NCBI RefSeq assembly: GCF_029232205.1 | Contig: NZ_CP107255.1 | Coordinates: 1,014,960 to 1,046,959 of the forward strand | DNA length: 32,000 nucleotides | Reading direction: 5' to 3' | Source: Candidatus Saccharimonadota bacterium | GTDB taxonomy: Archaea > Nanohalarchaeota > Nanosalinia > Nanosalinales > Nanosalinaceae | In this document: positions 1 to 32,000 of the stretch, piece by piece | Numbering within the stretch: position 1 is the stretch's first letter | Layout of the letters: the number at the start of each line of letters is the position of its first letter | Position numbers and translations under genes: made by a program | The notes under the pieces: model-generated | Told to the model about the DNA's origin: nothing | Databases searched by the model: none | Seen by the model: the letters and a program-made list of their open reading frames with translations, nothing else

Positions 1-129
1 TTTTACCGCGTCCTTCACTATTTCTCCGGCCTCTGATATGAAATCCATTATTCTGAACTCTGGTGGGGCCTGCATGTCGTTTTCTTCAAGAAATTCTGAT
101 ACTCTGTTTTGTTGTTGGCGGAGAGACAT
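1..129 (-). CDS. MazG-like nucleotide pyrophosphohydrolase; only the N-terminal 43 codons are present and the gene runs off the window start
   Basis: Hand translation of the minus strand from the ATG at 129 gives MSLRQQQNRVSEFLEENDMQAPPEFRIMDFISEAGEIVKDAVK, and the frame stays open to position 1. The N-terminal helix followed by an E-x-GE motif resembles MazG/YpjD-type enzymes. The gene ends 3 nt from the stop of the downstream ogg gene. Confidence 0.45.
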   Translation of the reverse strand, partial: MSLRQQQNRVSEFLEENDMQAPPEFRIMDFISEAGEIVKDAVK

Positions 130-132
130 CCT

Positions 133-1032
133 TTATTCGACCTCTATATGTCCTTTTCTTGCGGCGTGAAAGATATATTCCTGGGCATAACCAGAGTACT
201 CGCCGAAGTGTTCTCTCATGTTTTCAGATAGTTGATCGTATTTATCAGCGTAGAGATCCTCAAAATGACTTTTCAAGGCCTTATCTGCCCACGTATCGAT
301 TGGGTAGGCCTCGTAGAATCCTAGAGAGAAGAGAAGTACGCAGTCCGCTACTTTGTCTCCTACGCCGTACAGTTTCTTCATTTCTTCGCGGGCCTCGACG
401 TACTCCATTTCTCCGACTTCTTCAGCTTCAAAGCTTTCTTCCTCCAGAATTTTGAGAGTTTCTACTATGTATTTTGCTCTGTAACCTGTTCCCAGTTCTC
501 TGAGTTCTTCTTCAGAGGCCTGTGAAAGTTCTTCCCTAGTAGGGAATCTTAGTAGTTCTTTTCCATTGATTTCTCTTGTTTCGCCGTATTTTCTGGCGAT
601 TTCGTTGTGCATTTTCTTGATTCGTGGTATTCTCATCTGTGGCGAAAGCAGATAGGAGATAAGACATGGGAAGAATTCGTCCTGTACAATTCTGAGGCCC
701 CAGAGATATTCTTTTGCCTCTGAAAGTTTCTGATTTTCCGGAAATGTCTGGAAGATGTCTTCCAGATCGTGATGTATTCCGAGGGCCTCTTCTACTTCTT
801 CTCTTGGCAGTTCTGTTTCTACAATTATTTCGTTGTCTTTTTCCTCTACTATTATCGGTTTCTTGTTTCTGAATGTGTAGAACCGGGAATTCTTTTCGGA
901 TTCAGAAGATTCTTGGTCTTCGGATGCTTCTTCGTAGAGTTTGCCGTTTACTCGATGCCAGCAGAATGTCTGGCCACAGGTCATTGTCTGTTCCAGGTCG
1001 AAGTCTTCCGCCGGTATCGAGAATTTTTGCAT
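133..1032 (-). CDS. ogg: 8-oxoguanine DNA glycosylase / AP lyase (Ogg, HhH-GPD family)
   Basis: 299 aa ORF. The N-terminus has the ...GQTFCWH... motif. The helix-hairpin-helix/GPD region reads LYGVGDKVADCVLLFSLGFYEAYPIDTWADKAL, which is typical of the Ogg1/Ogg2 family. Confidence 0.85.
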   Translation of the reverse strand: MQKFSIPAEDFDLEQTMTCGQTFCWHRVNGKLYEEASEDQESSESEKNSRFYTFRNKKPIIVEEKDNEIIVETELPREEVEEALGIHHDLEDIFQTFPENQKLSEAKEYLWGLRIVQDEFFPCLISYLLSPQMRIPRIKKMHNEIARKYGETREINGKELLRFPTREELSQASEEELRELGTGYRAKYIVETLKILEEESFEAEEVGEMEYVEAREEMKKLYGVGDKVADCVLLFSLGFYEAYPIDTWADKALKSHFEDLYADKYDQLSENMREHFGEYSGYAQEYIFHAARKGHIEVE

Positions 1033-1059
1033 GGAATATCTAGTGGTGAGAAAGAGTTT

Positions 1060-1254
1060 TTAGTCCGAGTCCTTCTTCGAGTACTTGAAGAATCCTGTAC
1101 CTTTTTCCTCGTCGTAGTCGTCGCTCTTGTCTTTGGTCTTCTTTGCATCTCTTTTCAGGTAGCTGCGGCCGCATTGGTGGCATTTTACTCTTTTCTGGGC
1201 CTTGCTTCGCTGTTTGTAGCCGCAGTCCGGGCACTGGTAGAAGACCTTTGACAT
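1060..1254 (-). CDS. Small zinc-ribbon protein with a basic then acidic tail
   Basis: 64 aa ORF with CPDCG...14 residues...CHQCG, that is two CxxC knuckles. It is tightly packed between the ogg and DUF123 genes. I prefer it to the overlapping alternative frame 1040..1234, which has no motif. Confidence 0.6.
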   Translation of the reverse strand: MSKVFYQCPDCGYKQRSKAQKRVKCHQCGRSYLKRDAKKTKDKSDDYDEEKGTGFFKYSKKDSD

Positions 1255-1256
1255 GT

Positions 1257-1631
1257 TTATTTCTCCTTTGCTGAATGTGTTAAGCTCTTCGGTATTTTGA
1301 ACAGATGTGAGTTTTTACTGGAGTCGGAGGCCCCGAATTCCGGTACCGGTTCTGCTATTTTCTCCATGATGGAGGCCATGATTTGTTCGTATTCCGAGGT
1401 TTCCGGCAGTATGAAGTAGTCGTAGGTTGAGGCCTTTTCTGTGAGGTAGTCTATGTGCCAGTGTAGTTTTTTGTCGCTGGAGAAGTGTCTTTGCAGTCTT
1501 TTTTCGACTGAGTTCTGTGCTGATCCGATGTATGCATAGTGGCCTTTGGAGAATTTTATTTGGCCTAGAGCTCCTACTTCGATTTCTCTGTCTTTTTCTA
1601 ACTCTATGAAAAGCATGTAGACTCCTTTCAT
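1257..1631 (-). CDS. GIY-YIG superfamily nuclease-like protein (archaeal DUF123 type)
   Basis: The ORF track runs to a TTG at 1649. The ATG at 1631 gives MKGVYMLFIELEKDREIEVGALG...GHYAYIGSA...RLQRH...HWHIDYL, the characteristic DUF123/Uri-like layout. Confidence 0.75.
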   Translation of the reverse strand: MKGVYMLFIELEKDREIEVGALGQIKFSKGHYAYIGSAQNSVEKRLQRHFSSDKKLHWHIDYLTEKASTYDYFILPETSEYEQIMASIMEKIAEPVPEFGASDSSKNSHLFKIPKSLTHSAKEK

Positions 1632-1672
1632 CACTGCACGTTTTAACAAATTGGCTGCGAGTTTTTAGTATT

Positions 1673-1960
1673 ATGAGATCGGAGCTGCGTGATGGTCTTA
1701 TCTACGGTCTTTTTCTTGCAGGCCTGACTTTTCTGACTGTGAAGGTTCTCGGTTTCAATCCTGCTTCTCTTACTGTTCTGCTGTATCTTAACGTGTTGAT
1801 GGGGTTAGTGATCAATCTCAGGTCTGAGAATCTGGGTCTCGAATCTGTTTTCGGCCAGTTGATGGTTGCCGTTGAAGGAGAAGAGCAGAAGGTTAAGAGA
1901 GTTTTTACCGGCGAAGAGTATGTTTTGAACGGCACGATGGAGAAGATTGAGGAGAATTAG
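1673..1960 (+). CDS. Small hypothetical membrane protein with two predicted TM helices
   Basis: 95 aa ORF with two hydrophobic stretches (LIYGLFLAGLTFLTVKVLGF and LTVLLYLNVLMGLVINL). No recognisable family. A TATA-like TTTTAA lies about 28 nt upstream of the ATG. Confidence 0.4.
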   Translation: MRSELRDGLIYGLFLAGLTFLTVKVLGFNPASLTVLLYLNVLMGLVINLRSENLGLESVFGQLMVAVEGEEQKVKRVFTGEEYVLNGTMEKIEEN

Positions 1961-2742
1961 CTGTAGGTTATCTCCGCGTATTTCAGGCCTTCATCTGTGT
2001 AGACTGTTAGTTTTCCTGAGTCGCTGTACAGTGTCATGCCTGTTTCGTATACCGCGTCGACATTCATAGGGCCTTCTCCCGTGTAGAAGCTGTAGGTCTG
2101 ACCTGGCTCTATTTTCACTTCTTTTATGTTGTAGCTATCGCTGTAGCTTGGTGATGCACTGTGTAGTCGCCAGCCTGAAAGATCTACTGCTTTCTCGGCC
2201 TTGTTGGTTATGTTTACGTATTCCTGTTCGCCTTCGACTATATCGAATTCTAGTTCTGGTAGTTCTGATCTTATGGCCTTTGTCTCGCGTTTTTCTAGCT
2301 CTTTTACTTTGTTATGTATTTTTTCTTTGATGTCGGCCCTGATTTTTTCTACTTTTGTTCTGTTGAGGCCTTCAAATTTTTCGAATCTTCTTCCTTTTCT
2401 TACTCCTGTTGTTAGTGTTCCGTAGGGTGTTGTTATTCTTTCTTTTCTCATGGATGCGTTGGATAAAGTGATTTTGAGAGTGGCTCGCGGCGTTCTGTAC
2501 TTCGTTACCTGTTTCTCCGGGCTTTCTGTTTTCTGTATCGTGTAATCTGTTGTTTTCATCTCCGAGTTTCTTGTTGCGTTGGAGAATTCCAGGCCGAACG
2601 TGGATCCGAATTTTCCTTCTTCATTTATTTGGAAGAATTTATTTGATTGAGAGCTTATTTGGACTGTTTCTGCAGCTGCCGGAATAGATATTACAAGCGT
2701 GATAAGTAGTGCTGTGATTATAGAGTCTCTTTTGAGGCCCAC
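1957..2742 (-). CDS. Secreted protein with a C-terminal lamin-tail-domain (LTD)-like module
   Basis: 261 aa. It has an N-terminal signal or anchor sequence (IITALLITLVISIPAAA). The C-terminus reads EYVNITNKAEKAVDLSGWRLHS...IEPGQTYSFYTGEG...LYSDSGKLTVYTDEG, which matches the LTD pattern. Confidence 0.6.
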   Translation of the reverse strand: MGLKRDSIITALLITLVISIPAAAETVQISSQSNKFFQINEEGKFGSTFGLEFSNATRNSEMKTTDYTIQKTESPEKQVTKYRTPRATLKITLSNASMRKERITTPYGTLTTGVRKGRRFEKFEGLNRTKVEKIRADIKEKIHNKVKELEKRETKAIRSELPELEFDIVEGEQEYVNITNKAEKAVDLSGWRLHSASPSYSDSYNIKEVKIEPGQTYSFYTGEGPMNVDAVYETGMTLYSDSGKLTVYTDEGLKYAEITYS

Positions 2743-2782
2743 TTTACCTAAAAGTAAAAATAGAGGATTTTTTAAGTCTGGC

Positions 2783-3784
2783 CTAGAGTTCGCTGTAGTT
2801 GTTGTTGAATACTACCAGAGTTGATCTGAGAACCCCCAGGACTATTGGGCCCAGGAAGAGGCCTGCTGCTCCGAATAGGTATACTCCGCCAAGCACTCCG
2901 ATAATTATTACTGCAGGATGGAGTTCTGCGGATTTATCTACGACTATCGGCCGGAGGAAGTTGTCTGTGAGGCCTACTACTACCAGTCCATAGGCGAATA
3001 GTATCATTCCTTCGAATACGTGGTCGATCATTATGAGGTATACTGCTGCAGGCCCCCAGATGAGGAAGGATCCTACTATCGGTAGGAATGCCAGGATTGT
3101 CATGACGAATGTCCAGAAGTACGGGTTTGGTACTCCTGTGGCGTAGAGGCCTATTCCTGCGACGAGTCCCTGTGCGATGGCGACGAGTACGTGGCCTTTG
3201 ACTACGGCCCACGTGGTTTTGTTTGTTCTTTCCAGCAGGCTATCCTGGATGTCGTGTGGTAGCGGGAATACGTCTTTCATCCATTCTATGAGTTTGTCGC
3301 CGTCTTTGATGAAGTAGTAGAGAAGGAAGAGCATCAGTGAGACTCCTATAGCAAGATTTGCGATTACGTTGAATATTTGGGATACGTTTCCAAAGGATAT
3401 TGTTGAGAATTTTCTGATTATTTCTCTGACATTTTGTTCTACATTTAGATCTTCTCCTGTTATCTGTTCAAGCCTCGAGTCTATTCGGGAGAGATCAATT
3501 GTTTCAAGATCCCCTATTCTGGCTGATAGATCCTGTGCATCGTCAACTACCACGCTTGCTGCCAGAACCATAGGTACGATCGCGAGAAATATCGCCAGAA
3601 ATACCAGAAATCCTGCGCTAGCAACCTGGCCTGTCATTGGAGCTATTCTTTTGTGGAGAGGCCTTAGAACAAACGCAAGTATTGCAGCTCCGGCAATGTA
3701 CGGCAAAAATGGTTTCACCATTAGGCCTGCGATCGCGCCTACGACTGCTATTAGAAGAAGTAAGAAGCCTCTCTTTTCATTCAT
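2783..3784 (-). CDS. AI-2E family transporter (PerM/UPF0118)
   Basis: 333 aa polytopic membrane protein. The layout and the C-terminal FLRPIVVDKSAELHPAVIIIGVLGGVYLFGAAGLFLGPIVL region are typical of the AI-2E family. Confidence 0.8.
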   Translation of the reverse strand: MNEKRGFLLLLIAVVGAIAGLMVKPFLPYIAGAAILAFVLRPLHKRIAPMTGQVASAGFLVFLAIFLAIVPMVLAASVVVDDAQDLSARIGDLETIDLSRIDSRLEQITGEDLNVEQNVREIIRKFSTISFGNVSQIFNVIANLAIGVSLMLFLLYYFIKDGDKLIEWMKDVFPLPHDIQDSLLERTNKTTWAVVKGHVLVAIAQGLVAGIGLYATGVPNPYFWTFVMTILAFLPIVGSFLIWGPAAVYLIMIDHVFEGMILFAYGLVVVGLTDNFLRPIVVDKSAELHPAVIIIGVLGGVYLFGAAGLFLGPIVLGVLRSTLVVFNNNYSEL

Positions 3785-3807
3785 GGATATAACTGCGTTA
3801 TACAGTT

Positions 3808-4998
3808 TTACATAATTACTCCGGTTCCAGCAAACATAAGCAGGGCTGGAATTATCAGCACCGACATTACTACAGCATTCTGATCATGTGTTCTGGCGGC
3901 AAATCCTATTGCTGAGGCTGTTGCGAGAACCAGTAGACCAGGAAGGCCTGTAAACAGGCAGGTTATAGAGATGAGAAGTAGAAGTGTTGCGGCCGTTACC
4001 TTTCTGTAGTCTATTTTCTGGATTATGTCAACGTAGCTGTAGGATACTTTCAGACAGATGAAGTAGGATAAAATTGCCGAGATCAGGGCCACTGCAGTCA
4101 TTTTAAGCATCAGGCCTTCTGAAATTTCTGTCAGCTGGTTTATGGCAACTGATGCCCCACTCCTTGGAGAACCTATAATATAGAGTGCCAGCAGAGAAGT
4201 TACGATGTCGGAAGAGTTGACTCCACCAAGCGCGGTGATGAAGTCATCCTTTTTTCTTGAGATAGGTGTCAAGAACGTTGTGGAGATCGCTGGGCCTATC
4301 CCGGGTACTATCCCTGCAATCAGGCCTGCTAGCGCACCAATCACCCCCGAGAAGTAGGTTGTATCTGTTTCAAATTCTCTTTCTTGTTCAGGTAGTTCTG
4401 TGTCTTCTCTGATTGCTGTTGTCATGGCTGGTACTGCGAAGAGACCTGTGAATACCGGTATGAGTACAAAGTTCTGGTTGACAGGCAGGTTGAATGAGTA
4501 GATTCCGAGCAGGCCTGATGCCGCCGCCAGCTGAAGTGATTTTGCTATGTCTTCCGTGTTGATTACTGCAAATATCAGGAAGAAGAATAGTATGTAGAAC
4601 ATGTGCGGGCTTATAATCGAGTAGACTGTTTCAAGGCCTAGAAGGAGTACTGGTGAGAGGATCAGTATGAATATTATTGCTGTGAGGCCTCCTTTTGCTG
4701 TTTTCTGGAATGCTTTGAGGCCTTTTCCATTTTTTACTGCTTTTGCTCCCGGTATTGTGGAGAGTGCTGTAGTTGCGTTTGGGGCGTGAAGAAATATTGC
4801 CGGTAGGAAGTCGTGGAATGTGTGGGAGACCGAGATTGAGATGATAAATGCTAGATAGATTGTGAGGCCTATTGACGATTGCAGATAGTATGGCAGGCTT
4901 ATGAATACTACTGTGTTGGGGTGTATTCCTGGTGTAAGGCCTGTTATTGTTCCTGCTAGTGTTCCTAGTATAATTATTGGTATTATTTCTGGGCCGAT
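3808..4998 (-). CDS. DUF112 / TctA-like integral membrane protein; the start codon is unresolved
   Basis: The ORF track starts at the ATG at 4602. Hand translation shows the same frame stays open upstream to a stop at 5074-5076. That upstream stretch encodes a membrane N-terminus typical of the family (IGPEIIPIIILGTLAGTITGLTPGIHPNTVVFISLPYY...). The downstream motif GIVPGIGPAISTTFLTP is also TctA/DUF112-like. No ATG, GTG or TTG exists in frame upstream of 4602. Confidence 0.65.
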   Translation of the reverse strand: MGPEIIPIIILGTLAGTITGLTPGIHPNTVVFISLPYYLQSSIGLTIYLAFIISISVSHTFHDFLPAIFLHAPNATTALSTIPGAKAVKNGKGLKAFQKTAKGGLTAIIFILILSPVLLLGLETVYSIISPHMFYILFFFLIFAVINTEDIAKSLQLAAASGLLGIYSFNLPVNQNFVLIPVFTGLFAVPAMTTAIREDTELPEQEREFETDTTYFSGVIGALAGLIAGIVPGIGPAISTTFLTPISRKKDDFITALGGVNSSDIVTSLLALYIIGSPRSGASVAINQLTEISEGLMLKMTAVALISAILSYFICLKVSYSYVDIIQKIDYRKVTAATLLLLISITCLFTGLPGLLVLATASAIGFAARTHDQNAVVMSVLIIPALLMFAGTGVIM

Positions 4999-5023
4999 GT
5001 TTGTGTTTGATCGGGCAAGTGGA

Positions 5024-5029
5024 TTTAAA
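5024..5029. promoter_or_regulatory. Palindromic TATA-like box TTTAAA shared by the divergent nac and DUF112 genes
   Basis: It lies about 25 nt upstream of the nac ATG (5052) and about 28 nt from codon ATC 4998, where the conserved DUF112 N-terminus begins. This spacing fits leaderless archaeal transcripts. Confidence 0.4.
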
Positions 5030-5051
5030 GTGCAGGGTGTAATGTTTGGGT

Positions 5052-5360
5052 ATGTTTGGCGGACAGGATATGTCTAAGATGATGAAGCAGATGGGCATGG
5101 ATATGGAAGAGATCGATGCCGATCGCGTAGTAGTAGAAATCGGAGATAAGAAAATGGTTTTTGAGAACCCTCAGCTCTCCAAGATATCGGTTCAGGGCCA
5201 GGATATGTTCCAGCTTCAGGGAGATTACTCTGAAGAGGAAGATGTCAGCGGCGAGGACGTGCAGCTGGTTATGGAGAAGACCGGTGCTTCCGAGGAAGAA
5301 GCGAAGAAGGCCTTGGAAGATAATGACGATGTTGCAGGCGCAGTAATGGACCTGCAGTAA
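5052..5360 (+). CDS. nac: Nascent polypeptide-associated complex protein (archaeal NAC alpha, NAC plus UBA domains)
   Basis: MFGGQDMSKMMKQMGMDMEEIDADRVVVEI...ENPQLSKISVQGQDMFQL is the canonical archaeal NAC N-terminus and NAC domain. The C-terminal EDVQLVMEKTGASEEEAKKALEDNDDVAGAVMDL is UBA-like. The ORF track begins at a TTG at 5046, but the ATG at 5052 is more likely. Confidence 0.88.
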   Translation: MFGGQDMSKMMKQMGMDMEEIDADRVVVEIGDKKMVFENPQLSKISVQGQDMFQLQGDYSEEEDVSGEDVQLVMEKTGASEEEAKKALEDNDDVAGAVMDLQ

Positions 5361-5375
5361 TTTCTACTTCTCAAA

Positions 5376-5381
5376 TTTTTT
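5376..5381 (+). terminator. T6 run downstream of nac, a possible archaeal oligo-T terminator
   Basis: TTTTTT lies 16 nt after the nac stop, in the only sizeable convergent spacer of the window. Confidence 0.3.
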
Positions 5382-5389
5382 CTCTAATT

Positions 5390-7057
5390 TTACTTTTCCT
5401 TCTCAATGTACTCCACGTATTTGGAGTATGCAGGCCTTGTGACTGTGATTCCGATCAGGATTCCGAGGATTGTTGTTGCTGCGAATCCGTGGATTGTCTG
5501 AAGTGCTGCGCTGGATGGGCCTACTGCTGAGGTTACTATTGATACTGCTAGCGCCATGCTTCCGATTGCTACGAAGCTGTAGTTTGTTCTTCTGCTGTAG
5601 AATGCGTAGCCTATGAGGCTGGCACCCGCGATTCCGATCAGTATGCTTGCTGTTCCTGCGCTTAGGATTGGGAACATTGCTCCGATTGTTGAGGCTGCGG
5701 ATGTGAAGATTACGAAGAATGCTCTCTTCATTCTTTCTGAGACGCTTCTTACCTGTTCTTTACCAGATTCGTCCGTAATAATAATCTGGTCGTCGACTCC
5801 CGTACCTACCGCGGCGATAATTCCAGCGATTGCGGACAGGCTGATGCTGCCTAGCTGTGTGAACCAGCTCCAGAATCCGAAGAGGATGTAGACTTCCGAG
5901 GCCCCTGTCAGAACGATTGGAAGTGCGTATCTTATGTCGTCATATCTTACGAAGACCAGCAGGCCTACAGCTACTAGCGATCCTATAATTGCAAGGATTG
6001 AGGCCAGCATGAACTGCGATCCCAGTGCTGCTGATATACGGGACACGCTTTCGATCTGTACAGGCACAGGCAGTTTACCTGATTTGAGTATTGTTTGAAG
6101 TTCTCTGGCGTTGTCACGGGCCTCTGATGGGCTTGCTCCTGTTGCTGAGATGGAGGATCTTGTGCTGTAAGGTTCTTCTCCGAGGCCTGATGCTACTGTT
6201 AGTGCATTTCTTAGTTCGCCGTCGACGTAAAGTCTTAGTCTTGCTGGGCTGCCGTCGTCAAGCTGTAGCTGTGAGTTTTCGCTTGTAATAGATGGCAGGT
6301 AGTTGCTGAAGATTAGGCCTGTGTCCATTGCTGCTTCTTTTTCTAGCTGGATTGGGAAGCTTGTTCTGAACTGGCTTCCTGATCCTCTTGTTCTTCTTTC
6401 GTTCCAGTTGACTGAGAGGATGTCTTCTCCGTTGTATGCTATTACTTCAAGTCTGCTGACGTCTTCCGTCGAGTTCTCATAGAAGAATGTTGTTTCAGCT
6501 GCTGTGAATCTGTCTTCTGGCTGGAAGACTCCTATCTGGTTGAGGTTGCCGTTTGTTACTCTGCTTACTGTTACGTTCGAGCCTTGTTTCTGGAAGTTGA
6601 GCTGTGTTTCGTTCTGATAGTTTACTGTCAGATTCTTTGAGTCTCCGACGTTAAGTGGCATTCGGGCCTCGAAGCTTCCTTGCTGGCTGATAAGTTCTCG
6701 TAGCTTGGTCTGGTTAGTATTTGCTGTCTGGAGCTGTATCTTGTACTGGCCGTCTCCCAGGTCGACTACTCTGACCTGTGCATCTCCCAGATCGGAGCTT
6801 GCTATTCTCAGGCCTAGCACGTCTTTAACGTCTGTTGCCACGCTCTGTAGTTCCTGGCCTGTGGCGTTGGTCTGTGGTGTGAGGAGCATTCTTGTTCCTC
6901 CGGAGAACTGGATTCCTGTTCTATCCTCCAGCTGCGTGGTCATTACTACGTCTCCGTTCCTATTTTCGTATGATGGGCCTATCCACAGTGTTGAGATTCC
7001 GAGTGCTAGAAGTAGTACCCAGATTCTCCATTCTTTCATGAATTCCTTTACTTCCAT
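5390..7057 (-). CDS. secD: Protein-export membrane protein SecD
   Basis: 555 aa. It has an N-terminal TM helix, a large extracytoplasmic domain with GIQFSGGTRMLL, and a C-terminal six-TM bundle (...GTGVDDQIIITDE...). It overlaps the upstream secF by 10 nt. Confidence 0.88.
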   Translation of the reverse strand: MEVKEFMKEWRIWVLLLALGISTLWIGPSYENRNGDVVMTTQLEDRTGIQFSGGTRMLLTPQTNATGQELQSVATDVKDVLGLRIASSDLGDAQVRVVDLGDGQYKIQLQTANTNQTKLRELISQQGSFEARMPLNVGDSKNLTVNYQNETQLNFQKQGSNVTVSRVTNGNLNQIGVFQPEDRFTAAETTFFYENSTEDVSRLEVIAYNGEDILSVNWNERRTRGSGSQFRTSFPIQLEKEAAMDTGLIFSNYLPSITSENSQLQLDDGSPARLRLYVDGELRNALTVASGLGEEPYSTRSSISATGASPSEARDNARELQTILKSGKLPVPVQIESVSRISAALGSQFMLASILAIIGSLVAVGLLVFVRYDDIRYALPIVLTGASEVYILFGFWSWFTQLGSISLSAIAGIIAAVGTGVDDQIIITDESGKEQVRSVSERMKRAFFVIFTSAASTIGAMFPILSAGTASILIGIAGASLIGYAFYSRRTNYSFVAIGSMALAVSIVTSAVGPSSAALQTIHGFAATTILGILIGITVTRPAYSKYVEYIEKEK

Positions 7058-7971
7058 TTTATCATCTCCTCAAGGTTGTCGAAGTCTCCATCGACGTATT
7101 TCTTCAGTATTATTGCGTTTCCGAACCATGTTAGCGGCATATCCGCCAGTAGTCCGATAAGCATTACTGCAGCAATATTTGAGAGCTCTGAAGGCCCTAC
7201 AATCAAGTATGATACTATGAATAGTAGTGTGAATCCTGCTATTCCTCCTGAGCTCATTGTTACTCCTGTTTTGACGGAGCTCCACATTCTTTTTCTCAGG
7301 CTCTTTCTTTCTCTCTTCAGGACTCTTGTTGATAGTACAATGTCTGTGTCGACCGAGTATCCGATAAGCATCAGTAGTGCCGCGAAAGATCCGAGCGTTA
7401 GTTGTATATTGAACAAGGCCATTCCTGCTAGCGCTACTATAATGTCTCCTGCTGCTGCAAATATTACTGCAAGAGAGGGTACTACGTCTTTGAATGCTGC
7501 GAAGATTACCAAACTCATTATCATGAATGCAAGTGCGAATGCGATCGAGGCCTGCAGGAAGAACTGTCCTGAGACTGCTGTGGATATTGATGAGAAGCTT
7601 TCTGCTGTTGCATTGTAGCCTCCTTGCTGCATTATTGTCTCGGCCTGATCAGAGTCGTTGATGCTTGGTGGAGGAATCTGTACTACAAGCTGTGAGCCAT
7701 TTCCGCTCTGTGTCTGCAGTCTTAAAGCGTTGACTCCAGAATATCCCTGTTCTGAGAAAACTGATTCAACGTCGTCCGTGTTGAAGTCTCCCTGGACGCT
7801 GTATGTGACCTCGGTACCTCCTGTAAAGTCCAGGCCTTTGCCGACGACTTCTCCTGTAAATGCATAGTTCGCTACCAGGATCGCCAGTGCTACAAGAATT
7901 ATGGCTACTGGTATCTTCAGGTATTTGTCGAAGTCGTCGTATATATTATTGAATCTTTTTTCGAGGTCCAC
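7048..7971 (-). CDS. secF: Protein-export membrane protein SecF
   Basis: 307 aa. It contains the GLDFTGGTEV motif and the SecF-type TM bundle (LIGYSVDTDIVLSTRVLKR). Confidence 0.88.
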   Translation of the reverse strand: MDLEKRFNNIYDDFDKYLKIPVAIILVALAILVANYAFTGEVVGKGLDFTGGTEVTYSVQGDFNTDDVESVFSEQGYSGVNALRLQTQSGNGSQLVVQIPPPSINDSDQAETIMQQGGYNATAESFSSISTAVSGQFFLQASIAFALAFMIMSLVIFAAFKDVVPSLAVIFAAAGDIIVALAGMALFNIQLTLGSFAALLMLIGYSVDTDIVLSTRVLKRERKSLRKRMWSSVKTGVTMSSGGIAGFTLLFIVSYLIVGPSELSNIAAVMLIGLLADMPLTWFGNAIILKKYVDGDFDNLEEMIKWK

Positions 7972-7992
7972 GAAAAAGTGTCAGTTAGAAGG

Positions 7993-8000
7993 TTTTTAAA
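7993..8000. promoter_or_regulatory. TATA-like box TTTTTAAA for secF; an A-rich AATAAAAAA element near 8036-8044 may serve aglB
   Basis: It is centred about 25 nt upstream of the secF ATG (7971) within the near-palindrome GGTTTTTAAACC. The second AT-rich element lies about 33 nt upstream of the aglB ATG (8073). Confidence 0.35.
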
Positions 8001-8072
8001 CCATTTGGCACCTCTACGTATGGGTTCATGCAAGCAATAAAAAACATGTATGCCTAATTCAGGGACAGGGCC

Positions 8073-10739
8073 ATGTCTTATAAGGAAATGCTCAGCGAAG
8101 AGAATATTAAGGAGAAAGTAAGTCCAAAAAACTTGAAGAACTACTGGGGCGGTTTCGGTATTACAGCTATCTTTGCCCTGGCCTTATGGATCAGATATCT
8201 TCCTGAGAGAGGTATGCAGCATCTTCAGGCCCTTGACCCTTACTTCATTTTCAGACAGGCCCGTCACTTGGCTCTTTCCGGAAATATTCCTATGACTGAT
8301 TTCATGCGTTACTTCCCTTACAACGCTCCAGCCTATGGATTAAACCAGGGAGACATTATTTTCCCAGCTATAATGTATCATATGGGGCCTTCACTATTTT
8401 TCGAGAACTTTCTGGAGTGGGCGCAGTTCTACCCGGCATTTATGGGAGCCATCAGCGTTGTAATTACTTACTTCCTTGGTAAAGAACTCTATAATAGAAT
8501 AACAGGCCTTTCATCAGCATTCTTCCTTGCAACAATTGCAGGAGTCATGCACAGAACCTCAGCAGGCTTCTTCGAGAAAGAGCCTCTAGGAACAATGTTT
8601 ATGATGGTCTCTCTGTACTTTTTCGTGAGAGGCTGGAAGAGAAAGGAGTACCTCTCAGGCGTTCTCTCAGGCCTTGCTCTTGGCGCATTCACTATCTCCT
8701 GGGGAGGATCCAAGATGCTTTGGATGCTACTCCCTATGACAGTAGGCCTTGTAATGCTGCTGAATGAGGACATTGATAGACTTGTCAGAGTTTATACTCC
8801 GACAGTAATTATTGGAGCAGCTTTCGGTTCATTCTTCAACCCTTCAAGATTCTGGTTTACTGGCGATCTTGCTCTGGTCAACTTTGGAATGCTTGGATTG
8901 TTGTGGAGTCGATACATGCTTGGAGAACTGGAGTGGTTGAGTGAGAGACAGCTTTCCTATTATGTTCCCAGTGTTTCAGTTCTGGGGCTTATAGGCCTTC
9001 TTCTCTCACCTCTGTACTCCCAGTTCCTTGCTGACAAGTTCTTTGGTCTGCTGTCTAAGGCTACAGGCGCAGGAGGAACAAGCGTAGTACTAAAAACTGT
9101 AGCAGAGAACCAGGCTACAGGGTTCTCGACACTGGTTTCGAGCCTGAGAACTAGTTACTCTCAATCTGTATTTTCAAGCCTTGGTGTAGGTTTCCTTTCC
9201 AATATAGGAAATATTACTGGCGCGCTTGAAATGGCCTTAATTGGAACTGCATTGATCAGCACAAAGCTTATTCTGATGCTTTTGAAGAAGTTTGGCTATG
9301 TCAAATCAGAGATCTCCGGAAAGGAGTACTATTCAGCTTTCGGAGCAGTCTTCTCAGGATGGATTCTGTTTTTCATCAGCTTCTTTGAAGGCTTCCTTAT
9401 CCCCGGGGTGCTTATTACAATTGTAACACTTGTAAGCTACGTTGCTATGGTCCTATACACAGATGAGGACTCCATGTTCTCCATCTCAATGATGGTACTA
9501 GGATTTGTTGCAGTTACACAGCTAATGATGATCAGCGGAGGCCTTAACTCAGCTAGAGTAGCTATTGGGCCTACTCTTGCAGTTCTAGGTTCTATTGGAG
9601 TTATCTACTTTTCAGAGAACATGAAGACTCACAAGATAAACGTTGAATGGTATCACATGTTGCCAGTGCTCTGGATGTTGACTAACTTCCTGAGTGCACT
9701 GGCCAAGTCACGACTTATGACGCTAGCAGCATTCCCTGTCGCATTTACCGCAGGTATTGCCGTTGGAAGAGCCTTTACATGGGCTAAGACTGTTGATCTA
9801 TCGGACTTTGTTGATAGACAGACAGACGTGGTAAGAGTTGTAATTATCGGAGTAATTGCTCTCTCAGTCATCCTTCCTAACATTGCAACAGGCTTTGCTT
9901 CTGCAAGCGGTGTAGGAGGTTCGCCTAACAGCCTCTGGATGCAGAACCTAGATTACATGGAAGAGAATACCGACAATGGATCGGTCATTCTCTCCTGGTG
10001 GGACTACGGATATCACTTCCAGACAATCGGCAGAAGAGCTACAGTCGCTGATGGAGGTAACTTGAGGTATTACTCGGAAAGTAGAGATCATGCTAACTAC
10101 GATCTTGCCGATTTCCTTGCAGAACCACCGGAGAACAATACAGAGTTCCTTGAGAAGATGTCTGCAGACTACATTGTGCTAGATCACTCGATGATTGGCA
10201 AGTACTCTGCTGTCAGCCAGATACACAATAGAGATAATGAGAACTTCAACTCTATGCTTCAGCTTTCGACAAGCAGAGATGTTACCCAGTCAACATTCTC
10301 TCGGGGCAATGAGACTCTGGTAAGATTTACTACTGGAGGCCTTCAGGTTTACGTGCCTACAAACGTGTCTCAGGGCCGTCTCGATATTACGGGGACTCCA
10401 ACTGTGAGGACTTCTCAGGGCCAGCAGCCTGTTGGCTGTATGCTGAGCGAGTCCGAGGGAGTTGTCAACTATGATGTTGAGAACCCTGTTCAGTTGAGAG
10501 GATTTGGCGAGGTCTGTATTGCGGAGAGTCCTTTCTTCACTATGGAGAGGGCCTTTGTGACTGCTCAGAGGCAGGGAACGAGACCTCAGTCTGCTCAGAT
10601 GGTTCTGGTTCCAAGAGAGATAACGGATTCAGTACTTGTCAGACTTTACCTGATGAACGGTGAAGGTGTTGACTATGCAGAGCCTGTTTCAGGAGGTTCA
10701 AACGGTTACGTGAGAATGTGGGAAGTTGATCAAGAATGA
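8073..10739 (+). CDS. aglB: Archaeal oligosaccharyltransferase AglB (STT3 family)
   Basis: 888 aa with a multi-TM N-terminal domain. The catalytic WWDYGY motif is present (SVILSWWDYGYHFQTIG), followed by a DHSMIGKYSAV segment of the DK/MI-motif type. Confidence 0.92.
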   Translation: MSYKEMLSEENIKEKVSPKNLKNYWGGFGITAIFALALWIRYLPERGMQHLQALDPYFIFRQARHLALSGNIPMTDFMRYFPYNAPAYGLNQGDIIFPAIMYHMGPSLFFENFLEWAQFYPAFMGAISVVITYFLGKELYNRITGLSSAFFLATIAGVMHRTSAGFFEKEPLGTMFMMVSLYFFVRGWKRKEYLSGVLSGLALGAFTISWGGSKMLWMLLPMTVGLVMLLNEDIDRLVRVYTPTVIIGAAFGSFFNPSRFWFTGDLALVNFGMLGLLWSRYMLGELEWLSERQLSYYVPSVSVLGLIGLLLSPLYSQFLADKFFGLLSKATGAGGTSVVLKTVAENQATGFSTLVSSLRTSYSQSVFSSLGVGFLSNIGNITGALEMALIGTALISTKLILMLLKKFGYVKSEISGKEYYSAFGAVFSGWILFFISFFEGFLIPGVLITIVTLVSYVAMVLYTDEDSMFSISMMVLGFVAVTQLMMISGGLNSARVAIGPTLAVLGSIGVIYFSENMKTHKINVEWYHMLPVLWMLTNFLSALAKSRLMTLAAFPVAFTAGIAVGRAFTWAKTVDLSDFVDRQTDVVRVVIIGVIALSVILPNIATGFASASGVGGSPNSLWMQNLDYMEENTDNGSVILSWWDYGYHFQTIGRRATVADGGNLRYYSESRDHANYDLADFLAEPPENNTEFLEKMSADYIVLDHSMIGKYSAVSQIHNRDNENFNSMLQLSTSRDVTQSTFSRGNETLVRFTTGGLQVYVPTNVSQGRLDITGTPTVRTSQGQQPVGCMLSESEGVVNYDVENPVQLRGFGEVCIAESPFFTMERAFVTAQRQGTRPQSAQMVLVPREITDSVLVRLYLMNGEGVDYAEPVSGGSNGYVRMWEVDQE

Positions 10740-11848
10740 TCTATCTAGTTGCTTCGCTGGCGGCAGGATTCCTGGTTACTTTTCTAGGAGTTCCTTTCGC
10801 CAGGAAGTATCTTTTCTCCTCTGGAATTTATGGAGTTGATCAGCAGAAAGAGGATAGGCCTCGACTACCTACTTCTGGCGGAGTAACAGTATTTTTCGGT
10901 TTTCTTGTATCAATGACTCTCTATCTAGGCCTTATCTCCTTCATGTCAGCTCCACCTGTTGATGTATCTCTACTGCTTGCGGCTTTAAGTTCTGTATCAA
11001 TAATTGCACTGATTGGTTTTATCGACGATATTCATATCAGAATCGATGAGTACGTCAAGGAAGAGTATGAGATTGACATAGAGATCGATGAGAGCGGTGA
11101 AGAAAAAGAACGGCATATAGAGTTTGACTTACCTTTGATAGATGATATTGCGAAAGGCACAGAGGTTCACCGCGAAGGCCTTTCACAAATTCCTAAAATG
11201 CTGTTTGTTCTGCCCGCAGTATTTCCTCTGATGGCGGTCAGGGCTGGTTCCTGGAGCATGAACTTTCCTCTAATTGGAACAATTGAATGGGGGATAATTT
11301 ATCCTCTTGTACTGCTTCCTCTGGGTCTACTGTTTGTTTCAAACGTTGTTAACATGCTGGCAGGGACTAACGGCCTTTCAACAGGCATGTCGATGATTGC
11401 AGCATTTGGTCTTGGTGTAATGGGTTATTTGAGCGGTAGTGTTGAGGCCCAGGTTATTGCCTTCAGTCTAGCTGTTTCTCTAGCCGCATTCTTCTACTAT
11501 AACTTTTATCCGGCCTCTGTGCTCCCCGGCGATTCCTTGACTTATCTTTCAGGGGCGGCCCTGTTCTCTGTAATTGTTATTGGCAACATGGAGAAGTTTG
11601 GAGTGTTTATCTTTGCGCCGTGGATTCTTGAGTTCTTGTTGAAGTTGAGAAGTGGTTTTAATGCTGCTTCATGGGGAGAGCTCGTTGATGGAGAGTTGAG
11701 GCCTAAGTATGAGAAAAATTATTCCTTGACTCATCCTTTGATGCGTAGAGGTCTTGGTGAGAAAGAGATTACTCTAGTACTGATGGCTGTTGAGGCAGTG
11801 ATTGTTGTTGTAGGCCTTGTACTGTTTGGAGTTTACGGAGTTCTCTAA
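10736..11848 (+). CDS. aglH: Dolichyl-phosphate GlcNAc-1-phosphate transferase (GT4-family PNPT, Alg7/AglH type)
   Basis: 370 aa polytopic protein. It has the GFIDDIH aspartate motif. NVVNMLAGTNGLSTG matches the eukaryotic/archaeal GPT signature N-x-x-N-x-x-A-G-x-N-G-L rather than the bacterial D-G-x-D-G-L form. An ATGA start/stop overlap links it to aglB. Confidence 0.82.
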   Translation: MIYLVASLAAGFLVTFLGVPFARKYLFSSGIYGVDQQKEDRPRLPTSGGVTVFFGFLVSMTLYLGLISFMSAPPVDVSLLLAALSSVSIIALIGFIDDIHIRIDEYVKEEYEIDIEIDESGEEKERHIEFDLPLIDDIAKGTEVHREGLSQIPKMLFVLPAVFPLMAVRAGSWSMNFPLIGTIEWGIIYPLVLLPLGLLFVSNVVNMLAGTNGLSTGMSMIAAFGLGVMGYLSGSVEAQVIAFSLAVSLAAFFYYNFYPASVLPGDSLTYLSGAALFSVIVIGNMEKFGVFIFAPWILEFLLKLRSGFNAASWGELVDGELRPKYEKNYSLTHPLMRRGLGEKEITLVLMAVEAVIVVVGLVLFGVYGVL

Positions 11849-11849
11849 G

Positions 11850-12236
11850 CTATTTTTCTTGGTCTTCTTCGTTGTCTCTTGCTTCTTCGTAAGGGTCCTC
11901 TACTCTGTGTAGGTCTTCCGGCCTGTATGGGAATGAGATTTCCAGTATTTTGGCTACCTGTGTGTCAATGTTCTGGATCTGGTGTTTTTCGTTGGATCTG
12001 ATGACTGTTGCGTTACCTTTCTCCAGTTTCTGGATTCCGCCTTCTTTTCTGATCTGGGCGTTTCCTTCTTCAAGATAGATTATGTCGGATTGGTCTTCGT
12101 GGTAGGAGTAAGAAGTCATTTCGTCGGCATCGATTACAAGTCTTCTGATACCTAGCATTCCTACGCGGTCTCCAACGTCTACCTGGGTGCTTAGAATGTG
12201 TTCTTCGTATCCCCAGGGCTTCTCGATTCTTCCCAT
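11850..12236 (-). CDS. Small cupin-domain protein (type II mannose-6-phosphate isomerase-like cupin)
   Basis: 128 aa. It has the N-terminal EKPWGYE motif and a cupin core (SYSYHEDQSDIIYLEEGNAQI...GNATVIRSNEKHQIQN). It is the last gene of a four-gene minus-strand operon. Confidence 0.6.
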   Translation of the reverse strand: MGRIEKPWGYEEHILSTQVDVGDRVGMLGIRRLVIDADEMTSYSYHEDQSDIIYLEEGNAQIRKEGGIQKLEKGNATVIRSNEKHQIQNIDTQVAKILEISFPYRPEDLHRVEDPYEEARDNEEDQEK

Positions 12237-12261
12237 AAGAAGAAAAAAGGAATAAAATTTC

Positions 12262-13203
12262 TTATAGATGATTCCTGTAGTACTCTACAGTTTTCTCAAG
12301 GCCTTCCTCAAAGGAGTGCTTAGGTTCGTAGCCTAGATCTCTCTTTGCTCGGCTGTAGTCGGCCTTTGTAGTCATGACAGGATTGTCTCTCGGATGTTCG
12401 ATGTGTTCTGGTTCTATCTCTGTGCCGAGGGCCTGGTTCAGTTTCTCAACCAGAGAGTTGAAGTCGATGTCTCTTCCTGTTCCAATATTGTAGTACTCGC
12501 CGTCGGTCTCTTCCTTTCTCTCTGCAGCCAGATAGTTGGCTCTTGCAATGTCCTTGACGTATGTAAAGTCTCTGCTCTGGGTTCCGTCGCCCCATATGAC
12601 AGGTTGTTCTCCGTCCATCATCTTCCAGAGGAACTGGGTGACCACGTTGGCGTACTTTCCTTTTCCTTTTTCGTGAGGGCCGAATACCGAGAAGTATCTG
12701 AGGCCTGTGAAATGCATGTCTGTCTGCTGAGAGTAGACTTTGGCGTAAAGCTCTCTGCTCATTTTTGAGGCCGTGTAGAGATTGGTTGGGTATTCCCCAT
12801 TGTCTTCCTCATGTGGAGGTTCTACGCTTCCGTACATAGACGAGGTTGATGCGTAAACTACCTTCTCCATATTTTCCTCTTCCTTGGCGGCCTCGATTGT
12901 ATTGATGAATCCTTCAATATTTACTCTTGCGCCTTCTGCCGCGTCATCTTTGTGCATCGGGCTTGAAGATCGCGCAGCCTGATGGAATACAGTGTCACAG
13001 CCTTCAATGGCCTCTCTTACAGTTTCCATATCGAGTACTGATCCTTCTACAAACTCTACTTCGTCTTTGATTTCTTCAAGATTTGATTCTTCTCCAAGGT
13101 AGAGAGAGTCAAGCACTACCACTTCAACTCCTTCCTCCACCAGTTTTTCCGCAATGTTGGAGCCGATAAAACCTGCTCCTCCAGTCACTAGTGCTTTTTC
13201 CAT
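12262..13203 (-). CDS. NAD-dependent nucleotide-sugar epimerase/dehydratase (WbpP/TviC-like UDP-sugar 4-epimerase type)
   Basis: 313 aa. It has the TGGAGFIGSN Rossmann motif, the YTASK catalytic Y-x-x-x-K and a LRYFSVFGP segment. Confidence 0.85.
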   Translation of the reverse strand: MEKALVTGGAGFIGSNIAEKLVEEGVEVVVLDSLYLGEESNLEEIKDEVEFVEGSVLDMETVREAIEGCDTVFHQAARSSSPMHKDDAAEGARVNIEGFINTIEAAKEEENMEKVVYASTSSMYGSVEPPHEEDNGEYPTNLYTASKMSRELYAKVYSQQTDMHFTGLRYFSVFGPHEKGKGKYANVVTQFLWKMMDGEQPVIWGDGTQSRDFTYVKDIARANYLAAERKEETDGEYYNIGTGRDIDFNSLVEKLNQALGTEIEPEHIEHPRDNPVMTTKADYSRAKRDLGYEPKHSFEEGLEKTVEYYRNHL

Positions 13204-13208
13204 AGTAT

Positions 13209-13757
13209 CTATTTCTCCACTATATCTCGTTTGATTAAAAACTCTTTTACCGGATCCGTAACCTCCTTCTGCTCTATCTCACTGTAAGATAGCCATTCCA
13301 GATACTCCGCCTCATCGTTGGGCTCAAGCTCCACATCCTGATCCTCCAGTTCAACAAAGTAAAGATGCCATCCATGAATATCAGCACCTCTACGGCATTT
13401 ATCATCTATTTCTCCTTCAAAAACCAGCTCGGCATTTTCTTCATCGAGCTCAAGGCCTGTTTCCTCCCATACCTCTCTCATAGCGGCCTTATCAGGGTCT
13501 TCTCCTTCTTCTAGATGGCCTGCTGGGATGCTGTGTTTGTAAGGGTATTTTCTTCTCTTGAGCAGAAGGTATTCTCCTTCGGCCTTGATTACTGCGCCAA
13601 CGCTTTCATGGATAATCTCTCCATCCTCCTCTCTGTGGACAAGGCCTTTGTTTTTGATTATTCTAGTGTTTTTGTGGCCGTTTTCACAAACGTACTTCTC
13701 TCTTCCTTGTTCGTCAACTACTTCGATTTCCTCAGAGCTACATTCTATGCATTTCAT
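13209..13757 (-). CDS. NUDIX hydrolase with an N-terminal zinc ribbon
   Basis: 182 aa. A complete Nudix box is present: GHLEEGEDPDKAAMREVWEETGL. The N-terminal CIEC...C-x-x-x-H segment is zinc-ribbon-like. Confidence 0.85.
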   Translation of the reverse strand: MKCIECSSEEIEVVDEQGREKYVCENGHKNTRIIKNKGLVHREEDGEIIHESVGAVIKAEGEYLLLKRRKYPYKHSIPAGHLEEGEDPDKAAMREVWEETGLELDEENAELVFEGEIDDKCRRGADIHGWHLYFVELEDQDVELEPNDEAEYLEWLSYSEIEQKEVTDPVKEFLIKRDIVEK

Positions 13758-13767
13758 GTTTACCAGT

Positions 13768-14526
13768 TTAGTCTGAGGCCTTTACAACCTGTTCCTCTGA
13801 TGGTTTTTCCTGGTAGAATGGCATTCGTGTGTCTGATGGCATGCTCTGTATCTCGAAGTCTTCTGTGTCATCCCAAGTGTAGAAAGGAGTTCCATCGAGA
13901 TGGAATTTTGGCACTCTGTCTGTTTCCGGACCGTAGCGTGTGACTATGTGGTCTGGATCTCCTCTTTCCTCTATTACTCTGTGAGGGACGTTTGGCGGCA
14001 CGAATACTGCGTTATCTCTGTCTGCTACAGCATATACCACGCCATCATTGTTCTGAGCTGATTGAAGCGGGTCTTGTTCATAGTCAAAGTCTGGGCCGGC
14101 CATTCCTAGTACTAGTGAGCCATTTCTTGCTCGGTATACTTCCCAGCCTGATAGGTGGAGGTGCCACTGTTCTTTTTCCTCGAAGTCGTAGTTTTGGTTG
14201 TCTTTAAATTCCCATGGAGATCCTATGGAGTGTTTGAGGTAGAATCCTCCATCATCTTTCTGATCTGGACCCATAAGGAACGGCGTATTATAGTCTAGAT
14301 CTTCTGCTTCGTTGAGACGTTGAACCATGTCCTCTGAGAAAGTTATGTATTCTCCAGATATCTGTTCTGCTGGGCCGAAGTACATTTCTCCTTCCGAAAT
14401 ATTTTCTACAGCCCCGCCTCTTAATTCTCCATCCCGGAGTGCGAAGAGGCCTACCTCGCCTGAAAGCGCCTGGTCAACATCTTGCCATTCGTTTTCTGTA
14501 TCAAGCTTTCCTACGTCAAAACTCAT
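13768..14526 (-). CDS. Acidic hypothetical protein with cupin metal-binding motifs
   Basis: 252 aa. WHLHLSGWEVYRARNG fits cupin motif 1 (H-x-H-x4-E-x6-G), and AVFVPPNVPHRV resembles cupin motif 2. No closer family was recognised. Confidence 0.5.
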   Translation of the reverse strand: MSFDVGKLDTENEWQDVDQALSGEVGLFALRDGELRGGAVENISEGEMYFGPAEQISGEYITFSEDMVQRLNEAEDLDYNTPFLMGPDQKDDGGFYLKHSIGSPWEFKDNQNYDFEEKEQWHLHLSGWEVYRARNGSLVLGMAGPDFDYEQDPLQSAQNNDGVVYAVADRDNAVFVPPNVPHRVIEERGDPDHIVTRYGPETDRVPKFHLDGTPFYTWDDTEDFEIQSMPSDTRMPFYQEKPSEEQVVKASD

Positions 14527-14527
14527 T

Positions 14528-14546
14528 CGTAATACAAAGTATTACG
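14528..14546. promoter_or_regulatory. Perfect inverted repeat CGTAATAC-AAA-GTATTACG between a TATA box and the ATG of the cupin-Nudix-epimerase operon
   Basis: Read directly from the sequence. The palindromic TATA-like TTTATAAA lies at 14553-14560 and the operon ATG at 14526. The repeat sits 48 nt downstream of the RHH-fusion gene stop. Confidence 0.45.
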
Positions 14547-14593
14547 TTATTATTTATAAATTCTTGTTCTATAAGAGAACTCTGATTTCAAGC

Positions 14594-15340
14594 CTATCGA
14601 TCGATATCCTTCCACTTCCCACCGTAGATATATCCTGATAGAAGGCCTTCATCCGCAAGGTTCTCAAAGGCCTTTTCCAGAGATTCTGCCTCCAGATACT
14701 CGAATATATTGCTTTCCAGAATGTATGTTCCCGCATTGATCAGCTGTGATGGTTCCTCTCCGGCCTCCGGCTTTTCCTCGAATCCCAGGATTTTTCTTCC
14801 TTTCAGCCTGGCCACTCCGTAATTGGAGGGAGATGTCTCTGTTGTGAGAGCCATTGTAGCATTGGAGTCCTCCTCTCTGTGAACTCTCAGCATGTCTTCG
14901 AGGTCGACATCTGCCACGACGTGGCCGTTTAGAGCGACGAAGGTTTCGTTGACCTTTTTCTCGGCCTTTGACAGTGCTGCGGCCGTACCCTCTGACTGAT
15001 CCTCTATATATTCGAGAGTCATGGTTTCATAGCTTGAGCCAAACTGCTCCTCTATCTCTTCCCTGTTCTGGCCTGCAAGGAGTATTACTCTTGAGATTCC
15101 TTGCGTGGAGAGGTTGTCGAGTATGTGGCCTAGAACCGGTTTTCCCTCGTAAAGATTGAGTGTTTTGTTTTCCGGATCCCCACAGAGAATTACTGCTGTA
15201 TTGAGGCCTTTACCTTTGAAGTATTCCTTTGTAATCTTTTCTACAGTCTGCGACCTATTTATATCGCGGCTTTCGGCCTCTGCATCGATTTTTTCGACTA
15301 AATTTTCATCGAGAGTGAGGGAAATCCTCTTTTTGCCCAT
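14594..15340 (-). CDS. Ribbon-helix-helix (CopG-like) domain fused to a sugar-nucleotidyltransferase-like domain with a degenerate active-site loop
   Basis: The N-terminus KKRISLTLDENLVEKIDAEAESRDINRSQTVEKITKEYF has the RHH pattern. The remainder is colinear with G1P nucleotidyltransferases (GTAAAL, VALNGHVVADVDL, YGVARL, FEEKP, LINAGTYIL). However, the G-G-x-G-T-R-L loop is replaced by LCGDPENKT. The ORF track starts at a GTG at 15355, but the ATG at 15340 is better placed relative to the TATA box. Confidence 0.7.
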   Translation of the reverse strand: MGKKRISLTLDENLVEKIDAEAESRDINRSQTVEKITKEYFKGKGLNTAVILCGDPENKTLNLYEGKPVLGHILDNLSTQGISRVILLAGQNREEIEEQFGSSYETMTLEYIEDQSEGTAAALSKAEKKVNETFVALNGHVVADVDLEDMLRVHREEDSNATMALTTETSPSNYGVARLKGRKILGFEEKPEAGEEPSQLINAGTYILESNIFEYLEAESLEKAFENLADEGLLSGYIYGGKWKDIDR

Positions 15341-15360
15341 GTACAAAGTTTCCACGTTGA

Positions 15361-15368
15361 TATTTTAA
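15361..15368. promoter_or_regulatory. Single TATA-like box TATTTTAA shared by divergent genes
   Basis: It is centred about 27 nt from the ATG at 15392 on the plus strand and about 25 nt from the ATG at 15340 on the minus strand. Confidence 0.4.
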
Positions 15369-15391
15369 TGAATGAGGCCTAACTTTGAGGT

Positions 15392-16294
15392 ATGAAGATT
15401 GGGATTACCGGTGGCGCAGGATTCATAGGATCAACCCTTGCAGAAGAACTAAAGGACGAACACGAAGTTCTTGTGATAGATAACTTTTCTTCAGGCCGTG
15501 AGGAGAACGTGCCGGAAGGAGTAGAGGTTCTCGAGTTTGATATCAAGGATGAAGGCCTTGAAGAGTTTCTGGAGGATGTTGATACTGTTTTTCACTTTGC
15601 CGCCAATCCCAAGGTAAATACGTTCCCTGACGATAGAGAGAAGGATTTTGATGAGAACTTTGTCGGCACCAAGAATGTTTTAGATGCCTGTGTCAATGCA
15701 GATATCGATGATGTTATTTTTGCGTCTTCCTCAGTGGTTTACGGCGAGGAGGCCGAGATTCCGACTCCTGAAGATCACAGGCTTGATCCTATTTCTATGT
15801 ACGGCGCTACAAAGGCCGGTGACGAACACATGGTGCAGGTCTACGGCCAGACATTCGGTATAGATACCACTATCGTCCGACTCGCGAACATTATCGGAGG
15901 GAAGAATCCTAAAGGAGTTATCTACGACTTTGTCCACAAGCTGGATGAGAATCCTGAGGAGTTGACTATTCTCGGGAACGGTAAACAGAGAAAGTCCTAC
16001 ATCTATATTGAGGATACTGTGAACGGTATCCTAAAGGCCTGGGAGTCTGATAAATCAGTTTTCAATATTGGTTCTGAAGATTCTATTGATGTCGATAGTA
16101 TTGCGGAGATTGTCGCTGACGAGATGGGTCTTGATCCAGAGTTTTCGTATACCGGCGGCGATCGCGGCTGGACTGGCGATGTTCCGGAGATGAGGTTGAG
16201 TATTGAGAAGTTGAAGTCTGAGGGCTGGAGGCCTTCGAGAAATTCCGCTGAATCAGTAAGGAAGACTGCTCGAGAGGTAATTGAAAACCTCTAA
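15392..16294 (+). CDS. NAD-dependent nucleotide-sugar epimerase/dehydratase (archaeal GalE-like)
   Basis: 300 aa. It has the TGGAGFIGS motif, the YGATK catalytic motif and the GDRGWTGDV segment common in archaeal GalE-like proteins. Confidence 0.85.
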   Translation: MKIGITGGAGFIGSTLAEELKDEHEVLVIDNFSSGREENVPEGVEVLEFDIKDEGLEEFLEDVDTVFHFAANPKVNTFPDDREKDFDENFVGTKNVLDACVNADIDDVIFASSSVVYGEEAEIPTPEDHRLDPISMYGATKAGDEHMVQVYGQTFGIDTTIVRLANIIGGKNPKGVIYDFVHKLDENPEELTILGNGKQRKSYIYIEDTVNGILKAWESDKSVFNIGSEDSIDVDSIAEIVADEMGLDPEFSYTGGDRGWTGDVPEMRLSIEKLKSEGWRPSRNSAESVRKTAREVIENL

Positions 16295-16980
16295 AGGTCT
16301 TCACTATTTTGCAGTTCTGTCTCAGGCGTTATATCTATCTCTACAAAGTACTTCTGGCCGTTGACCTCAAAGAATCCGTTCTCATGAGGAGGAAAGCTCA
16401 GAGCTCTCAGCCTGTCAATCAGGTCGCCGGCCCGCACCTTCTCATCCAGATCGATCTCAGCAACATCATCCAGTTCATTCCTGTAATGAGTCTGGCCTGT
16501 GGAGAGATCCTGACTGCGGCCTTTTACTCCCTTCTTGATCTCAGGCCAGGCCTCTTTGAACAGCAGAACTGATTCGGACTTCAATCGCTCATAAAGATCT
16601 TTTGCAGTATCCTCTGGTTTGACAGGAACCTCCATCTGGTCGATGATCGGACCTTCATCTATTCCTTCCGCCATGTAGTGTATTGATACTCCTGCAGGGG
16701 TTCCATCAAGTAGAGGCCACATATAAGGATATGAGCCACGGTTGTAAGGCAGGAGCGATGGATGTACGTTGACTACTCCTTTCTCCGGTATCTCGATTAT
16801 CTCTTCCGGCACCTTGTGCTCGAATCCTGCAGAAATAACGATTTCGGGTTCAAGCTCTTTGATAAGGCCTAGCTGATCTTTTTCTGTAAGTAAGGCCTTT
16901 ACTTCTACATCTTCTTGCTGGTTCAGCCAGTTGTAGATCTGTTCTCCAGCATCGTTGATTCCCAGAAATACTGCTTCCAT
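16291..16980 (-). CDS. Formyltransferase (Fmt/ArnA N-terminal-domain-like), probably acting on a nucleotide-linked amino sugar
   Basis: 229 aa. NVHPSLLPYNRG supplies the Asn and His, and GIDEGPII supplies the Asp of the formyltransferase catalytic triad. The gene sits in a glycosylation island. Confidence 0.75.
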   Translation of the reverse strand: MEAVFLGINDAGEQIYNWLNQQEDVEVKALLTEKDQLGLIKELEPEIVISAGFEHKVPEEIIEIPEKGVVNVHPSLLPYNRGSYPYMWPLLDGTPAGVSIHYMAEGIDEGPIIDQMEVPVKPEDTAKDLYERLKSESVLLFKEAWPEIKKGVKGRSQDLSTGQTHYRNELDDVAEIDLDEKVRAGDLIDRLRALSFPPHENGFFEVNGQKYFVEIDITPETELQNSEDL

Positions 16981-16985
16981 AATTT

Positions 16986-17297
16986 TTACCTGTTGTCGCC
17001 ACTTCCGTGTAGTTTGTCGCGTTCTTTCCTGTCCAGCAGCTTATCTAGATTTCTATCAGCGATATCGGAGAGGTCATAACCTAATTCATCTGCAAGACGC
17101 GTTAAATACCAGAGGACATCTCCAAGCTCATCTCTGGTTTCCTCTCCAAGCTCTTTGTCATCTCTGATCGATTTCTTTACTTTTTCAGCTACTTCGCCGG
17201 CCTCACCGTTAAGGCCTAATGCCAGATAGCTTATTTTCTGATCTTCAGGGTAGATAGCAGTCTTCTCCGTACCTTCCTGGTAGGTGTCAAACTCCAT
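16986..17297 (-). CDS. mazG: Small single-domain MazG-like nucleotide pyrophosphohydrolase
   Basis: 103 aa. LGLNGEAGEVAEKVKK...ELGDVLWYLTRLADELGYDL contains the E-x-x-E and E-x-x-D MazG motifs. Confidence 0.8.
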   Translation of the reverse strand: MEFDTYQEGTEKTAIYPEDQKISYLALGLNGEAGEVAEKVKKSIRDDKELGEETRDELGDVLWYLTRLADELGYDLSDIADRNLDKLLDRKERDKLHGSGDNR

Positions 17298-17313
17298 ACA
17301 GAAAATTTTCTGT
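17298..17313. promoter_or_regulatory. Perfect 16-bp palindrome ACAGAAAATTTTCTGT abutting the mazG ATG
   Basis: Read directly from the sequence. It lies between a TATA-like TAAATAT (minus strand, 17319-17325) and the mazG start (17297), and 29 nt downstream of the vapC stop. Confidence 0.4.
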
Positions 17314-17342
17314 CTTAGATATTTATCTTGCAGGCTTAGAGT

Positions 17343-17705
17343 TTACTCCTCGAGTTTTCTACGTTCTGTATATTTGTCGTATTCTTTATCGCTGGAGACG
17401 ATCTTCTCTCCATCGGATTTTACAAGGTGAAGAGCATCGAAAGGCGTCATTTCTTCCTGCTGTACGTAGGCTGCAGCAGACTCAATGTCTTTACTGTCTC
17501 CTCTAACTTCCAGAAGTTCAATTGTCTCGGATACAGTCTTCAGGACATTTCTATCTTCTCTATAAGCCACAAGCATCAGTTCAAGCAGAGTATATTCTGA
17601 TGTCCACAGATCTTTCCTGTTCTCCCTGTATATCTGCTCTGCTTTATCCGAAAGCCAGTCATCTTCCTTTAGAAGTGCGAGAATAAAATCTGTTTCAACA
17701 TACAT
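17343..17705 (-). CDS. vapC: PIN-domain ribonuclease toxin (VapC-like)
   Basis: 120 aa. Acidic residues are in the PIN pattern (VETDFILALL, TSEYTLLEL, PFDALHLV, SSDKEYD). The start overlaps the stop of the upstream antitoxin gene by 1 nt. Confidence 0.72.
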   Translation of the reverse strand: MYVETDFILALLKEDDWLSDKAEQIYRENRKDLWTSEYTLLELMLVAYREDRNVLKTVSETIELLEVRGDSKDIESAAAYVQQEEMTPFDALHLVKSDGEKIVSSDKEYDKYTERRKLEE

Positions 17706-17929
17706 CAGTTACCTGCCTCTTCCATACCCTGTTTCAGCGCTCCCTCTTTCAGCTCATCTGCAGACTTGTCCACACCCTCAAACTCCTCTCTAAGCGTCTC
17801 CAGAGGATTATCCGATACAGGAACCAGCACAATACCATCATCTCTCTCGACGATATGGAACTTCTCCCCGAACTTCTCACGAAGATCCTTCGGAATATAG
17901 ACACGGCCATTATCAGCAGTCGTTACCAT
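17705..17929 (-). CDS. vapB: AbrB/SpoVT-fold antitoxin (VapB-like)
   Basis: 74 aa. GRVYIPKDLREKFG...IVLVPV is the swapped-hairpin AbrB/MazE-type motif. It lies immediately upstream of the PIN gene. Confidence 0.72.
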   Translation of the reverse strand: MVTTADNGRVYIPKDLREKFGEKFHIVERDDGIVLVPVSDNPLETLREEFEGVDKSADELKEGALKQGMEEAGN

Positions 17930-18015
17930 AGAGAAAGAATTAATGTCAAAATTTAAGTTATTTTAGTAAAGTATCCCGAACAAACTTGATAGAAATAAAG
18001 AGAAGAAAAAAGGCC

Positions 18016-18933
18016 TCACATGTAGCCAAGATCTCGTAGCTTGTTCATGATCTCTTTTTCATCTTTGTTCTGGGCCCTACCTGCTCTTTCCTTTGTGTTC
18101 TCTACATCCTGCAGCCATGCAGGAATTTCGTCGGACTTGTCTGTTGAAATCTCTGATCCTAGGCTTCTGAATCCTGCCCAGTACTTTGGACTGATAGGTA
18201 CGTCGTCCTGTGAAAGGCCTTCCGGCAGATCAGCTTCTTCTTCAGGATACTCGGAGATCTCTACTCCTGTGATGTCTGGTACCATGTGGAACCATGATGC
18301 GTCCCAGATGTCTCTTTCTGTAAGCTGTAGGATCGGGTGTACTCTCATGTGTTCCGGGTTGTCTCTTGGAGAGTAGAAGTCTTCGTCGCCTCGGGATTCG
18401 TGTTCATCCCACCGGACTCCATTAATTACGGCCTCGATTCCTTCTTCCTCCAGTAGTTCGTTCATAGGAACAGTCTTGAGAAGGTGGTTTCCGGATTCCG
18501 TGTCCATAAGCCACTGAACCTCTTCAAGTTCTTCGTCGATTCTCTTGGCCTCTTCCTGGTTGCGGTCGTTGAGCTCTGCGACAGGCACATAGTCTCCTGG
18601 TTCGTCGGCCTGGTCGATTAGATCGTCGTTTCTTGCGACCATGACTTCGAATCCCCAGTTTTCAGCTAGTCTTTCAACGTACTCTTCAAGTTCGTCAAAG
18701 TGCTGGCCGTGGTCCACGAACATGAATCTTGGTTTCTCAATGTCGTGTTCCTCGCAGACTCTCTTGACAAGCCATGCGGTTACTGTGGAGTCCTTTCCTC
18801 CTGTGAAACCGATTACAGTATTGGAAGGATCGTACTCTTCCAGTGCTCGCTTGACGACTTCTTCTCCTGCTCTGATTTTAGCTTTTAGTGGTGCGTTCTC
18901 AATTTCGTCTCGTGTTACCGGTGCTTCTGGCAT
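18016..18933 (-). CDS. CysD-like PP-loop ATP pyrophosphatase (sulfate adenylyltransferase subunit 2 / PAPS-reductase family)
   Basis: 305 aa. It has the PP-loop FTGGKDSTV. It appears colinear with E. coli CysD as I recall it: FVDHGQHFDELEEY, NGVRWDEHESRGDEDFYSPRD, RVHPILQLTERDIW, FRSLGS, and a C-terminal ...KLRDLGYM against ...KKRQGYF. No cysN-like GTPase gene is present in the window. Confidence 0.75.
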   Translation of the reverse strand: MPEAPVTRDEIENAPLKAKIRAGEEVVKRALEEYDPSNTVIGFTGGKDSTVTAWLVKRVCEEHDIEKPRFMFVDHGQHFDELEEYVERLAENWGFEVMVARNDDLIDQADEPGDYVPVAELNDRNQEEAKRIDEELEEVQWLMDTESGNHLLKTVPMNELLEEEGIEAVINGVRWDEHESRGDEDFYSPRDNPEHMRVHPILQLTERDIWDASWFHMVPDITGVEISEYPEEEADLPEGLSQDDVPISPKYWAGFRSLGSEISTDKSDEIPAWLQDVENTKERAGRAQNKDEKEIMNKLRDLGYM

Positions 18934-18937
18934 TAGT

Positions 18938-18955
18938 GAAAAACCTCCGTTTTTC
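18938..18955 (-). promoter_or_regulatory. Hairpin GAAAAAC-GGAG-GTTTTTC (minus-strand sense) presenting a GGAGG Shine-Dalgarno-like element upstream of the CysD-like ATG
   Basis: Perfect 7-bp stem read from the sequence. GGAGG lies 10 nt upstream of the ATG at 18933. A second perfect 7-bp hairpin, GAAATGC-TGT-GCATTTC, lies at 18966-18982. Confidence 0.35.
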
Positions 18956-18998
18956 TGGTAATACAGAAATGCTGTGCATTTCGCATTATGTGTTTCAC

Positions 18999-19190
18999 CT
19001 AGTTCAAGTAGCCTAGATCTTCAAGCTTCTGAGCGATTTCCTTGGCCTCATCATCAGAGAGATCCTCGGAACTATCCTCAGACTCAGAAAGCTCCCTTAA
19101 CTTATCCTGAACAAACCTGGAGAGATTAATATGATTCTCATCCACAAACTCCGCCAGATCCTCAGGCAAGGAAATAGTCTTCCTCGGCAT
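18999..19190 (-). CDS. Small ribbon-helix-helix (CopG-like) protein with an acidic tail
   Basis: MPRKTISLPEDLAEFVDENHINLSRFVQDKLREL has the RHH pattern. The ORF track begins at a TTG at 19208, but the ATG at 19190 is more plausible. Confidence 0.62.
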   Translation of the reverse strand: MPRKTISLPEDLAEFVDENHINLSRFVQDKLRELSESEDSSEDLSDDEAKEIAQKLEDLGYLN

Positions 19191-19271
19191 AATGCATAAC
19201 TTATGCAAGATGCTTCTTAAAGGCCTCGGCCCGGACGAAGTTTAAACAGTTTATAGGAATTAAGATTACGT

Positions 19272-20822
19272 ATGAGCGATGCCGATCAAAAAGCCCTGAA
19301 CGCACTGGCCAAAGGAGCCGGCGTAACAGCTATCGGCATGATGGTATCAAAGGCCTTGACCTATCTCTACCGGGTTTCAATCGCACGATATGTAGGGCCT
19401 GACGCATACGGTCAGCTATCCCTTGCACTGATGGTTACAGGAATAGTAAGTACCGTAGCATACCTGGCGGTGGGTAACGGCCTGAAGAAATTCATACCAG
19501 AGTTCAGAACCCGAGACGATATGGCCAGCATCAAGGGAATAGTGCTGAATGCTCTAGAACTTACAGTTCCTCTCTCACTTGTTCTGTTTGGCCTTGTGTT
19601 TTTCGGCGCAGAGTTCATAGCAACCACTTTCTTCGATAATACAGCAATAATACCTCTGATCAAGATCCTTTCATTCACTATTCCTATTGGAACTCTTGTC
19701 AGCATATTCTTCGATACCACGCTCGGATTCAACAAAATAATATACAAGACAGGAACCGTCAGAATACTGCAGAACGTTGTACAGCTCGGAGTAACCCTGG
19801 CCCTTCTATTCCTAGGATTCAACGTAGTGAGTGCAGCTTGGGGATGGTTGGCAGGAACAACACTCTCCGCCATACTCGGATTCTACTTCATGGAGAAGAA
19901 AGTCGGGCCAATACTCTTCTCCGATGTAAAGGCCAAACATCATAGGAAAAAGCTACTCCATTTTTCAGCCCCTTTGCTTCTATCAGGAATAATAGGAACT
20001 CTGCTAGGATGGGCTGATACAGGAATGCTGGGATACTACATGACAGACTACGAAGTAGGCCTGTACAATGCAGCGCTACCAACAGCAATGCTGATACTAC
20101 TTCCTCACAAGGCCATTGGTAGTTTGGCAATCACATCCTTCTCCGAACTAAAGGAAAGAGATGCAGAAAGTATAGAGGCCTCAATGCAGACTGCAACCCG
20201 ATGGGTATTCTCACTAGTACTTCCAACATTCCTTATACTGCTTCTTTTCTCAGAAACCATCCTGCAAATCCTCTGGGGTGGCCAGTACACAGAAGCATCC
20301 TTCGCGCTCTCAATCCTAGCCTGTGGATACCTAATTAACGCAACTGTTGGCAGAGTCGGTAGCTTCCTCAACTCCACAGGACATACAAGATACATACTCT
20401 ACAACAACATCGCTGCATTAACGCTCAACCTCATCCTAAACATCCTACTGATACCTATCTACGGAATAATAGGCGCAGCAATCGCCACAGCAACATCCAC
20501 AATCCTGACGAATGTATTGATGTTCGCAGAGGTCTGGAGAAAAGAAGACGTAGTCAGCATACCATTCACACCAGCACTCAAAATAACGATTACAGGCCTA
20601 CTTGCCTTGTTGCCTGTTATAGGTCTTGACAGAGTTTTATTCAAAAATACGCCTTACTGGTTCCTGGTTCCTGCTGGTTTGATTTATGGCCTAACATATA
20701 TGGCACTATACCTGGCGATAGTAGGTCTAAGAGAGGAAGAAAGAGAAGTACTAAAGAGAGTAGGAGAGTTAATAGGGAGAGAAAAGGAAATAGAGAAAAT
20801 TCTAGGGCTAATTATCTCTTAG
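19272..20822 (+). CDS. Oligosaccharide/polysaccharide flippase (Wzx/RfbX-type, MOP superfamily)
   Basis: 516 aa with about 14 hydrophobic segments. The N-terminus (GAGVTAIGMMVSKALTYLYRVSIARYVGPDAYG) is typical of polysaccharide biosynthesis proteins. Confidence 0.8.
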   Translation: MSDADQKALNALAKGAGVTAIGMMVSKALTYLYRVSIARYVGPDAYGQLSLALMVTGIVSTVAYLAVGNGLKKFIPEFRTRDDMASIKGIVLNALELTVPLSLVLFGLVFFGAEFIATTFFDNTAIIPLIKILSFTIPIGTLVSIFFDTTLGFNKIIYKTGTVRILQNVVQLGVTLALLFLGFNVVSAAWGWLAGTTLSAILGFYFMEKKVGPILFSDVKAKHHRKKLLHFSAPLLLSGIIGTLLGWADTGMLGYYMTDYEVGLYNAALPTAMLILLPHKAIGSLAITSFSELKERDAESIEASMQTATRWVFSLVLPTFLILLLFSETILQILWGGQYTEASFALSILACGYLINATVGRVGSFLNSTGHTRYILYNNIAALTLNLILNILLIPIYGIIGAAIATATSTILTNVLMFAEVWRKEDVVSIPFTPALKITITGLLALLPVIGLDRVLFKNTPYWFLVPAGLIYGLTYMALYLAIVGLREEEREVLKRVGELIGREKEIEKILGLIIS

Positions 20823-21539
20823 ATCGAACTCTCTGTTGGCCTTTCTCAATCTCTCCGGAGTGCCAACATCTATACGAGTTCCGATAATATCTCTGTAGCC
20901 AACATTATCATTTCTCTGTCGGAGAATATCAATGGCATCGGTTAGCTGATATTCTCCTCCTTTACCCTTCTCGACGTCTTCTATGGCATTGAAGATCTCT
21001 GGCTCAAAAACATACATACCAGAGATAGCGATATCGGATGGCGCCTCATCTTCAGAAGGCTTCTCAACCATTCCCTTCACTCTGTTGTCTTCATCAACAT
21101 CCAAGACGCCGTAAGAAGTTACATCATCAGGCCTGAAAGTTCCGATTGTAGTATCAAACTCTTTATTGCTGTGGAATTCAACCAGATCTTTCAAAGCTTT
21201 TTTATCATCGACATAATTATCGCCAAGCACAACTGCAAAAGATTCTTCACCTACAACATGTTCTCCTGCTTTTACAGCTCCGGCAAGACCATTCCTATCA
21301 TCTTGAACAACATAGGTTAGCTGAACTCCATAATCATCTCCGGAACCAAGGTAGTCTAGAATAGCATGCTGTTTCCATCCAACAACGATCACAATATCGG
21401 TGATACCTGCGTGTTTCATATCTTCAATGCAGTGTTCAATTACTGCTTTCTCACCTACAGGAAGAAGTTCCTTAGGGTACGCATTTGTAAACGGTTCCAT
21501 TCTTGTGCCTTTACCGGCAGCCGGAATCAAGCCTTTCAT
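20808..21539 (-). CDS. Sugar-1-phosphate nucleotidyltransferase (GalU/AglF-like UTP-glucose-1-phosphate uridylyltransferase type)
   Basis: MKGLIPAAGKGTRMEPFTNAYPKELLPVG shows an intact G-x-G-T-R loop and a K-E-L-L-P segment. The ORF track starts at 21575, but the ATG at 21539 fits the family N-terminus and the TATA spacing. Confidence 0.85.
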   Translation of the reverse strand: MKGLIPAAGKGTRMEPFTNAYPKELLPVGEKAVIEHCIEDMKHAGITDIVIVVGWKQHAILDYLGSGDDYGVQLTYVVQDDRNGLAGAVKAGEHVVGEESFAVVLGDNYVDDKKALKDLVEFHSNKEFDTTIGTFRPDDVTSYGVLDVDEDNRVKGMVEKPSEDEAPSDIAISGMYVFEPEIFNAIEDVEKGKGGEYQLTDAIDILRQRNDNVGYRDIIGTRIDVGTPERLRKANREFDLRDN

Positions 21540-21560
21540 AACACAGAATAATGGCTCTTG

Positions 21561-21570
21561 ATATTTTTTA
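21561..21570. promoter_or_regulatory. Single AT-rich TATA-like element ATATTTTTTA shared by a divergent gene pair
   Basis: It is centred about 29 nt from the ATG at 21595 on the plus strand and about 27 nt from the ATG at 21539 on the minus strand. Confidence 0.4.
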
Positions 21571-21594
21571 TGCATACGCCTCTAAACTATAGAT

Positions 21595-22893
21595 ATGGAT
21601 ATCAGCATTGTAGGAACAGGCTACGTTGGGCTGCCAGCAGGAGCAGGCCTCGCATCCAAAGGCAATCACAACGTAACATGTGTCGATATCGACGAAGAAA
21701 AGGTAGAGAAGATAAACAACGGAGAATGTCCTATCTACGAGGAAGATCTACCGGAGCTCCTTGAAAAAATGGTTGAGGACGGGAAACTTTCTGCAACCAC
21801 AAACACCAGCGATGCTGTACACAACTCTGAGATAACCTTTCTTGCAGTAGGCACCCCTATGCAGGAAGATGGAAGCATCAATCTTGACTACATCAAACAG
21901 GCCGCGGAAGACATAGGAGAGGGCCTGAGAGATAAAGAAGAATATCATGTAGTTGTGGTCAAGAGCACGGTAGTGCCTGGTACAACTGAGAACGAAGTAA
22001 TACCTAGAATTGAGGAAAAATCAGGTAAGAAAGCTGGCGAAGACTTCGGAGTATGTATGAACCCAGAGTTCCTGCGAGAAGGAACAGCACTGAACGACTT
22101 TCTGAATCCAGATAGAATTGTAATAGGAGAACTTGACGAAAAATCAGGAAGCAAGATAGAAGAAATGTATTCCGCGTTCGACGTACCGAAGATAAGAACT
22201 TCTCTACAGGCAGCAGAACTGATAAAATATGCATCGAACTCTTTGCTTGCCACCAAGATCTCATTCATCAACGAAATTGGAAACCTGTGTAAGGAACTGA
22301 ATATTGATGTATACGAAGTAGCAGACGGAGTAGGCCTCGACCACAGAATTAACAGAGACTTCCTAGACTCTGGAGCGGGCTTTGGAGGATCGTGTTTCCC
22401 TAAAGACGTCAGAGCGCTGGCCTCATTCATGGAAGAAAAAAATCTTGACCCAAAAATACTGAATGACACCATCCAGGTAAACGAAGAACAGAAAACCAAA
22501 CTCGTCGAACAACTACAAGACCACTATCCAGATCTCTCAGGTAAGACAATAGCAGTACTAGGTCTAGCATTCAAACCAGGAACCGACGACATAAGACAGT
22601 CTCCAGCAATCGATATAATCTCCGAACTCAAATATCTCGGAGCAGAAGTGAAGGCCTATGACCCAAAAGCAATAGAGAACATGAAACAAAAACATCCAGA
22701 AATCCAGTACACTTCAAACTATGAAGAGGCCTTAAAAGATGCTGACGCAGCCCTAATAGTAACAGACTGGAAAGAATTCAACCAGATCTCACGAGAAGAC
22801 CTACAGGAAATGAACAAGGCCTTGATACTGGAAGGAAGAAGAATGGAATACAAAATAGACAAAGAAAACAGGAAGGGAGTGACGTGGCCATGA
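21595..22893 (+). CDS. ugd: UDP-glucose 6-dehydrogenase (AglM-type)
   Basis: 432 aa. It has the ISIVGTGYVGL Rossmann motif, the catalytic GFGGSCFPKD and the C-terminal GLAFKPGTDDIRQSPA. Confidence 0.92.
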   Translation: MDISIVGTGYVGLPAGAGLASKGNHNVTCVDIDEEKVEKINNGECPIYEEDLPELLEKMVEDGKLSATTNTSDAVHNSEITFLAVGTPMQEDGSINLDYIKQAAEDIGEGLRDKEEYHVVVVKSTVVPGTTENEVIPRIEEKSGKKAGEDFGVCMNPEFLREGTALNDFLNPDRIVIGELDEKSGSKIEEMYSAFDVPKIRTSLQAAELIKYASNSLLATKISFINEIGNLCKELNIDVYEVADGVGLDHRINRDFLDSGAGFGGSCFPKDVRALASFMEEKNLDPKILNDTIQVNEEQKTKLVEQLQDHYPDLSGKTIAVLGLAFKPGTDDIRQSPAIDIISELKYLGAEVKAYDPKAIENMKQKHPEIQYTSNYEEALKDADAALIVTDWKEFNQISREDLQEMNKALILEGRRMEYKIDKENRKGVTWP

Positions 22894-23780
22894 AAACTAC
22901 AGTAAGTTATCCTGTAGGAGGTAGCGATTTCGCTGAAAAAGCACTTGACCTCACTAACTCAATAAGGAGAAATTCGGATGAAGTAAAGATAGTGACAGGG
23001 ATAAGAGAAGAGGAAAAAGATGAGATAGATGAAGAAACATTAAGAGAGATAAAAGAGAAGACAGAGATGCATACTATAAGAAGATCAACAGAAAAGTATC
23101 CTATTAGTGCGAAAATATCAACCATGAAAAAGGCCTCTGAGGAGGTAGATAGCGATATATTGATACACCTAGATTCTGATGTTTTTGTGGTAGACAATAT
23201 TGAAGACATATTCAAAATCCGAAATGATAAAGATTTTTTGGCTAAGCCCGTAGACTTTGGAAACCAGCATTATGCATGTAAGAAAAGCTTTAAACAATGG
23301 CAAGAGATTGCTAACGCTCTTAACAAAGATTTTAAAGGTTTAAAATATAGGAGCACTATAGATAACAACCGAATACCTCCCTACTTCAATGCAGGCGTCG
23401 TTGTATCATTCAACGATGAGTTCCCTAAAAGATGGGCTCAGGTAACAGACAAAGTATATGAAATAACTCAGAGTCGTTATTCCGACCAAATAGCATTAGG
23501 TCTACTGGAGCAAGAGTTTAAAAGAGGAAAAATAGAAGAGAAAAAAAGTTACAACCTGCCAGGACACTTTAGAGTTCCAGAAAATGTGGAAATACTAAGA
23601 TATGAAGATTACAATCATTTATTAAGATTAAAGGCTGTTTTGCGCTCAAACATAGAAGAAACCATAGATTTAGAGAATAAGTGGGAGAGTGAAAGAGACA
23701 GAGTGCGCGGACTGATTAAATCTTATAAGTTCTATCTATCTCTTCACTACCGATACCTGAGAAAAATACCAAAATTTTAG
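22890..23780 (+). CDS. GT-A fold nucleotide-diphospho-sugar transferase (GT8-like, D-x-D)
   Basis: LIHLDSDVFVV contains D-x-D, and PPYFNAGVVV is GT8-like. It is a paralog of the product of 30900..31664. The ATG at 22890 overlaps the ugd stop in an ATGA arrangement; the ORF track starts at a GTG at 22884. Confidence 0.55.
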   Translation: MKTTVSYPVGGSDFAEKALDLTNSIRRNSDEVKIVTGIREEEKDEIDEETLREIKEKTEMHTIRRSTEKYPISAKISTMKKASEEVDSDILIHLDSDVFVVDNIEDIFKIRNDKDFLAKPVDFGNQHYACKKSFKQWQEIANALNKDFKGLKYRSTIDNNRIPPYFNAGVVVSFNDEFPKRWAQVTDKVYEITQSRYSDQIALGLLEQEFKRGKIEEKKSYNLPGHFRVPENVEILRYEDYNHLLRLKAVLRSNIEETIDLENKWESERDRVRGLIKSYKFYLSLHYRYLRKIPKF

Positions 23781-23790
23781 AAACAGCGCC

Positions 23791-24621
23791 ATGAAAACAA
23801 AAATCTACAAGAGGTACAAGTATGATGTATTTCCTCGGATAGGACATCTTCGAGGTACAACGAGAGTTAAAGATATTTTAGAGAAAATAGCTCAGACAGG
23901 TATAGAGAAGATAGATGAGGAAAATATAGAGCACATTTATGAGAAGGACTGGGATAATCTGATTATTCTTGATGCCTCCCGACATGATACGTATCAAGAA
24001 ACACTGAATCCTGATTCTGATAGCAGGATAACTGCTCAAAGCCATTCAAGAGGGTTTATTAGGGAAAATTTTTCAGAAGGAGATTGGTCTGATACCGTTG
24101 TCATAACTGCAAATCCTTTCTACAATGAAGAAGAGTTTGAGAAACTGGTAGGAGCGAAACCAGAGGAGATTTTTGAAACAATTTTTCAGGTCTGGAATAC
24201 CGATTGGAATGAAAAGCATGGTACGGTAATGCCAGATAAAGTGGTTGAAAAAGTTAAAACCGCGGACAAACTATTCCCCGAAAAGAGAAAGATCATTCAT
24301 TTCATGCAACCTCATTACCCTTTCATTAACTCCAATATAGACGATACTAGCTTCGAAGACGCGGTTTTGAAAGAAGATTATGATGATATATGGGAGAAAA
24401 CGGAGAAAGGTGAGACAGAACCAGAAGAAGTAAGAAAGGCTTATCTGGACAACCATAATACTGTTGTGCAACACGTTGAGAAAATTCAAGATCTTTTAGA
24501 CGGGAAAACAGTAGTAACCGCAGATCATGGAAACCTGCTAGGAGAGAATGGTTTTTGGGGGCACCCCGGCAATTCTAATCTAAAACCTCTGAGGAAGGTT
24601 CCATGGGATGTGTTACAATGA
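23791..24621 (+). CDS. Small alkaline-phosphatase-superfamily protein (sulfatase/PglZ/NPP-like core); paralog of 27890..28774
   Basis: WDNLIILDASRHD, IHFMQPHYPFI and VVTADHGNLLGENGFWGHPG match the metal-ligand motifs of the AP superfamily. There is no signal peptide or TM segment. Confidence 0.5.
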   Translation: MKTKIYKRYKYDVFPRIGHLRGTTRVKDILEKIAQTGIEKIDEENIEHIYEKDWDNLIILDASRHDTYQETLNPDSDSRITAQSHSRGFIRENFSEGDWSDTVVITANPFYNEEEFEKLVGAKPEEIFETIFQVWNTDWNEKHGTVMPDKVVEKVKTADKLFPEKRKIIHFMQPHYPFINSNIDDTSFEDAVLKEDYDDIWEKTEKGETEPEEVRKAYLDNHNTVVQHVEKIQDLLDGKTVVTADHGNLLGENGFWGHPGNSNLKPLRKVPWDVLQ

Positions 24622-25658
24622 AAGTTTTGATGACTCCTTTTGTTGAGAATCCTTATCAGTCTATACTCAAGGAGAAGTTGGAGGATAGAAATATAGAAGT
24701 TGCTTCTGAAAAGTTTATTCCCGGATATAAACTGTTTTTAGAGGTTCTAAGCGAATGTCCTGACGTTATTCATTTGAACTGGGTTGATAGATTCTATATT
24801 ACTACAGACGACGTTTTATGGAAAAATTTGGCCGCAGGAGTCTTTTTTAGTTTTAATTTGATCCTAGTCAGTTTTTTCACCAGGATTGTGTGGACTGCCC
24901 ATAATAAGCATAATCATGAAGAAAAGTCTCCTAGATTGGATTGGATAATGAGAAAGTTTGTTTTCTGGATTTCTGATAGTGTCCAAGTTTGGGAGAAGAA
25001 TAGTAAGAGGGAGTTGTGCAAGTATTTGAATGTGAGTGATGAGAAAATAATTCAAATTCCGCACGGAAATTACCTTCCTGTTCACCCCGAGGAAAATCTT
25101 CCAAGCCAAGAGAATGCTAGAAAAGAACTTAATCTAGAAATGAAATCTAAAATTATTTTATTTTTTGGCAATATCAGGCCTTACAAGCAGGTTCCTCTAC
25201 TTGCTGAAAAGTTTGAAGAACTGAAGGATGATAATTCAAAACTCTTAATTGTTGGTCGTGCCAGACAGCAAGAAACTAAAAACAAACTTTCTACTATTGC
25301 TGAAAAAAGCGAAGATATTGAATTCATAGAAGGATTTATTGATGAAAATGATGTTCCTCTATATTTCAGAGCATCAGACATAGTAGCCCTGCCTTTCCGC
25401 GACATCTTTAATTCAGGCAGCATTATTATGGCTATGAGTATGGGAAGAGCAGTTTTGACCCCTAAAATAAAAATAATTAATTCTGTGGTTCCTAACAGCA
25501 ATATTCTTTACGAGAATATTAGTGAGGGAATGAAGAGGCTATTTAGCGAAGATAGGAAGAATATGAGAAAAATTGGAGATCAGAACCTAGAACATGCAAA
25601 ATTAGAAAATAATTGGAACGAAATCACTGATAAAACAGTAAAAATGTACAGAGCCTAG
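24618..25658 (+). CDS. GT-B glycosyltransferase (group 1 / GT4 family)
   Basis: The C-terminal domain (FFGNIRPYKQV...LLIVGRA...ASDIVALPFRDIFNSGSIIMAMSMGRAVLTP) is typical of GT4. The ATG at 24618 overlaps the upstream stop in an ATGA arrangement. Confidence 0.8.
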   Translation: MKVLMTPFVENPYQSILKEKLEDRNIEVASEKFIPGYKLFLEVLSECPDVIHLNWVDRFYITTDDVLWKNLAAGVFFSFNLILVSFFTRIVWTAHNKHNHEEKSPRLDWIMRKFVFWISDSVQVWEKNSKRELCKYLNVSDEKIIQIPHGNYLPVHPEENLPSQENARKELNLEMKSKIILFFGNIRPYKQVPLLAEKFEELKDDNSKLLIVGRARQQETKNKLSTIAEKSEDIEFIEGFIDENDVPLYFRASDIVALPFRDIFNSGSIIMAMSMGRAVLTPKIKIINSVVPNSNILYENISEGMKRLFSEDRKNMRKIGDQNLEHAKLENNWNEITDKTVKMYRA

Positions 25659-26974
25659 ATTTGACCTCCATACAGTATCGAGGCCTTGTTTTGGAGTTCT
25701 TCTGGTATATCGATAGGACTGTTTTCTGTCAGGTCTTTGAATGGCCAGGCCTTTTCTCCATCGGTTGTTAGGTCGTATTTTGCTTTTGAGTTGATGAGTG
25801 AGAAGCTTTTGCGGTTGTATATTTCTTCGCATCCTTCTGGTATTTTTCGTCCGAACTGTTTGATGAATCCTTTTCTGCCGAAGTATTCGGAGTTCAGTAT
25901 TTCTTCACTCCCTATTTTGCCGTCTTTGATCAGGTTCTGTATTATATCTATCACTTCTGTGTGGCTGTAGAGGCCTTTTTCATCTATTTTGAGCTCTAGT
26001 TCTTTTCCTTTGCTGAAGATTATGCATGGGACTTCTATGAGTTCCTTGTATGTTCCTAGGTGGTGGCCGATCAGTTTGGTTCCCTGTTGTTCGTATTCTC
26101 CTATCAGCTCGCCGTGATCTCCGATAACTACGAATACTGTGTCTTCTGGGGCTTTTTCATAAAAGTCCTTTATTTTTCTGTCTGCGTATCTTATGGAGGC
26201 CTTGTATGCTTTTTCTCTCGTTTCTAGTTTTCTGTCGGAGAATCCTTCTGGAAGGTAGTCTTCTATTATCTTGGTCTGTGAGGCCTCCATTATCTCTTTT
26301 TCGTTGTGATCGGCCAGGAATTCTTCTCTATCTTCTTCATCGAAGGTGTATGGCGAGTGTACGGGCATGATGTTGACGAAGACGAATTCGTCTTCCTGTG
26401 ATTCAAGTTTTCTATTCGCTTCTTCCAAGGTCCTCACTGTTTTACCTGAGTTATAGTCTGCTTCTCTTGAACTGAATTTGTCGATTATGTGGCCGAGGAA
26501 GCTTTTTGCCGATTCGAGATCTTTTTTCTTTACTGTTTCTTTGAAGAAGTACTTGTATTTTTCTCTTCTTCCTGAGAACTCATCGTCTTTTTGCCATATC
26601 TCTTTCCAGGTCTTGCCACCGAGATCTTCAGTGGTCTGCACAAATTCCTGAAATCCTTCGGCGAATCCTGTTTCTTCGGTTATCAGATGGTTTTCTGTGA
26701 AAGCAGAGGTCTTGAAGTCTTCTGACTCCAGCACTGAAGTCAGCCTGTTTTCCTCGCTGAAGTAGGTATTTTCCGTTGTTGTGCCGTGTTCAGAAGGAAG
26801 TTTTCCTGAGAAAAGCGAGGCGTGAGCTGGTACTGTCCACGGTGAACTGGCATAGTAATGTTCGAGGTATATGTCTTCTTCTGCTTTCTCTGATAGGAAT
26901 GGAGCTATTGATCTATCTTTTACGAAGTCCTTTCTTCTCCAGGTGTCGACTACTAGAAGAACGATATTTGTCAT
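25655..26974 (-). CDS. Cytoplasmic sulfatase-fold (AP superfamily) enzyme with a non-canonical T-x-P-x-H nucleophile motif
   Basis: 439 aa. VLLVVDTWR supplies the first metal Asp. YASSPWTVPAHASLFSGKLPSEHG aligns with the sulfatase signature y-a-x-x-p-x-C-x-P-x-R-a-x-l-l-T-G-x-x-P-x-x-H-G, but with C changed to T and R changed to H. MPVHSPY and VIGDHGELIGE are also present. There is no signal peptide. Confidence 0.75.
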   Translation of the reverse strand: MTNIVLLVVDTWRRKDFVKDRSIAPFLSEKAEEDIYLEHYYASSPWTVPAHASLFSGKLPSEHGTTTENTYFSEENRLTSVLESEDFKTSAFTENHLITEETGFAEGFQEFVQTTEDLGGKTWKEIWQKDDEFSGRREKYKYFFKETVKKKDLESAKSFLGHIIDKFSSREADYNSGKTVRTLEEANRKLESQEDEFVFVNIMPVHSPYTFDEEDREEFLADHNEKEIMEASQTKIIEDYLPEGFSDRKLETREKAYKASIRYADRKIKDFYEKAPEDTVFVVIGDHGELIGEYEQQGTKLIGHHLGTYKELIEVPCIIFSKGKELELKIDEKGLYSHTEVIDIIQNLIKDGKIGSEEILNSEYFGRKGFIKQFGRKIPEGCEEIYNRKSFSLINSKAKYDLTTDGEKAWPFKDLTENSPIDIPEELQNKASILYGGQI

Positions 26975-27897
26975 TTTAACACGTCCTTGGCCTTTACAGC
27001 CAGCTGCATCATGTCAAGGCCTGTGGTTCTTCTAACAGTATAGAGAGTCATTAGTGCATAGGCCTCTGGTTCCAGTAAATTGTTCTTCAGGGTTTTAGAG
27101 AGATGTCTTCGGACGCCCTCATTGTCACCGAGAGTGTACTGTTTTTTGGCTCTATTGAGATGATGTTGTGCTTTAACTTTACTTCCTGCTTGATCAAGAA
27201 GCTCTGAATATTTTTCCGTTATTTTTTCACGGCCTTCGGTGGCTATATCCATCTGAGAGCTTTTAGAGTTATTTTCTTGTTGATATCTTACCAGTGGCTC
27301 GTCTATGTATCCAAATGTACATCCTTCTTTGATCAGTCTGATCCATAGATCCCAGTCCTCGCCGCTGGGTATATCCTCGTCGAAGCCGTCTATTCTCTCC
27401 AGGTACTTCTTTGTAACTGTTACTTTTGATGGGGATCCTATCATGTCTTTTTCAAGTATGTCTTCAAGACCTATCTCTCCTCTCTTTCGGACTATATCTT
27501 TTACCTCTCCGTCTCTGTACATTTCTATGGCAGAGTAAACTGCGTCATACTCATTGTTTTCAAAGGCGTCTAATTCTCTTTCCAGTTTTTCCGGCTTCCA
27601 CCAGTCATCATCGTCTAGAAACGCAATGTATTCTCCTTCTGAGTTCTCTATACCTAGATTACGGGCAGAAGATACTCCCTGTTTATCACTGTTGATTAGA
27701 AGTTTTACAGAGAATGATGCTTGTTCTCTAAATTCTTCAACTATTTCACGGACTTTTTCCCTGTATTCTTTTTCAGGGTTATCATCTATTACTAATAGCT
27801 CAAAATCTCTGTATGTCTGACTTTTGATGCTATCAAGAGCTCTAACAAGCTCATCTGTTCTCTGGTATGTCGGAACTACAACAGAGAATTCAGTCAA
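26971..27897 (-). CDS. GT2-family glycosyltransferase
   Basis: FSVVVPTYQRTDELVRALDSIKSQTYRDFELLVIDDNP, then FLDDDDWW (D-x-D) and the E-D-W-D region, form a classic GT2 signature. Confidence 0.88.
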   Translation of the reverse strand: MTEFSVVVPTYQRTDELVRALDSIKSQTYRDFELLVIDDNPEKEYREKVREIVEEFREQASFSVKLLINSDKQGVSSARNLGIENSEGEYIAFLDDDDWWKPEKLERELDAFENNEYDAVYSAIEMYRDGEVKDIVRKRGEIGLEDILEKDMIGSPSKVTVTKKYLERIDGFDEDIPSGEDWDLWIRLIKEGCTFGYIDEPLVRYQQENNSKSSQMDIATEGREKITEKYSELLDQAGSKVKAQHHLNRAKKQYTLGDNEGVRRHLSKTLKNNLLEPEAYALMTLYTVRRTTGLDMMQLAVKAKDVLK

Positions 27898-28774
27898 TTT
27901 TTATCCCTTCTACTTCCAGCCATGGGACTGTATACTGTTTAGGGTTATCGCTTTCTTCTTGGTGGCCCCAGTCATTGTGTTCTCCAAGAGCTTCTCCGTG
28001 ATCTGCTGTGACTATTACGTTTCCATCAAGTTCATTGACAAGTCTTGCCACCTGCTCCAAAGCCATCCTCAGATCCTGCTGGTAGTAATCTCTGACTCCA
28101 TCTTCTCCTATTTCCTGGACTAGTGCTCCCCAGTGCGGGTTTTTCAGACCTACCATGTTCTTGATCTTCCATCTGGTTCTGTAAGGTAGCTTCCAGAAAA
28201 ACTTGCTCCAGTAAGGTCTCGTTGTCTCAATAAGATCTCTTTTCAAAGTAGTTTCTTCTTCATATTCTTTACCCTCTGCTAGAGACCCTACTTTTTCGTG
28301 ATCATCCCAGGGCTTTGATTTGACAGGACAGCTGATATAAGGCCTGTGTGGCTGTATATAGTGTATTATCATTTTTCCGCTGTTGTCCTCTTCCAGCGCA
28401 ATATCTGTTACATCTTCAGGCCTTACGGTGTTTTCTTCTTCGTCCCATTTTATGTCCCAGACGTCTATTATTTCTGTGAACTTGTTGACTGCGTTCCAGT
28501 CCTCTTCGTATCCTGGCATCTGGTCCTGATGGCTTACTCCTTTACCGTTGCAGTAAGGATTGGCTGAGATATACTTGTAGTTGTAGCGTGAGGTAAATGT
28601 CTTTCTCAACCATTCGGGGGTTGATGTTCCTTTTGTTCTTTTCTTGGAGAGATTTCCTTCAAGGAAGTCCTGATAGTTTTCTTTGAAAAAGTCATACCTG
28701 CACGCATCTAGAACAATCAGATAATCCCAATCTGTACCATTTACATCCTGTGTTTCAAGTTCCATATCTGTCAC
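27890..28774 (-). CDS. Small alkaline-phosphatase-superfamily protein; paralog of 23791..24621
   Basis: WDYLIVLDACRYD, YISANPY, IHYIQPHRPYI, IVTADHGEALGEHNDWGH and VPW are colinear with the same motifs in the 23791..24621 product. Confidence 0.5.
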   Translation of the reverse strand: MTDMELETQDVNGTDWDYLIVLDACRYDFFKENYQDFLEGNLSKKRTKGTSTPEWLRKTFTSRYNYKYISANPYCNGKGVSHQDQMPGYEEDWNAVNKFTEIIDVWDIKWDEEENTVRPEDVTDIALEEDNSGKMIIHYIQPHRPYISCPVKSKPWDDHEKVGSLAEGKEYEEETTLKRDLIETTRPYWSKFFWKLPYRTRWKIKNMVGLKNPHWGALVQEIGEDGVRDYYQQDLRMALEQVARLVNELDGNVIVTADHGEALGEHNDWGHQEESDNPKQYTVPWLEVEGIKID

Positions 28775-28797
28775 TTATGTCTGTATTTATTTAGAGG

Positions 28798-30084
28798 CTA
28801 CTCAAGCATGATTTTTATTTTGGTTTCAAGTTCTTCCTGATCTTCGAAACAATCAGATTCTTCAGAGTGACATCTCTGATCTGAGATGAACTGGAAATCT
28901 TTCAGGTGCGAGTTTATTACAAGGCCTTTATCCTGTTTGATCGCTGCCTTCGAGCTGTTGTAGGAGAACTTTTTCTTCAGGCCTTCGAAATTCTCTGTGT
29001 TATTTTCTTCCTGCATGCTGGCCATCTCTTTCCATCCTGCATACTCCGAGTATACCGTCTCGCTTGTCTCTAACTCGCCACCTAGTATCAGTTTTTCAAG
29101 TTTCCTCCAGGAAAAGTTTTCCTCAACAGTTTCGTTAGGTATTCCATCGCCAGCAACTATCAGCGGAACACGTATCGATTTCTCCCATATTCCACATTGG
29201 TGGAAGTATGCACCGTGTTCTCCAAAGTTTTCCCCATGATCACTGGTAACTATGAAAACCAGGTCATCCAGTTCTTCATTAAGATAATTATACAGTGATT
29301 CCAGTTTATCATCAAGATATCTTATAGATGAATCATAGAGATCGATTAATTCTTGATCGCTGCAGCTAGGGAAACCCTGGTAGAATATATCTGGTTTTTC
29401 GGAGTTAAGATGATCTTTCATGTGTCTGGAGATTTTCTCAGATGCGTTATCTGTAAACTGTTCTGCGTACTCTTCTGGGGGATTGTAAGGTAGATGAACA
29501 TCTGTATAGTTTATGAACAGGAAGTTAGGCCTATCTCCAGCTTGGATTTCCTTCCGTGTTATTTCTTCTATTGTATCAGCTCCTCTGCTCGAACCTCCTG
29601 TGATTTTGCTGTGAATAAGTTTTAGGCCTTTTCTTAAGGTTCCTATATCCGGGTTTTTCAGGGCTTTTATTGCTGCTCTTAGCAAGTCCTGAGAGTTTTC
29701 TGTATCGAAGTCAAAGACTTCGTGGAAAGATTTGAAACCTCGATCAAAATTAAGGTCTGCTGAAACAAGGCTATTCGCAGATATTCCTACAGTATTGTAT
29801 CCTTCTTCAGAAAGATCCTCTACGAAAGATCTTTCATCAAACATCATCGAACCTGTGGTAACATCATGTTCTGAAGGAAGCTTGCCACTGAAAAGAGATG
29901 CATGAGAGGGAGCTGTCCACGGAGCATTGGTATATGCGTTCTCCACAAGAAGATTTTTTCCAGCAAGATCTGTCAGAAAAGGCGCAGTATCTCTATCATA
30001 ACCATAGAATGGCAGGTGAAATGCAGAAAGAGTGTCTGCAACAATAAGGACAACATTCTTATCGTCAATATCTATTTTACTCAT
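28798..30084 (-). CDS. Cytoplasmic sulfatase-fold (AP superfamily) enzyme with the T-x-P-x-H motif; paralog of 25655..26974
   Basis: 428 aa. Motifs present are VVLIVADTL, YTNAPWTAPSHASLFSGKLPSEHD, DVHLPYNPP and VTSDHGENFGEHG. There is no signal peptide. Confidence 0.75.
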   Translation of the reverse strand: MSKIDIDDKNVVLIVADTLSAFHLPFYGYDRDTAPFLTDLAGKNLLVENAYTNAPWTAPSHASLFSGKLPSEHDVTTGSMMFDERSFVEDLSEEGYNTVGISANSLVSADLNFDRGFKSFHEVFDFDTENSQDLLRAAIKALKNPDIGTLRKGLKLIHSKITGGSSRGADTIEEITRKEIQAGDRPNFLFINYTDVHLPYNPPEEYAEQFTDNASEKISRHMKDHLNSEKPDIFYQGFPSCSDQELIDLYDSSIRYLDDKLESLYNYLNEELDDLVFIVTSDHGENFGEHGAYFHQCGIWEKSIRVPLIVAGDGIPNETVEENFSWRKLEKLILGGELETSETVYSEYAGWKEMASMQEENNTENFEGLKKKFSYNSSKAAIKQDKGLVINSHLKDFQFISDQRCHSEESDCFEDQEELETKIKIMLE

Positions 30085-30907
30085 TTATTTTCTCCTCGTA
30101 GTCTCTCACTAACTGTTCAAAGCTTTTATCCTGAACTACTTCCACATTCTCATAGTTCTCTTCCAGCCATTCTGCAAAGTTTTTCTGGTGGCCTCCTGCA
30201 TGGCTTGAAGGCCTTACTATGACTTTTTCTGCAAGGTTTGCTGCTTCATAACTTGTCATTCCTCCTCTAGTTACCACTGTCTCAGTTCTCCCCATCAAGT
30301 CCAGGAACTCGCTGTGTGAAATGTCTTTCCAGTATTTTTCCTGTAGCTCCGGATCGTTGCTGGAAGGTATTATCAGTAATTCGTTGTCCTTTTCCCCGGA
30401 TTCATGTTCTGAAAAGTCTCTGAACTGGATGATCTGTTTGTTCTCAACCCTCTCTGTATCATACTTATCAAGTAATTCGTCCTGGGACACCCATACACGC
30501 GTATTAGATAATTTGGAAAGCATCTTTGGTGTAAGAGATGGCTGTTTCGTCCTGTTTTCTGCCTCTACAGCTATCACGTCTATGCCTTTGAGGCCTGCGA
30601 TAAGGCCTATAGGAAAAGAAGTGTTTGCTCCGTAAGCGACTACTTTTTCCGGCTTTTCTTCTCTCAGTATTCTCCAAGATCTGTAGAAGTTTTTTAGTGT
30701 TCTTAGAGGTCTGTAGAGTTTTGCTCCTGTAGGCCTGAAACTTGGTACTCGATAGATCTTGTCTGCGAAGCTGTAATCGTATTCGTCCTGGTGATCTGTG
30801 ACTATTATGTATTCTGGATCCTCTATCTCCTCTTCGATTCTGGCCTTGATTGCTGGTGTAGCGGTTGCATGGCCTGAATGTCTTGAACCGAGCATTATCT
30901 TAGTCAT
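30077..30907 (-). CDS. Fused Alg14-like/Alg13-like GT-B glycosyltransferase (GT28/MurG-related; candidate Dol-PP-GlcNAc beta-1,4-GlcNAc transferase)
   Basis: The N-terminal half (MLGSRHSGHAT..., KPEKVVAYGANTSFPIGLIAGLKGIDVIAVEAENRTKQPSLTPKML) is colinear with the Alg14 pattern (GSGGHT...kPd.vi.nGpg...p......g.k.iyiEs.aRv..lSltGkl). The C-terminal half (TVVTRGGMTSYEAANLAEKVIVRPS...GGHQKNFAEWLEE) resembles Alg13/MurG C-terminal domains. This assignment rests on pattern recall. Confidence 0.5.
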   Translation of the reverse strand: MTKIMLGSRHSGHATATPAIKARIEEEIEDPEYIIVTDHQDEYDYSFADKIYRVPSFRPTGAKLYRPLRTLKNFYRSWRILREEKPEKVVAYGANTSFPIGLIAGLKGIDVIAVEAENRTKQPSLTPKMLSKLSNTRVWVSQDELLDKYDTERVENKQIIQFRDFSEHESGEKDNELLIIPSSNDPELQEKYWKDISHSEFLDLMGRTETVVTRGGMTSYEAANLAEKVIVRPSSHAGGHQKNFAEWLEENYENVEVVQDKSFEQLVRDYEEKINE

Positions 30908-31664
30908 AGAATTTCAGCTTGTTGATGTAGTTTTTGATGACATTTACCATGGATGAGCCTGCTGCCTGTTCGATATGATAGACATAGGCATCAGCTGTTT
31001 TTTCCTCCAGCCATTCCAGAGTATGTTCTTTGGAAGTCATTTTTTCGACGTTTCCTGATGCTGTGGCCAGGGCAAGTGCATACTGTTCCCTATGATTCAC
31101 TTTTCCTCTCTGGATATCCATCTCCTGGAAGTATTTCAGCCATTTATCCTCGAGGCCTCTGTGAAAACCGTTTTTGAATATCAGGAAACCGGCATTCGGC
31201 ATCCAGTCAGTATAAGGCTCTTCATGCTTTTCGAAAAGAGGTTTCCATTCCTCTTCCTCCGGAGGTTCCTCAGGTCGGGCCTTGAACTCGAAGTCTCCTT
31301 CAAGAACATCCCATATATTATTGCCAACTACAGTATCACAGTCGAGAAATACTACGTTTTCTTCTTCTAGTGAGCAGAGGTTGATTTTCTCTCCGTAGTG
31401 TCTTTCTGGAAGTGATCGTGAAACGTTGAAGGCCTCTGTCTGGTTTTCTTTCTTGATTATTTCTGCGCCCGTCTCCTCGAGAATTTCTTCATCTTCTTTG
31501 TCGTACGGAGGTGTGTAGAATATCTTGATCTGTTCTGGTTCGACATGGTTTTTCAGAGTCGCTATCGATCTCAGGCATTGCTGGACCATTTTGTTTCTGC
31601 TGCTGAGCGTGTATACAAAAGCTGTTTTTTCTCTGTCAACCATGCAGTAGTATTGCAACTGCAT
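30900..31664 (-). CDS. GT-A fold nucleotide-diphospho-sugar transferase (GT8-like, D-x-D); paralog of 22890..23780
   Basis: VVFLDCDTVV contains D-x-D. FKARPEE, MPNAGFLIF and REQYALALA are colinear with FLAKPVD, YFNAGVVV and SDQIALGLL of the paralog. An alternative start is the ATG at 31643. Confidence 0.5.
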   Translation of the reverse strand: MQLQYYCMVDREKTAFVYTLSSRNKMVQQCLRSIATLKNHVEPEQIKIFYTPPYDKEDEEILEETGAEIIKKENQTEAFNVSRSLPERHYGEKINLCSLEEENVVFLDCDTVVGNNIWDVLEGDFEFKARPEEPPEEEEWKPLFEKHEEPYTDWMPNAGFLIFKNGFHRGLEDKWLKYFQEMDIQRGKVNHREQYALALATASGNVEKMTSKEHTLEWLEEKTADAYVYHIEQAAGSSMVNVIKNYINKLKFYD

Positions 31665-31700
31665 TTATTTAGGCCTTTACAGAGGTAGATTGCCAAAATA

Positions 31701-31850
31701 TCATACTAGTGAGAGCAGGAAATTGAATATTGAGGAGAACATTGACTTGGCTACGCTGCCGATTGCGACTATTGTTCCTGCGAAGAATCGGGCCAGTGTT
31801 TTCTCGATGTTTCCAGGCCCGTGGTCATGACTGCCTCCGTGGTGACTCAT
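31701..31850 (-). CDS. Possible 49-aa His-rich small membrane protein
   Basis: Hand translation gives MSHHGGSHDHGPGNIEKTLARFFAGTIVAIGSVAKSMFSSIFNFLLSLV. It is below the ORF-track size cut-off. It has a His/Gly-rich head and one hydrophobic helix. No homology support. Confidence 0.25.
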   Translation of the reverse strand: MSHHGGSHDHGPGNIEKTLARFFAGTIVAIGSVAKSMFSSIFNFLLSLV

Positions 31851-31983
31851 CTATACTGAAGTAAGTATTATGAATATTTATGAAATATTCGTAGGCCTGG
31901 ATTTTTTGCCACGTAGAAGGTGTAAAAATTGCTTTCTCTTATTTAAAGACTGGTTTGTTCATGTAATCTCCACATGAAATCAG

Positions 31984-32000
31984 GGGGTGCGGAAGGATTT
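31984..32000 (-). tRNA. Probable 3' end of a tRNA gene (T-loop, T-stem and acceptor 3' strand); the rest lies beyond the window
   Basis: The reverse complement of the last 17 nt reads AAAT-CCTTC-CGCACCC-C. This fits the end of a TTCAAAT T-loop, a 5-nt T-stem beginning CC, a 7-nt acceptor strand and a discriminator base. No CCA is encoded. The isotype cannot be determined. Confidence 0.3.

Follow-up and report, generated by a model that had tools for sequence, protein, structure and literature searches.

The window, the whole 32,000-base stretch of DNA analysed here, covers the N-glycosylation/SecDF region of Candidatus Nanohalovita haloferacivicina (DPANN, Nanohaloarchaeota), a salt-loving obligate symbiont (ectosymbiont) with a 1 Mb genome. 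It has a G+C content of 43.9% and contains, by exact count over its whole length, 93 copies of AGGCCT, or about one copy per 344 bp (2.9 per kb), which is the top-ranking hexamer of the window by frequency. A copy is present at each coordinate quoted in the preliminary description (10856, 11699, 22652, 21645, 8993, 15375, 18011, 31671, and 31893), and an independent assembly gives the same sequence. The copies and the stretches discussed below are as follows:

AGGCCT, first bases of the copies within 1..32000: 276, 306, 516, 1430, 1720, 1985, 2366, 2859, 2970, 3147, 3659, 3723, 3944, 4112, 4322, 4511, 4634, 4685, 4718, 4865, 4937, 5308, 5432, 5961, 6183, 6315, 6810, 7548, 7832, 8504, 8669, 8744, 8993, 9539, 10337, 10856, 10927, 11176, 11699, 11812, 12299, 12701, 13453, 13642, 13776, 14447, 14643, 14668, 15204, 15375, 15553, 16035, 16229, 16548, 16865, 16893, 17212, 18011, 18215, 19221, 19351, 20057, 20176, 20594, 21129, 21645, 22332, 22652, 22727, 22817, 23131, 25176, 25681, 25747, 25971, 26197, 26281, 27017, 27060, 28340, 28418, 28922, 28979, 29527, 29624, 30209, 30591, 30603, 30731, 31153, 31430, 31671, 31893
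1720..1725: intergenic AGGCCT
4631..5098, minus strand: N-terminal part of a gene for a TctA-family transporter, with the highest AGGCCT density of any gene (10.7 per kb, 5 copies over 468 bp)
5308..5313: intergenic AGGCCT
15375..15380: intergenic AGGCCT, lying in the divergent spacer bounded by gene ends or starts at 15355 and 15392
18011..18016: AGGCCT at a gene end, overlapping the final stop-codon base of ORF 18016-18933 (minus strand)
19221..19226: intergenic AGGCCT
22884..25658, plus strand: low-G+C island (36.5% G+C) with GT8, an unknown gene, and GT1 (glycosyltransferase-type; Pfam)
31671..31676: intergenic AGGCCT
31893..31898: intergenic AGGCCT

Here the TctA gene is broken up into two ORFs; relatives have one 394-residue product.

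A hand count had set about 90 copies against about 6 expected, and the exact figures of 93 against 5.7–7.8 (z ~30) bear this out. Base composition predicts 5.7 copies, and dinucleotide-preserving shuffles (n = 100) yield 7.8 ± 2.9, the largest value being 17 and none of the 100 reaching 93. Markov models of order 2 and order 3 predict 20.1 and 44.5 copies, respectively, the expectations at order 3 and order 4 being too high, since the excess extends to the sub-words AGGCC and GGCCT. Both an A and a T flank 93 of the 223 GGCC tetramers in the window (42%), so that the earlier figure of more than half was overstated. The island at 22884..25658 carries 2 copies against 0.46 expected, compared with 91 against 7.2 in the remainder of the window, and its GGCC tetramers are not enriched (4 against 3.3 expected). 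This island is probably recently acquired DNA that has not yet been reshaped by the AGGCCT process.

Coding DNA holds 86 of the copies, spread over 32 ORFs on both strands and all three phases (17 as AGG CCT, 22 as xAG GCC Txx, and 47 as xxA GGC CTx), and 7 copies lie between genes, in agreement with the Arg-Pro, x-Ala-x, and Gly-Leu phases assigned earlier. Density in the window is 2.90 per kb in coding and 2.95 per kb in non-coding DNA, and non-coding DNA pooled from five genomes contains 33 copies against 3.0 expected. Synonymous shuffles that keep the proteins and the codon usage of each gene retain 16.1 ± 3.5 copies (maximum 27) and codon permutations 9.1 ± 3.0, against 86 observed in coding DNA; the preliminary description had proposed codon-preserving shuffles as a means of refuting the excess, which survives them. 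Its argument for a cause at the DNA level rather than a peptide motif likewise stands, with the motif in three frames, equal density in coding and non-coding DNA, and codon-preserving shuffles reaching about one fifth of the copies. This is also how HIPs (cyanobacterial HIP1 and its kind) behave, which occupy all three frames and non-coding DNA beyond what codon usage provides. Among the synonymously accessible peptide contexts, 86 of 132 (65%) are spelled with AGGCCT in the window and 52–70% in three other genomes. Gly-Leu dipeptides are so spelled in 45–58% of cases in enriched genomes versus 0–12% in neutral or avoiding relatives, and Arg-Pro dipeptides in 68–100% versus 0–36%. As the Gly codon before CTN-Leu, GGC accounts for 70%, versus 21% in neutral and 1% in avoiding relatives, and GGT, GGA, and GGG are all drained, GGA and GGG at least as much as GGT.

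That these copies arise passively from the usage of amino acids, codons, or dinucleotides (Gly-Leu, Ala, Arg-Pro), or are remnants of longer repeats or mobile elements, has a negligible probability. Gly-Leu dipeptides are common, and the codons GGC, CTN, and CCT are unremarkable; however, the protein- and codon-preserving shuffles (16 versus 86) and the equal enrichment in non-coding DNA refute an origin in codon or dinucleotide usage, and the orthologous proteins of neutral relatives hold the same dipeptides without AGGCCT. The flanks of the motif carry no information, so that it is not a longer repeat, and the independent assembly agrees on the sequence. Dispersed repeats of the REP/MITE type were rejected as well, with no shared flanks and 86 of 93 copies inside genes. 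A genome-shaping pressure toward AGGCCT therefore almost certainly acts at the level of the DNA, and the analysis shows that it raises the odds of AGGCCT at any admissible position ~12–40-fold, independent of frame and coding status.

No conservation is seen around AGGCCT, the flank information being ≤0.3 bit, and flank preferences are weak and lineage-specific. One-base variants differ by position: measured against control genomes, outer variants are raised 1.6–3.3-fold, and inner variants stand at 0.63–0.99 (AGGTCT/AGACCT 0.95, AGGCTT/AAGCCT 0.99, and transversion variants 0.63–0.74). Neighbours such as AGGCCA and TGGCCT, for which depletion had been predicted, are thus enriched 1.6–3.3-fold instead. 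This outer-position bias is clear in the window and in the genome M3_22 and weak in two others (L005 and L009), and it follows the HIP pattern, in which deviations fall at the first and last positions and the inner core is held harder. The two half-sites contribute roughly additively, core and outer positions are hierarchical, and the GGCC core weighs more than the outer A/T.

All AGGCCT data were obtained from a single syntenic stretch of the chromosome, ~20–32 kb per genome, so that a "genome-wide" excess is an extrapolation. At least four further nanohaloarchaeal lineages (L001, which is M3_22, CP046106.1; L005; L009; and L204) have an 11–15-fold excess, and five genomes pooled contain 309 copies against 27.0 expected. 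Close relatives including Nanohalococcus occultus are neutral, the SVXNc genome is not enriched, and GGCC is nearly absent in L003 (9 versus 43 expected) and L011 (7 versus 62). Enriched, neutral, and avoiding lineages are interleaved in two quick trees, and switches of this kind between enrichment and avoidance are a usual mark of genes for restriction-modification and methyltransferases. AGGCCT is a StuI/Eco147I-type recognition site, and its GGCC core is a HaeIII-type site. Active restriction systems normally go with avoidance of their recognition sites. AGGCCT is instead enriched 12-fold, and the strong GGCC avoidance expected of HaeIII-like restriction appears in the relatives L003 and L011. 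In Alcanivorax borkumensis, an active restriction-modification system methylates AGGCCT on both strands (PMC12128166).

In conserved compatible contexts, the window and M3_22 share AGGCCT with an odds ratio of 7.8 (P = 0.006), and the correlation of AGGCCT state is 0.45 (CI 0.19–0.69). Modelled correlations are 0.39–0.61 for fixation bias, 0.05–0.15 for neutrality, ≤0.02 for gain only, and 0.71–0.88 for protection from loss alone. The turnover against M3_22 fits fixation bias and rejects the neutral and gain-only models, and loss-protection alone (Elhai's ratchet) predicts conservation above that seen. Codons are kept inside AGGCCT in 31 of 45 cases (69%) versus 128 of 238 (54%) for the same codons outside, a modest gap, and positions look nearly independent between the window and L005 or L009. 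AGGCCT sites appear to outlast the neutral expectation yet turn over. The commonest differences from M3_22 at AGGCCT sites are AGGTCT/AGACCT, which are also the commonest state of unoccupied accessible contexts (8 of 23 Gly-Leu and 3 of 8 Arg-Pro).

AGGCCT could alternatively be an uptake or recombination tag, where an import or recombination machinery preferring AGGCCT-bearing DNA and homologous recombination among conspecifics create a molecular drive, as in the accumulation of USS/DUS in Pasteurellaceae/Neisseriaceae. We regard this as unlikely. Its density of ~3 per kb is of the same order as that of USS/DUS (~1–3 per kb), and like them it lies within genes in all frames, shows a core/outer gradation in which one-off variants are enriched, is scarce in imported DNA, and could accumulate by drive without selection on single sites; the lineage-specific weak flank preferences resemble dialects, the turnover behaves as fixation bias, and abstracts of recent preprints tie HIP1 to transformation and horizontal gene transfer. 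However, known uptake sequences have an asymmetric, non-palindromic core of 9–12 bases with conserved flanks and are tied to a known competence machinery with a dedicated uptake receptor, whereas AGGCCT is a plain 6-base palindrome of little specificity. For Candidatus Nanohalovita haloferacivicina there are no reports of competence or uptake machinery, a symbiont that scavenges nucleotides should import host DNA rather than its own, and the flip to strong GGCC avoidance in close relatives is the signature of a restriction system. Binding sites of an abundant chromosome-organising or segregation protein, under selection for density and spacing and without methylation, also seem improbable. HIP1 provides a precedent (Xu et al. 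2018, PMC5861425), graded half-site contributions suit a dimeric binder, the sites appear to outlast the neutral expectation, and their spacing is slightly more even than random on accessible positions in four genomes (P = 0.25, 0.19, 0.006, and 0.14), but this spacing evidence is weak and 32 kb is far too short for kilobase-scale periodicity. Such a role would also call for stable inheritance, yet close relatives lack the trait or show its reverse, and there is no known candidate protein.

Very-short-patch-type repair alone, where an m5C methyltransferase and a Vsr-like endonuclease convert T:G in AGGTCT/AGACCT into C:G, is disfavoured and very improbable. Dcm/Vsr repair is the explanation offered for CCWGG in E. 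coli, and there too repair tied to a methylated palindrome raises its frequency; that effect is small and specific to the T variant, whereas the AGGCCT excess is an order of magnitude larger and draws on all variants. The predominance of AGGTCT/AGACCT at unoccupied sites and among M3_22 differences favours such repair, as does the annotation of a Vsr-like endonuclease and Dcm-like methyltransferases in SVXNc, though that genome is unenriched. The deamination products should be depleted, but AGGTCT/AGACCT and AGGCTT/AAGCCT are not; the drained variants are the transversions, and GGA and GGG are lost at least as much as GGT. A single transition cannot yield a 12–16-fold excess or the outer A/T preference.

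The pressure would instead be exerted by an AGGCCT-reading protein of two-fold symmetry, for which the GGCC core would be essential and the outer A/T partial and additive. A fixation bias, through selection on motif density or through motif-favouring repair or gene conversion, may both slow the loss and speed the gain of sites. The most likely reader would be an AGGCCT- or GGCC-specific DNA methyltransferase, its methylated sites being favoured through coupled repair or strand discrimination or used in chromosome maintenance. This enzyme, the most speculative step, is proposed because HIP1 and the alternate HIPs have cognate orphan methyltransferases; each alternate HIP such as GGCGCC comes with its own (PMC4390886), whereas for AGGCCT we can only infer one. 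The full chain, from the DNA-level pressure through to the methyltransferase, is put forward tentatively, with a chance a little below even. No methyltransferase, Vsr, or endonuclease genes were found in the loci examined (~20–32 kb per genome), where methyltransferase motifs were sought. The published annotation of this strain lists only a type III restriction-modification system with predicted adenine methylation (PMC10266531), and a REBASE survey credits both of its complete nanohaloarchaeal genome entries with a single type II methyltransferase gene each, that in the Nanohalobia row predicted as m5C and the other as m4C, with no endonuclease listed (PMC10609329). The undepleted AGGTCT/AGACCT (0.95) counts against an m5C/Vsr link.

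Cyanobacterial HIP1 (GCGATCGC) had been named as the closest precedent, and the comparison holds, with outer-biased variants as in HIP1 (PMC4390886) and a plain hexamer without flank conservation. Both are short, G+C-rich palindromes and top words that occur in all frames and in non-coding DNA, with an inner core held harder and a lineage-specific distribution. HIPs rank as the most over-represented words of their length, with an observed-to-expected ratio (O/E) of the order of 15 upward and copy numbers per Mb in the hundreds to thousands, a profile that AGGCCT shares. Among cyanobacteria, the alternate HIPs include GGCGCC (Calothrix PCC 7103), GCSGC, and RCCGGY (Elhai 2015, PMC4390886; Xu et al. 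2018, PMC5861425); they reach 0.5–2.5 per kb, GGCGCC with an O/E of ~15 (PMC4390886), beside 2–3.5 per kb and an O/E of ~12–16 for AGGCCT. Unlike HIP1, AGGCCT is a hexamer of different sequence and is carried by an archaeal DPANN ectosymbiont instead of a cyanobacterium; its sites are conserved only modestly above the same codons elsewhere, and sister lineages avoid its core tetramer outright. HIP1 tends to vanish in cyanobacterial obligate symbionts, whereas AGGCCT is near saturation in a 1 Mb obligate symbiont. We found no published description of the AGGCCT excess. In Candidatus Nanohalovita haloferacivicina, AGGCCT forms a hyper-abundant and lineage-specific palindrome of the HIP kind, the equivalent in an archaeon of the unexplained cyanobacterial HIP1 repeats.

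The palindromic hexamer AGGCCT occurs 93 times in the 32,000 bases of the window, which has a G+C content of 43.9%, against 5.7 copies expected from base composition. In 100 dinucleotide-preserving shuffles it reached 7.8 ± 2.9 copies (maximum 17), so that the observed count lies at a z-score of about 30. It ranks first among all 4,096 hexamers, and every other palindromic hexamer is at most 2.7-fold over expectation. Markov models predict 20.1 copies at order 2, 44.5 at order 3, and 79.6 at order 4; the high-order figures are circular because the signal already resides in the sub-words AGGCC (116 vs 20 expected) and GGCCT (153 vs 25). Every position and codon phase given in the preliminary description proved right, whereas its estimate that more than half of the GGCC tetramers carry the A...T flanks was too high, the counted share being 42% of 223. 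An independent public assembly of 6.7 kb is 99.98% identical to positions 1–5380 of the window and has an equal motif density beyond, which excludes an assembly artefact as the source of the pattern.

The SecF protein encoded in the window matches the SecF of Candidatus Nanohalovita haloferacivicina at 100% identity; this DPANN archaeon, an ectosymbiont of Haloferax, is in culture and has a genome of about 1.05 Mb (PMC10266531, PMC10443357). The surrounding DNA is a protein N-glycosylation neighbourhood containing an OGG glycosylase, SecDF, AglB, a GT4 enzyme, sugar-nucleotide enzymes, sulfatases, and glycosyltransferases. The features referred to here are as follows.

133–1032, minus strand: OGG/HhH-GPD glycosylase gene
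1257–1649, minus strand: DUF123 (GIY-YIG superfamily) gene, adjoining the OGG glycosylase gene
3808–5098, minus strand: TctA-family transporter, split in two ORFs (4631–5098 and 3808–4602)
7048–7971, minus strand: SecF gene
22884–25658: three glycosyltransferase-type genes of low G+C (36.5%), with 2 AGGCCT copies

The TctA transporter is a single product of about 394 residues in relatives. Its region holds one gap between the window and the independent assembly, in which the gene is likewise called as two pieces, placed differently; the split may mark a pseudogene or stem from a frameshift or sequencing error. Of the two pieces, the upstream one (4631–5098) has the highest AGGCCT density within the window. 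The DUF123-OGG pair is followed by MazG and TrmB-like genes in an order that is kept in several nanohaloarchaea regardless of motif status, and the arrangement may constitute a small repair module. DUF123/GIY-YIG was discarded as a motif-linked nuclease, since the gene occurs as well in relatives that are not enriched or that avoid GGCC (loci L003 and L083) and shows no correlation with the trait.

The excess of AGGCCT is not a by-product of coding. Eighty-six copies lie within 32 ORFs on both strands and seven lie between genes, at densities of 2.90 (coding) and 2.95 (non-coding) copies per kb, and all three codon phases are used (AGG|CCT, 17; xAG|GCC|Txx, 22; xxA|GGC|CTx, 47). Synonymous-codon shuffles within each gene, which preserve all proteins and the per-gene codon usage, yielded 16.1 ± 3.5 copies (maximum 27) and codon permutation 9.1 ± 3.0, compared with the 86 observed in coding DNA. 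Neither these nor the dinucleotide-preserving shuffles reproduced the roughly 90 copies, which bears out the earlier proposal of a frame-independent cause at the DNA level. AGG accounts for just 16% of arginine codons, yet AGG-CCT spells 17 of the 25 Arg-Pro pairs; similarly, GGC accounts for 29% of glycine codons, yet GGC-CTN spells 55 of the 82 Gly-Leu pairs, 47 of them with a preceding A. Accessible contexts, in which AGGCCT could be encoded with the amino acids left as they are, number 132 in the window (Arg-Pro, [KEQ]-Ala-[FLSYCW], and Gly-Leu where the codon before it permits), and the motif fills 86 of them (65%). The odds of AGGCCT are raised about 12–40-fold, alike in accessible coding contexts and in non-coding DNA, as a uniform DNA-level pressure would give. 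An amino-acid-level effect was rejected as not robust, the excess of Arg-Pro (1.6–1.9-fold over expectation) being confined to two genomes and absent from others.

Positions flanking the motif carry almost no information, and the unit is therefore a bare hexamer rather than a longer repeat. Given a GGCC core, the 5' A and the 3' T are nearly independent of each other, with 93 copies observed in the window and 79.6 expected under independence (45 vs 48.8, 61 vs 57.3, and 42 vs 34.2 in relatives). One-base variants are enriched at the outer positions and not at the inner ones. Together, this anatomy suggests a symmetric reader that requires the GGCC core and gains additively from its outer contacts. 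A longer motif or "dialect" was rejected, as palindromic 8-mers are as frequent as independent halves predict and preferences at the −1 base are weak. Those preferences have a lineage-specific component, with A before the half-site in 39–54% of cases in the window and a Nanohalobium sp. (L005) and G in 41–44% in NHA29 (L009) and CP180230.1 (L204), that could be a coding effect or a slight difference in recognition. Spacing of the copies is near random, although in four genomes it is a little more regular than when copies are placed at random among the accessible positions (P = 0.25, 0.19, 0.006, and 0.14).

In the glycosyltransferase-type island at 22884–25658, whose genes have a G+C content of 35–39% compared with 42–49% in their neighbours, GGCC is not in excess, while the remainder of the window holds 91 AGGCCT copies against 7.2 expected. 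The island probably represents a variable portion of the glycosylation cluster that was imported recently, and DNA of recently imported appearance has not been filled. The opening stretch of L005 (1–2230), an AGGCCT-rich locus, contains a single copy of the motif and carries small ORFs that include a possible fragment of a DEDD-type exonuclease or polymerase. It may be an integrated element, a second case of motif-poor DNA within a motif-rich genome.

Syntenic loci across the Nanohaloarchaeota were collected by scanning species-representative genomes around SecF and by contig look-ups; L204 was reached through a FolD homologue search and covers the same syntenic region.

Loci of Nanohaloarchaeota enriched in AGGCCT, with copies per kb
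Window: 2.9, top hexamer
M3_22 (L001; CP046106.1): 2.15, top hexamer
Nanohalobium sp. (L005): 3.55, top hexamer
NHA29 (L009): 3.5, top hexamer
CP180230.1 (L204): 3.3, top hexamer
L010: 0.88, mildly enriched

Pooled, the five loci in which AGGCCT is the top hexamer hold 309 copies against 27.0 expected, compared with 40 against 31.8 in seven neutral relatives, including Nanohalococcus occultus. GGCC is avoided in MAG_AT22 (L003; JACOQA010000002.1), with 9 copies against 43 expected, and in NHA25 (L011; JALDAJ010000001.1), with 7 against 62 and no AGGCCT at all. At conserved Gly-Leu positions, GGC makes up 70% of the glycine codons before CTN-Leu in enriched lineages, 21% in neutral ones, and 1% in avoiding ones. 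The near-complete avoidance in MAG_AT22 and NHA25 is the pattern classically left by active restriction of the HaeIII type; it falls in the same phylum as lineages that over-use the GGCC core. A quick, poorly resolved SecD+SecF tree places the enriched lineages together with one neutral and one avoiding lineage, an equally quick and poorly resolved AglB+GT4 tree scatters them, and in both they are interleaved with neutral and avoiding ones. Such flipping among relatives is the kind of pattern that mobile restriction-modification and methyltransferase genes give, and a conserved core cellular function would not show it.

Several observations on related and unrelated sequences accompany these counts. 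AGGCCT is the top palindromic hexamer, at 3–4-fold (18 vs 4.7 and 15 vs 4.7), in two Aenigmatarchaeota MAGs (L061 and L067), which may be a weaker form of the same phenomenon in another DPANN phylum. CTTAAG is almost missing from the window and all nanohaloarchaeal loci (0–3 copies vs 3–12 expected), and TTAA and CTAG are reduced to about 0.4–0.8 in most of them, with CTAG at 0.1 in L007; this depletion is phylum-wide and unrelated to AGGCCT status. A MAG labelled Colwellia polaris (L008; JBLGBK010000001.1) is fully syntenic with the nanohaloarchaeal SecDF-AglB-OGG region and encodes proteins 39–70% identical to those of the window, and the bin is therefore probably contaminated or mislabelled. 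Viral contigs picked out by three clustered AGGCCT copies were mostly tandem repeats and chance matches, and none was recognised as a nanohaloarchaeal virus. The best case with dispersed copies (L170), at a 5-fold excess, is a bacterial-type plasmid or phage fragment encoding Rep3, ParA, an integrase, and a DnaB-primase. Two related low-G+C viral contigs (L085 and L163; IMG/VR 3300029432_000018 and 3300045988_144701) carry dispersed AGGCCT at 1.6–3.6 per kb (13 copies in 3.6 kb where 1.2 are expected), and none of their ORFs matched a Pfam family.

Turnover of individual sites was followed between the window and M3_22, whose SecF proteins are 82% identical and whose four-fold sites are 48% identical. 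Of the aligned AGGCCT sites, 20 are common, 28 are found only in the window, and 12 only in M3_22. At 49 conserved compatible contexts the two genomes agree in motif state more often than by chance (odds ratio 7.8, P = 0.006), with a state correlation of 0.45 (CI 0.19–0.69). A rough two-state model calibrated on four-fold sites, resting on small numbers and approximations, predicts correlations of 0.05–0.15 under neutrality, at most 0.02 under enhanced gain only, 0.39–0.61 under a fixation bias of the strength required for the observed occupancy, and 0.71–0.88 under loss protection only. Within the limits of that model, continual replenishment alone is rejected and a pure mutational ratchet predicts more conservation than is observed; a selection-like or conversion-like bias fits best. 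Compared with the more distant L005 and L009, AGGCCT positions look nearly independent.

A uniform, strong, and lineage-specific pressure at the DNA level thus favours the bare palindromic hexamer, with the GGCC core dominant. Its source would be a dimeric sequence-reading protein, and it would act as a fixation bias. The most likely candidate for this reader is a DNA methyltransferase specific for AGGCCT or GGCC, coupled to repair or maintenance. Three observations favour it: a cognate methyltransferase accompanies every alternate HIP of cyanobacteria (PMC4390886), methylation of AGGCCT is known (PMC12128166), and the on/off/reversed distribution is typical of restriction-modification genes. 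Counting against a methyltransferase, the published strain annotation, which comes without a methylome, lists a type III system only (PMC10266531). REBASE records one type II methyltransferase of unspecified specificity in each of two complete nanohaloarchaeal genome entries (PMC10609329), and no motif of a C5 or N4/N6 methyltransferase was matched by regular expressions in any of the six frames of the window and 81 loci. We tentatively give this full reading, coupled process included, a little under an even chance.

In favour of Vsr-type T:G repair acting alone, the inner-C transition product, AGGTCT/AGACCT, is the commonest alternative at unoccupied sites. That product, however, is not depleted relative to neutral genomes (0.95), whereas transversion variants are (0.63–0.74), and GGA and GGG are drained no less than GGT; this repair alone is therefore disfavoured, and we regard it as very improbable. 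The sites might instead be an uptake or recombination tag accumulated by molecular drive, or selected binding sites of a chromosome-organising protein, each of which appears improbable, the one as much as the other, though less so than such repair. A possible but doubtful proposal is that several deep Nanohaloarchaeota lineages possess an undescribed genome-marking system distinct from conventional restriction-modification or Vsr machinery. The hexamer would then be a tag of about 3,000 copies per 1 Mb genome, if the local density holds genome-wide, kept by a strong fixation bias (scaled strength about 2.5–4) with two thirds of synonymous opportunities filled. It could serve as a self-DNA tag by which an obligate ectosymbiont that exchanges material with its haloarchaeal host would separate its own chromosome from host or viral DNA, or it could steer repair or recombination to that chromosome.

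HIP1, the cyanobacterial iterated palindrome, has been known for about thirty years and, to our knowledge, neither its origin nor its function is settled. The rank, excess, and three-phase use of AGGCCT assign it to the highly iterated palindromes, in agreement with the HIP1 likeness first suggested for it. It differs from HIP1 in domain of life, length, and sequence. A further difference is that its host is an obligate symbiont of reduced genome size, a way of life under which HIP1 tends to be lost among cyanobacteria (PMC4390886). Full-text literature searches turned up no account of AGGCCT or GGCC being over-represented in nanohaloarchaea or in other archaea.

In practical terms, AGGCCT skews codon-pair usage, with Gly-Leu and Arg-Pro dipeptides mostly taking one spelling. 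In hypersaline metagenomes it distorts both k-mer-based binning and attempts to detect horizontal transfer, and in enriched nanohaloarchaeal genomes it offers a simple marker of foreign DNA. A second, independent HIP-like system in another domain, with 1 Mb genomes and co-culturable strains, would bring comparative genetics to the HIP1 question. Close relatives that are enriched, neutral, or strongly avoiding for one core allow a co-varying gene to be asked for, and with cultured strains they open the old question of what drives such palindromes to direct testing. If the genome-marking reading is true, archaea would have in AGGCCT their first element of the HIP or DUS type, with lineages that are naturally "on", "off", or "reversed" and with cultured strains for tracing the mechanism.

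Follow-up and report, generated by a model that had tools for sequence, protein, structure and literature searches.

To our knowledge, gene regulation is barely explored in the DPANN archaea, which have tiny genomes in which few regulators can be recognised, and whose carbon economy depends on a host. The TrmB family (Tgr/TrmBL1, with the Thermococcales glycolytic motif, and haloarchaeal TrmB) comprises archaeal sugar-responsive regulators of glycolysis and gluconeogenesis, which have a short palindromic element in the promoters of gluconeogenic genes (PGK, GAPDH, FBPase), situated such that binding beyond the TATA box would repress. Among the small ribbon-helix-helix (RHH) proteins, the omega repressor has heptads as its sub-sites. 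In the enzymes RmlA, GlmU and GMPPB, both the Gly-rich loop and the metal-binding Asp are needed for catalysis. Bifunctional enzyme-regulators, or trigger enzymes, are represented by PutA (in which an RHH domain is combined with proline catabolic enzymes), BirA, NadR and the archaeal RbkR (PMC5397151). A literature search returned no report of the sugar-1-phosphate nucleotidyltransferase family in an enzyme-regulator role. For NikR of E. coli, the half-site is GTATGA/TCATAC (PMC7055735).

The gene described here comes from a tiny salt-loving DPANN archaeon with a 1.05-Mb genome, and is contained in the window (the whole stretch of DNA that was analysed, 32,000 nucleotides; Table 1). Its product joins an N-terminal RHH domain of the NikR/CopG type to a C-terminal sugar-1-phosphate nucleotidyltransferase fold; the catalytic elements are lost while the motifs of the sugar-side pocket are kept, and the protein is under strong purifying selection across the Nanohaloarchaeota. 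We suggest, with a probability of roughly 0.65, that it is a one-component regulator which reads GTAWTAC-N3-GTAWTAC, uses the dead pocket as its sensor, and is descended from an intact RHH-ManC-like enzyme. The minus-strand ORF runs from an ATG at 15340 to a stop codon at 14594-14596, and the strings KKRISLTLDENLVEKID... and LCGDPENKTLNLYEGKP, quoted in an earlier interpretation made from the DNA letters (the sequence-only reading), are both found in its translation.

Table 1. Positions in the window of the fusion gene, its domains and the surrounding features.
Feature	Position	Strand	Basis
RHH/pseudo-nucleotidyltransferase fusion gene, 248 aa	14594..15340	-	ORF and translation; Pfam RHH_1 and NTP_transferase
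RHH DNA-binding domain, residues 1-45	15206..15340	-	Pfam RHH_1, invariant residues, profile matches, AF2
Nucleotidyltransferase-fold domain, residues 47-248	14597..15202	-	Pfam, NCBIfam, PDB sequence matches, AF2/Foldseek, invariant columns
Catalytic-loop remnant, residues 53-68 (CGDPENKTLNLYEGKP)	15137..15184	-	Comparison with intact paralogs and with fused relatives that have an intact loop
His140 codon, replacing the metal-binding Asp of LN(G/S)D	14921..14923	-	Codon read from sequence; alignment to GMPPB
Candidate operator GTAATAC-AAA-GTATTAC	14529..14545	.	Perfect inverted repeat; genome and phylum motif counts
TATA-like box TTTATAAA of the downstream operon	14553..14560	-	Read from sequence
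Probable target operon	11850..14526	-	ORFs and Pfam; operator directly upstream
Single central A/T box (TATTTTAA), common to the fusion gene and the divergent epimerase gene	15361..15368	.	51-nt spacer read
Divergent NAD-dependent epimerase/dehydratase, conserved neighbour	15392..16294	+	Pfam; synteny
Intact NTP_transferase paralog (AAGKGTRMEPFT...PKELLP)	20808..21575	-	Full-length Pfam match, E 4.5e-46; alignment

At the N-terminus, Pfam RHH_1 (PF01402) matches residues 5-31 with 23.8 bits (cut-off 20.5), and a profile of the RHH domain of 23 orthologs matches the solved RHH proteins Rv0298 (1.5e-8), NikR (1.2e-4) and CopG (3.3e-4), in agreement with the sequence-only reading, which had assigned about 45 N-terminal residues to this fold. 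Structure prediction, named in that reading as the place where the assignment could fail, gives an extended segment (residues 1-11) followed by two helices (residues 12-25 and 29-43) in the AF2 model, with a pLDDT of 85-96 over residues 1-30 (the first three 10-residue blocks); as expected for a monomer, the model does not count the strand as beta. The segment K3-K4-R5-I6-S7-L8-T9-L10 is presumed to be the DNA-reading strand, polar R5, S7 and T9 alternating with hydrophobic I6, L8 and L10, and the turn N28-R29-S30 opens helix 2; R5, S7, T9, N28, R29 and S30 are invariant in 23 orthologs. The strand sequence is RVSLT in nanohaloarchaeal fused proteins, RVTLT in those of the Woesearchaeota and RVTIT in E. 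coli NikR. A toxin-antitoxin reading, based on Pfam matches to RHH antitoxins, was rejected given the lack of a toxin partner, the C-terminal domain of about 200 residues and the conserved synteny with sugar metabolism.

The remaining 200 or so residues had been read as nucleotidyltransferase-like, including the sugar-side half, and this is borne out by a match to Pfam NTP_transferase (PF00483; residues 59-245 corresponding to profile positions 23-228 of 245, E 3.4e-24) as well as by the retained sugar-side motifs G118-T-A, Y174-G-V, E189-K190-P191, N202-A-G and W243, the first four of which (GTA, YGV, EKP and NAG) are invariant or nearly so in the family alignment. Sequence matches in the PDB are GMPPB, VTC1 and RmlA. 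The domain is confidently folded in the AF2 model (pLDDT 94), for which the best Foldseek matches are 7d74, 7x8k and 3hl3, with a probability of 1.0 to GMPPB, VTC1 and RmlA and TM-scores of up to 0.74. Since the Pfam match starts at profile position 23, the part containing the Gly-rich loop (the first 22 positions) is missing from the protein: the canonical GGxGTRLxPxT...PK segment is shorter by about 10 residues, with CGDPENK in place of the loop. The earlier claim that the Gly-rich loop and the catalytic Arg are lost agrees with alignments to intact paralogs and intact fused relatives. At the metal site, LNSDV of GMPPB aligns with LNGHV (N138-G139-H140); NGH is invariant in 20 aligned nanohaloarchaeal orthologs, and the Asp is retained in most other fused relatives. 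This change from Asp to His had been missed by the sequence-only reading.

These observations bear on the possibility that the protein has kept sugar-1-phosphate nucleotidyltransferase activity in an unusual active site, and may be bifunctional in the way of its Woesearchaeota relatives. Such activity would fit the intact fold and sugar-side motifs, the Lys or Arg usually present at the position of the canonical PK lysine in the family alignment, and the annotation, as databases label the protein ‘sugar phosphate nucleotidyltransferase’ and both NCBI and JGI call its relatives nucleotidyltransferases. However, all aligned nanohaloarchaeal orthologs of the closest family lack the whole GxGTRLxPxT segment and have His for the metal-binding Asp, D245 as the second metal-binding Asp is not invariant, and all NCBIfam equivalogs score far below their cut-offs (Arch_glmU 99 against 292 bits, AglF 87 against 400 bits). 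We consider an active enzyme extremely improbable, and suggest that metabolic reconstructions of nanohaloarchaea leave these fusion genes out when the capacity for making nucleotide sugars is counted.

A disabled nucleotidyltransferase fold could also serve as a non-catalytic regulatory subunit of an active paralog, acting as an allosteric product sensor (compare GMPPA-GMPPB and GalF-GalU), with the RHH domain used for dimerisation only. The best structure and sequence matches are indeed GMPPB and GMPPA of the GMPPA/GMPPB complex, and four intact paralogs are present in the genome. Against this, dimerisation alone would not need invariant R5, S7 and T9 and an invariant N-R-S turn, no conserved adjacency of the fusion gene to an active nucleotidyltransferase paralog was seen in the Nanohaloarchaeota loci, and the operator evidence described below would be left aside; we regard this scenario as very unlikely. 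We return to a DNA-binding regulator, the history of which can be followed in its relatives.

Full-length orthologs are found in at least 51 of the 70 genomes of the phylum, with 39-100% identity, and about 100 of the top 150 representative matches are fused. Distant fused relatives occur in the Micrarchaeota, Aenigmarchaeota and Woesearchaeota, and the RHH-nucleotidyltransferase fusion is DPANN-wide. A fused architecture alone does not mark a dead enzyme: among the 80 best loci of a Woesearchaeota/Nanoarchaeia scan, 74 fused relatives were classified and 64 of them have the textbook catalytic loop intact, a proportion biased to intact copies because the 80 loci were picked by similarity to an intact-loop query. 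A gene for PGM/PMM follows the fused gene in 35 of the 74 Woesearchaeota copies, and in others a mannose-6-phosphate isomerase cupin comes next. In the tree, the nanohaloarchaeal clade (support 99) is wholly loop-deleted, while the deleted state needs at least seven changes elsewhere, indicating on the basis of these sequences that loop loss is recurrent, and ancestral in the Nanohaloarchaeota. Since most of the classified relatives are intact, a bifunctional enzyme-regulator likely came first, with catalysis lost later. The ancestor was probably a DPANN-wide intact RHH-ManC-like enzyme with heptad pairs in its own promoter, of which only the regulation would have been kept. The family offers a graded series, with active enzyme-regulators in the Woesearchaeota at one end, copies with decayed loops in between and the regulator-only pseudoenzyme of the Nanohaloarchaeota at the other, which could be useful for studying the evolution of sensors from enzymes.

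In the candidate operator, two palindromic heptads repeat with a period of 10 bp; it is situated 7 nt past the TATA box and 2 nt ahead of the ATG at 14526. Describing the heptads as direct or inverted repeats was dropped, since GTAATAC and GTATTAC are one palindromic heptad, GTAWTAC, and the distinction disappears. Perfect copies of GTAWTAC-N3-GTAWTAC number 4 in the 1.05-Mb genome against 0.009 expected, heptad pairs with a spacing of 2 or 4 are absent from it, and the order TATA box, heptad pair, ATG is found at all genome sites. Across the phylum the motif is present in 54 of 70 genomes, while a reversed control gave 0 in all 70. The site lies downstream of the fusion-gene ortholog in 25 of 30 loci (about 3.7 kb each, with some 0.01 expected per locus), even though the gene that follows varies between HAD, epimerase, cupin and unknown proteins. 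In this genome, the probable target operon begins beyond the site and encodes an unknown 252-aa protein, a NUDIX hydrolase, a GDP-mannose-dehydratase-like NAD-dependent epimerase/dehydratase and a cupin matching mannose-6-phosphate isomerase. The RNA-seq of the source study (tiny runs) yields one 193-nt contig in the region, at 13756-13948.

The sequence-only reading had placed the gene between two promoters of sugar-modification operons, in an agl island. The surroundings are indeed an island of AglB/STT3 and sugar-nucleotide genes, but of the two spacers only 14527-14593 contains the candidate operator; in 15341-15391 there is no heptad pair and nothing beyond a shared TATA box. In 17 of 30 loci the ortholog of the epimerase gene runs divergently across a spacer of 51-56 nt, with a TTTAAAA/ATTAAAA box 23-29 nt upstream of the ATG. 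A 7-bp inverted repeat in 15341-15391 (CAAAGTT-N30-AACTTTG) was treated as chance, being broken in a 91%-identical ortholog (L007), and the word ACAAAGT, common to both spacers, was set aside as uninformative (11 matches against 4.6 expected, mostly intragenic). The intact-loop paralog reported from the same island is present, but it is not the only one, as the genome has four further intact NTP_transferase genes.

Motif pairs are also found in the distant lineage. Within the 160 nt upstream of Woesearchaeota fused genes, TCATAY-N4-TCATAY occurs at 41 of 77 loci, compared with 5 occurrences in the other 756 kb, an enrichment of about 490-fold. These TCATAC pairs have the same 10-bp period as the GTAWTAC pairs and essentially a single spacing (41 loci at N4, at most one locus at any other spacing), and GTAWTAC heptads occur in some Woesearchaeota promoter arrays.

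The link between the fusion protein and the motif is one of association, drawn from genome comparisons, and an alternative has to be weighed in which another transcription factor of central carbon metabolism reads GTAWTAC-N3-GTAWTAC, while the fusion gene merely adjoins a member of that regulon and binds other DNA or has another role; in the Woesearchaeota, the fusion gene itself would then be the target. Two genomes speak for it. In G047 (99% complete, a single contig) the fusion gene is cleanly deleted, yet near-perfect sites with one mismatch are kept at PGK and the aldolase, and its total of five such sites is no lower than that of its sisters. In the 93%-complete assembly of G031, 3 perfect sites are present and the fusion gene was not found. 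The sites could thus be read by another, universal factor. Adjacency can furthermore be inherited synteny, and in the Nanohaloarchaeota the fusion gene's own promoter carries no site, except for an imperfect one in a single locus (L017). On the other hand, G047 lost the adjacent site together with the gene, and the G031 assembly is a draft in 40 contigs. Heptads that are palindromic in themselves fit RHH dimers and not single helix-turn-helix heads, the strand RVTLT pairs with the half-site TCATAC as in NikR, and neither the enrichment at the fused gene's own promoter in a distant lineage nor the adjacency in 25 of 30 loci, which persists despite the changing next gene, is readily accommodated. 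We judge a different reader of the motif to be unlikely. A third genome, G046, was rejected as a case of gene loss, its ‘relic’ being cut by a contig end, and a 131-aa RHH protein of G047 was rejected as a substitute regulator, since it is an ordinary NikR beside a ZIP transporter.

With the fusion protein as the reader of the motif, the genes that bear sites indicate what it would control. In this genome they are the genes for PGK and a DeoC-type aldolase, a NUDIX gene and an intact nucleotidyltransferase gene, together with the adjoining operon; relatives add FBPase, GAPDH, PEPCK, PPDK and glutamate dehydrogenase, and FBPases of three unrelated families go with the regulator or the motif in different lineages. 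The protein probably regulates gluconeogenesis and the supply of sugar nucleotides and not, as had been proposed, the agl island, the sites being at gluconeogenic and a few sugar-nucleotide genes scattered over the genome. Of the metabolite-responsive repressor suggested by the sequence-only reading, the regulatory role is upheld by the operator adjoining 25 of 30 loci and by the heptad pairs at the promoters of distant relatives, while both the identity of the ligand and the direction in which it acts are guesswork.

We suggest that two RHH dimers, tethered by the oligomeric enzyme-like domain, could each read one heptad, the heptads each being palindromic as a two-fold symmetric RHH dimer requires. 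With the operator placed between TATA box and start codon, binding would block the initiation of transcription on leaderless promoters. More speculatively, the dead pocket may bind an NDP-hexose or a hexose-1-phosphate as co-repressor, with GDP-mannose or mannose-1-phosphate the best guess from ancestry, in which case the anabolic route that leads from PEP to activated sugars would be shut down whenever the pool of sugar nucleotides is full. A still broader scenario, which we put forward tentatively and at slightly less than even odds, is that of an uncharacterised DPANN-wide class of transcription factors, in which a bifunctional GDP-mannose-pathway enzyme and autoregulator repeatedly gave rise to pure sensors, and which in the Nanohaloarchaeota became the master repressor of gluconeogenesis and sugar-nucleotide genes through a phylum-wide 17-bp operator, its dead active site reading the pool of activated sugars. 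What is offered is a concrete pair of protein and operator that can be tested at once, the 17-bp site standing phylum-wide before PGK, FBPase, GAPDH and sugar-nucleotide genes.

Compared with described systems, the closest resemblance in layout is to NikR of E. coli (PDB 1q5v, 2hzv), where an N-terminal RHH domain and a C-terminal ligand-binding oligomerisation domain are likewise found in one chain. The strand RVTIT of NikR resembles RVTLT and RVSLT of the fused proteins, its half-site TCATAC is the heptad core upstream of the Woesearchaeota fused genes, and two sub-sites are read by two RHH dimers in NikR, as proposed here. Unlike in NikR, however, the sensor has a nucleotidyltransferase fold and not an ACT-like domain with His/Cys nickel ligands, a sugar derivative takes the place of Ni(II) as presumed ligand, the sub-sites (GTAWTAC heptads in the Nanohaloarchaeota) are 10 bp apart whereas those of NikR are separated by 16 bp, and the candidate regulon is carbon metabolism. 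Given its C-terminal fold, the fusion protein is not a member of the NikR family but only an analogue. The cooperative binding of RHH dimers to short repeated sub-sites is familiar from the CopG/Arc-type and omega repressors, which are small and, unlike the fusion protein, without a sensor domain. In its position downstream of the TATA box at gluconeogenic genes, the palindromic element is similar to that of the TrmB-type regulators, although these have winged-helix domains, a sugar-binding domain of another fold, different motifs and no homology to the fusion protein. The proposed retention of a disabled nucleotidyltransferase fold as a sugar-nucleotide sensor has parallels in GalF and in GMPPA, the inactive paralog of GDP-mannose pyrophosphorylase (PDB 7d72-7d74) that is among the best structural matches; GMPPA, which lacks a DNA-binding domain, exerts its effect on GMPPB through protein-protein contact, while the output of the fusion protein is presumably DNA binding. 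In the trigger enzymes, as in the fused family, a DNA-binding domain is joined to an enzyme of the controlled pathway, and the Woesearchaeota relatives with an intact loop and heptads in their own promoter resemble them; having lost the catalytic elements, the fusion protein would represent a regulator-only end point of this type.

The protein encoded by the fusion gene has the two domains that the sequence-only reading had assigned to it. Pfam places RHH_1 at residues 5-31 (23.8 bits, cut-off 20.5) and NTP_transferase at residues 59-245 (profile positions 23-228 of 245, E 3.4e-24), and a profile of residues 1-46 matches the solved RHH proteins Rv0298 antitoxin (1.5e-8), NikR (1.2e-4) and CopG (3.3e-4). 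The AlphaFold2 model (116-sequence alignment; pLDDT 94, pTM 0.84) has an extended N-terminus, helices at 12-25 and 29-43 and then a Rossmann-like domain, with GMPPB (from the GMPPA/GMPPB complex), plant VTC1 and RmlA as top Foldseek matches; in NCBIfam, the C-terminal part is nearest to the archaeal GlmU N-domain, AglF and mannose-1-P guanylyltransferase, all far below equivalog cut-offs. The source is a nanohaloarchaeon, and the closest homologs carry the names Nanohaloarchaea, Nanohalobium, Nanosalina and Nanohalococcus. Because the NTP_transferase match starts at profile position 23, the Gly-rich-loop segment is missing, and an alignment of 20 orthologs (60-91% identity) bears out the claimed loss of the catalytic loop and shows that the disablement goes further than had been seen: in all 20 the loop is a short remnant, C-G-(D/G)-x-x-x-(K/R), and His (NGHV) stands in place of the Asp in the metal motif LN(G/S)D. 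GTA, YGV, EKP and NAG are kept together with W243, while R5, S7 and T9 of the RHH strand and the N28-R29-S30 turn vary little or not at all.

The surroundings are, as described earlier, an island of AglB/STT3, glycosyltransferase and sugar-nucleotide genes, and the intact NTP_transferase paralog at 20808-21575 is real; the genome holds four further intact NTP_transferase genes in all. A formyltransferase gene at 16291-16980 (-), often syntenic with the fusion gene, encodes Formyl_trans_N and N_formyltrans_C, the C-terminal dimerisation domain of sugar N-formyltransferases, so the glycan pathway may include an N-formylated amino sugar. On the same strand, a single-domain MazG gene (16986-17705, -) comes after a gene for a PIN-domain (VapC-like) protein. 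At 15485, in the epimerase gene, one base is absent in a minority of DNA contigs from the probable source run (depth 4.5 of 42), likely a sequencing or assembly variant.

In aligned regions downstream of the orthologs, heptads 10 bp apart follow a TATA box in several loci. GTAATAC and GTATTAC differ at the centre only, so the unit is a palindromic heptad, GTAWTAC, and the candidate operator is GTAWTAC-N3-GTAWTAC. The 1,046,959-bp genome contains 95 single heptads, from which 0.009 pairs would be expected at any one spacing; at N3 there are four perfect pairs plus a fifth carrying a single mismatch, and N2 and N4 give no pair anywhere in the genome. All five sites lie a few nucleotides past a TATA-like box and either precede a start codon by 2-11 nt or overlap it. 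Across the phylum, 54 of 70 genomes have one to four perfect sites each, and a reversed control pattern gave zero sites in all 70.

Features of the fusion locus, and candidate operators with their putative targets
Feature	Coordinates	Strand	Details
Fusion gene ORF	window, ATG at 15340, stop 14594-14596	-	248 aa
Central A/T box TATTTTAA	window 15361-15368		in 51-nt spacer 15341-15391, between fusion gene and divergent epimerase gene
TATA-like box TTTATAAA	window 14553-14560		
Candidate operator GTAATAC-AAA-GTATTAC	window 14529-14545		downstream of fusion gene, between TATA box and ATG at 14526; putative target, operon beside fusion gene
Candidate operator	genome 142135		putative target, PGK
Candidate operator	genome 112461		putative target, aldolase
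Candidate operator	genome 554444		putative target, NUDIX-size gene
Candidate operator	genome 668441		putative target, intact nucleotidyltransferase gene

Among 32 ORFs directly behind sites are PGK (9), class-V FBPase (4) and GAPDH (4), with two each of glutamate dehydrogenase and NUDIX and single cases of a PPDK/PEP-utilising enzyme, PEPCK, a DeoC-type aldolase, NTP_transferase and GH15. In the window, the putative target operon starts with a gene (13768-14526, -) whose 252-aa product is without a Pfam match; another locus, L012, encodes a homolog (34% identity) behind a candidate operator. The operon's NUDIX hydrolase (13209-13757, -) has an N-terminal CxxC...CxxGH zinc-ribbon-like segment.

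We consider the fusion protein the probable reader of this site, with a probability of roughly 0.7, on the basis of linkage and comparative sequence patterns. Of 30 orthologous loci of ~3.7 kb, 25 contain a site (no more than one mismatch) on the downstream side of the fusion gene, placed immediately behind the gene or just beyond a small membrane-protein gene that runs convergently. A co-directional ORF follows the site every time, but it is not the same ORF throughout (HAD-like 5, epimerase 2, cupin 1, several unknown). The membrane protein (139-161 aa, motif ESRAYGFTIAFWGSG) is encoded ~50-500 nt downstream in many genomes (L008-L035); the heptad pair downstream of the fusion gene is the one in its promoter region, so the membrane-protein gene may be co-regulated. 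In the Woesearchaeota fused genes, distant relatives with a mostly intact nucleotidyltransferase loop, TCATAY-N4-TCATAY occurs in the upstream 160 nt, directly ahead of the TATA box, in 41 of 77 cases (59 with a looser pattern), against only five matches in the remaining 756 kb, an enrichment of ~490-fold; the spacing is essentially N4 alone (41 loci versus at most one at any other), and some arrays mix ATCATAC and GTAWTAC. TCATAC is a half-site of the E. coli NikR site, GTATGA-N16-TCATAC (PMC7055735). The RHH strands read RVTIT in NikR, RVTLT in Woesearchaeota and RVSLT in Nanohaloarchaeota, and the internal two-fold symmetry of each heptad is what an RHH dimer, itself two-fold symmetric, would need. 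Of 16 genes lying divergently next to the Woesearchaeota fused genes, half act in gluconeogenesis (GlpX FBPase 4, class-I FBPase 2, aldolase 1, GAPDH 1), and three unrelated FBPase families are therefore tied to the regulator or the motif.

Three observations count against this assignment. Genome G047, a 99%-complete single contig, has the fusion gene cleanly deleted between the membrane-protein and formyltransferase genes, and the site normally adjoining it is also gone, yet it keeps GTATTAC-TTC-GTAATAT before PGK and GTAATAC-ATC-GTAATAT before the aldolase, with five one-mismatch sites in all. In G031, a 93%-complete draft, there are three perfect sites and the fusion gene was not found. Finally, the gene's own 51-nt spacer holds only the shared central TATA box, a single A/T box whose distance to either start codon suits a promoter; this arrangement, at 51-56 nt, is conserved in 17 of 30 orthologous loci, which implies leaderless transcripts from one bidirectional TATA box. 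An apparent loss in G046 was rejected, the gene being truncated at a contig end, and in G049 (C12:36917-37653) the gene is split into two frames that overlap (residues 1-110 and 104-246), through a frameshift or a mistake in the assembly. G047 also encodes an ordinary NikR-type protein (RHH plus metal-binding domain; L161, 1492-1878), divergent from a ZIP-family transporter gene; an RHH-profile search of the window's genome found no NikR-type gene.

The full-length fusion is present in at least 51 of the 70 genomes, in three families and at identities down to 39%. An exhaustive search of 1.8 billion representatives showed that ~100 of the 150 best matches align from residue 1-3, that is, with the RHH domain, and Micrarchaeota and Aenigmarchaeota are among the named carriers. 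Scanning species genomes with one RHH peptide pattern gave 255 loci encoding a relative, of which the best 80 were examined; these are mostly Woesearchaeota/Nanoarchaeia. Several contigs with a Woesearchaeota-type gene (including L038, L041, L044 and L075) are labelled 'uncultured Methanosarcinales' or 'Aminicenantes bacterium', and are probably DPANN contigs that were mis-binned or mislabelled. In an alignment of 116 fused proteins the loop is textbook in 9, full-length but degenerate in 36 and deleted in 71. On the quick maximum-likelihood tree built, every loop in the nanohaloarchaeal clade (support 99) is deleted, and the clade's sister is aenigmarchaeal with a full-length but degenerate loop; outside this clade the deleted state requires at least seven changes, even counting strongly supported branches only, and intact and deleted loops stand side by side in one subclade at 47-59% identity. 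Within the best 80 loci, AGGKGTRLRPITYEIPK-type loops occur in 64 of 74 Woesearchaeota copies, a proportion skewed towards intact copies because the query itself was intact, and in 35 of the 74 the next gene is phosphoglucomutase/phosphomannomutase, and in others it is a mannose-6-P-isomerase cupin. Such gene sets correspond to the ManA/ManB/ManC route to GDP-mannose; on the minus strand, the window's own gene string also holds a GDP-mannose-dehydratase-like epimerase and a mannose-6-P-isomerase cupin. The distribution of loops and neighbours thus indicates that the fusion is older than the loss of catalysis.

The earlier suggestion of a regulator probably holds, while control of the agl island through the spacers on both sides of the gene is not supported; the fusion protein is probably instead a regulator of gluconeogenesis and sugar-nucleotide supply, acting through the downstream spacer. 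A tetramer would seat one RHH dimer on each heptad, both on the same DNA face, and binding between TATA box and transcription start would repress. More speculatively, the retained sugar-side pocket could bind an NDP-hexose or hexose-1-P as co-repressor, for which ancestry and the similarity to GMPPB/GMPPA suggest GDP-mannose or mannose-1-P, and the outcome might be end-product control of gluconeogenesis and sugar activation.

We found no description of an RHH-nucleotidyltransferase fusion within the searchable literature; the protein is probably a one-component regulator of the RHH kind whose sensor derives from an enzyme, a variant undescribed there. The closest working model is NikR, whose RHH head is alike, although the different fold of its C-terminal domain places the fusion protein outside the NikR family. 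Relatives with an intact loop resemble the bifunctional enzyme-regulators PutA, BirA, NadR and archaeal RbkR (PMC5397151), and for a dead nucleotidyltransferase serving as a sensor the nearest precedent is GMPPA.

Follow-up and report, generated by a model that had tools for sequence, protein, structure and literature searches.

Two soluble, sulfatase-like paralogs in a nanohaloarchaeal N-glycosylation island, encoded within the 32,000-nucleotide stretch that we analysed (the window), combine the S1-sulfatase fold with a threonine at the nucleophile position. With slightly less than even confidence, we favour the reading that they are group transferases with a Thr nucleophile and that they modify the dolichol-phosphate-linked glycan, probably by adding sulfate or possibly a phospho-group. 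The features concerned are listed in Table 1.

Table 1. Genes and active-site features of the window
Feature	Coordinates	Strand	Evidence
Long paralog 1, soluble Thr-type sulfatase-fold protein, 439 aa	25655..26974	-	PF00884 E 1.5e-25; PF01663 E 8e-10
W46-T47-V-P49-A-H51 (WTVPAH), nucleophile motif, long paralog 1	26822..26839	-	W46, P49, H51 invariant; T47 conserved at least 90%
D286-H287-G-E289...H304 metal-binding block, long paralog 1	26063..26119	-	all invariant; 5-residue insertion before last His
Long paralog 2, soluble Thr-type sulfatase-fold protein, 428 aa	28798..30084	-	PF00884 E 1.2e-38; PF01663 E 4.3e-8
D17, first metal ligand, end of strand 1 (VADT), long paralog 2	30034..30036	-	invariant; aligned to sulfatases' first Asp
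W56-T57-A-P59-S-H61 (WTAPSH), nucleophile motif, long paralog 2	29902..29919	-	T57 on formylglycine Cys/Ser, H61 on Arg
H197 of H-L-P-Y, sulfatase HisB position, long paralog 2	29494..29496	-	invariant; aligned to H of 'rpHspY' in 7oz8
D282-H283-G-E285...H295 metal-binding block, long paralog 2	29200..29241	-	all invariant; H295 aligned to sulfatase second Lys
GT8-like gene, first operon gene visible in the window	30900..31664	-	PF01501 weak, E 0.006; kept beside Alg14-like gene in locus L006
Alg14/PssD-like glycosyltransferase subunit, stop overlapping long paralog 2 start	30077..30907	-	PF08660 weak; NF041549 PssD E 1.1e-16
Short AP-superfamily paralog, 294 aa, between the long genes	27890..28774	-	PF00884 27.4 bits (cutoff 25)
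GT2 glycosyltransferase, stop overlapping long paralog 1 start	26971..27897	-	PF00535 E 2.2e-32
GT1/GT4-type glycosyltransferase, convergent with long paralog 1	24603..25658	+	PF00534 E 2.8e-13
Second short AP-superfamily paralog, 276 aa, convergent operon	23791..24621	+	26% identity to 294-aa paralog, E 3e-22; PF00884 sub-threshold
AglB (STT3) oligosaccharyltransferase and overlapping GT4 (AglH-like) gene, island anchors	8073..11848	+	PF02516, PF21436; PF00953
CysD-like PP-loop protein, candidate sulfate-activating enzyme, within island	18016..18933	-	PF01507 E 8e-24
Wzx-type flippase of the island	19272..20822	+	PF13440, PF01943

The sequence-only reading of this DNA had described both open reading frames with their T-x-P-x-H peptides, and all were found. 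The two long paralogs share 31.5% identity across 409 aa, and both score above threshold for PF01663 as well as PF00884, although more weakly. Long paralog 2 is 100% identical to a protein of Ca. Nanohalovita haloferacivicina that NCBI names 'sulfatase', the very label that annotation had been predicted to give. Neither long paralog has a signal peptide or transmembrane segment (maximum 19-residue Kyte-Doolittle hydropathy 1.31 and 0.76), in agreement with the earlier view. The AlphaFold2 models were of good quality (pLDDT 86.9 and pTM 0.88 for long paralog 1, pLDDT 88.9 and pTM 0.90 for long paralog 2). Foldseek ranked S1 sulfatases at the top for each, with choline sulfatase at E 1e-20 for long paralog 2, and the top matches of both models were all S1 sulfatases or phosphonate monoester hydrolases, 6HHM and 5G2U included. 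A profile of the clade matched S1 sulfatases over the full length with E down to 3e-58, and the clade of both long paralogs keeps the two-domain S1-sulfatase fold.

We then compared the active sites. Alignments to choline sulfatase and BT1918 (7oz8) revealed that W-T-x-P-x-H stands in both long paralogs where sulfatases have C/S-x-P-x-R, the Thr falling on the formylglycine Cys/Ser and the His on the Arg, as had been proposed. In the AlphaFold models the nucleophile helix starts with this Thr (T57 opens helix 57-66, T47 opens helix 47-56). The further claim that the other metal ligands are intact was borne out for the first Asp, the HisB position and the DHG; it failed for the second Asp of the DD pair, which is Thr, for the GKxH Lys/His pair, which is lost, and for the second sulfate-binding Lys, which is an invariant His. 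A canonical sulfatase is inactivated by mutating its Arg, Lys, His or Lys, the residues missing here (PMC12421950).

The metal block of long paralog 2 matched that of MCR-1 and MCR-2 (SDHGEslGEnGvylH) without gaps, and the NCBIfam EptA and MCR models matched at residues 238-297. MCR-1 uses Glu246, Thr285, Asp465, His466, His395 and His478 as ligands (PMC5175174), and H197 of long paralog 2 is probably the counterpart of His395. With the sulfatase Lys/His pair lost and the second Lys now His, the long paralogs therefore join an S1-sulfatase fold to an MCR-1/EptA-type set (Asp, Thr, Asp-His, His, His). Across 83 aligned sequences with a mean column identity of 26%, W56, P59, D17, H197, D282, H283, E285 and H295 are invariant and T57 and H61 are conserved at least 90%, and invariance of the alternative metal and nucleophile set at such divergence indicates selection on catalysis.

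By their motif, the long paralogs are not formylglycine sulfatases, and with the MCR-1 alignment the earlier assignment to the residue set of Thr-type phosphoethanolamine transferases held. It would be extremely improbable for them to be ordinary formylglycine-dependent enzymes, perhaps with formylglycine at another residue, even though their PF00884 membership, their NCBI name and their closest solved structures are those of sulfatases. C/S-x-P/A-x-R is absent, and the Arg, the GKxH Lys/His and the second Lys, each required in the canonical enzyme, are replaced; neither FGE (PF03781) nor a radical-SAM maturase turned up among the ORFs of the window, and the context is cytoplasmic and biosynthetic. 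We know of no way in which Thr could be oxidised to formylglycine. Formylglycine sulfatase identity was contradicted by the motif test.

The long paralogs lie in a six-gene operon with glycosyltransferases (GT2, Alg14/PssD-like, GT8-like), inside the AglB island. The coupling by 4-8 nt overlaps that the sequence-only reading had noticed was confirmed: the Alg14/PssD-like gene runs 8 nt into the start of the 428-aa gene (ATGAGTAA), and the GT2 gene shares 4 nt (ATGA) with the start of the 439-aa gene. The 294-aa short paralog carries the motifs LDACRYD, QPHRPY and TADHGEALGEHNDWGH, and in locus L006 the gene right after the Alg14-like one encodes a 55% identical homolog. Translational coupling to glycosyltransferases, together with the loss of the sulfatase catalytic residues, would also suit catalytically dead scaffolds or glycan-binding subunits assisting the neighbouring glycosyltransferases, but the invariance of a full alternative catalytic set makes this very unlikely.

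T-x-P-x-H marks a very large, biochemically uncharacterised PF00884 clade of bacteria and archaea; the motif is not special to this pair, and its +4 His varies inside the clade. Relatives were found in glycan gene clusters at every locus examined, in support of the glycan-modifying role that the sequence-only reading had inferred. In two haloarchaea and two further nanohaloarchaea, homologs are flanked by glycosyltransferases and flippases, and clusters hold several paralogs that vary together with the glycosyltransferases. A C-terminal LGY tail is present in 56 of 120 homologs and in 124 of 145 representatives, with the haloarchaeal consensus RLEDLGYLQ. Among 294 LGY-tailed sequences there is no C/S-x-P-x-R, the tail is missing from all solved sulfatases, and wherever an LGY-tailed paralog occurs in the glycan loci, its nucleophile position is Thr. 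The tail is absent from both long paralogs of the window.

The AglB island also encodes sugar-nucleotide enzymes, a NUDIX hydrolase and two nucleotidyltransferases that could make CDP- or NDP-activated donors. Its CysD-like protein matched the NCBIfam CysD subfamily at E 8.9e-24, yet with 84 bits against a cutoff of 195, and its best PDB match was CysD 1zun (E 1.3e-7). Three further nanohaloarchaeal AglB islands have the CysD-like gene in the same position; in two of the four islands an AP-superfamily gene directly precedes it. Short PF01663 proteins are encoded in the same islands, and in two cases the gene lies immediately upstream of the CysD-like one. The window showed no CysN, CysC or Sat gene, no classical sulfotransferase domain was found among its ORFs, and no PAPS_reduct gene was present in four other glycan loci carrying such sulfatase-like proteins.

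Most AP-superfamily members are hydrolases, and we regard it as unlikely that the long paralogs are hydrolases too (phosphodiesterase, nucleotide pyrophosphatase or Thr-type esterase), acting on the lipid-linked glycan or on its nucleotide-activated precursors to trim or edit them, for example by taking off a phospho or sulfo group that is only transient or by cleaving by-products. The PF01663 (phosphodiesterase / nucleotide pyrophosphatase) score and the NUDIX gene fit this, as does a transient modification in Halobacterium salinarum, whose glycan is methylated and later demethylated (PMC11980604). However, the coupling to glycosyltransferases and the co-varying paralogs of each cluster look like structure-specific decorating enzymes, and Agl30 and Agl31 of that species add a group rather than remove one.

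It is possible, if somewhat unlikely, that the long paralogs are phospho(di)ester transferases. They would then load the lipid-linked glycan with phosphate or with a phospho-alcohol (phosphoglycerol, phosphoethanolamine, phosphocholine or similar) by way of a phospho-Thr intermediate, as LtaS and EptA/MCR-1 do, though as soluble proteins at the cytoplasmic face. The invariant Asp/Thr/Asp-His/His/His set, the gap-free MCR-1/MCR-2 match, the EptA/MCR model hits, the PF01663 score and the two nucleotidyltransferase genes all argue for it. T-x-P-x-H is the nucleophile motif of the NPP type too, and to our knowledge every Thr/Ser enzyme of the AP superfamily that has been characterised transfers phosphoryl groups. 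Against it, S1 sulfatases are far closer overall than phosphoethanolamine transferases, the membrane domain and extracytoplasmic location of LtaS/EptA are missing, the documented charged substituent of haloarchaeal N-glycans is the sulfate ester, the sole functional evidence on sulfatase-like proteins encoded in such clusters indicates sulfation, and the island holds the CysD-like gene. The phospho(di)ester function originally proposed thus stood as to the Thr site and the cytoplasmic glycan context; the phospho-group itself was not established, and Agl30/Agl31 sulfation had been overlooked.

Agl30 (VNG1056C) and Agl31 (VNG1057C) are sulfatase-like AP-superfamily proteins of the aglB cluster of Halobacterium salinarum, assigned by genetics in 2025 as N-glycan sulfotransferases: their deletion abolished N-glycan sulfation, and in Haloferax volcanii expressing them the glycan gained about 80 Da, read as sulfation (PMC11980604). 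In that experiment the 2+ ion moved from m/z 1,224.47 to 1,264.45 (PMC11980604), masses that in our reading do not by themselves separate SO3 from HPO3. The C-termini deduced from the published primers (..HLEDLGYL and ..QLEELGYT) agree with the LGY tail of the clade; kinship to the window proteins, compared through these C-termini and the published descriptions, is circumstantial. These sulfation data and the conserved CysD-like gene therefore make sulfate transfer at least as likely as phosphoryl transfer. The LGY-tail pattern and the lack of a classical sulfotransferase domain among the window's ORFs also count for sulfate. Counted against sulfate are the low CysD score, the lack of CysN, CysC and Sat in the window, the four glycan loci without PAPS_reduct and the missing LGY tail of the long paralogs, and a Thr with a His-rich, possibly two-metal site is the phosphotransferase signature.

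For the favoured group transferases, we infer that the enzyme's Thr would first accept an anionic group from a cytoplasmic donor, forming a covalent intermediate, and that a hydroxyl on a sugar of the dolichol-phosphate-linked glycan would then receive it, ahead of flipping and of transfer of the glycan by AglB. Most probably this group would be sulfate, which would make the enzymes counterparts of Agl31 (soluble) and Agl30, and the donor may come from the CysD-like enzyme of the island.

Among known systems, the S1 formylglycine sulfatases and phosphonate monoester hydrolases (choline sulfatase 6G5Z, BT1918 7OZ8, EfAS 9KOQ) belong to the same Pfam family, match the two-domain fold over its full length and share the first Asp, the HisB position and the DHG ligands. 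They differ from the long paralogs in the five exchanges described above (Cys/Ser to Thr, Arg to His, second Asp to Thr, GKxH Lys/His lost, second Lys to His), and they are secreted and catabolic, whereas the long paralogs are cytoplasmic and biosynthetic in setting. MCR-1/EptA/EptC and LtaS resemble the long paralogs in the Thr nucleophile at a helix N-terminus and in the acidic residue, Thr, Asp-His metal site and two His; the SDHGE..GE.G...H spacing is identical in the phosphoethanolamine transferases. Their reaction passes through a covalent intermediate on the Thr, and their acceptor is a glycan or a lipid. However, they carry a multi-span membrane domain at the N-terminus, work outside the cytoplasmic membrane with phospholipid donors and lack the sulfatase C-terminal subdomain, and their similarity is much below that of sulfatases. 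The NPPs (PF01663) have the nucleophile signature T-x-P-x-H...[ST]-G...H-G, which the long paralogs share, but the latter score much higher for PF00884 and have a sulfatase-like C-terminal half, and NPPs are secreted hydrolases.

The report on Agl30 and Agl31 is silent about catalytic residues, mechanism and sulfate donor (PMC11980604). Unlike these two, the window proteins lack the LGY tail and come from a DPANN nanohaloarchaeon. Like them, they are sulfatase-like AP-superfamily proteins encoded in an aglB-anchored N-glycosylation cluster. Agl31 is soluble and cytosolic, as the window proteins are predicted to be, while Agl30 is membrane-anchored (PMC11980604). The solved structures reported as closest, 6HHM for VNG1057C and 5G2U for VNG1056C/VNG1063H (PMC11980604), are also among the top Foldseek matches of the window proteins.

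Both genes were recovered as open reading frames where the sequence-only reading had placed them, encoding proteins of 439 and 428 residues, and the 428-aa protein is 100% identical to a protein of Candidatus Nanohalovita haloferacivicina that NCBI names 'sulfatase'. This DPANN nanohaloarchaeon has a genome of 1,046,959 bp and was co-cultivated with Haloferax lucentense (PMC10266531). The two proteins share 31.5% identity over 409 residues. Both matched Pfam PF00884 (Sulfatase), with E values of 1.5e-25 (439-aa) and 1.2e-38 (428-aa); PF01663 also exceeded the threshold in both but was not the best family (39.3 and 33.6 bits versus 90.6 and 133.5 bits for PF00884). When aligned with solved sulfatases by phmmer and by profile, the proteins had a Thr on the formylglycine Cys/Ser and a His on the Arg of C/S-x-P-x-R, which confirms the substitutions described earlier, in the motifs WTVPAH (439-aa) and WTAPSH (428-aa). 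Signal peptides and hydrophobic segments are absent from both proteins, in keeping with their description as soluble. The coupling to neighbouring genes also held: an 8-nt overlap joins the start of the 428-aa gene to an Alg14/PssD-like gene, and a 4-nt overlap joins that of the 439-aa gene to a GT2 gene.

The clade profile matched S1 formylglycine sulfatases and phosphonate monoester hydrolases over its full length (7oz8, the S1 sulfatase BT1918, E 3e-58; 4upi, 3e-53), and both proteins have the two-domain alpha/beta sulfatase fold of PF00884. AlphaFold gave confident models (pLDDT 88.9 and pTM 0.90 for the 428-aa protein; pLDDT 86.9 and pTM 0.88 for the 439-aa protein), whose best Foldseek matches were all S1 sulfatases or phosphonate monoester hydrolases. 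In these models, T57 of the 428-aa protein opens helix 57-66 and T47 of the 439-aa protein opens helix 47-56, so that the Thr occupies the canonical nucleophile position, as had been proposed. In the arylsulfatase EfAS, helix alpha-3 has Cys61 at its N-terminus (PMC12421950), and the nucleophile helix of MCR-1 is Thr285-Met292 (PMC5175174). The GKmHW segment of 7oz8 aligned at residue level with 'isnnslv', indicating loss of the Lys/His pair; Thr stands in place of the second Asp in the sulfatase DD pair, and the second sulfate-binding Lys, after DHG, aligned with the invariant His295. In EfAS, mutation of the corresponding Arg65, Lys110, His112 or Lys324 leaves little or no activity (PMC12421950). 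EfAS itself (9KOQ), the 'Mn-dependent arylsulfatase' of E. faecium, was considered as a Thr-type precedent and rejected, being a canonical Cys61/formylglycine enzyme.

For the DHGE segment, the best PDB matches were MCR-1 and MCR-2, aligned without gaps (lvfivtSDHGEnfGEhGayfH versus vsmlyvSDHGEslGEnGvylH). MCR-1 binds Zn1 through Glu246, Thr285, Asp465 and His466, and Zn2 through His395 and His478 (PMC5175174). Compared with these ligands, D17, T57, D282, H283, H197 and H295 of the 428-aa protein reproduce a phosphoethanolamine-transferase constellation within a sulfatase scaffold, with H197 paired to His395 through the shared H-x-P..Y motif only. The sequence-only reading had taken the Thr to mean phospho(di)ester chemistry. 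This is mechanistically reasonable, and to our knowledge the characterised Ser/Thr enzymes of the AP superfamily are all phosphoryl transferases, which counts against sulfate as the transferred group. The literature nevertheless offers a rival in the sulfation by Agl30 and Agl31, and we regard transfer of a phospho-group as possible though rather unlikely. NPP enzymes also bear a T-x-P-x-H...S/T-G...H-G signature, and such a signature in the window proteins fits their PF01663 scores.

We then consider how widely the motif is conserved. The 120 best homologs almost all have W-T-x-P-x-H-A-S-x-F-x-G; T-x-P-x-H was found in 205 of 236 homologs and S-x-P-x-H in 8. In an 83-sequence alignment (mean column identity 26%) with the 428-aa protein as reference, D17, W56, P59, H197, D282, H283, E285 and H295 are invariant, and T57 and H61 are conserved in at least 90%. 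Taking the 439-aa protein as reference instead gave D10, W46, P49, H51, H206, D286, H287, E289 and H304 as invariant positions and at least 90% conservation for T47. Beside this conservation, an inactive scaffold appears very improbable. A profile of haloarchaeal members, searched against 1.84 billion representatives, retrieved 36,383 cluster representatives at E <= 1e-30 and, at E <= 1e-3, 145,046, which amount to the whole PF00884 superfamily. All locatable motifs among the 145 nearest representatives hold W-[TS]-x-P, whereas about 15 of these representatives have F, I, V, Y, Q, L or T at the +4 position in place of His. The idea that T-x-P-x-H defines a clade therefore survives for W-[TS]-x-P, and T-x-P-x-H was rejected as a strict signature, the constant feature being the Thr and not the His. 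The motif is conserved and not special to the window, and part of the clade is already labelled 'sulfatase-like hydrolase/transferase'.

Features of the glycosylation island and of related loci (L002, L003 and L005-L008); unless a locus is named, coordinates are positions in the window
Feature	Coordinates	Strand	Remark
Lamin-tail domain protein, upstream of the island	1957..2742	-	261 aa; PF00932, E 1.3e-10
AglB/STT3	8073..10739
AglH-like GT4	10736..11848
Cupin, two epimerase/dehydratases, NUDIX, nucleotidyltransferase	11850..16294
Nucleotidyltransferase with CopG domain	14594..15355	-
Sugar N-formyltransferase	16291..16980	-	dTDP-4-amino-4,6-dideoxyglucose formyltransferase-like, E 1.4e-32
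CysD-like PP-loop protein (PF01507)	18016..18933	-
Wzx flippase	19272..20822
Second nucleotidyltransferase	20808..21575
UDP-glucose-dehydrogenase-like	21595..22893
GT8-like, short AP-like, GT1	22884..25658	+
Short AP-superfamily paralog	23791..24621	+	276 aa
Six-gene operon: GT8-like, Alg14/PssD-like, 428-aa protein, short AP-like, GT2, 439-aa protein	31664..25655	-
439-aa protein	25655..26974	-
WTVPAH codons	26822..26839
Short AP-superfamily paralog	27890..28774	-	294 aa
428-aa protein	28798..30084	-
WTAPSH codons	29902..29919
CysD-like homolog, L006	10001..10918
CysD-like homolog, L007	3370..4287
CysD-like homolog, L008	10001..10918
Short-paralog homolog, L006	3690..4523		55% identity
LGY-tailed paralog, L003	7924..9240		SSHTRESMPSLF
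LGY-tailed paralog, L005	814..2292		GPRTNESFPGIV
Arylsulfate-sulfotransferase-family gene, L002	18140..18741		PF05935

Judging by the N-formyltransferase gene, the glycan may contain an N-formylated amino sugar. One nucleotidyltransferase has an N-terminal ribbon-helix-helix (CopG) domain, an unusual fusion, and the lamin-tail protein is possibly a surface protein. The two short AP-superfamily paralogs, one of which sits between both long genes, share 26% identity, carry the minimal motifs LDA[CS]R.D, QPH.P[YF] and TADHG..LGE...WGH, and are weakly similar to the STM4013/SEN3800 hydrolase family. In nanohaloarchaeal strain M3_22 (L006), a homolog of the 294-aa short paralog directly follows the Alg14-like gene, the place that the 428-aa gene holds in the window. 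At 22001..26000 the G+C content falls to 0.375-0.39, the initial 20 kb having about 0.45. Related genomes (L006, L008) differ in the AP-like and glycosyltransferase genes that they carry in this part, while the core from AglB to the flippase is conserved; positions 22001..26000 look like a variable, possibly exchanged, serotype-like module.

The association with glycan genes extended to relatives of the long proteins, which lay in glycan loci everywhere examined. In a Halobacteriales MAG, the relative is flanked by two GT4 genes with a flippase adjoining; two more PF00884 genes accompany it on a Haloarcula halobia replicon, along with GT4, GT2 and rhamnose genes, and likewise in Haloferax sp. 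Atlit-12N, where three GT4 genes are also present. In another nanohaloarchaeon, the locus of the relative includes four GT4 genes and three AP-superfamily genes besides it, and the flippase of the Ca. Nanosalina sp. VS9-1 AglB island has relatives on either side. The MAG locus (L002) also holds an arylsulfate-sulfotransferase-family gene about 10 kb from the Thr-type gene, possibly by coincidence. Judged from sequence, the window proteins are putative soluble Thr-nucleophile AP-superfamily enzymes dedicated to N-glycan biosynthesis, and a hydrolase or editing role, set beside these biosynthetic neighbourhoods, seems improbable. They would most likely transfer an anionic group to a dolichol-phosphate-linked glycan via a covalent Thr intermediate.

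In the AglB island, a CysD-like gene lies between those for the sugar N-formyltransferase and the flippase. The protein that it encodes has the PP-loop FTGGKDS, and its best PDB match was the ATP-sulfurylase subunit CysD (1zun); CysD was also its best NCBIfam family, at 84 bits, far under the cutoff of 195. Three other nanohaloarchaeal AglB islands carry a CysD-like gene in the same position with 87-92% identity, and a short PF01663 AP-superfamily gene lies directly upstream and co-directional at 34 nt (L007) and 20 nt (L008). The C-terminus of the CysD-like protein (...IMNKLRDLGYM) resembles the tail ...[RK]L..LGY[LIVMY] of the Thr clade and of Agl30 and Agl31; it also resembles the end of E. 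coli CysD (...KKRQGYF), and the likeness may reflect a shared docking motif or chance. No classical sulfotransferase domain was found among the window's ORFs.

The aglB cluster of Halobacterium salinarum encodes two sulfatase-like members of the AP superfamily: Agl30 (VNG1056C), which has one TM segment, and Agl31 (VNG1057C), which is cytosolic. Sulfatases 5G2U and 6HHM are the solved structures nearest to them, and N-glycan sulfation is lost when the two genes are deleted (PMC11980604). Either protein alone led to sulfation of the normally unsulfated glycan of Haloferax volcanii, and the paper mentions no catalytic residues or nucleophile, motif, donor or mechanism for them (PMC11980604). The published primers give the termini MAESGSDI...YEQLEELGYT for Agl31 and MAGNLRG...TDINDHLEDLGYL for Agl30. 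The LGY tail (...L-E-[ED]-L-G-Y-x; haloarchaeal consensus ...RLEDLGYLQ) was present in 56 of 120 homologs and 124 of 145 representatives, including the homologous proteins P0021 and P0025. Among 294 LGY-tailed sequences, a set biased by its collection with Thr-type queries, C/S-x-P-x-R occurred in none and T/S-x-P in 275. No solved structure matched the tail, and none of the 60 best solved sulfatases aligned with the last ten profile positions. Because their primer-deduced tails are a hallmark of the Thr clade, Agl30 and Agl31, compared by these termini alone, are likely Thr-type enzymes of this clade. Other LGY-tailed PF00884 paralogs of haloarchaeal glycan loci also have Thr in the nucleophile position, in a T-x-P-x-V or EptA-like H-T-R-E-S-M-P context, and the two tabulated from L003 and L005 have an EptA/LtaS-like context in place of W-T-x-P, indicating that the tail spans more than one Thr-type subfamily.

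Searches for the full Agl30 and Agl31 sequences gave no candidates. The VNG1057C cloning-primer sequence ATGGCTGAATCGGGTAGCGAC had no match among the genome contigs scanned, in which the H. salinarum representative is presumably the type strain with a differing N-glycosylation region, nor in viral contigs; one metagenome match was rejected as chance, lying in a bacterial PlsX-like gene. A 50-aa synthetic query of the primer-deduced termini, which recovered its targets in a local simulation, returned no candidate from the protein database, and the termini were absent from the listed matches of the searches with homolog P0047 and with the haloarchaeal profile (1.84 billion representatives). Agl7 (HVO_2046) of Hfx. 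volcanii, considered as a further candidate sulfatase-like protein, 'contributes to sulfation'; the literature searched does not name the family to which it belongs.

By analogy with Agl30 and Agl31, and with the CysD-like gene as a second line of evidence, the group transferred by the window proteins may be sulfate, the most favoured of the readings, to which we give somewhat short of an even chance; a very small share of the probability falls to none of the readings considered. Several observations count against sulfate: no CysN, CysC or Sat gene is present in the window, a PAPS_reduct gene is absent from four of the other glycan loci (those of the Halobacteriales MAG, Haloarcula halobia, the nanohaloarchaeon with four GT4 genes and Haloferax sp. 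Atlit-12N), and the window proteins lack the LGY tail, ending in ...IKIMLE and ...ILYGGQI. In our reading, the two-decimal m/z values published for the heterologous experiment also cannot alone separate SO3 from HPO3. We further propose, tentatively and as an unlikely case, that the W-T-x-P clade, comprising the window proteins and probably Agl30 and Agl31, would represent carbohydrate sulfotransferases of a new mechanistic class, with an AP/sulfatase fold and a covalent sulfo-threonine intermediate, independent of the classical PAPS-sulfotransferase fold and supplied with APS by the island's CysD-like enzyme. Such a class would surprise specialists, and thousands of bacterial and archaeal glycan-cluster 'sulfatase' names would then state the reverse of the real reaction.

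The route of haloarchaeal N-glycan sulfation was unknown before the 2025 genetic evidence on sulfatase-like proteins (PMC11980604). The window proteins are probable new DPANN members of the kind first characterised genetically in that year from two members; the account given here of the active-site type is new, as is the association with a CysD-like gene, neither having been found in the literature searched. If Agl30 and Agl31 share the Thr-type site, a testable mechanism follows, with a covalent Thr intermediate, an MCR-1-like metal site and possibly a CysD-derived donor. Co-culture with Haloferax lucentense makes glycan mass spectrometry feasible, and for a DPANN symbiont the charge of the surface glycan may matter in host contact. 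Very many 'sulfatase' annotations in biosynthetic glycan clusters are probably wrong in direction or chemistry.

Compared with known systems, S1 formylglycine sulfatases need C/S-x-P/A-x-R, where the window proteins have W-T-x-P-x-H, and possess a GKxH Lys/His pair and a second Lys, essential in EfAS, neither of which is kept. No FGE or anSME gene was found among the window's ORFs. The window proteins are not sulfatases in the accepted sense, the name misleads as had been suspected, and a true formylglycine sulfatase is scarcely credible despite the shared fold. With phosphoethanolamine transferases and LtaS they share a site of Thr, an acidic residue, Asp-His and two further His; those enzymes, however, have a multi-span N-terminal membrane domain and an extracytoplasmic catalytic domain, whereas the window proteins have neither and start at strand 1. 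Like Agl30 and Agl31, the window proteins are sulfatase-like members of the AP superfamily from an aglB-anchored N-glycosylation cluster, their genes lying at 25.6-30.1 kb in one continuous glycosylation island with AglB.
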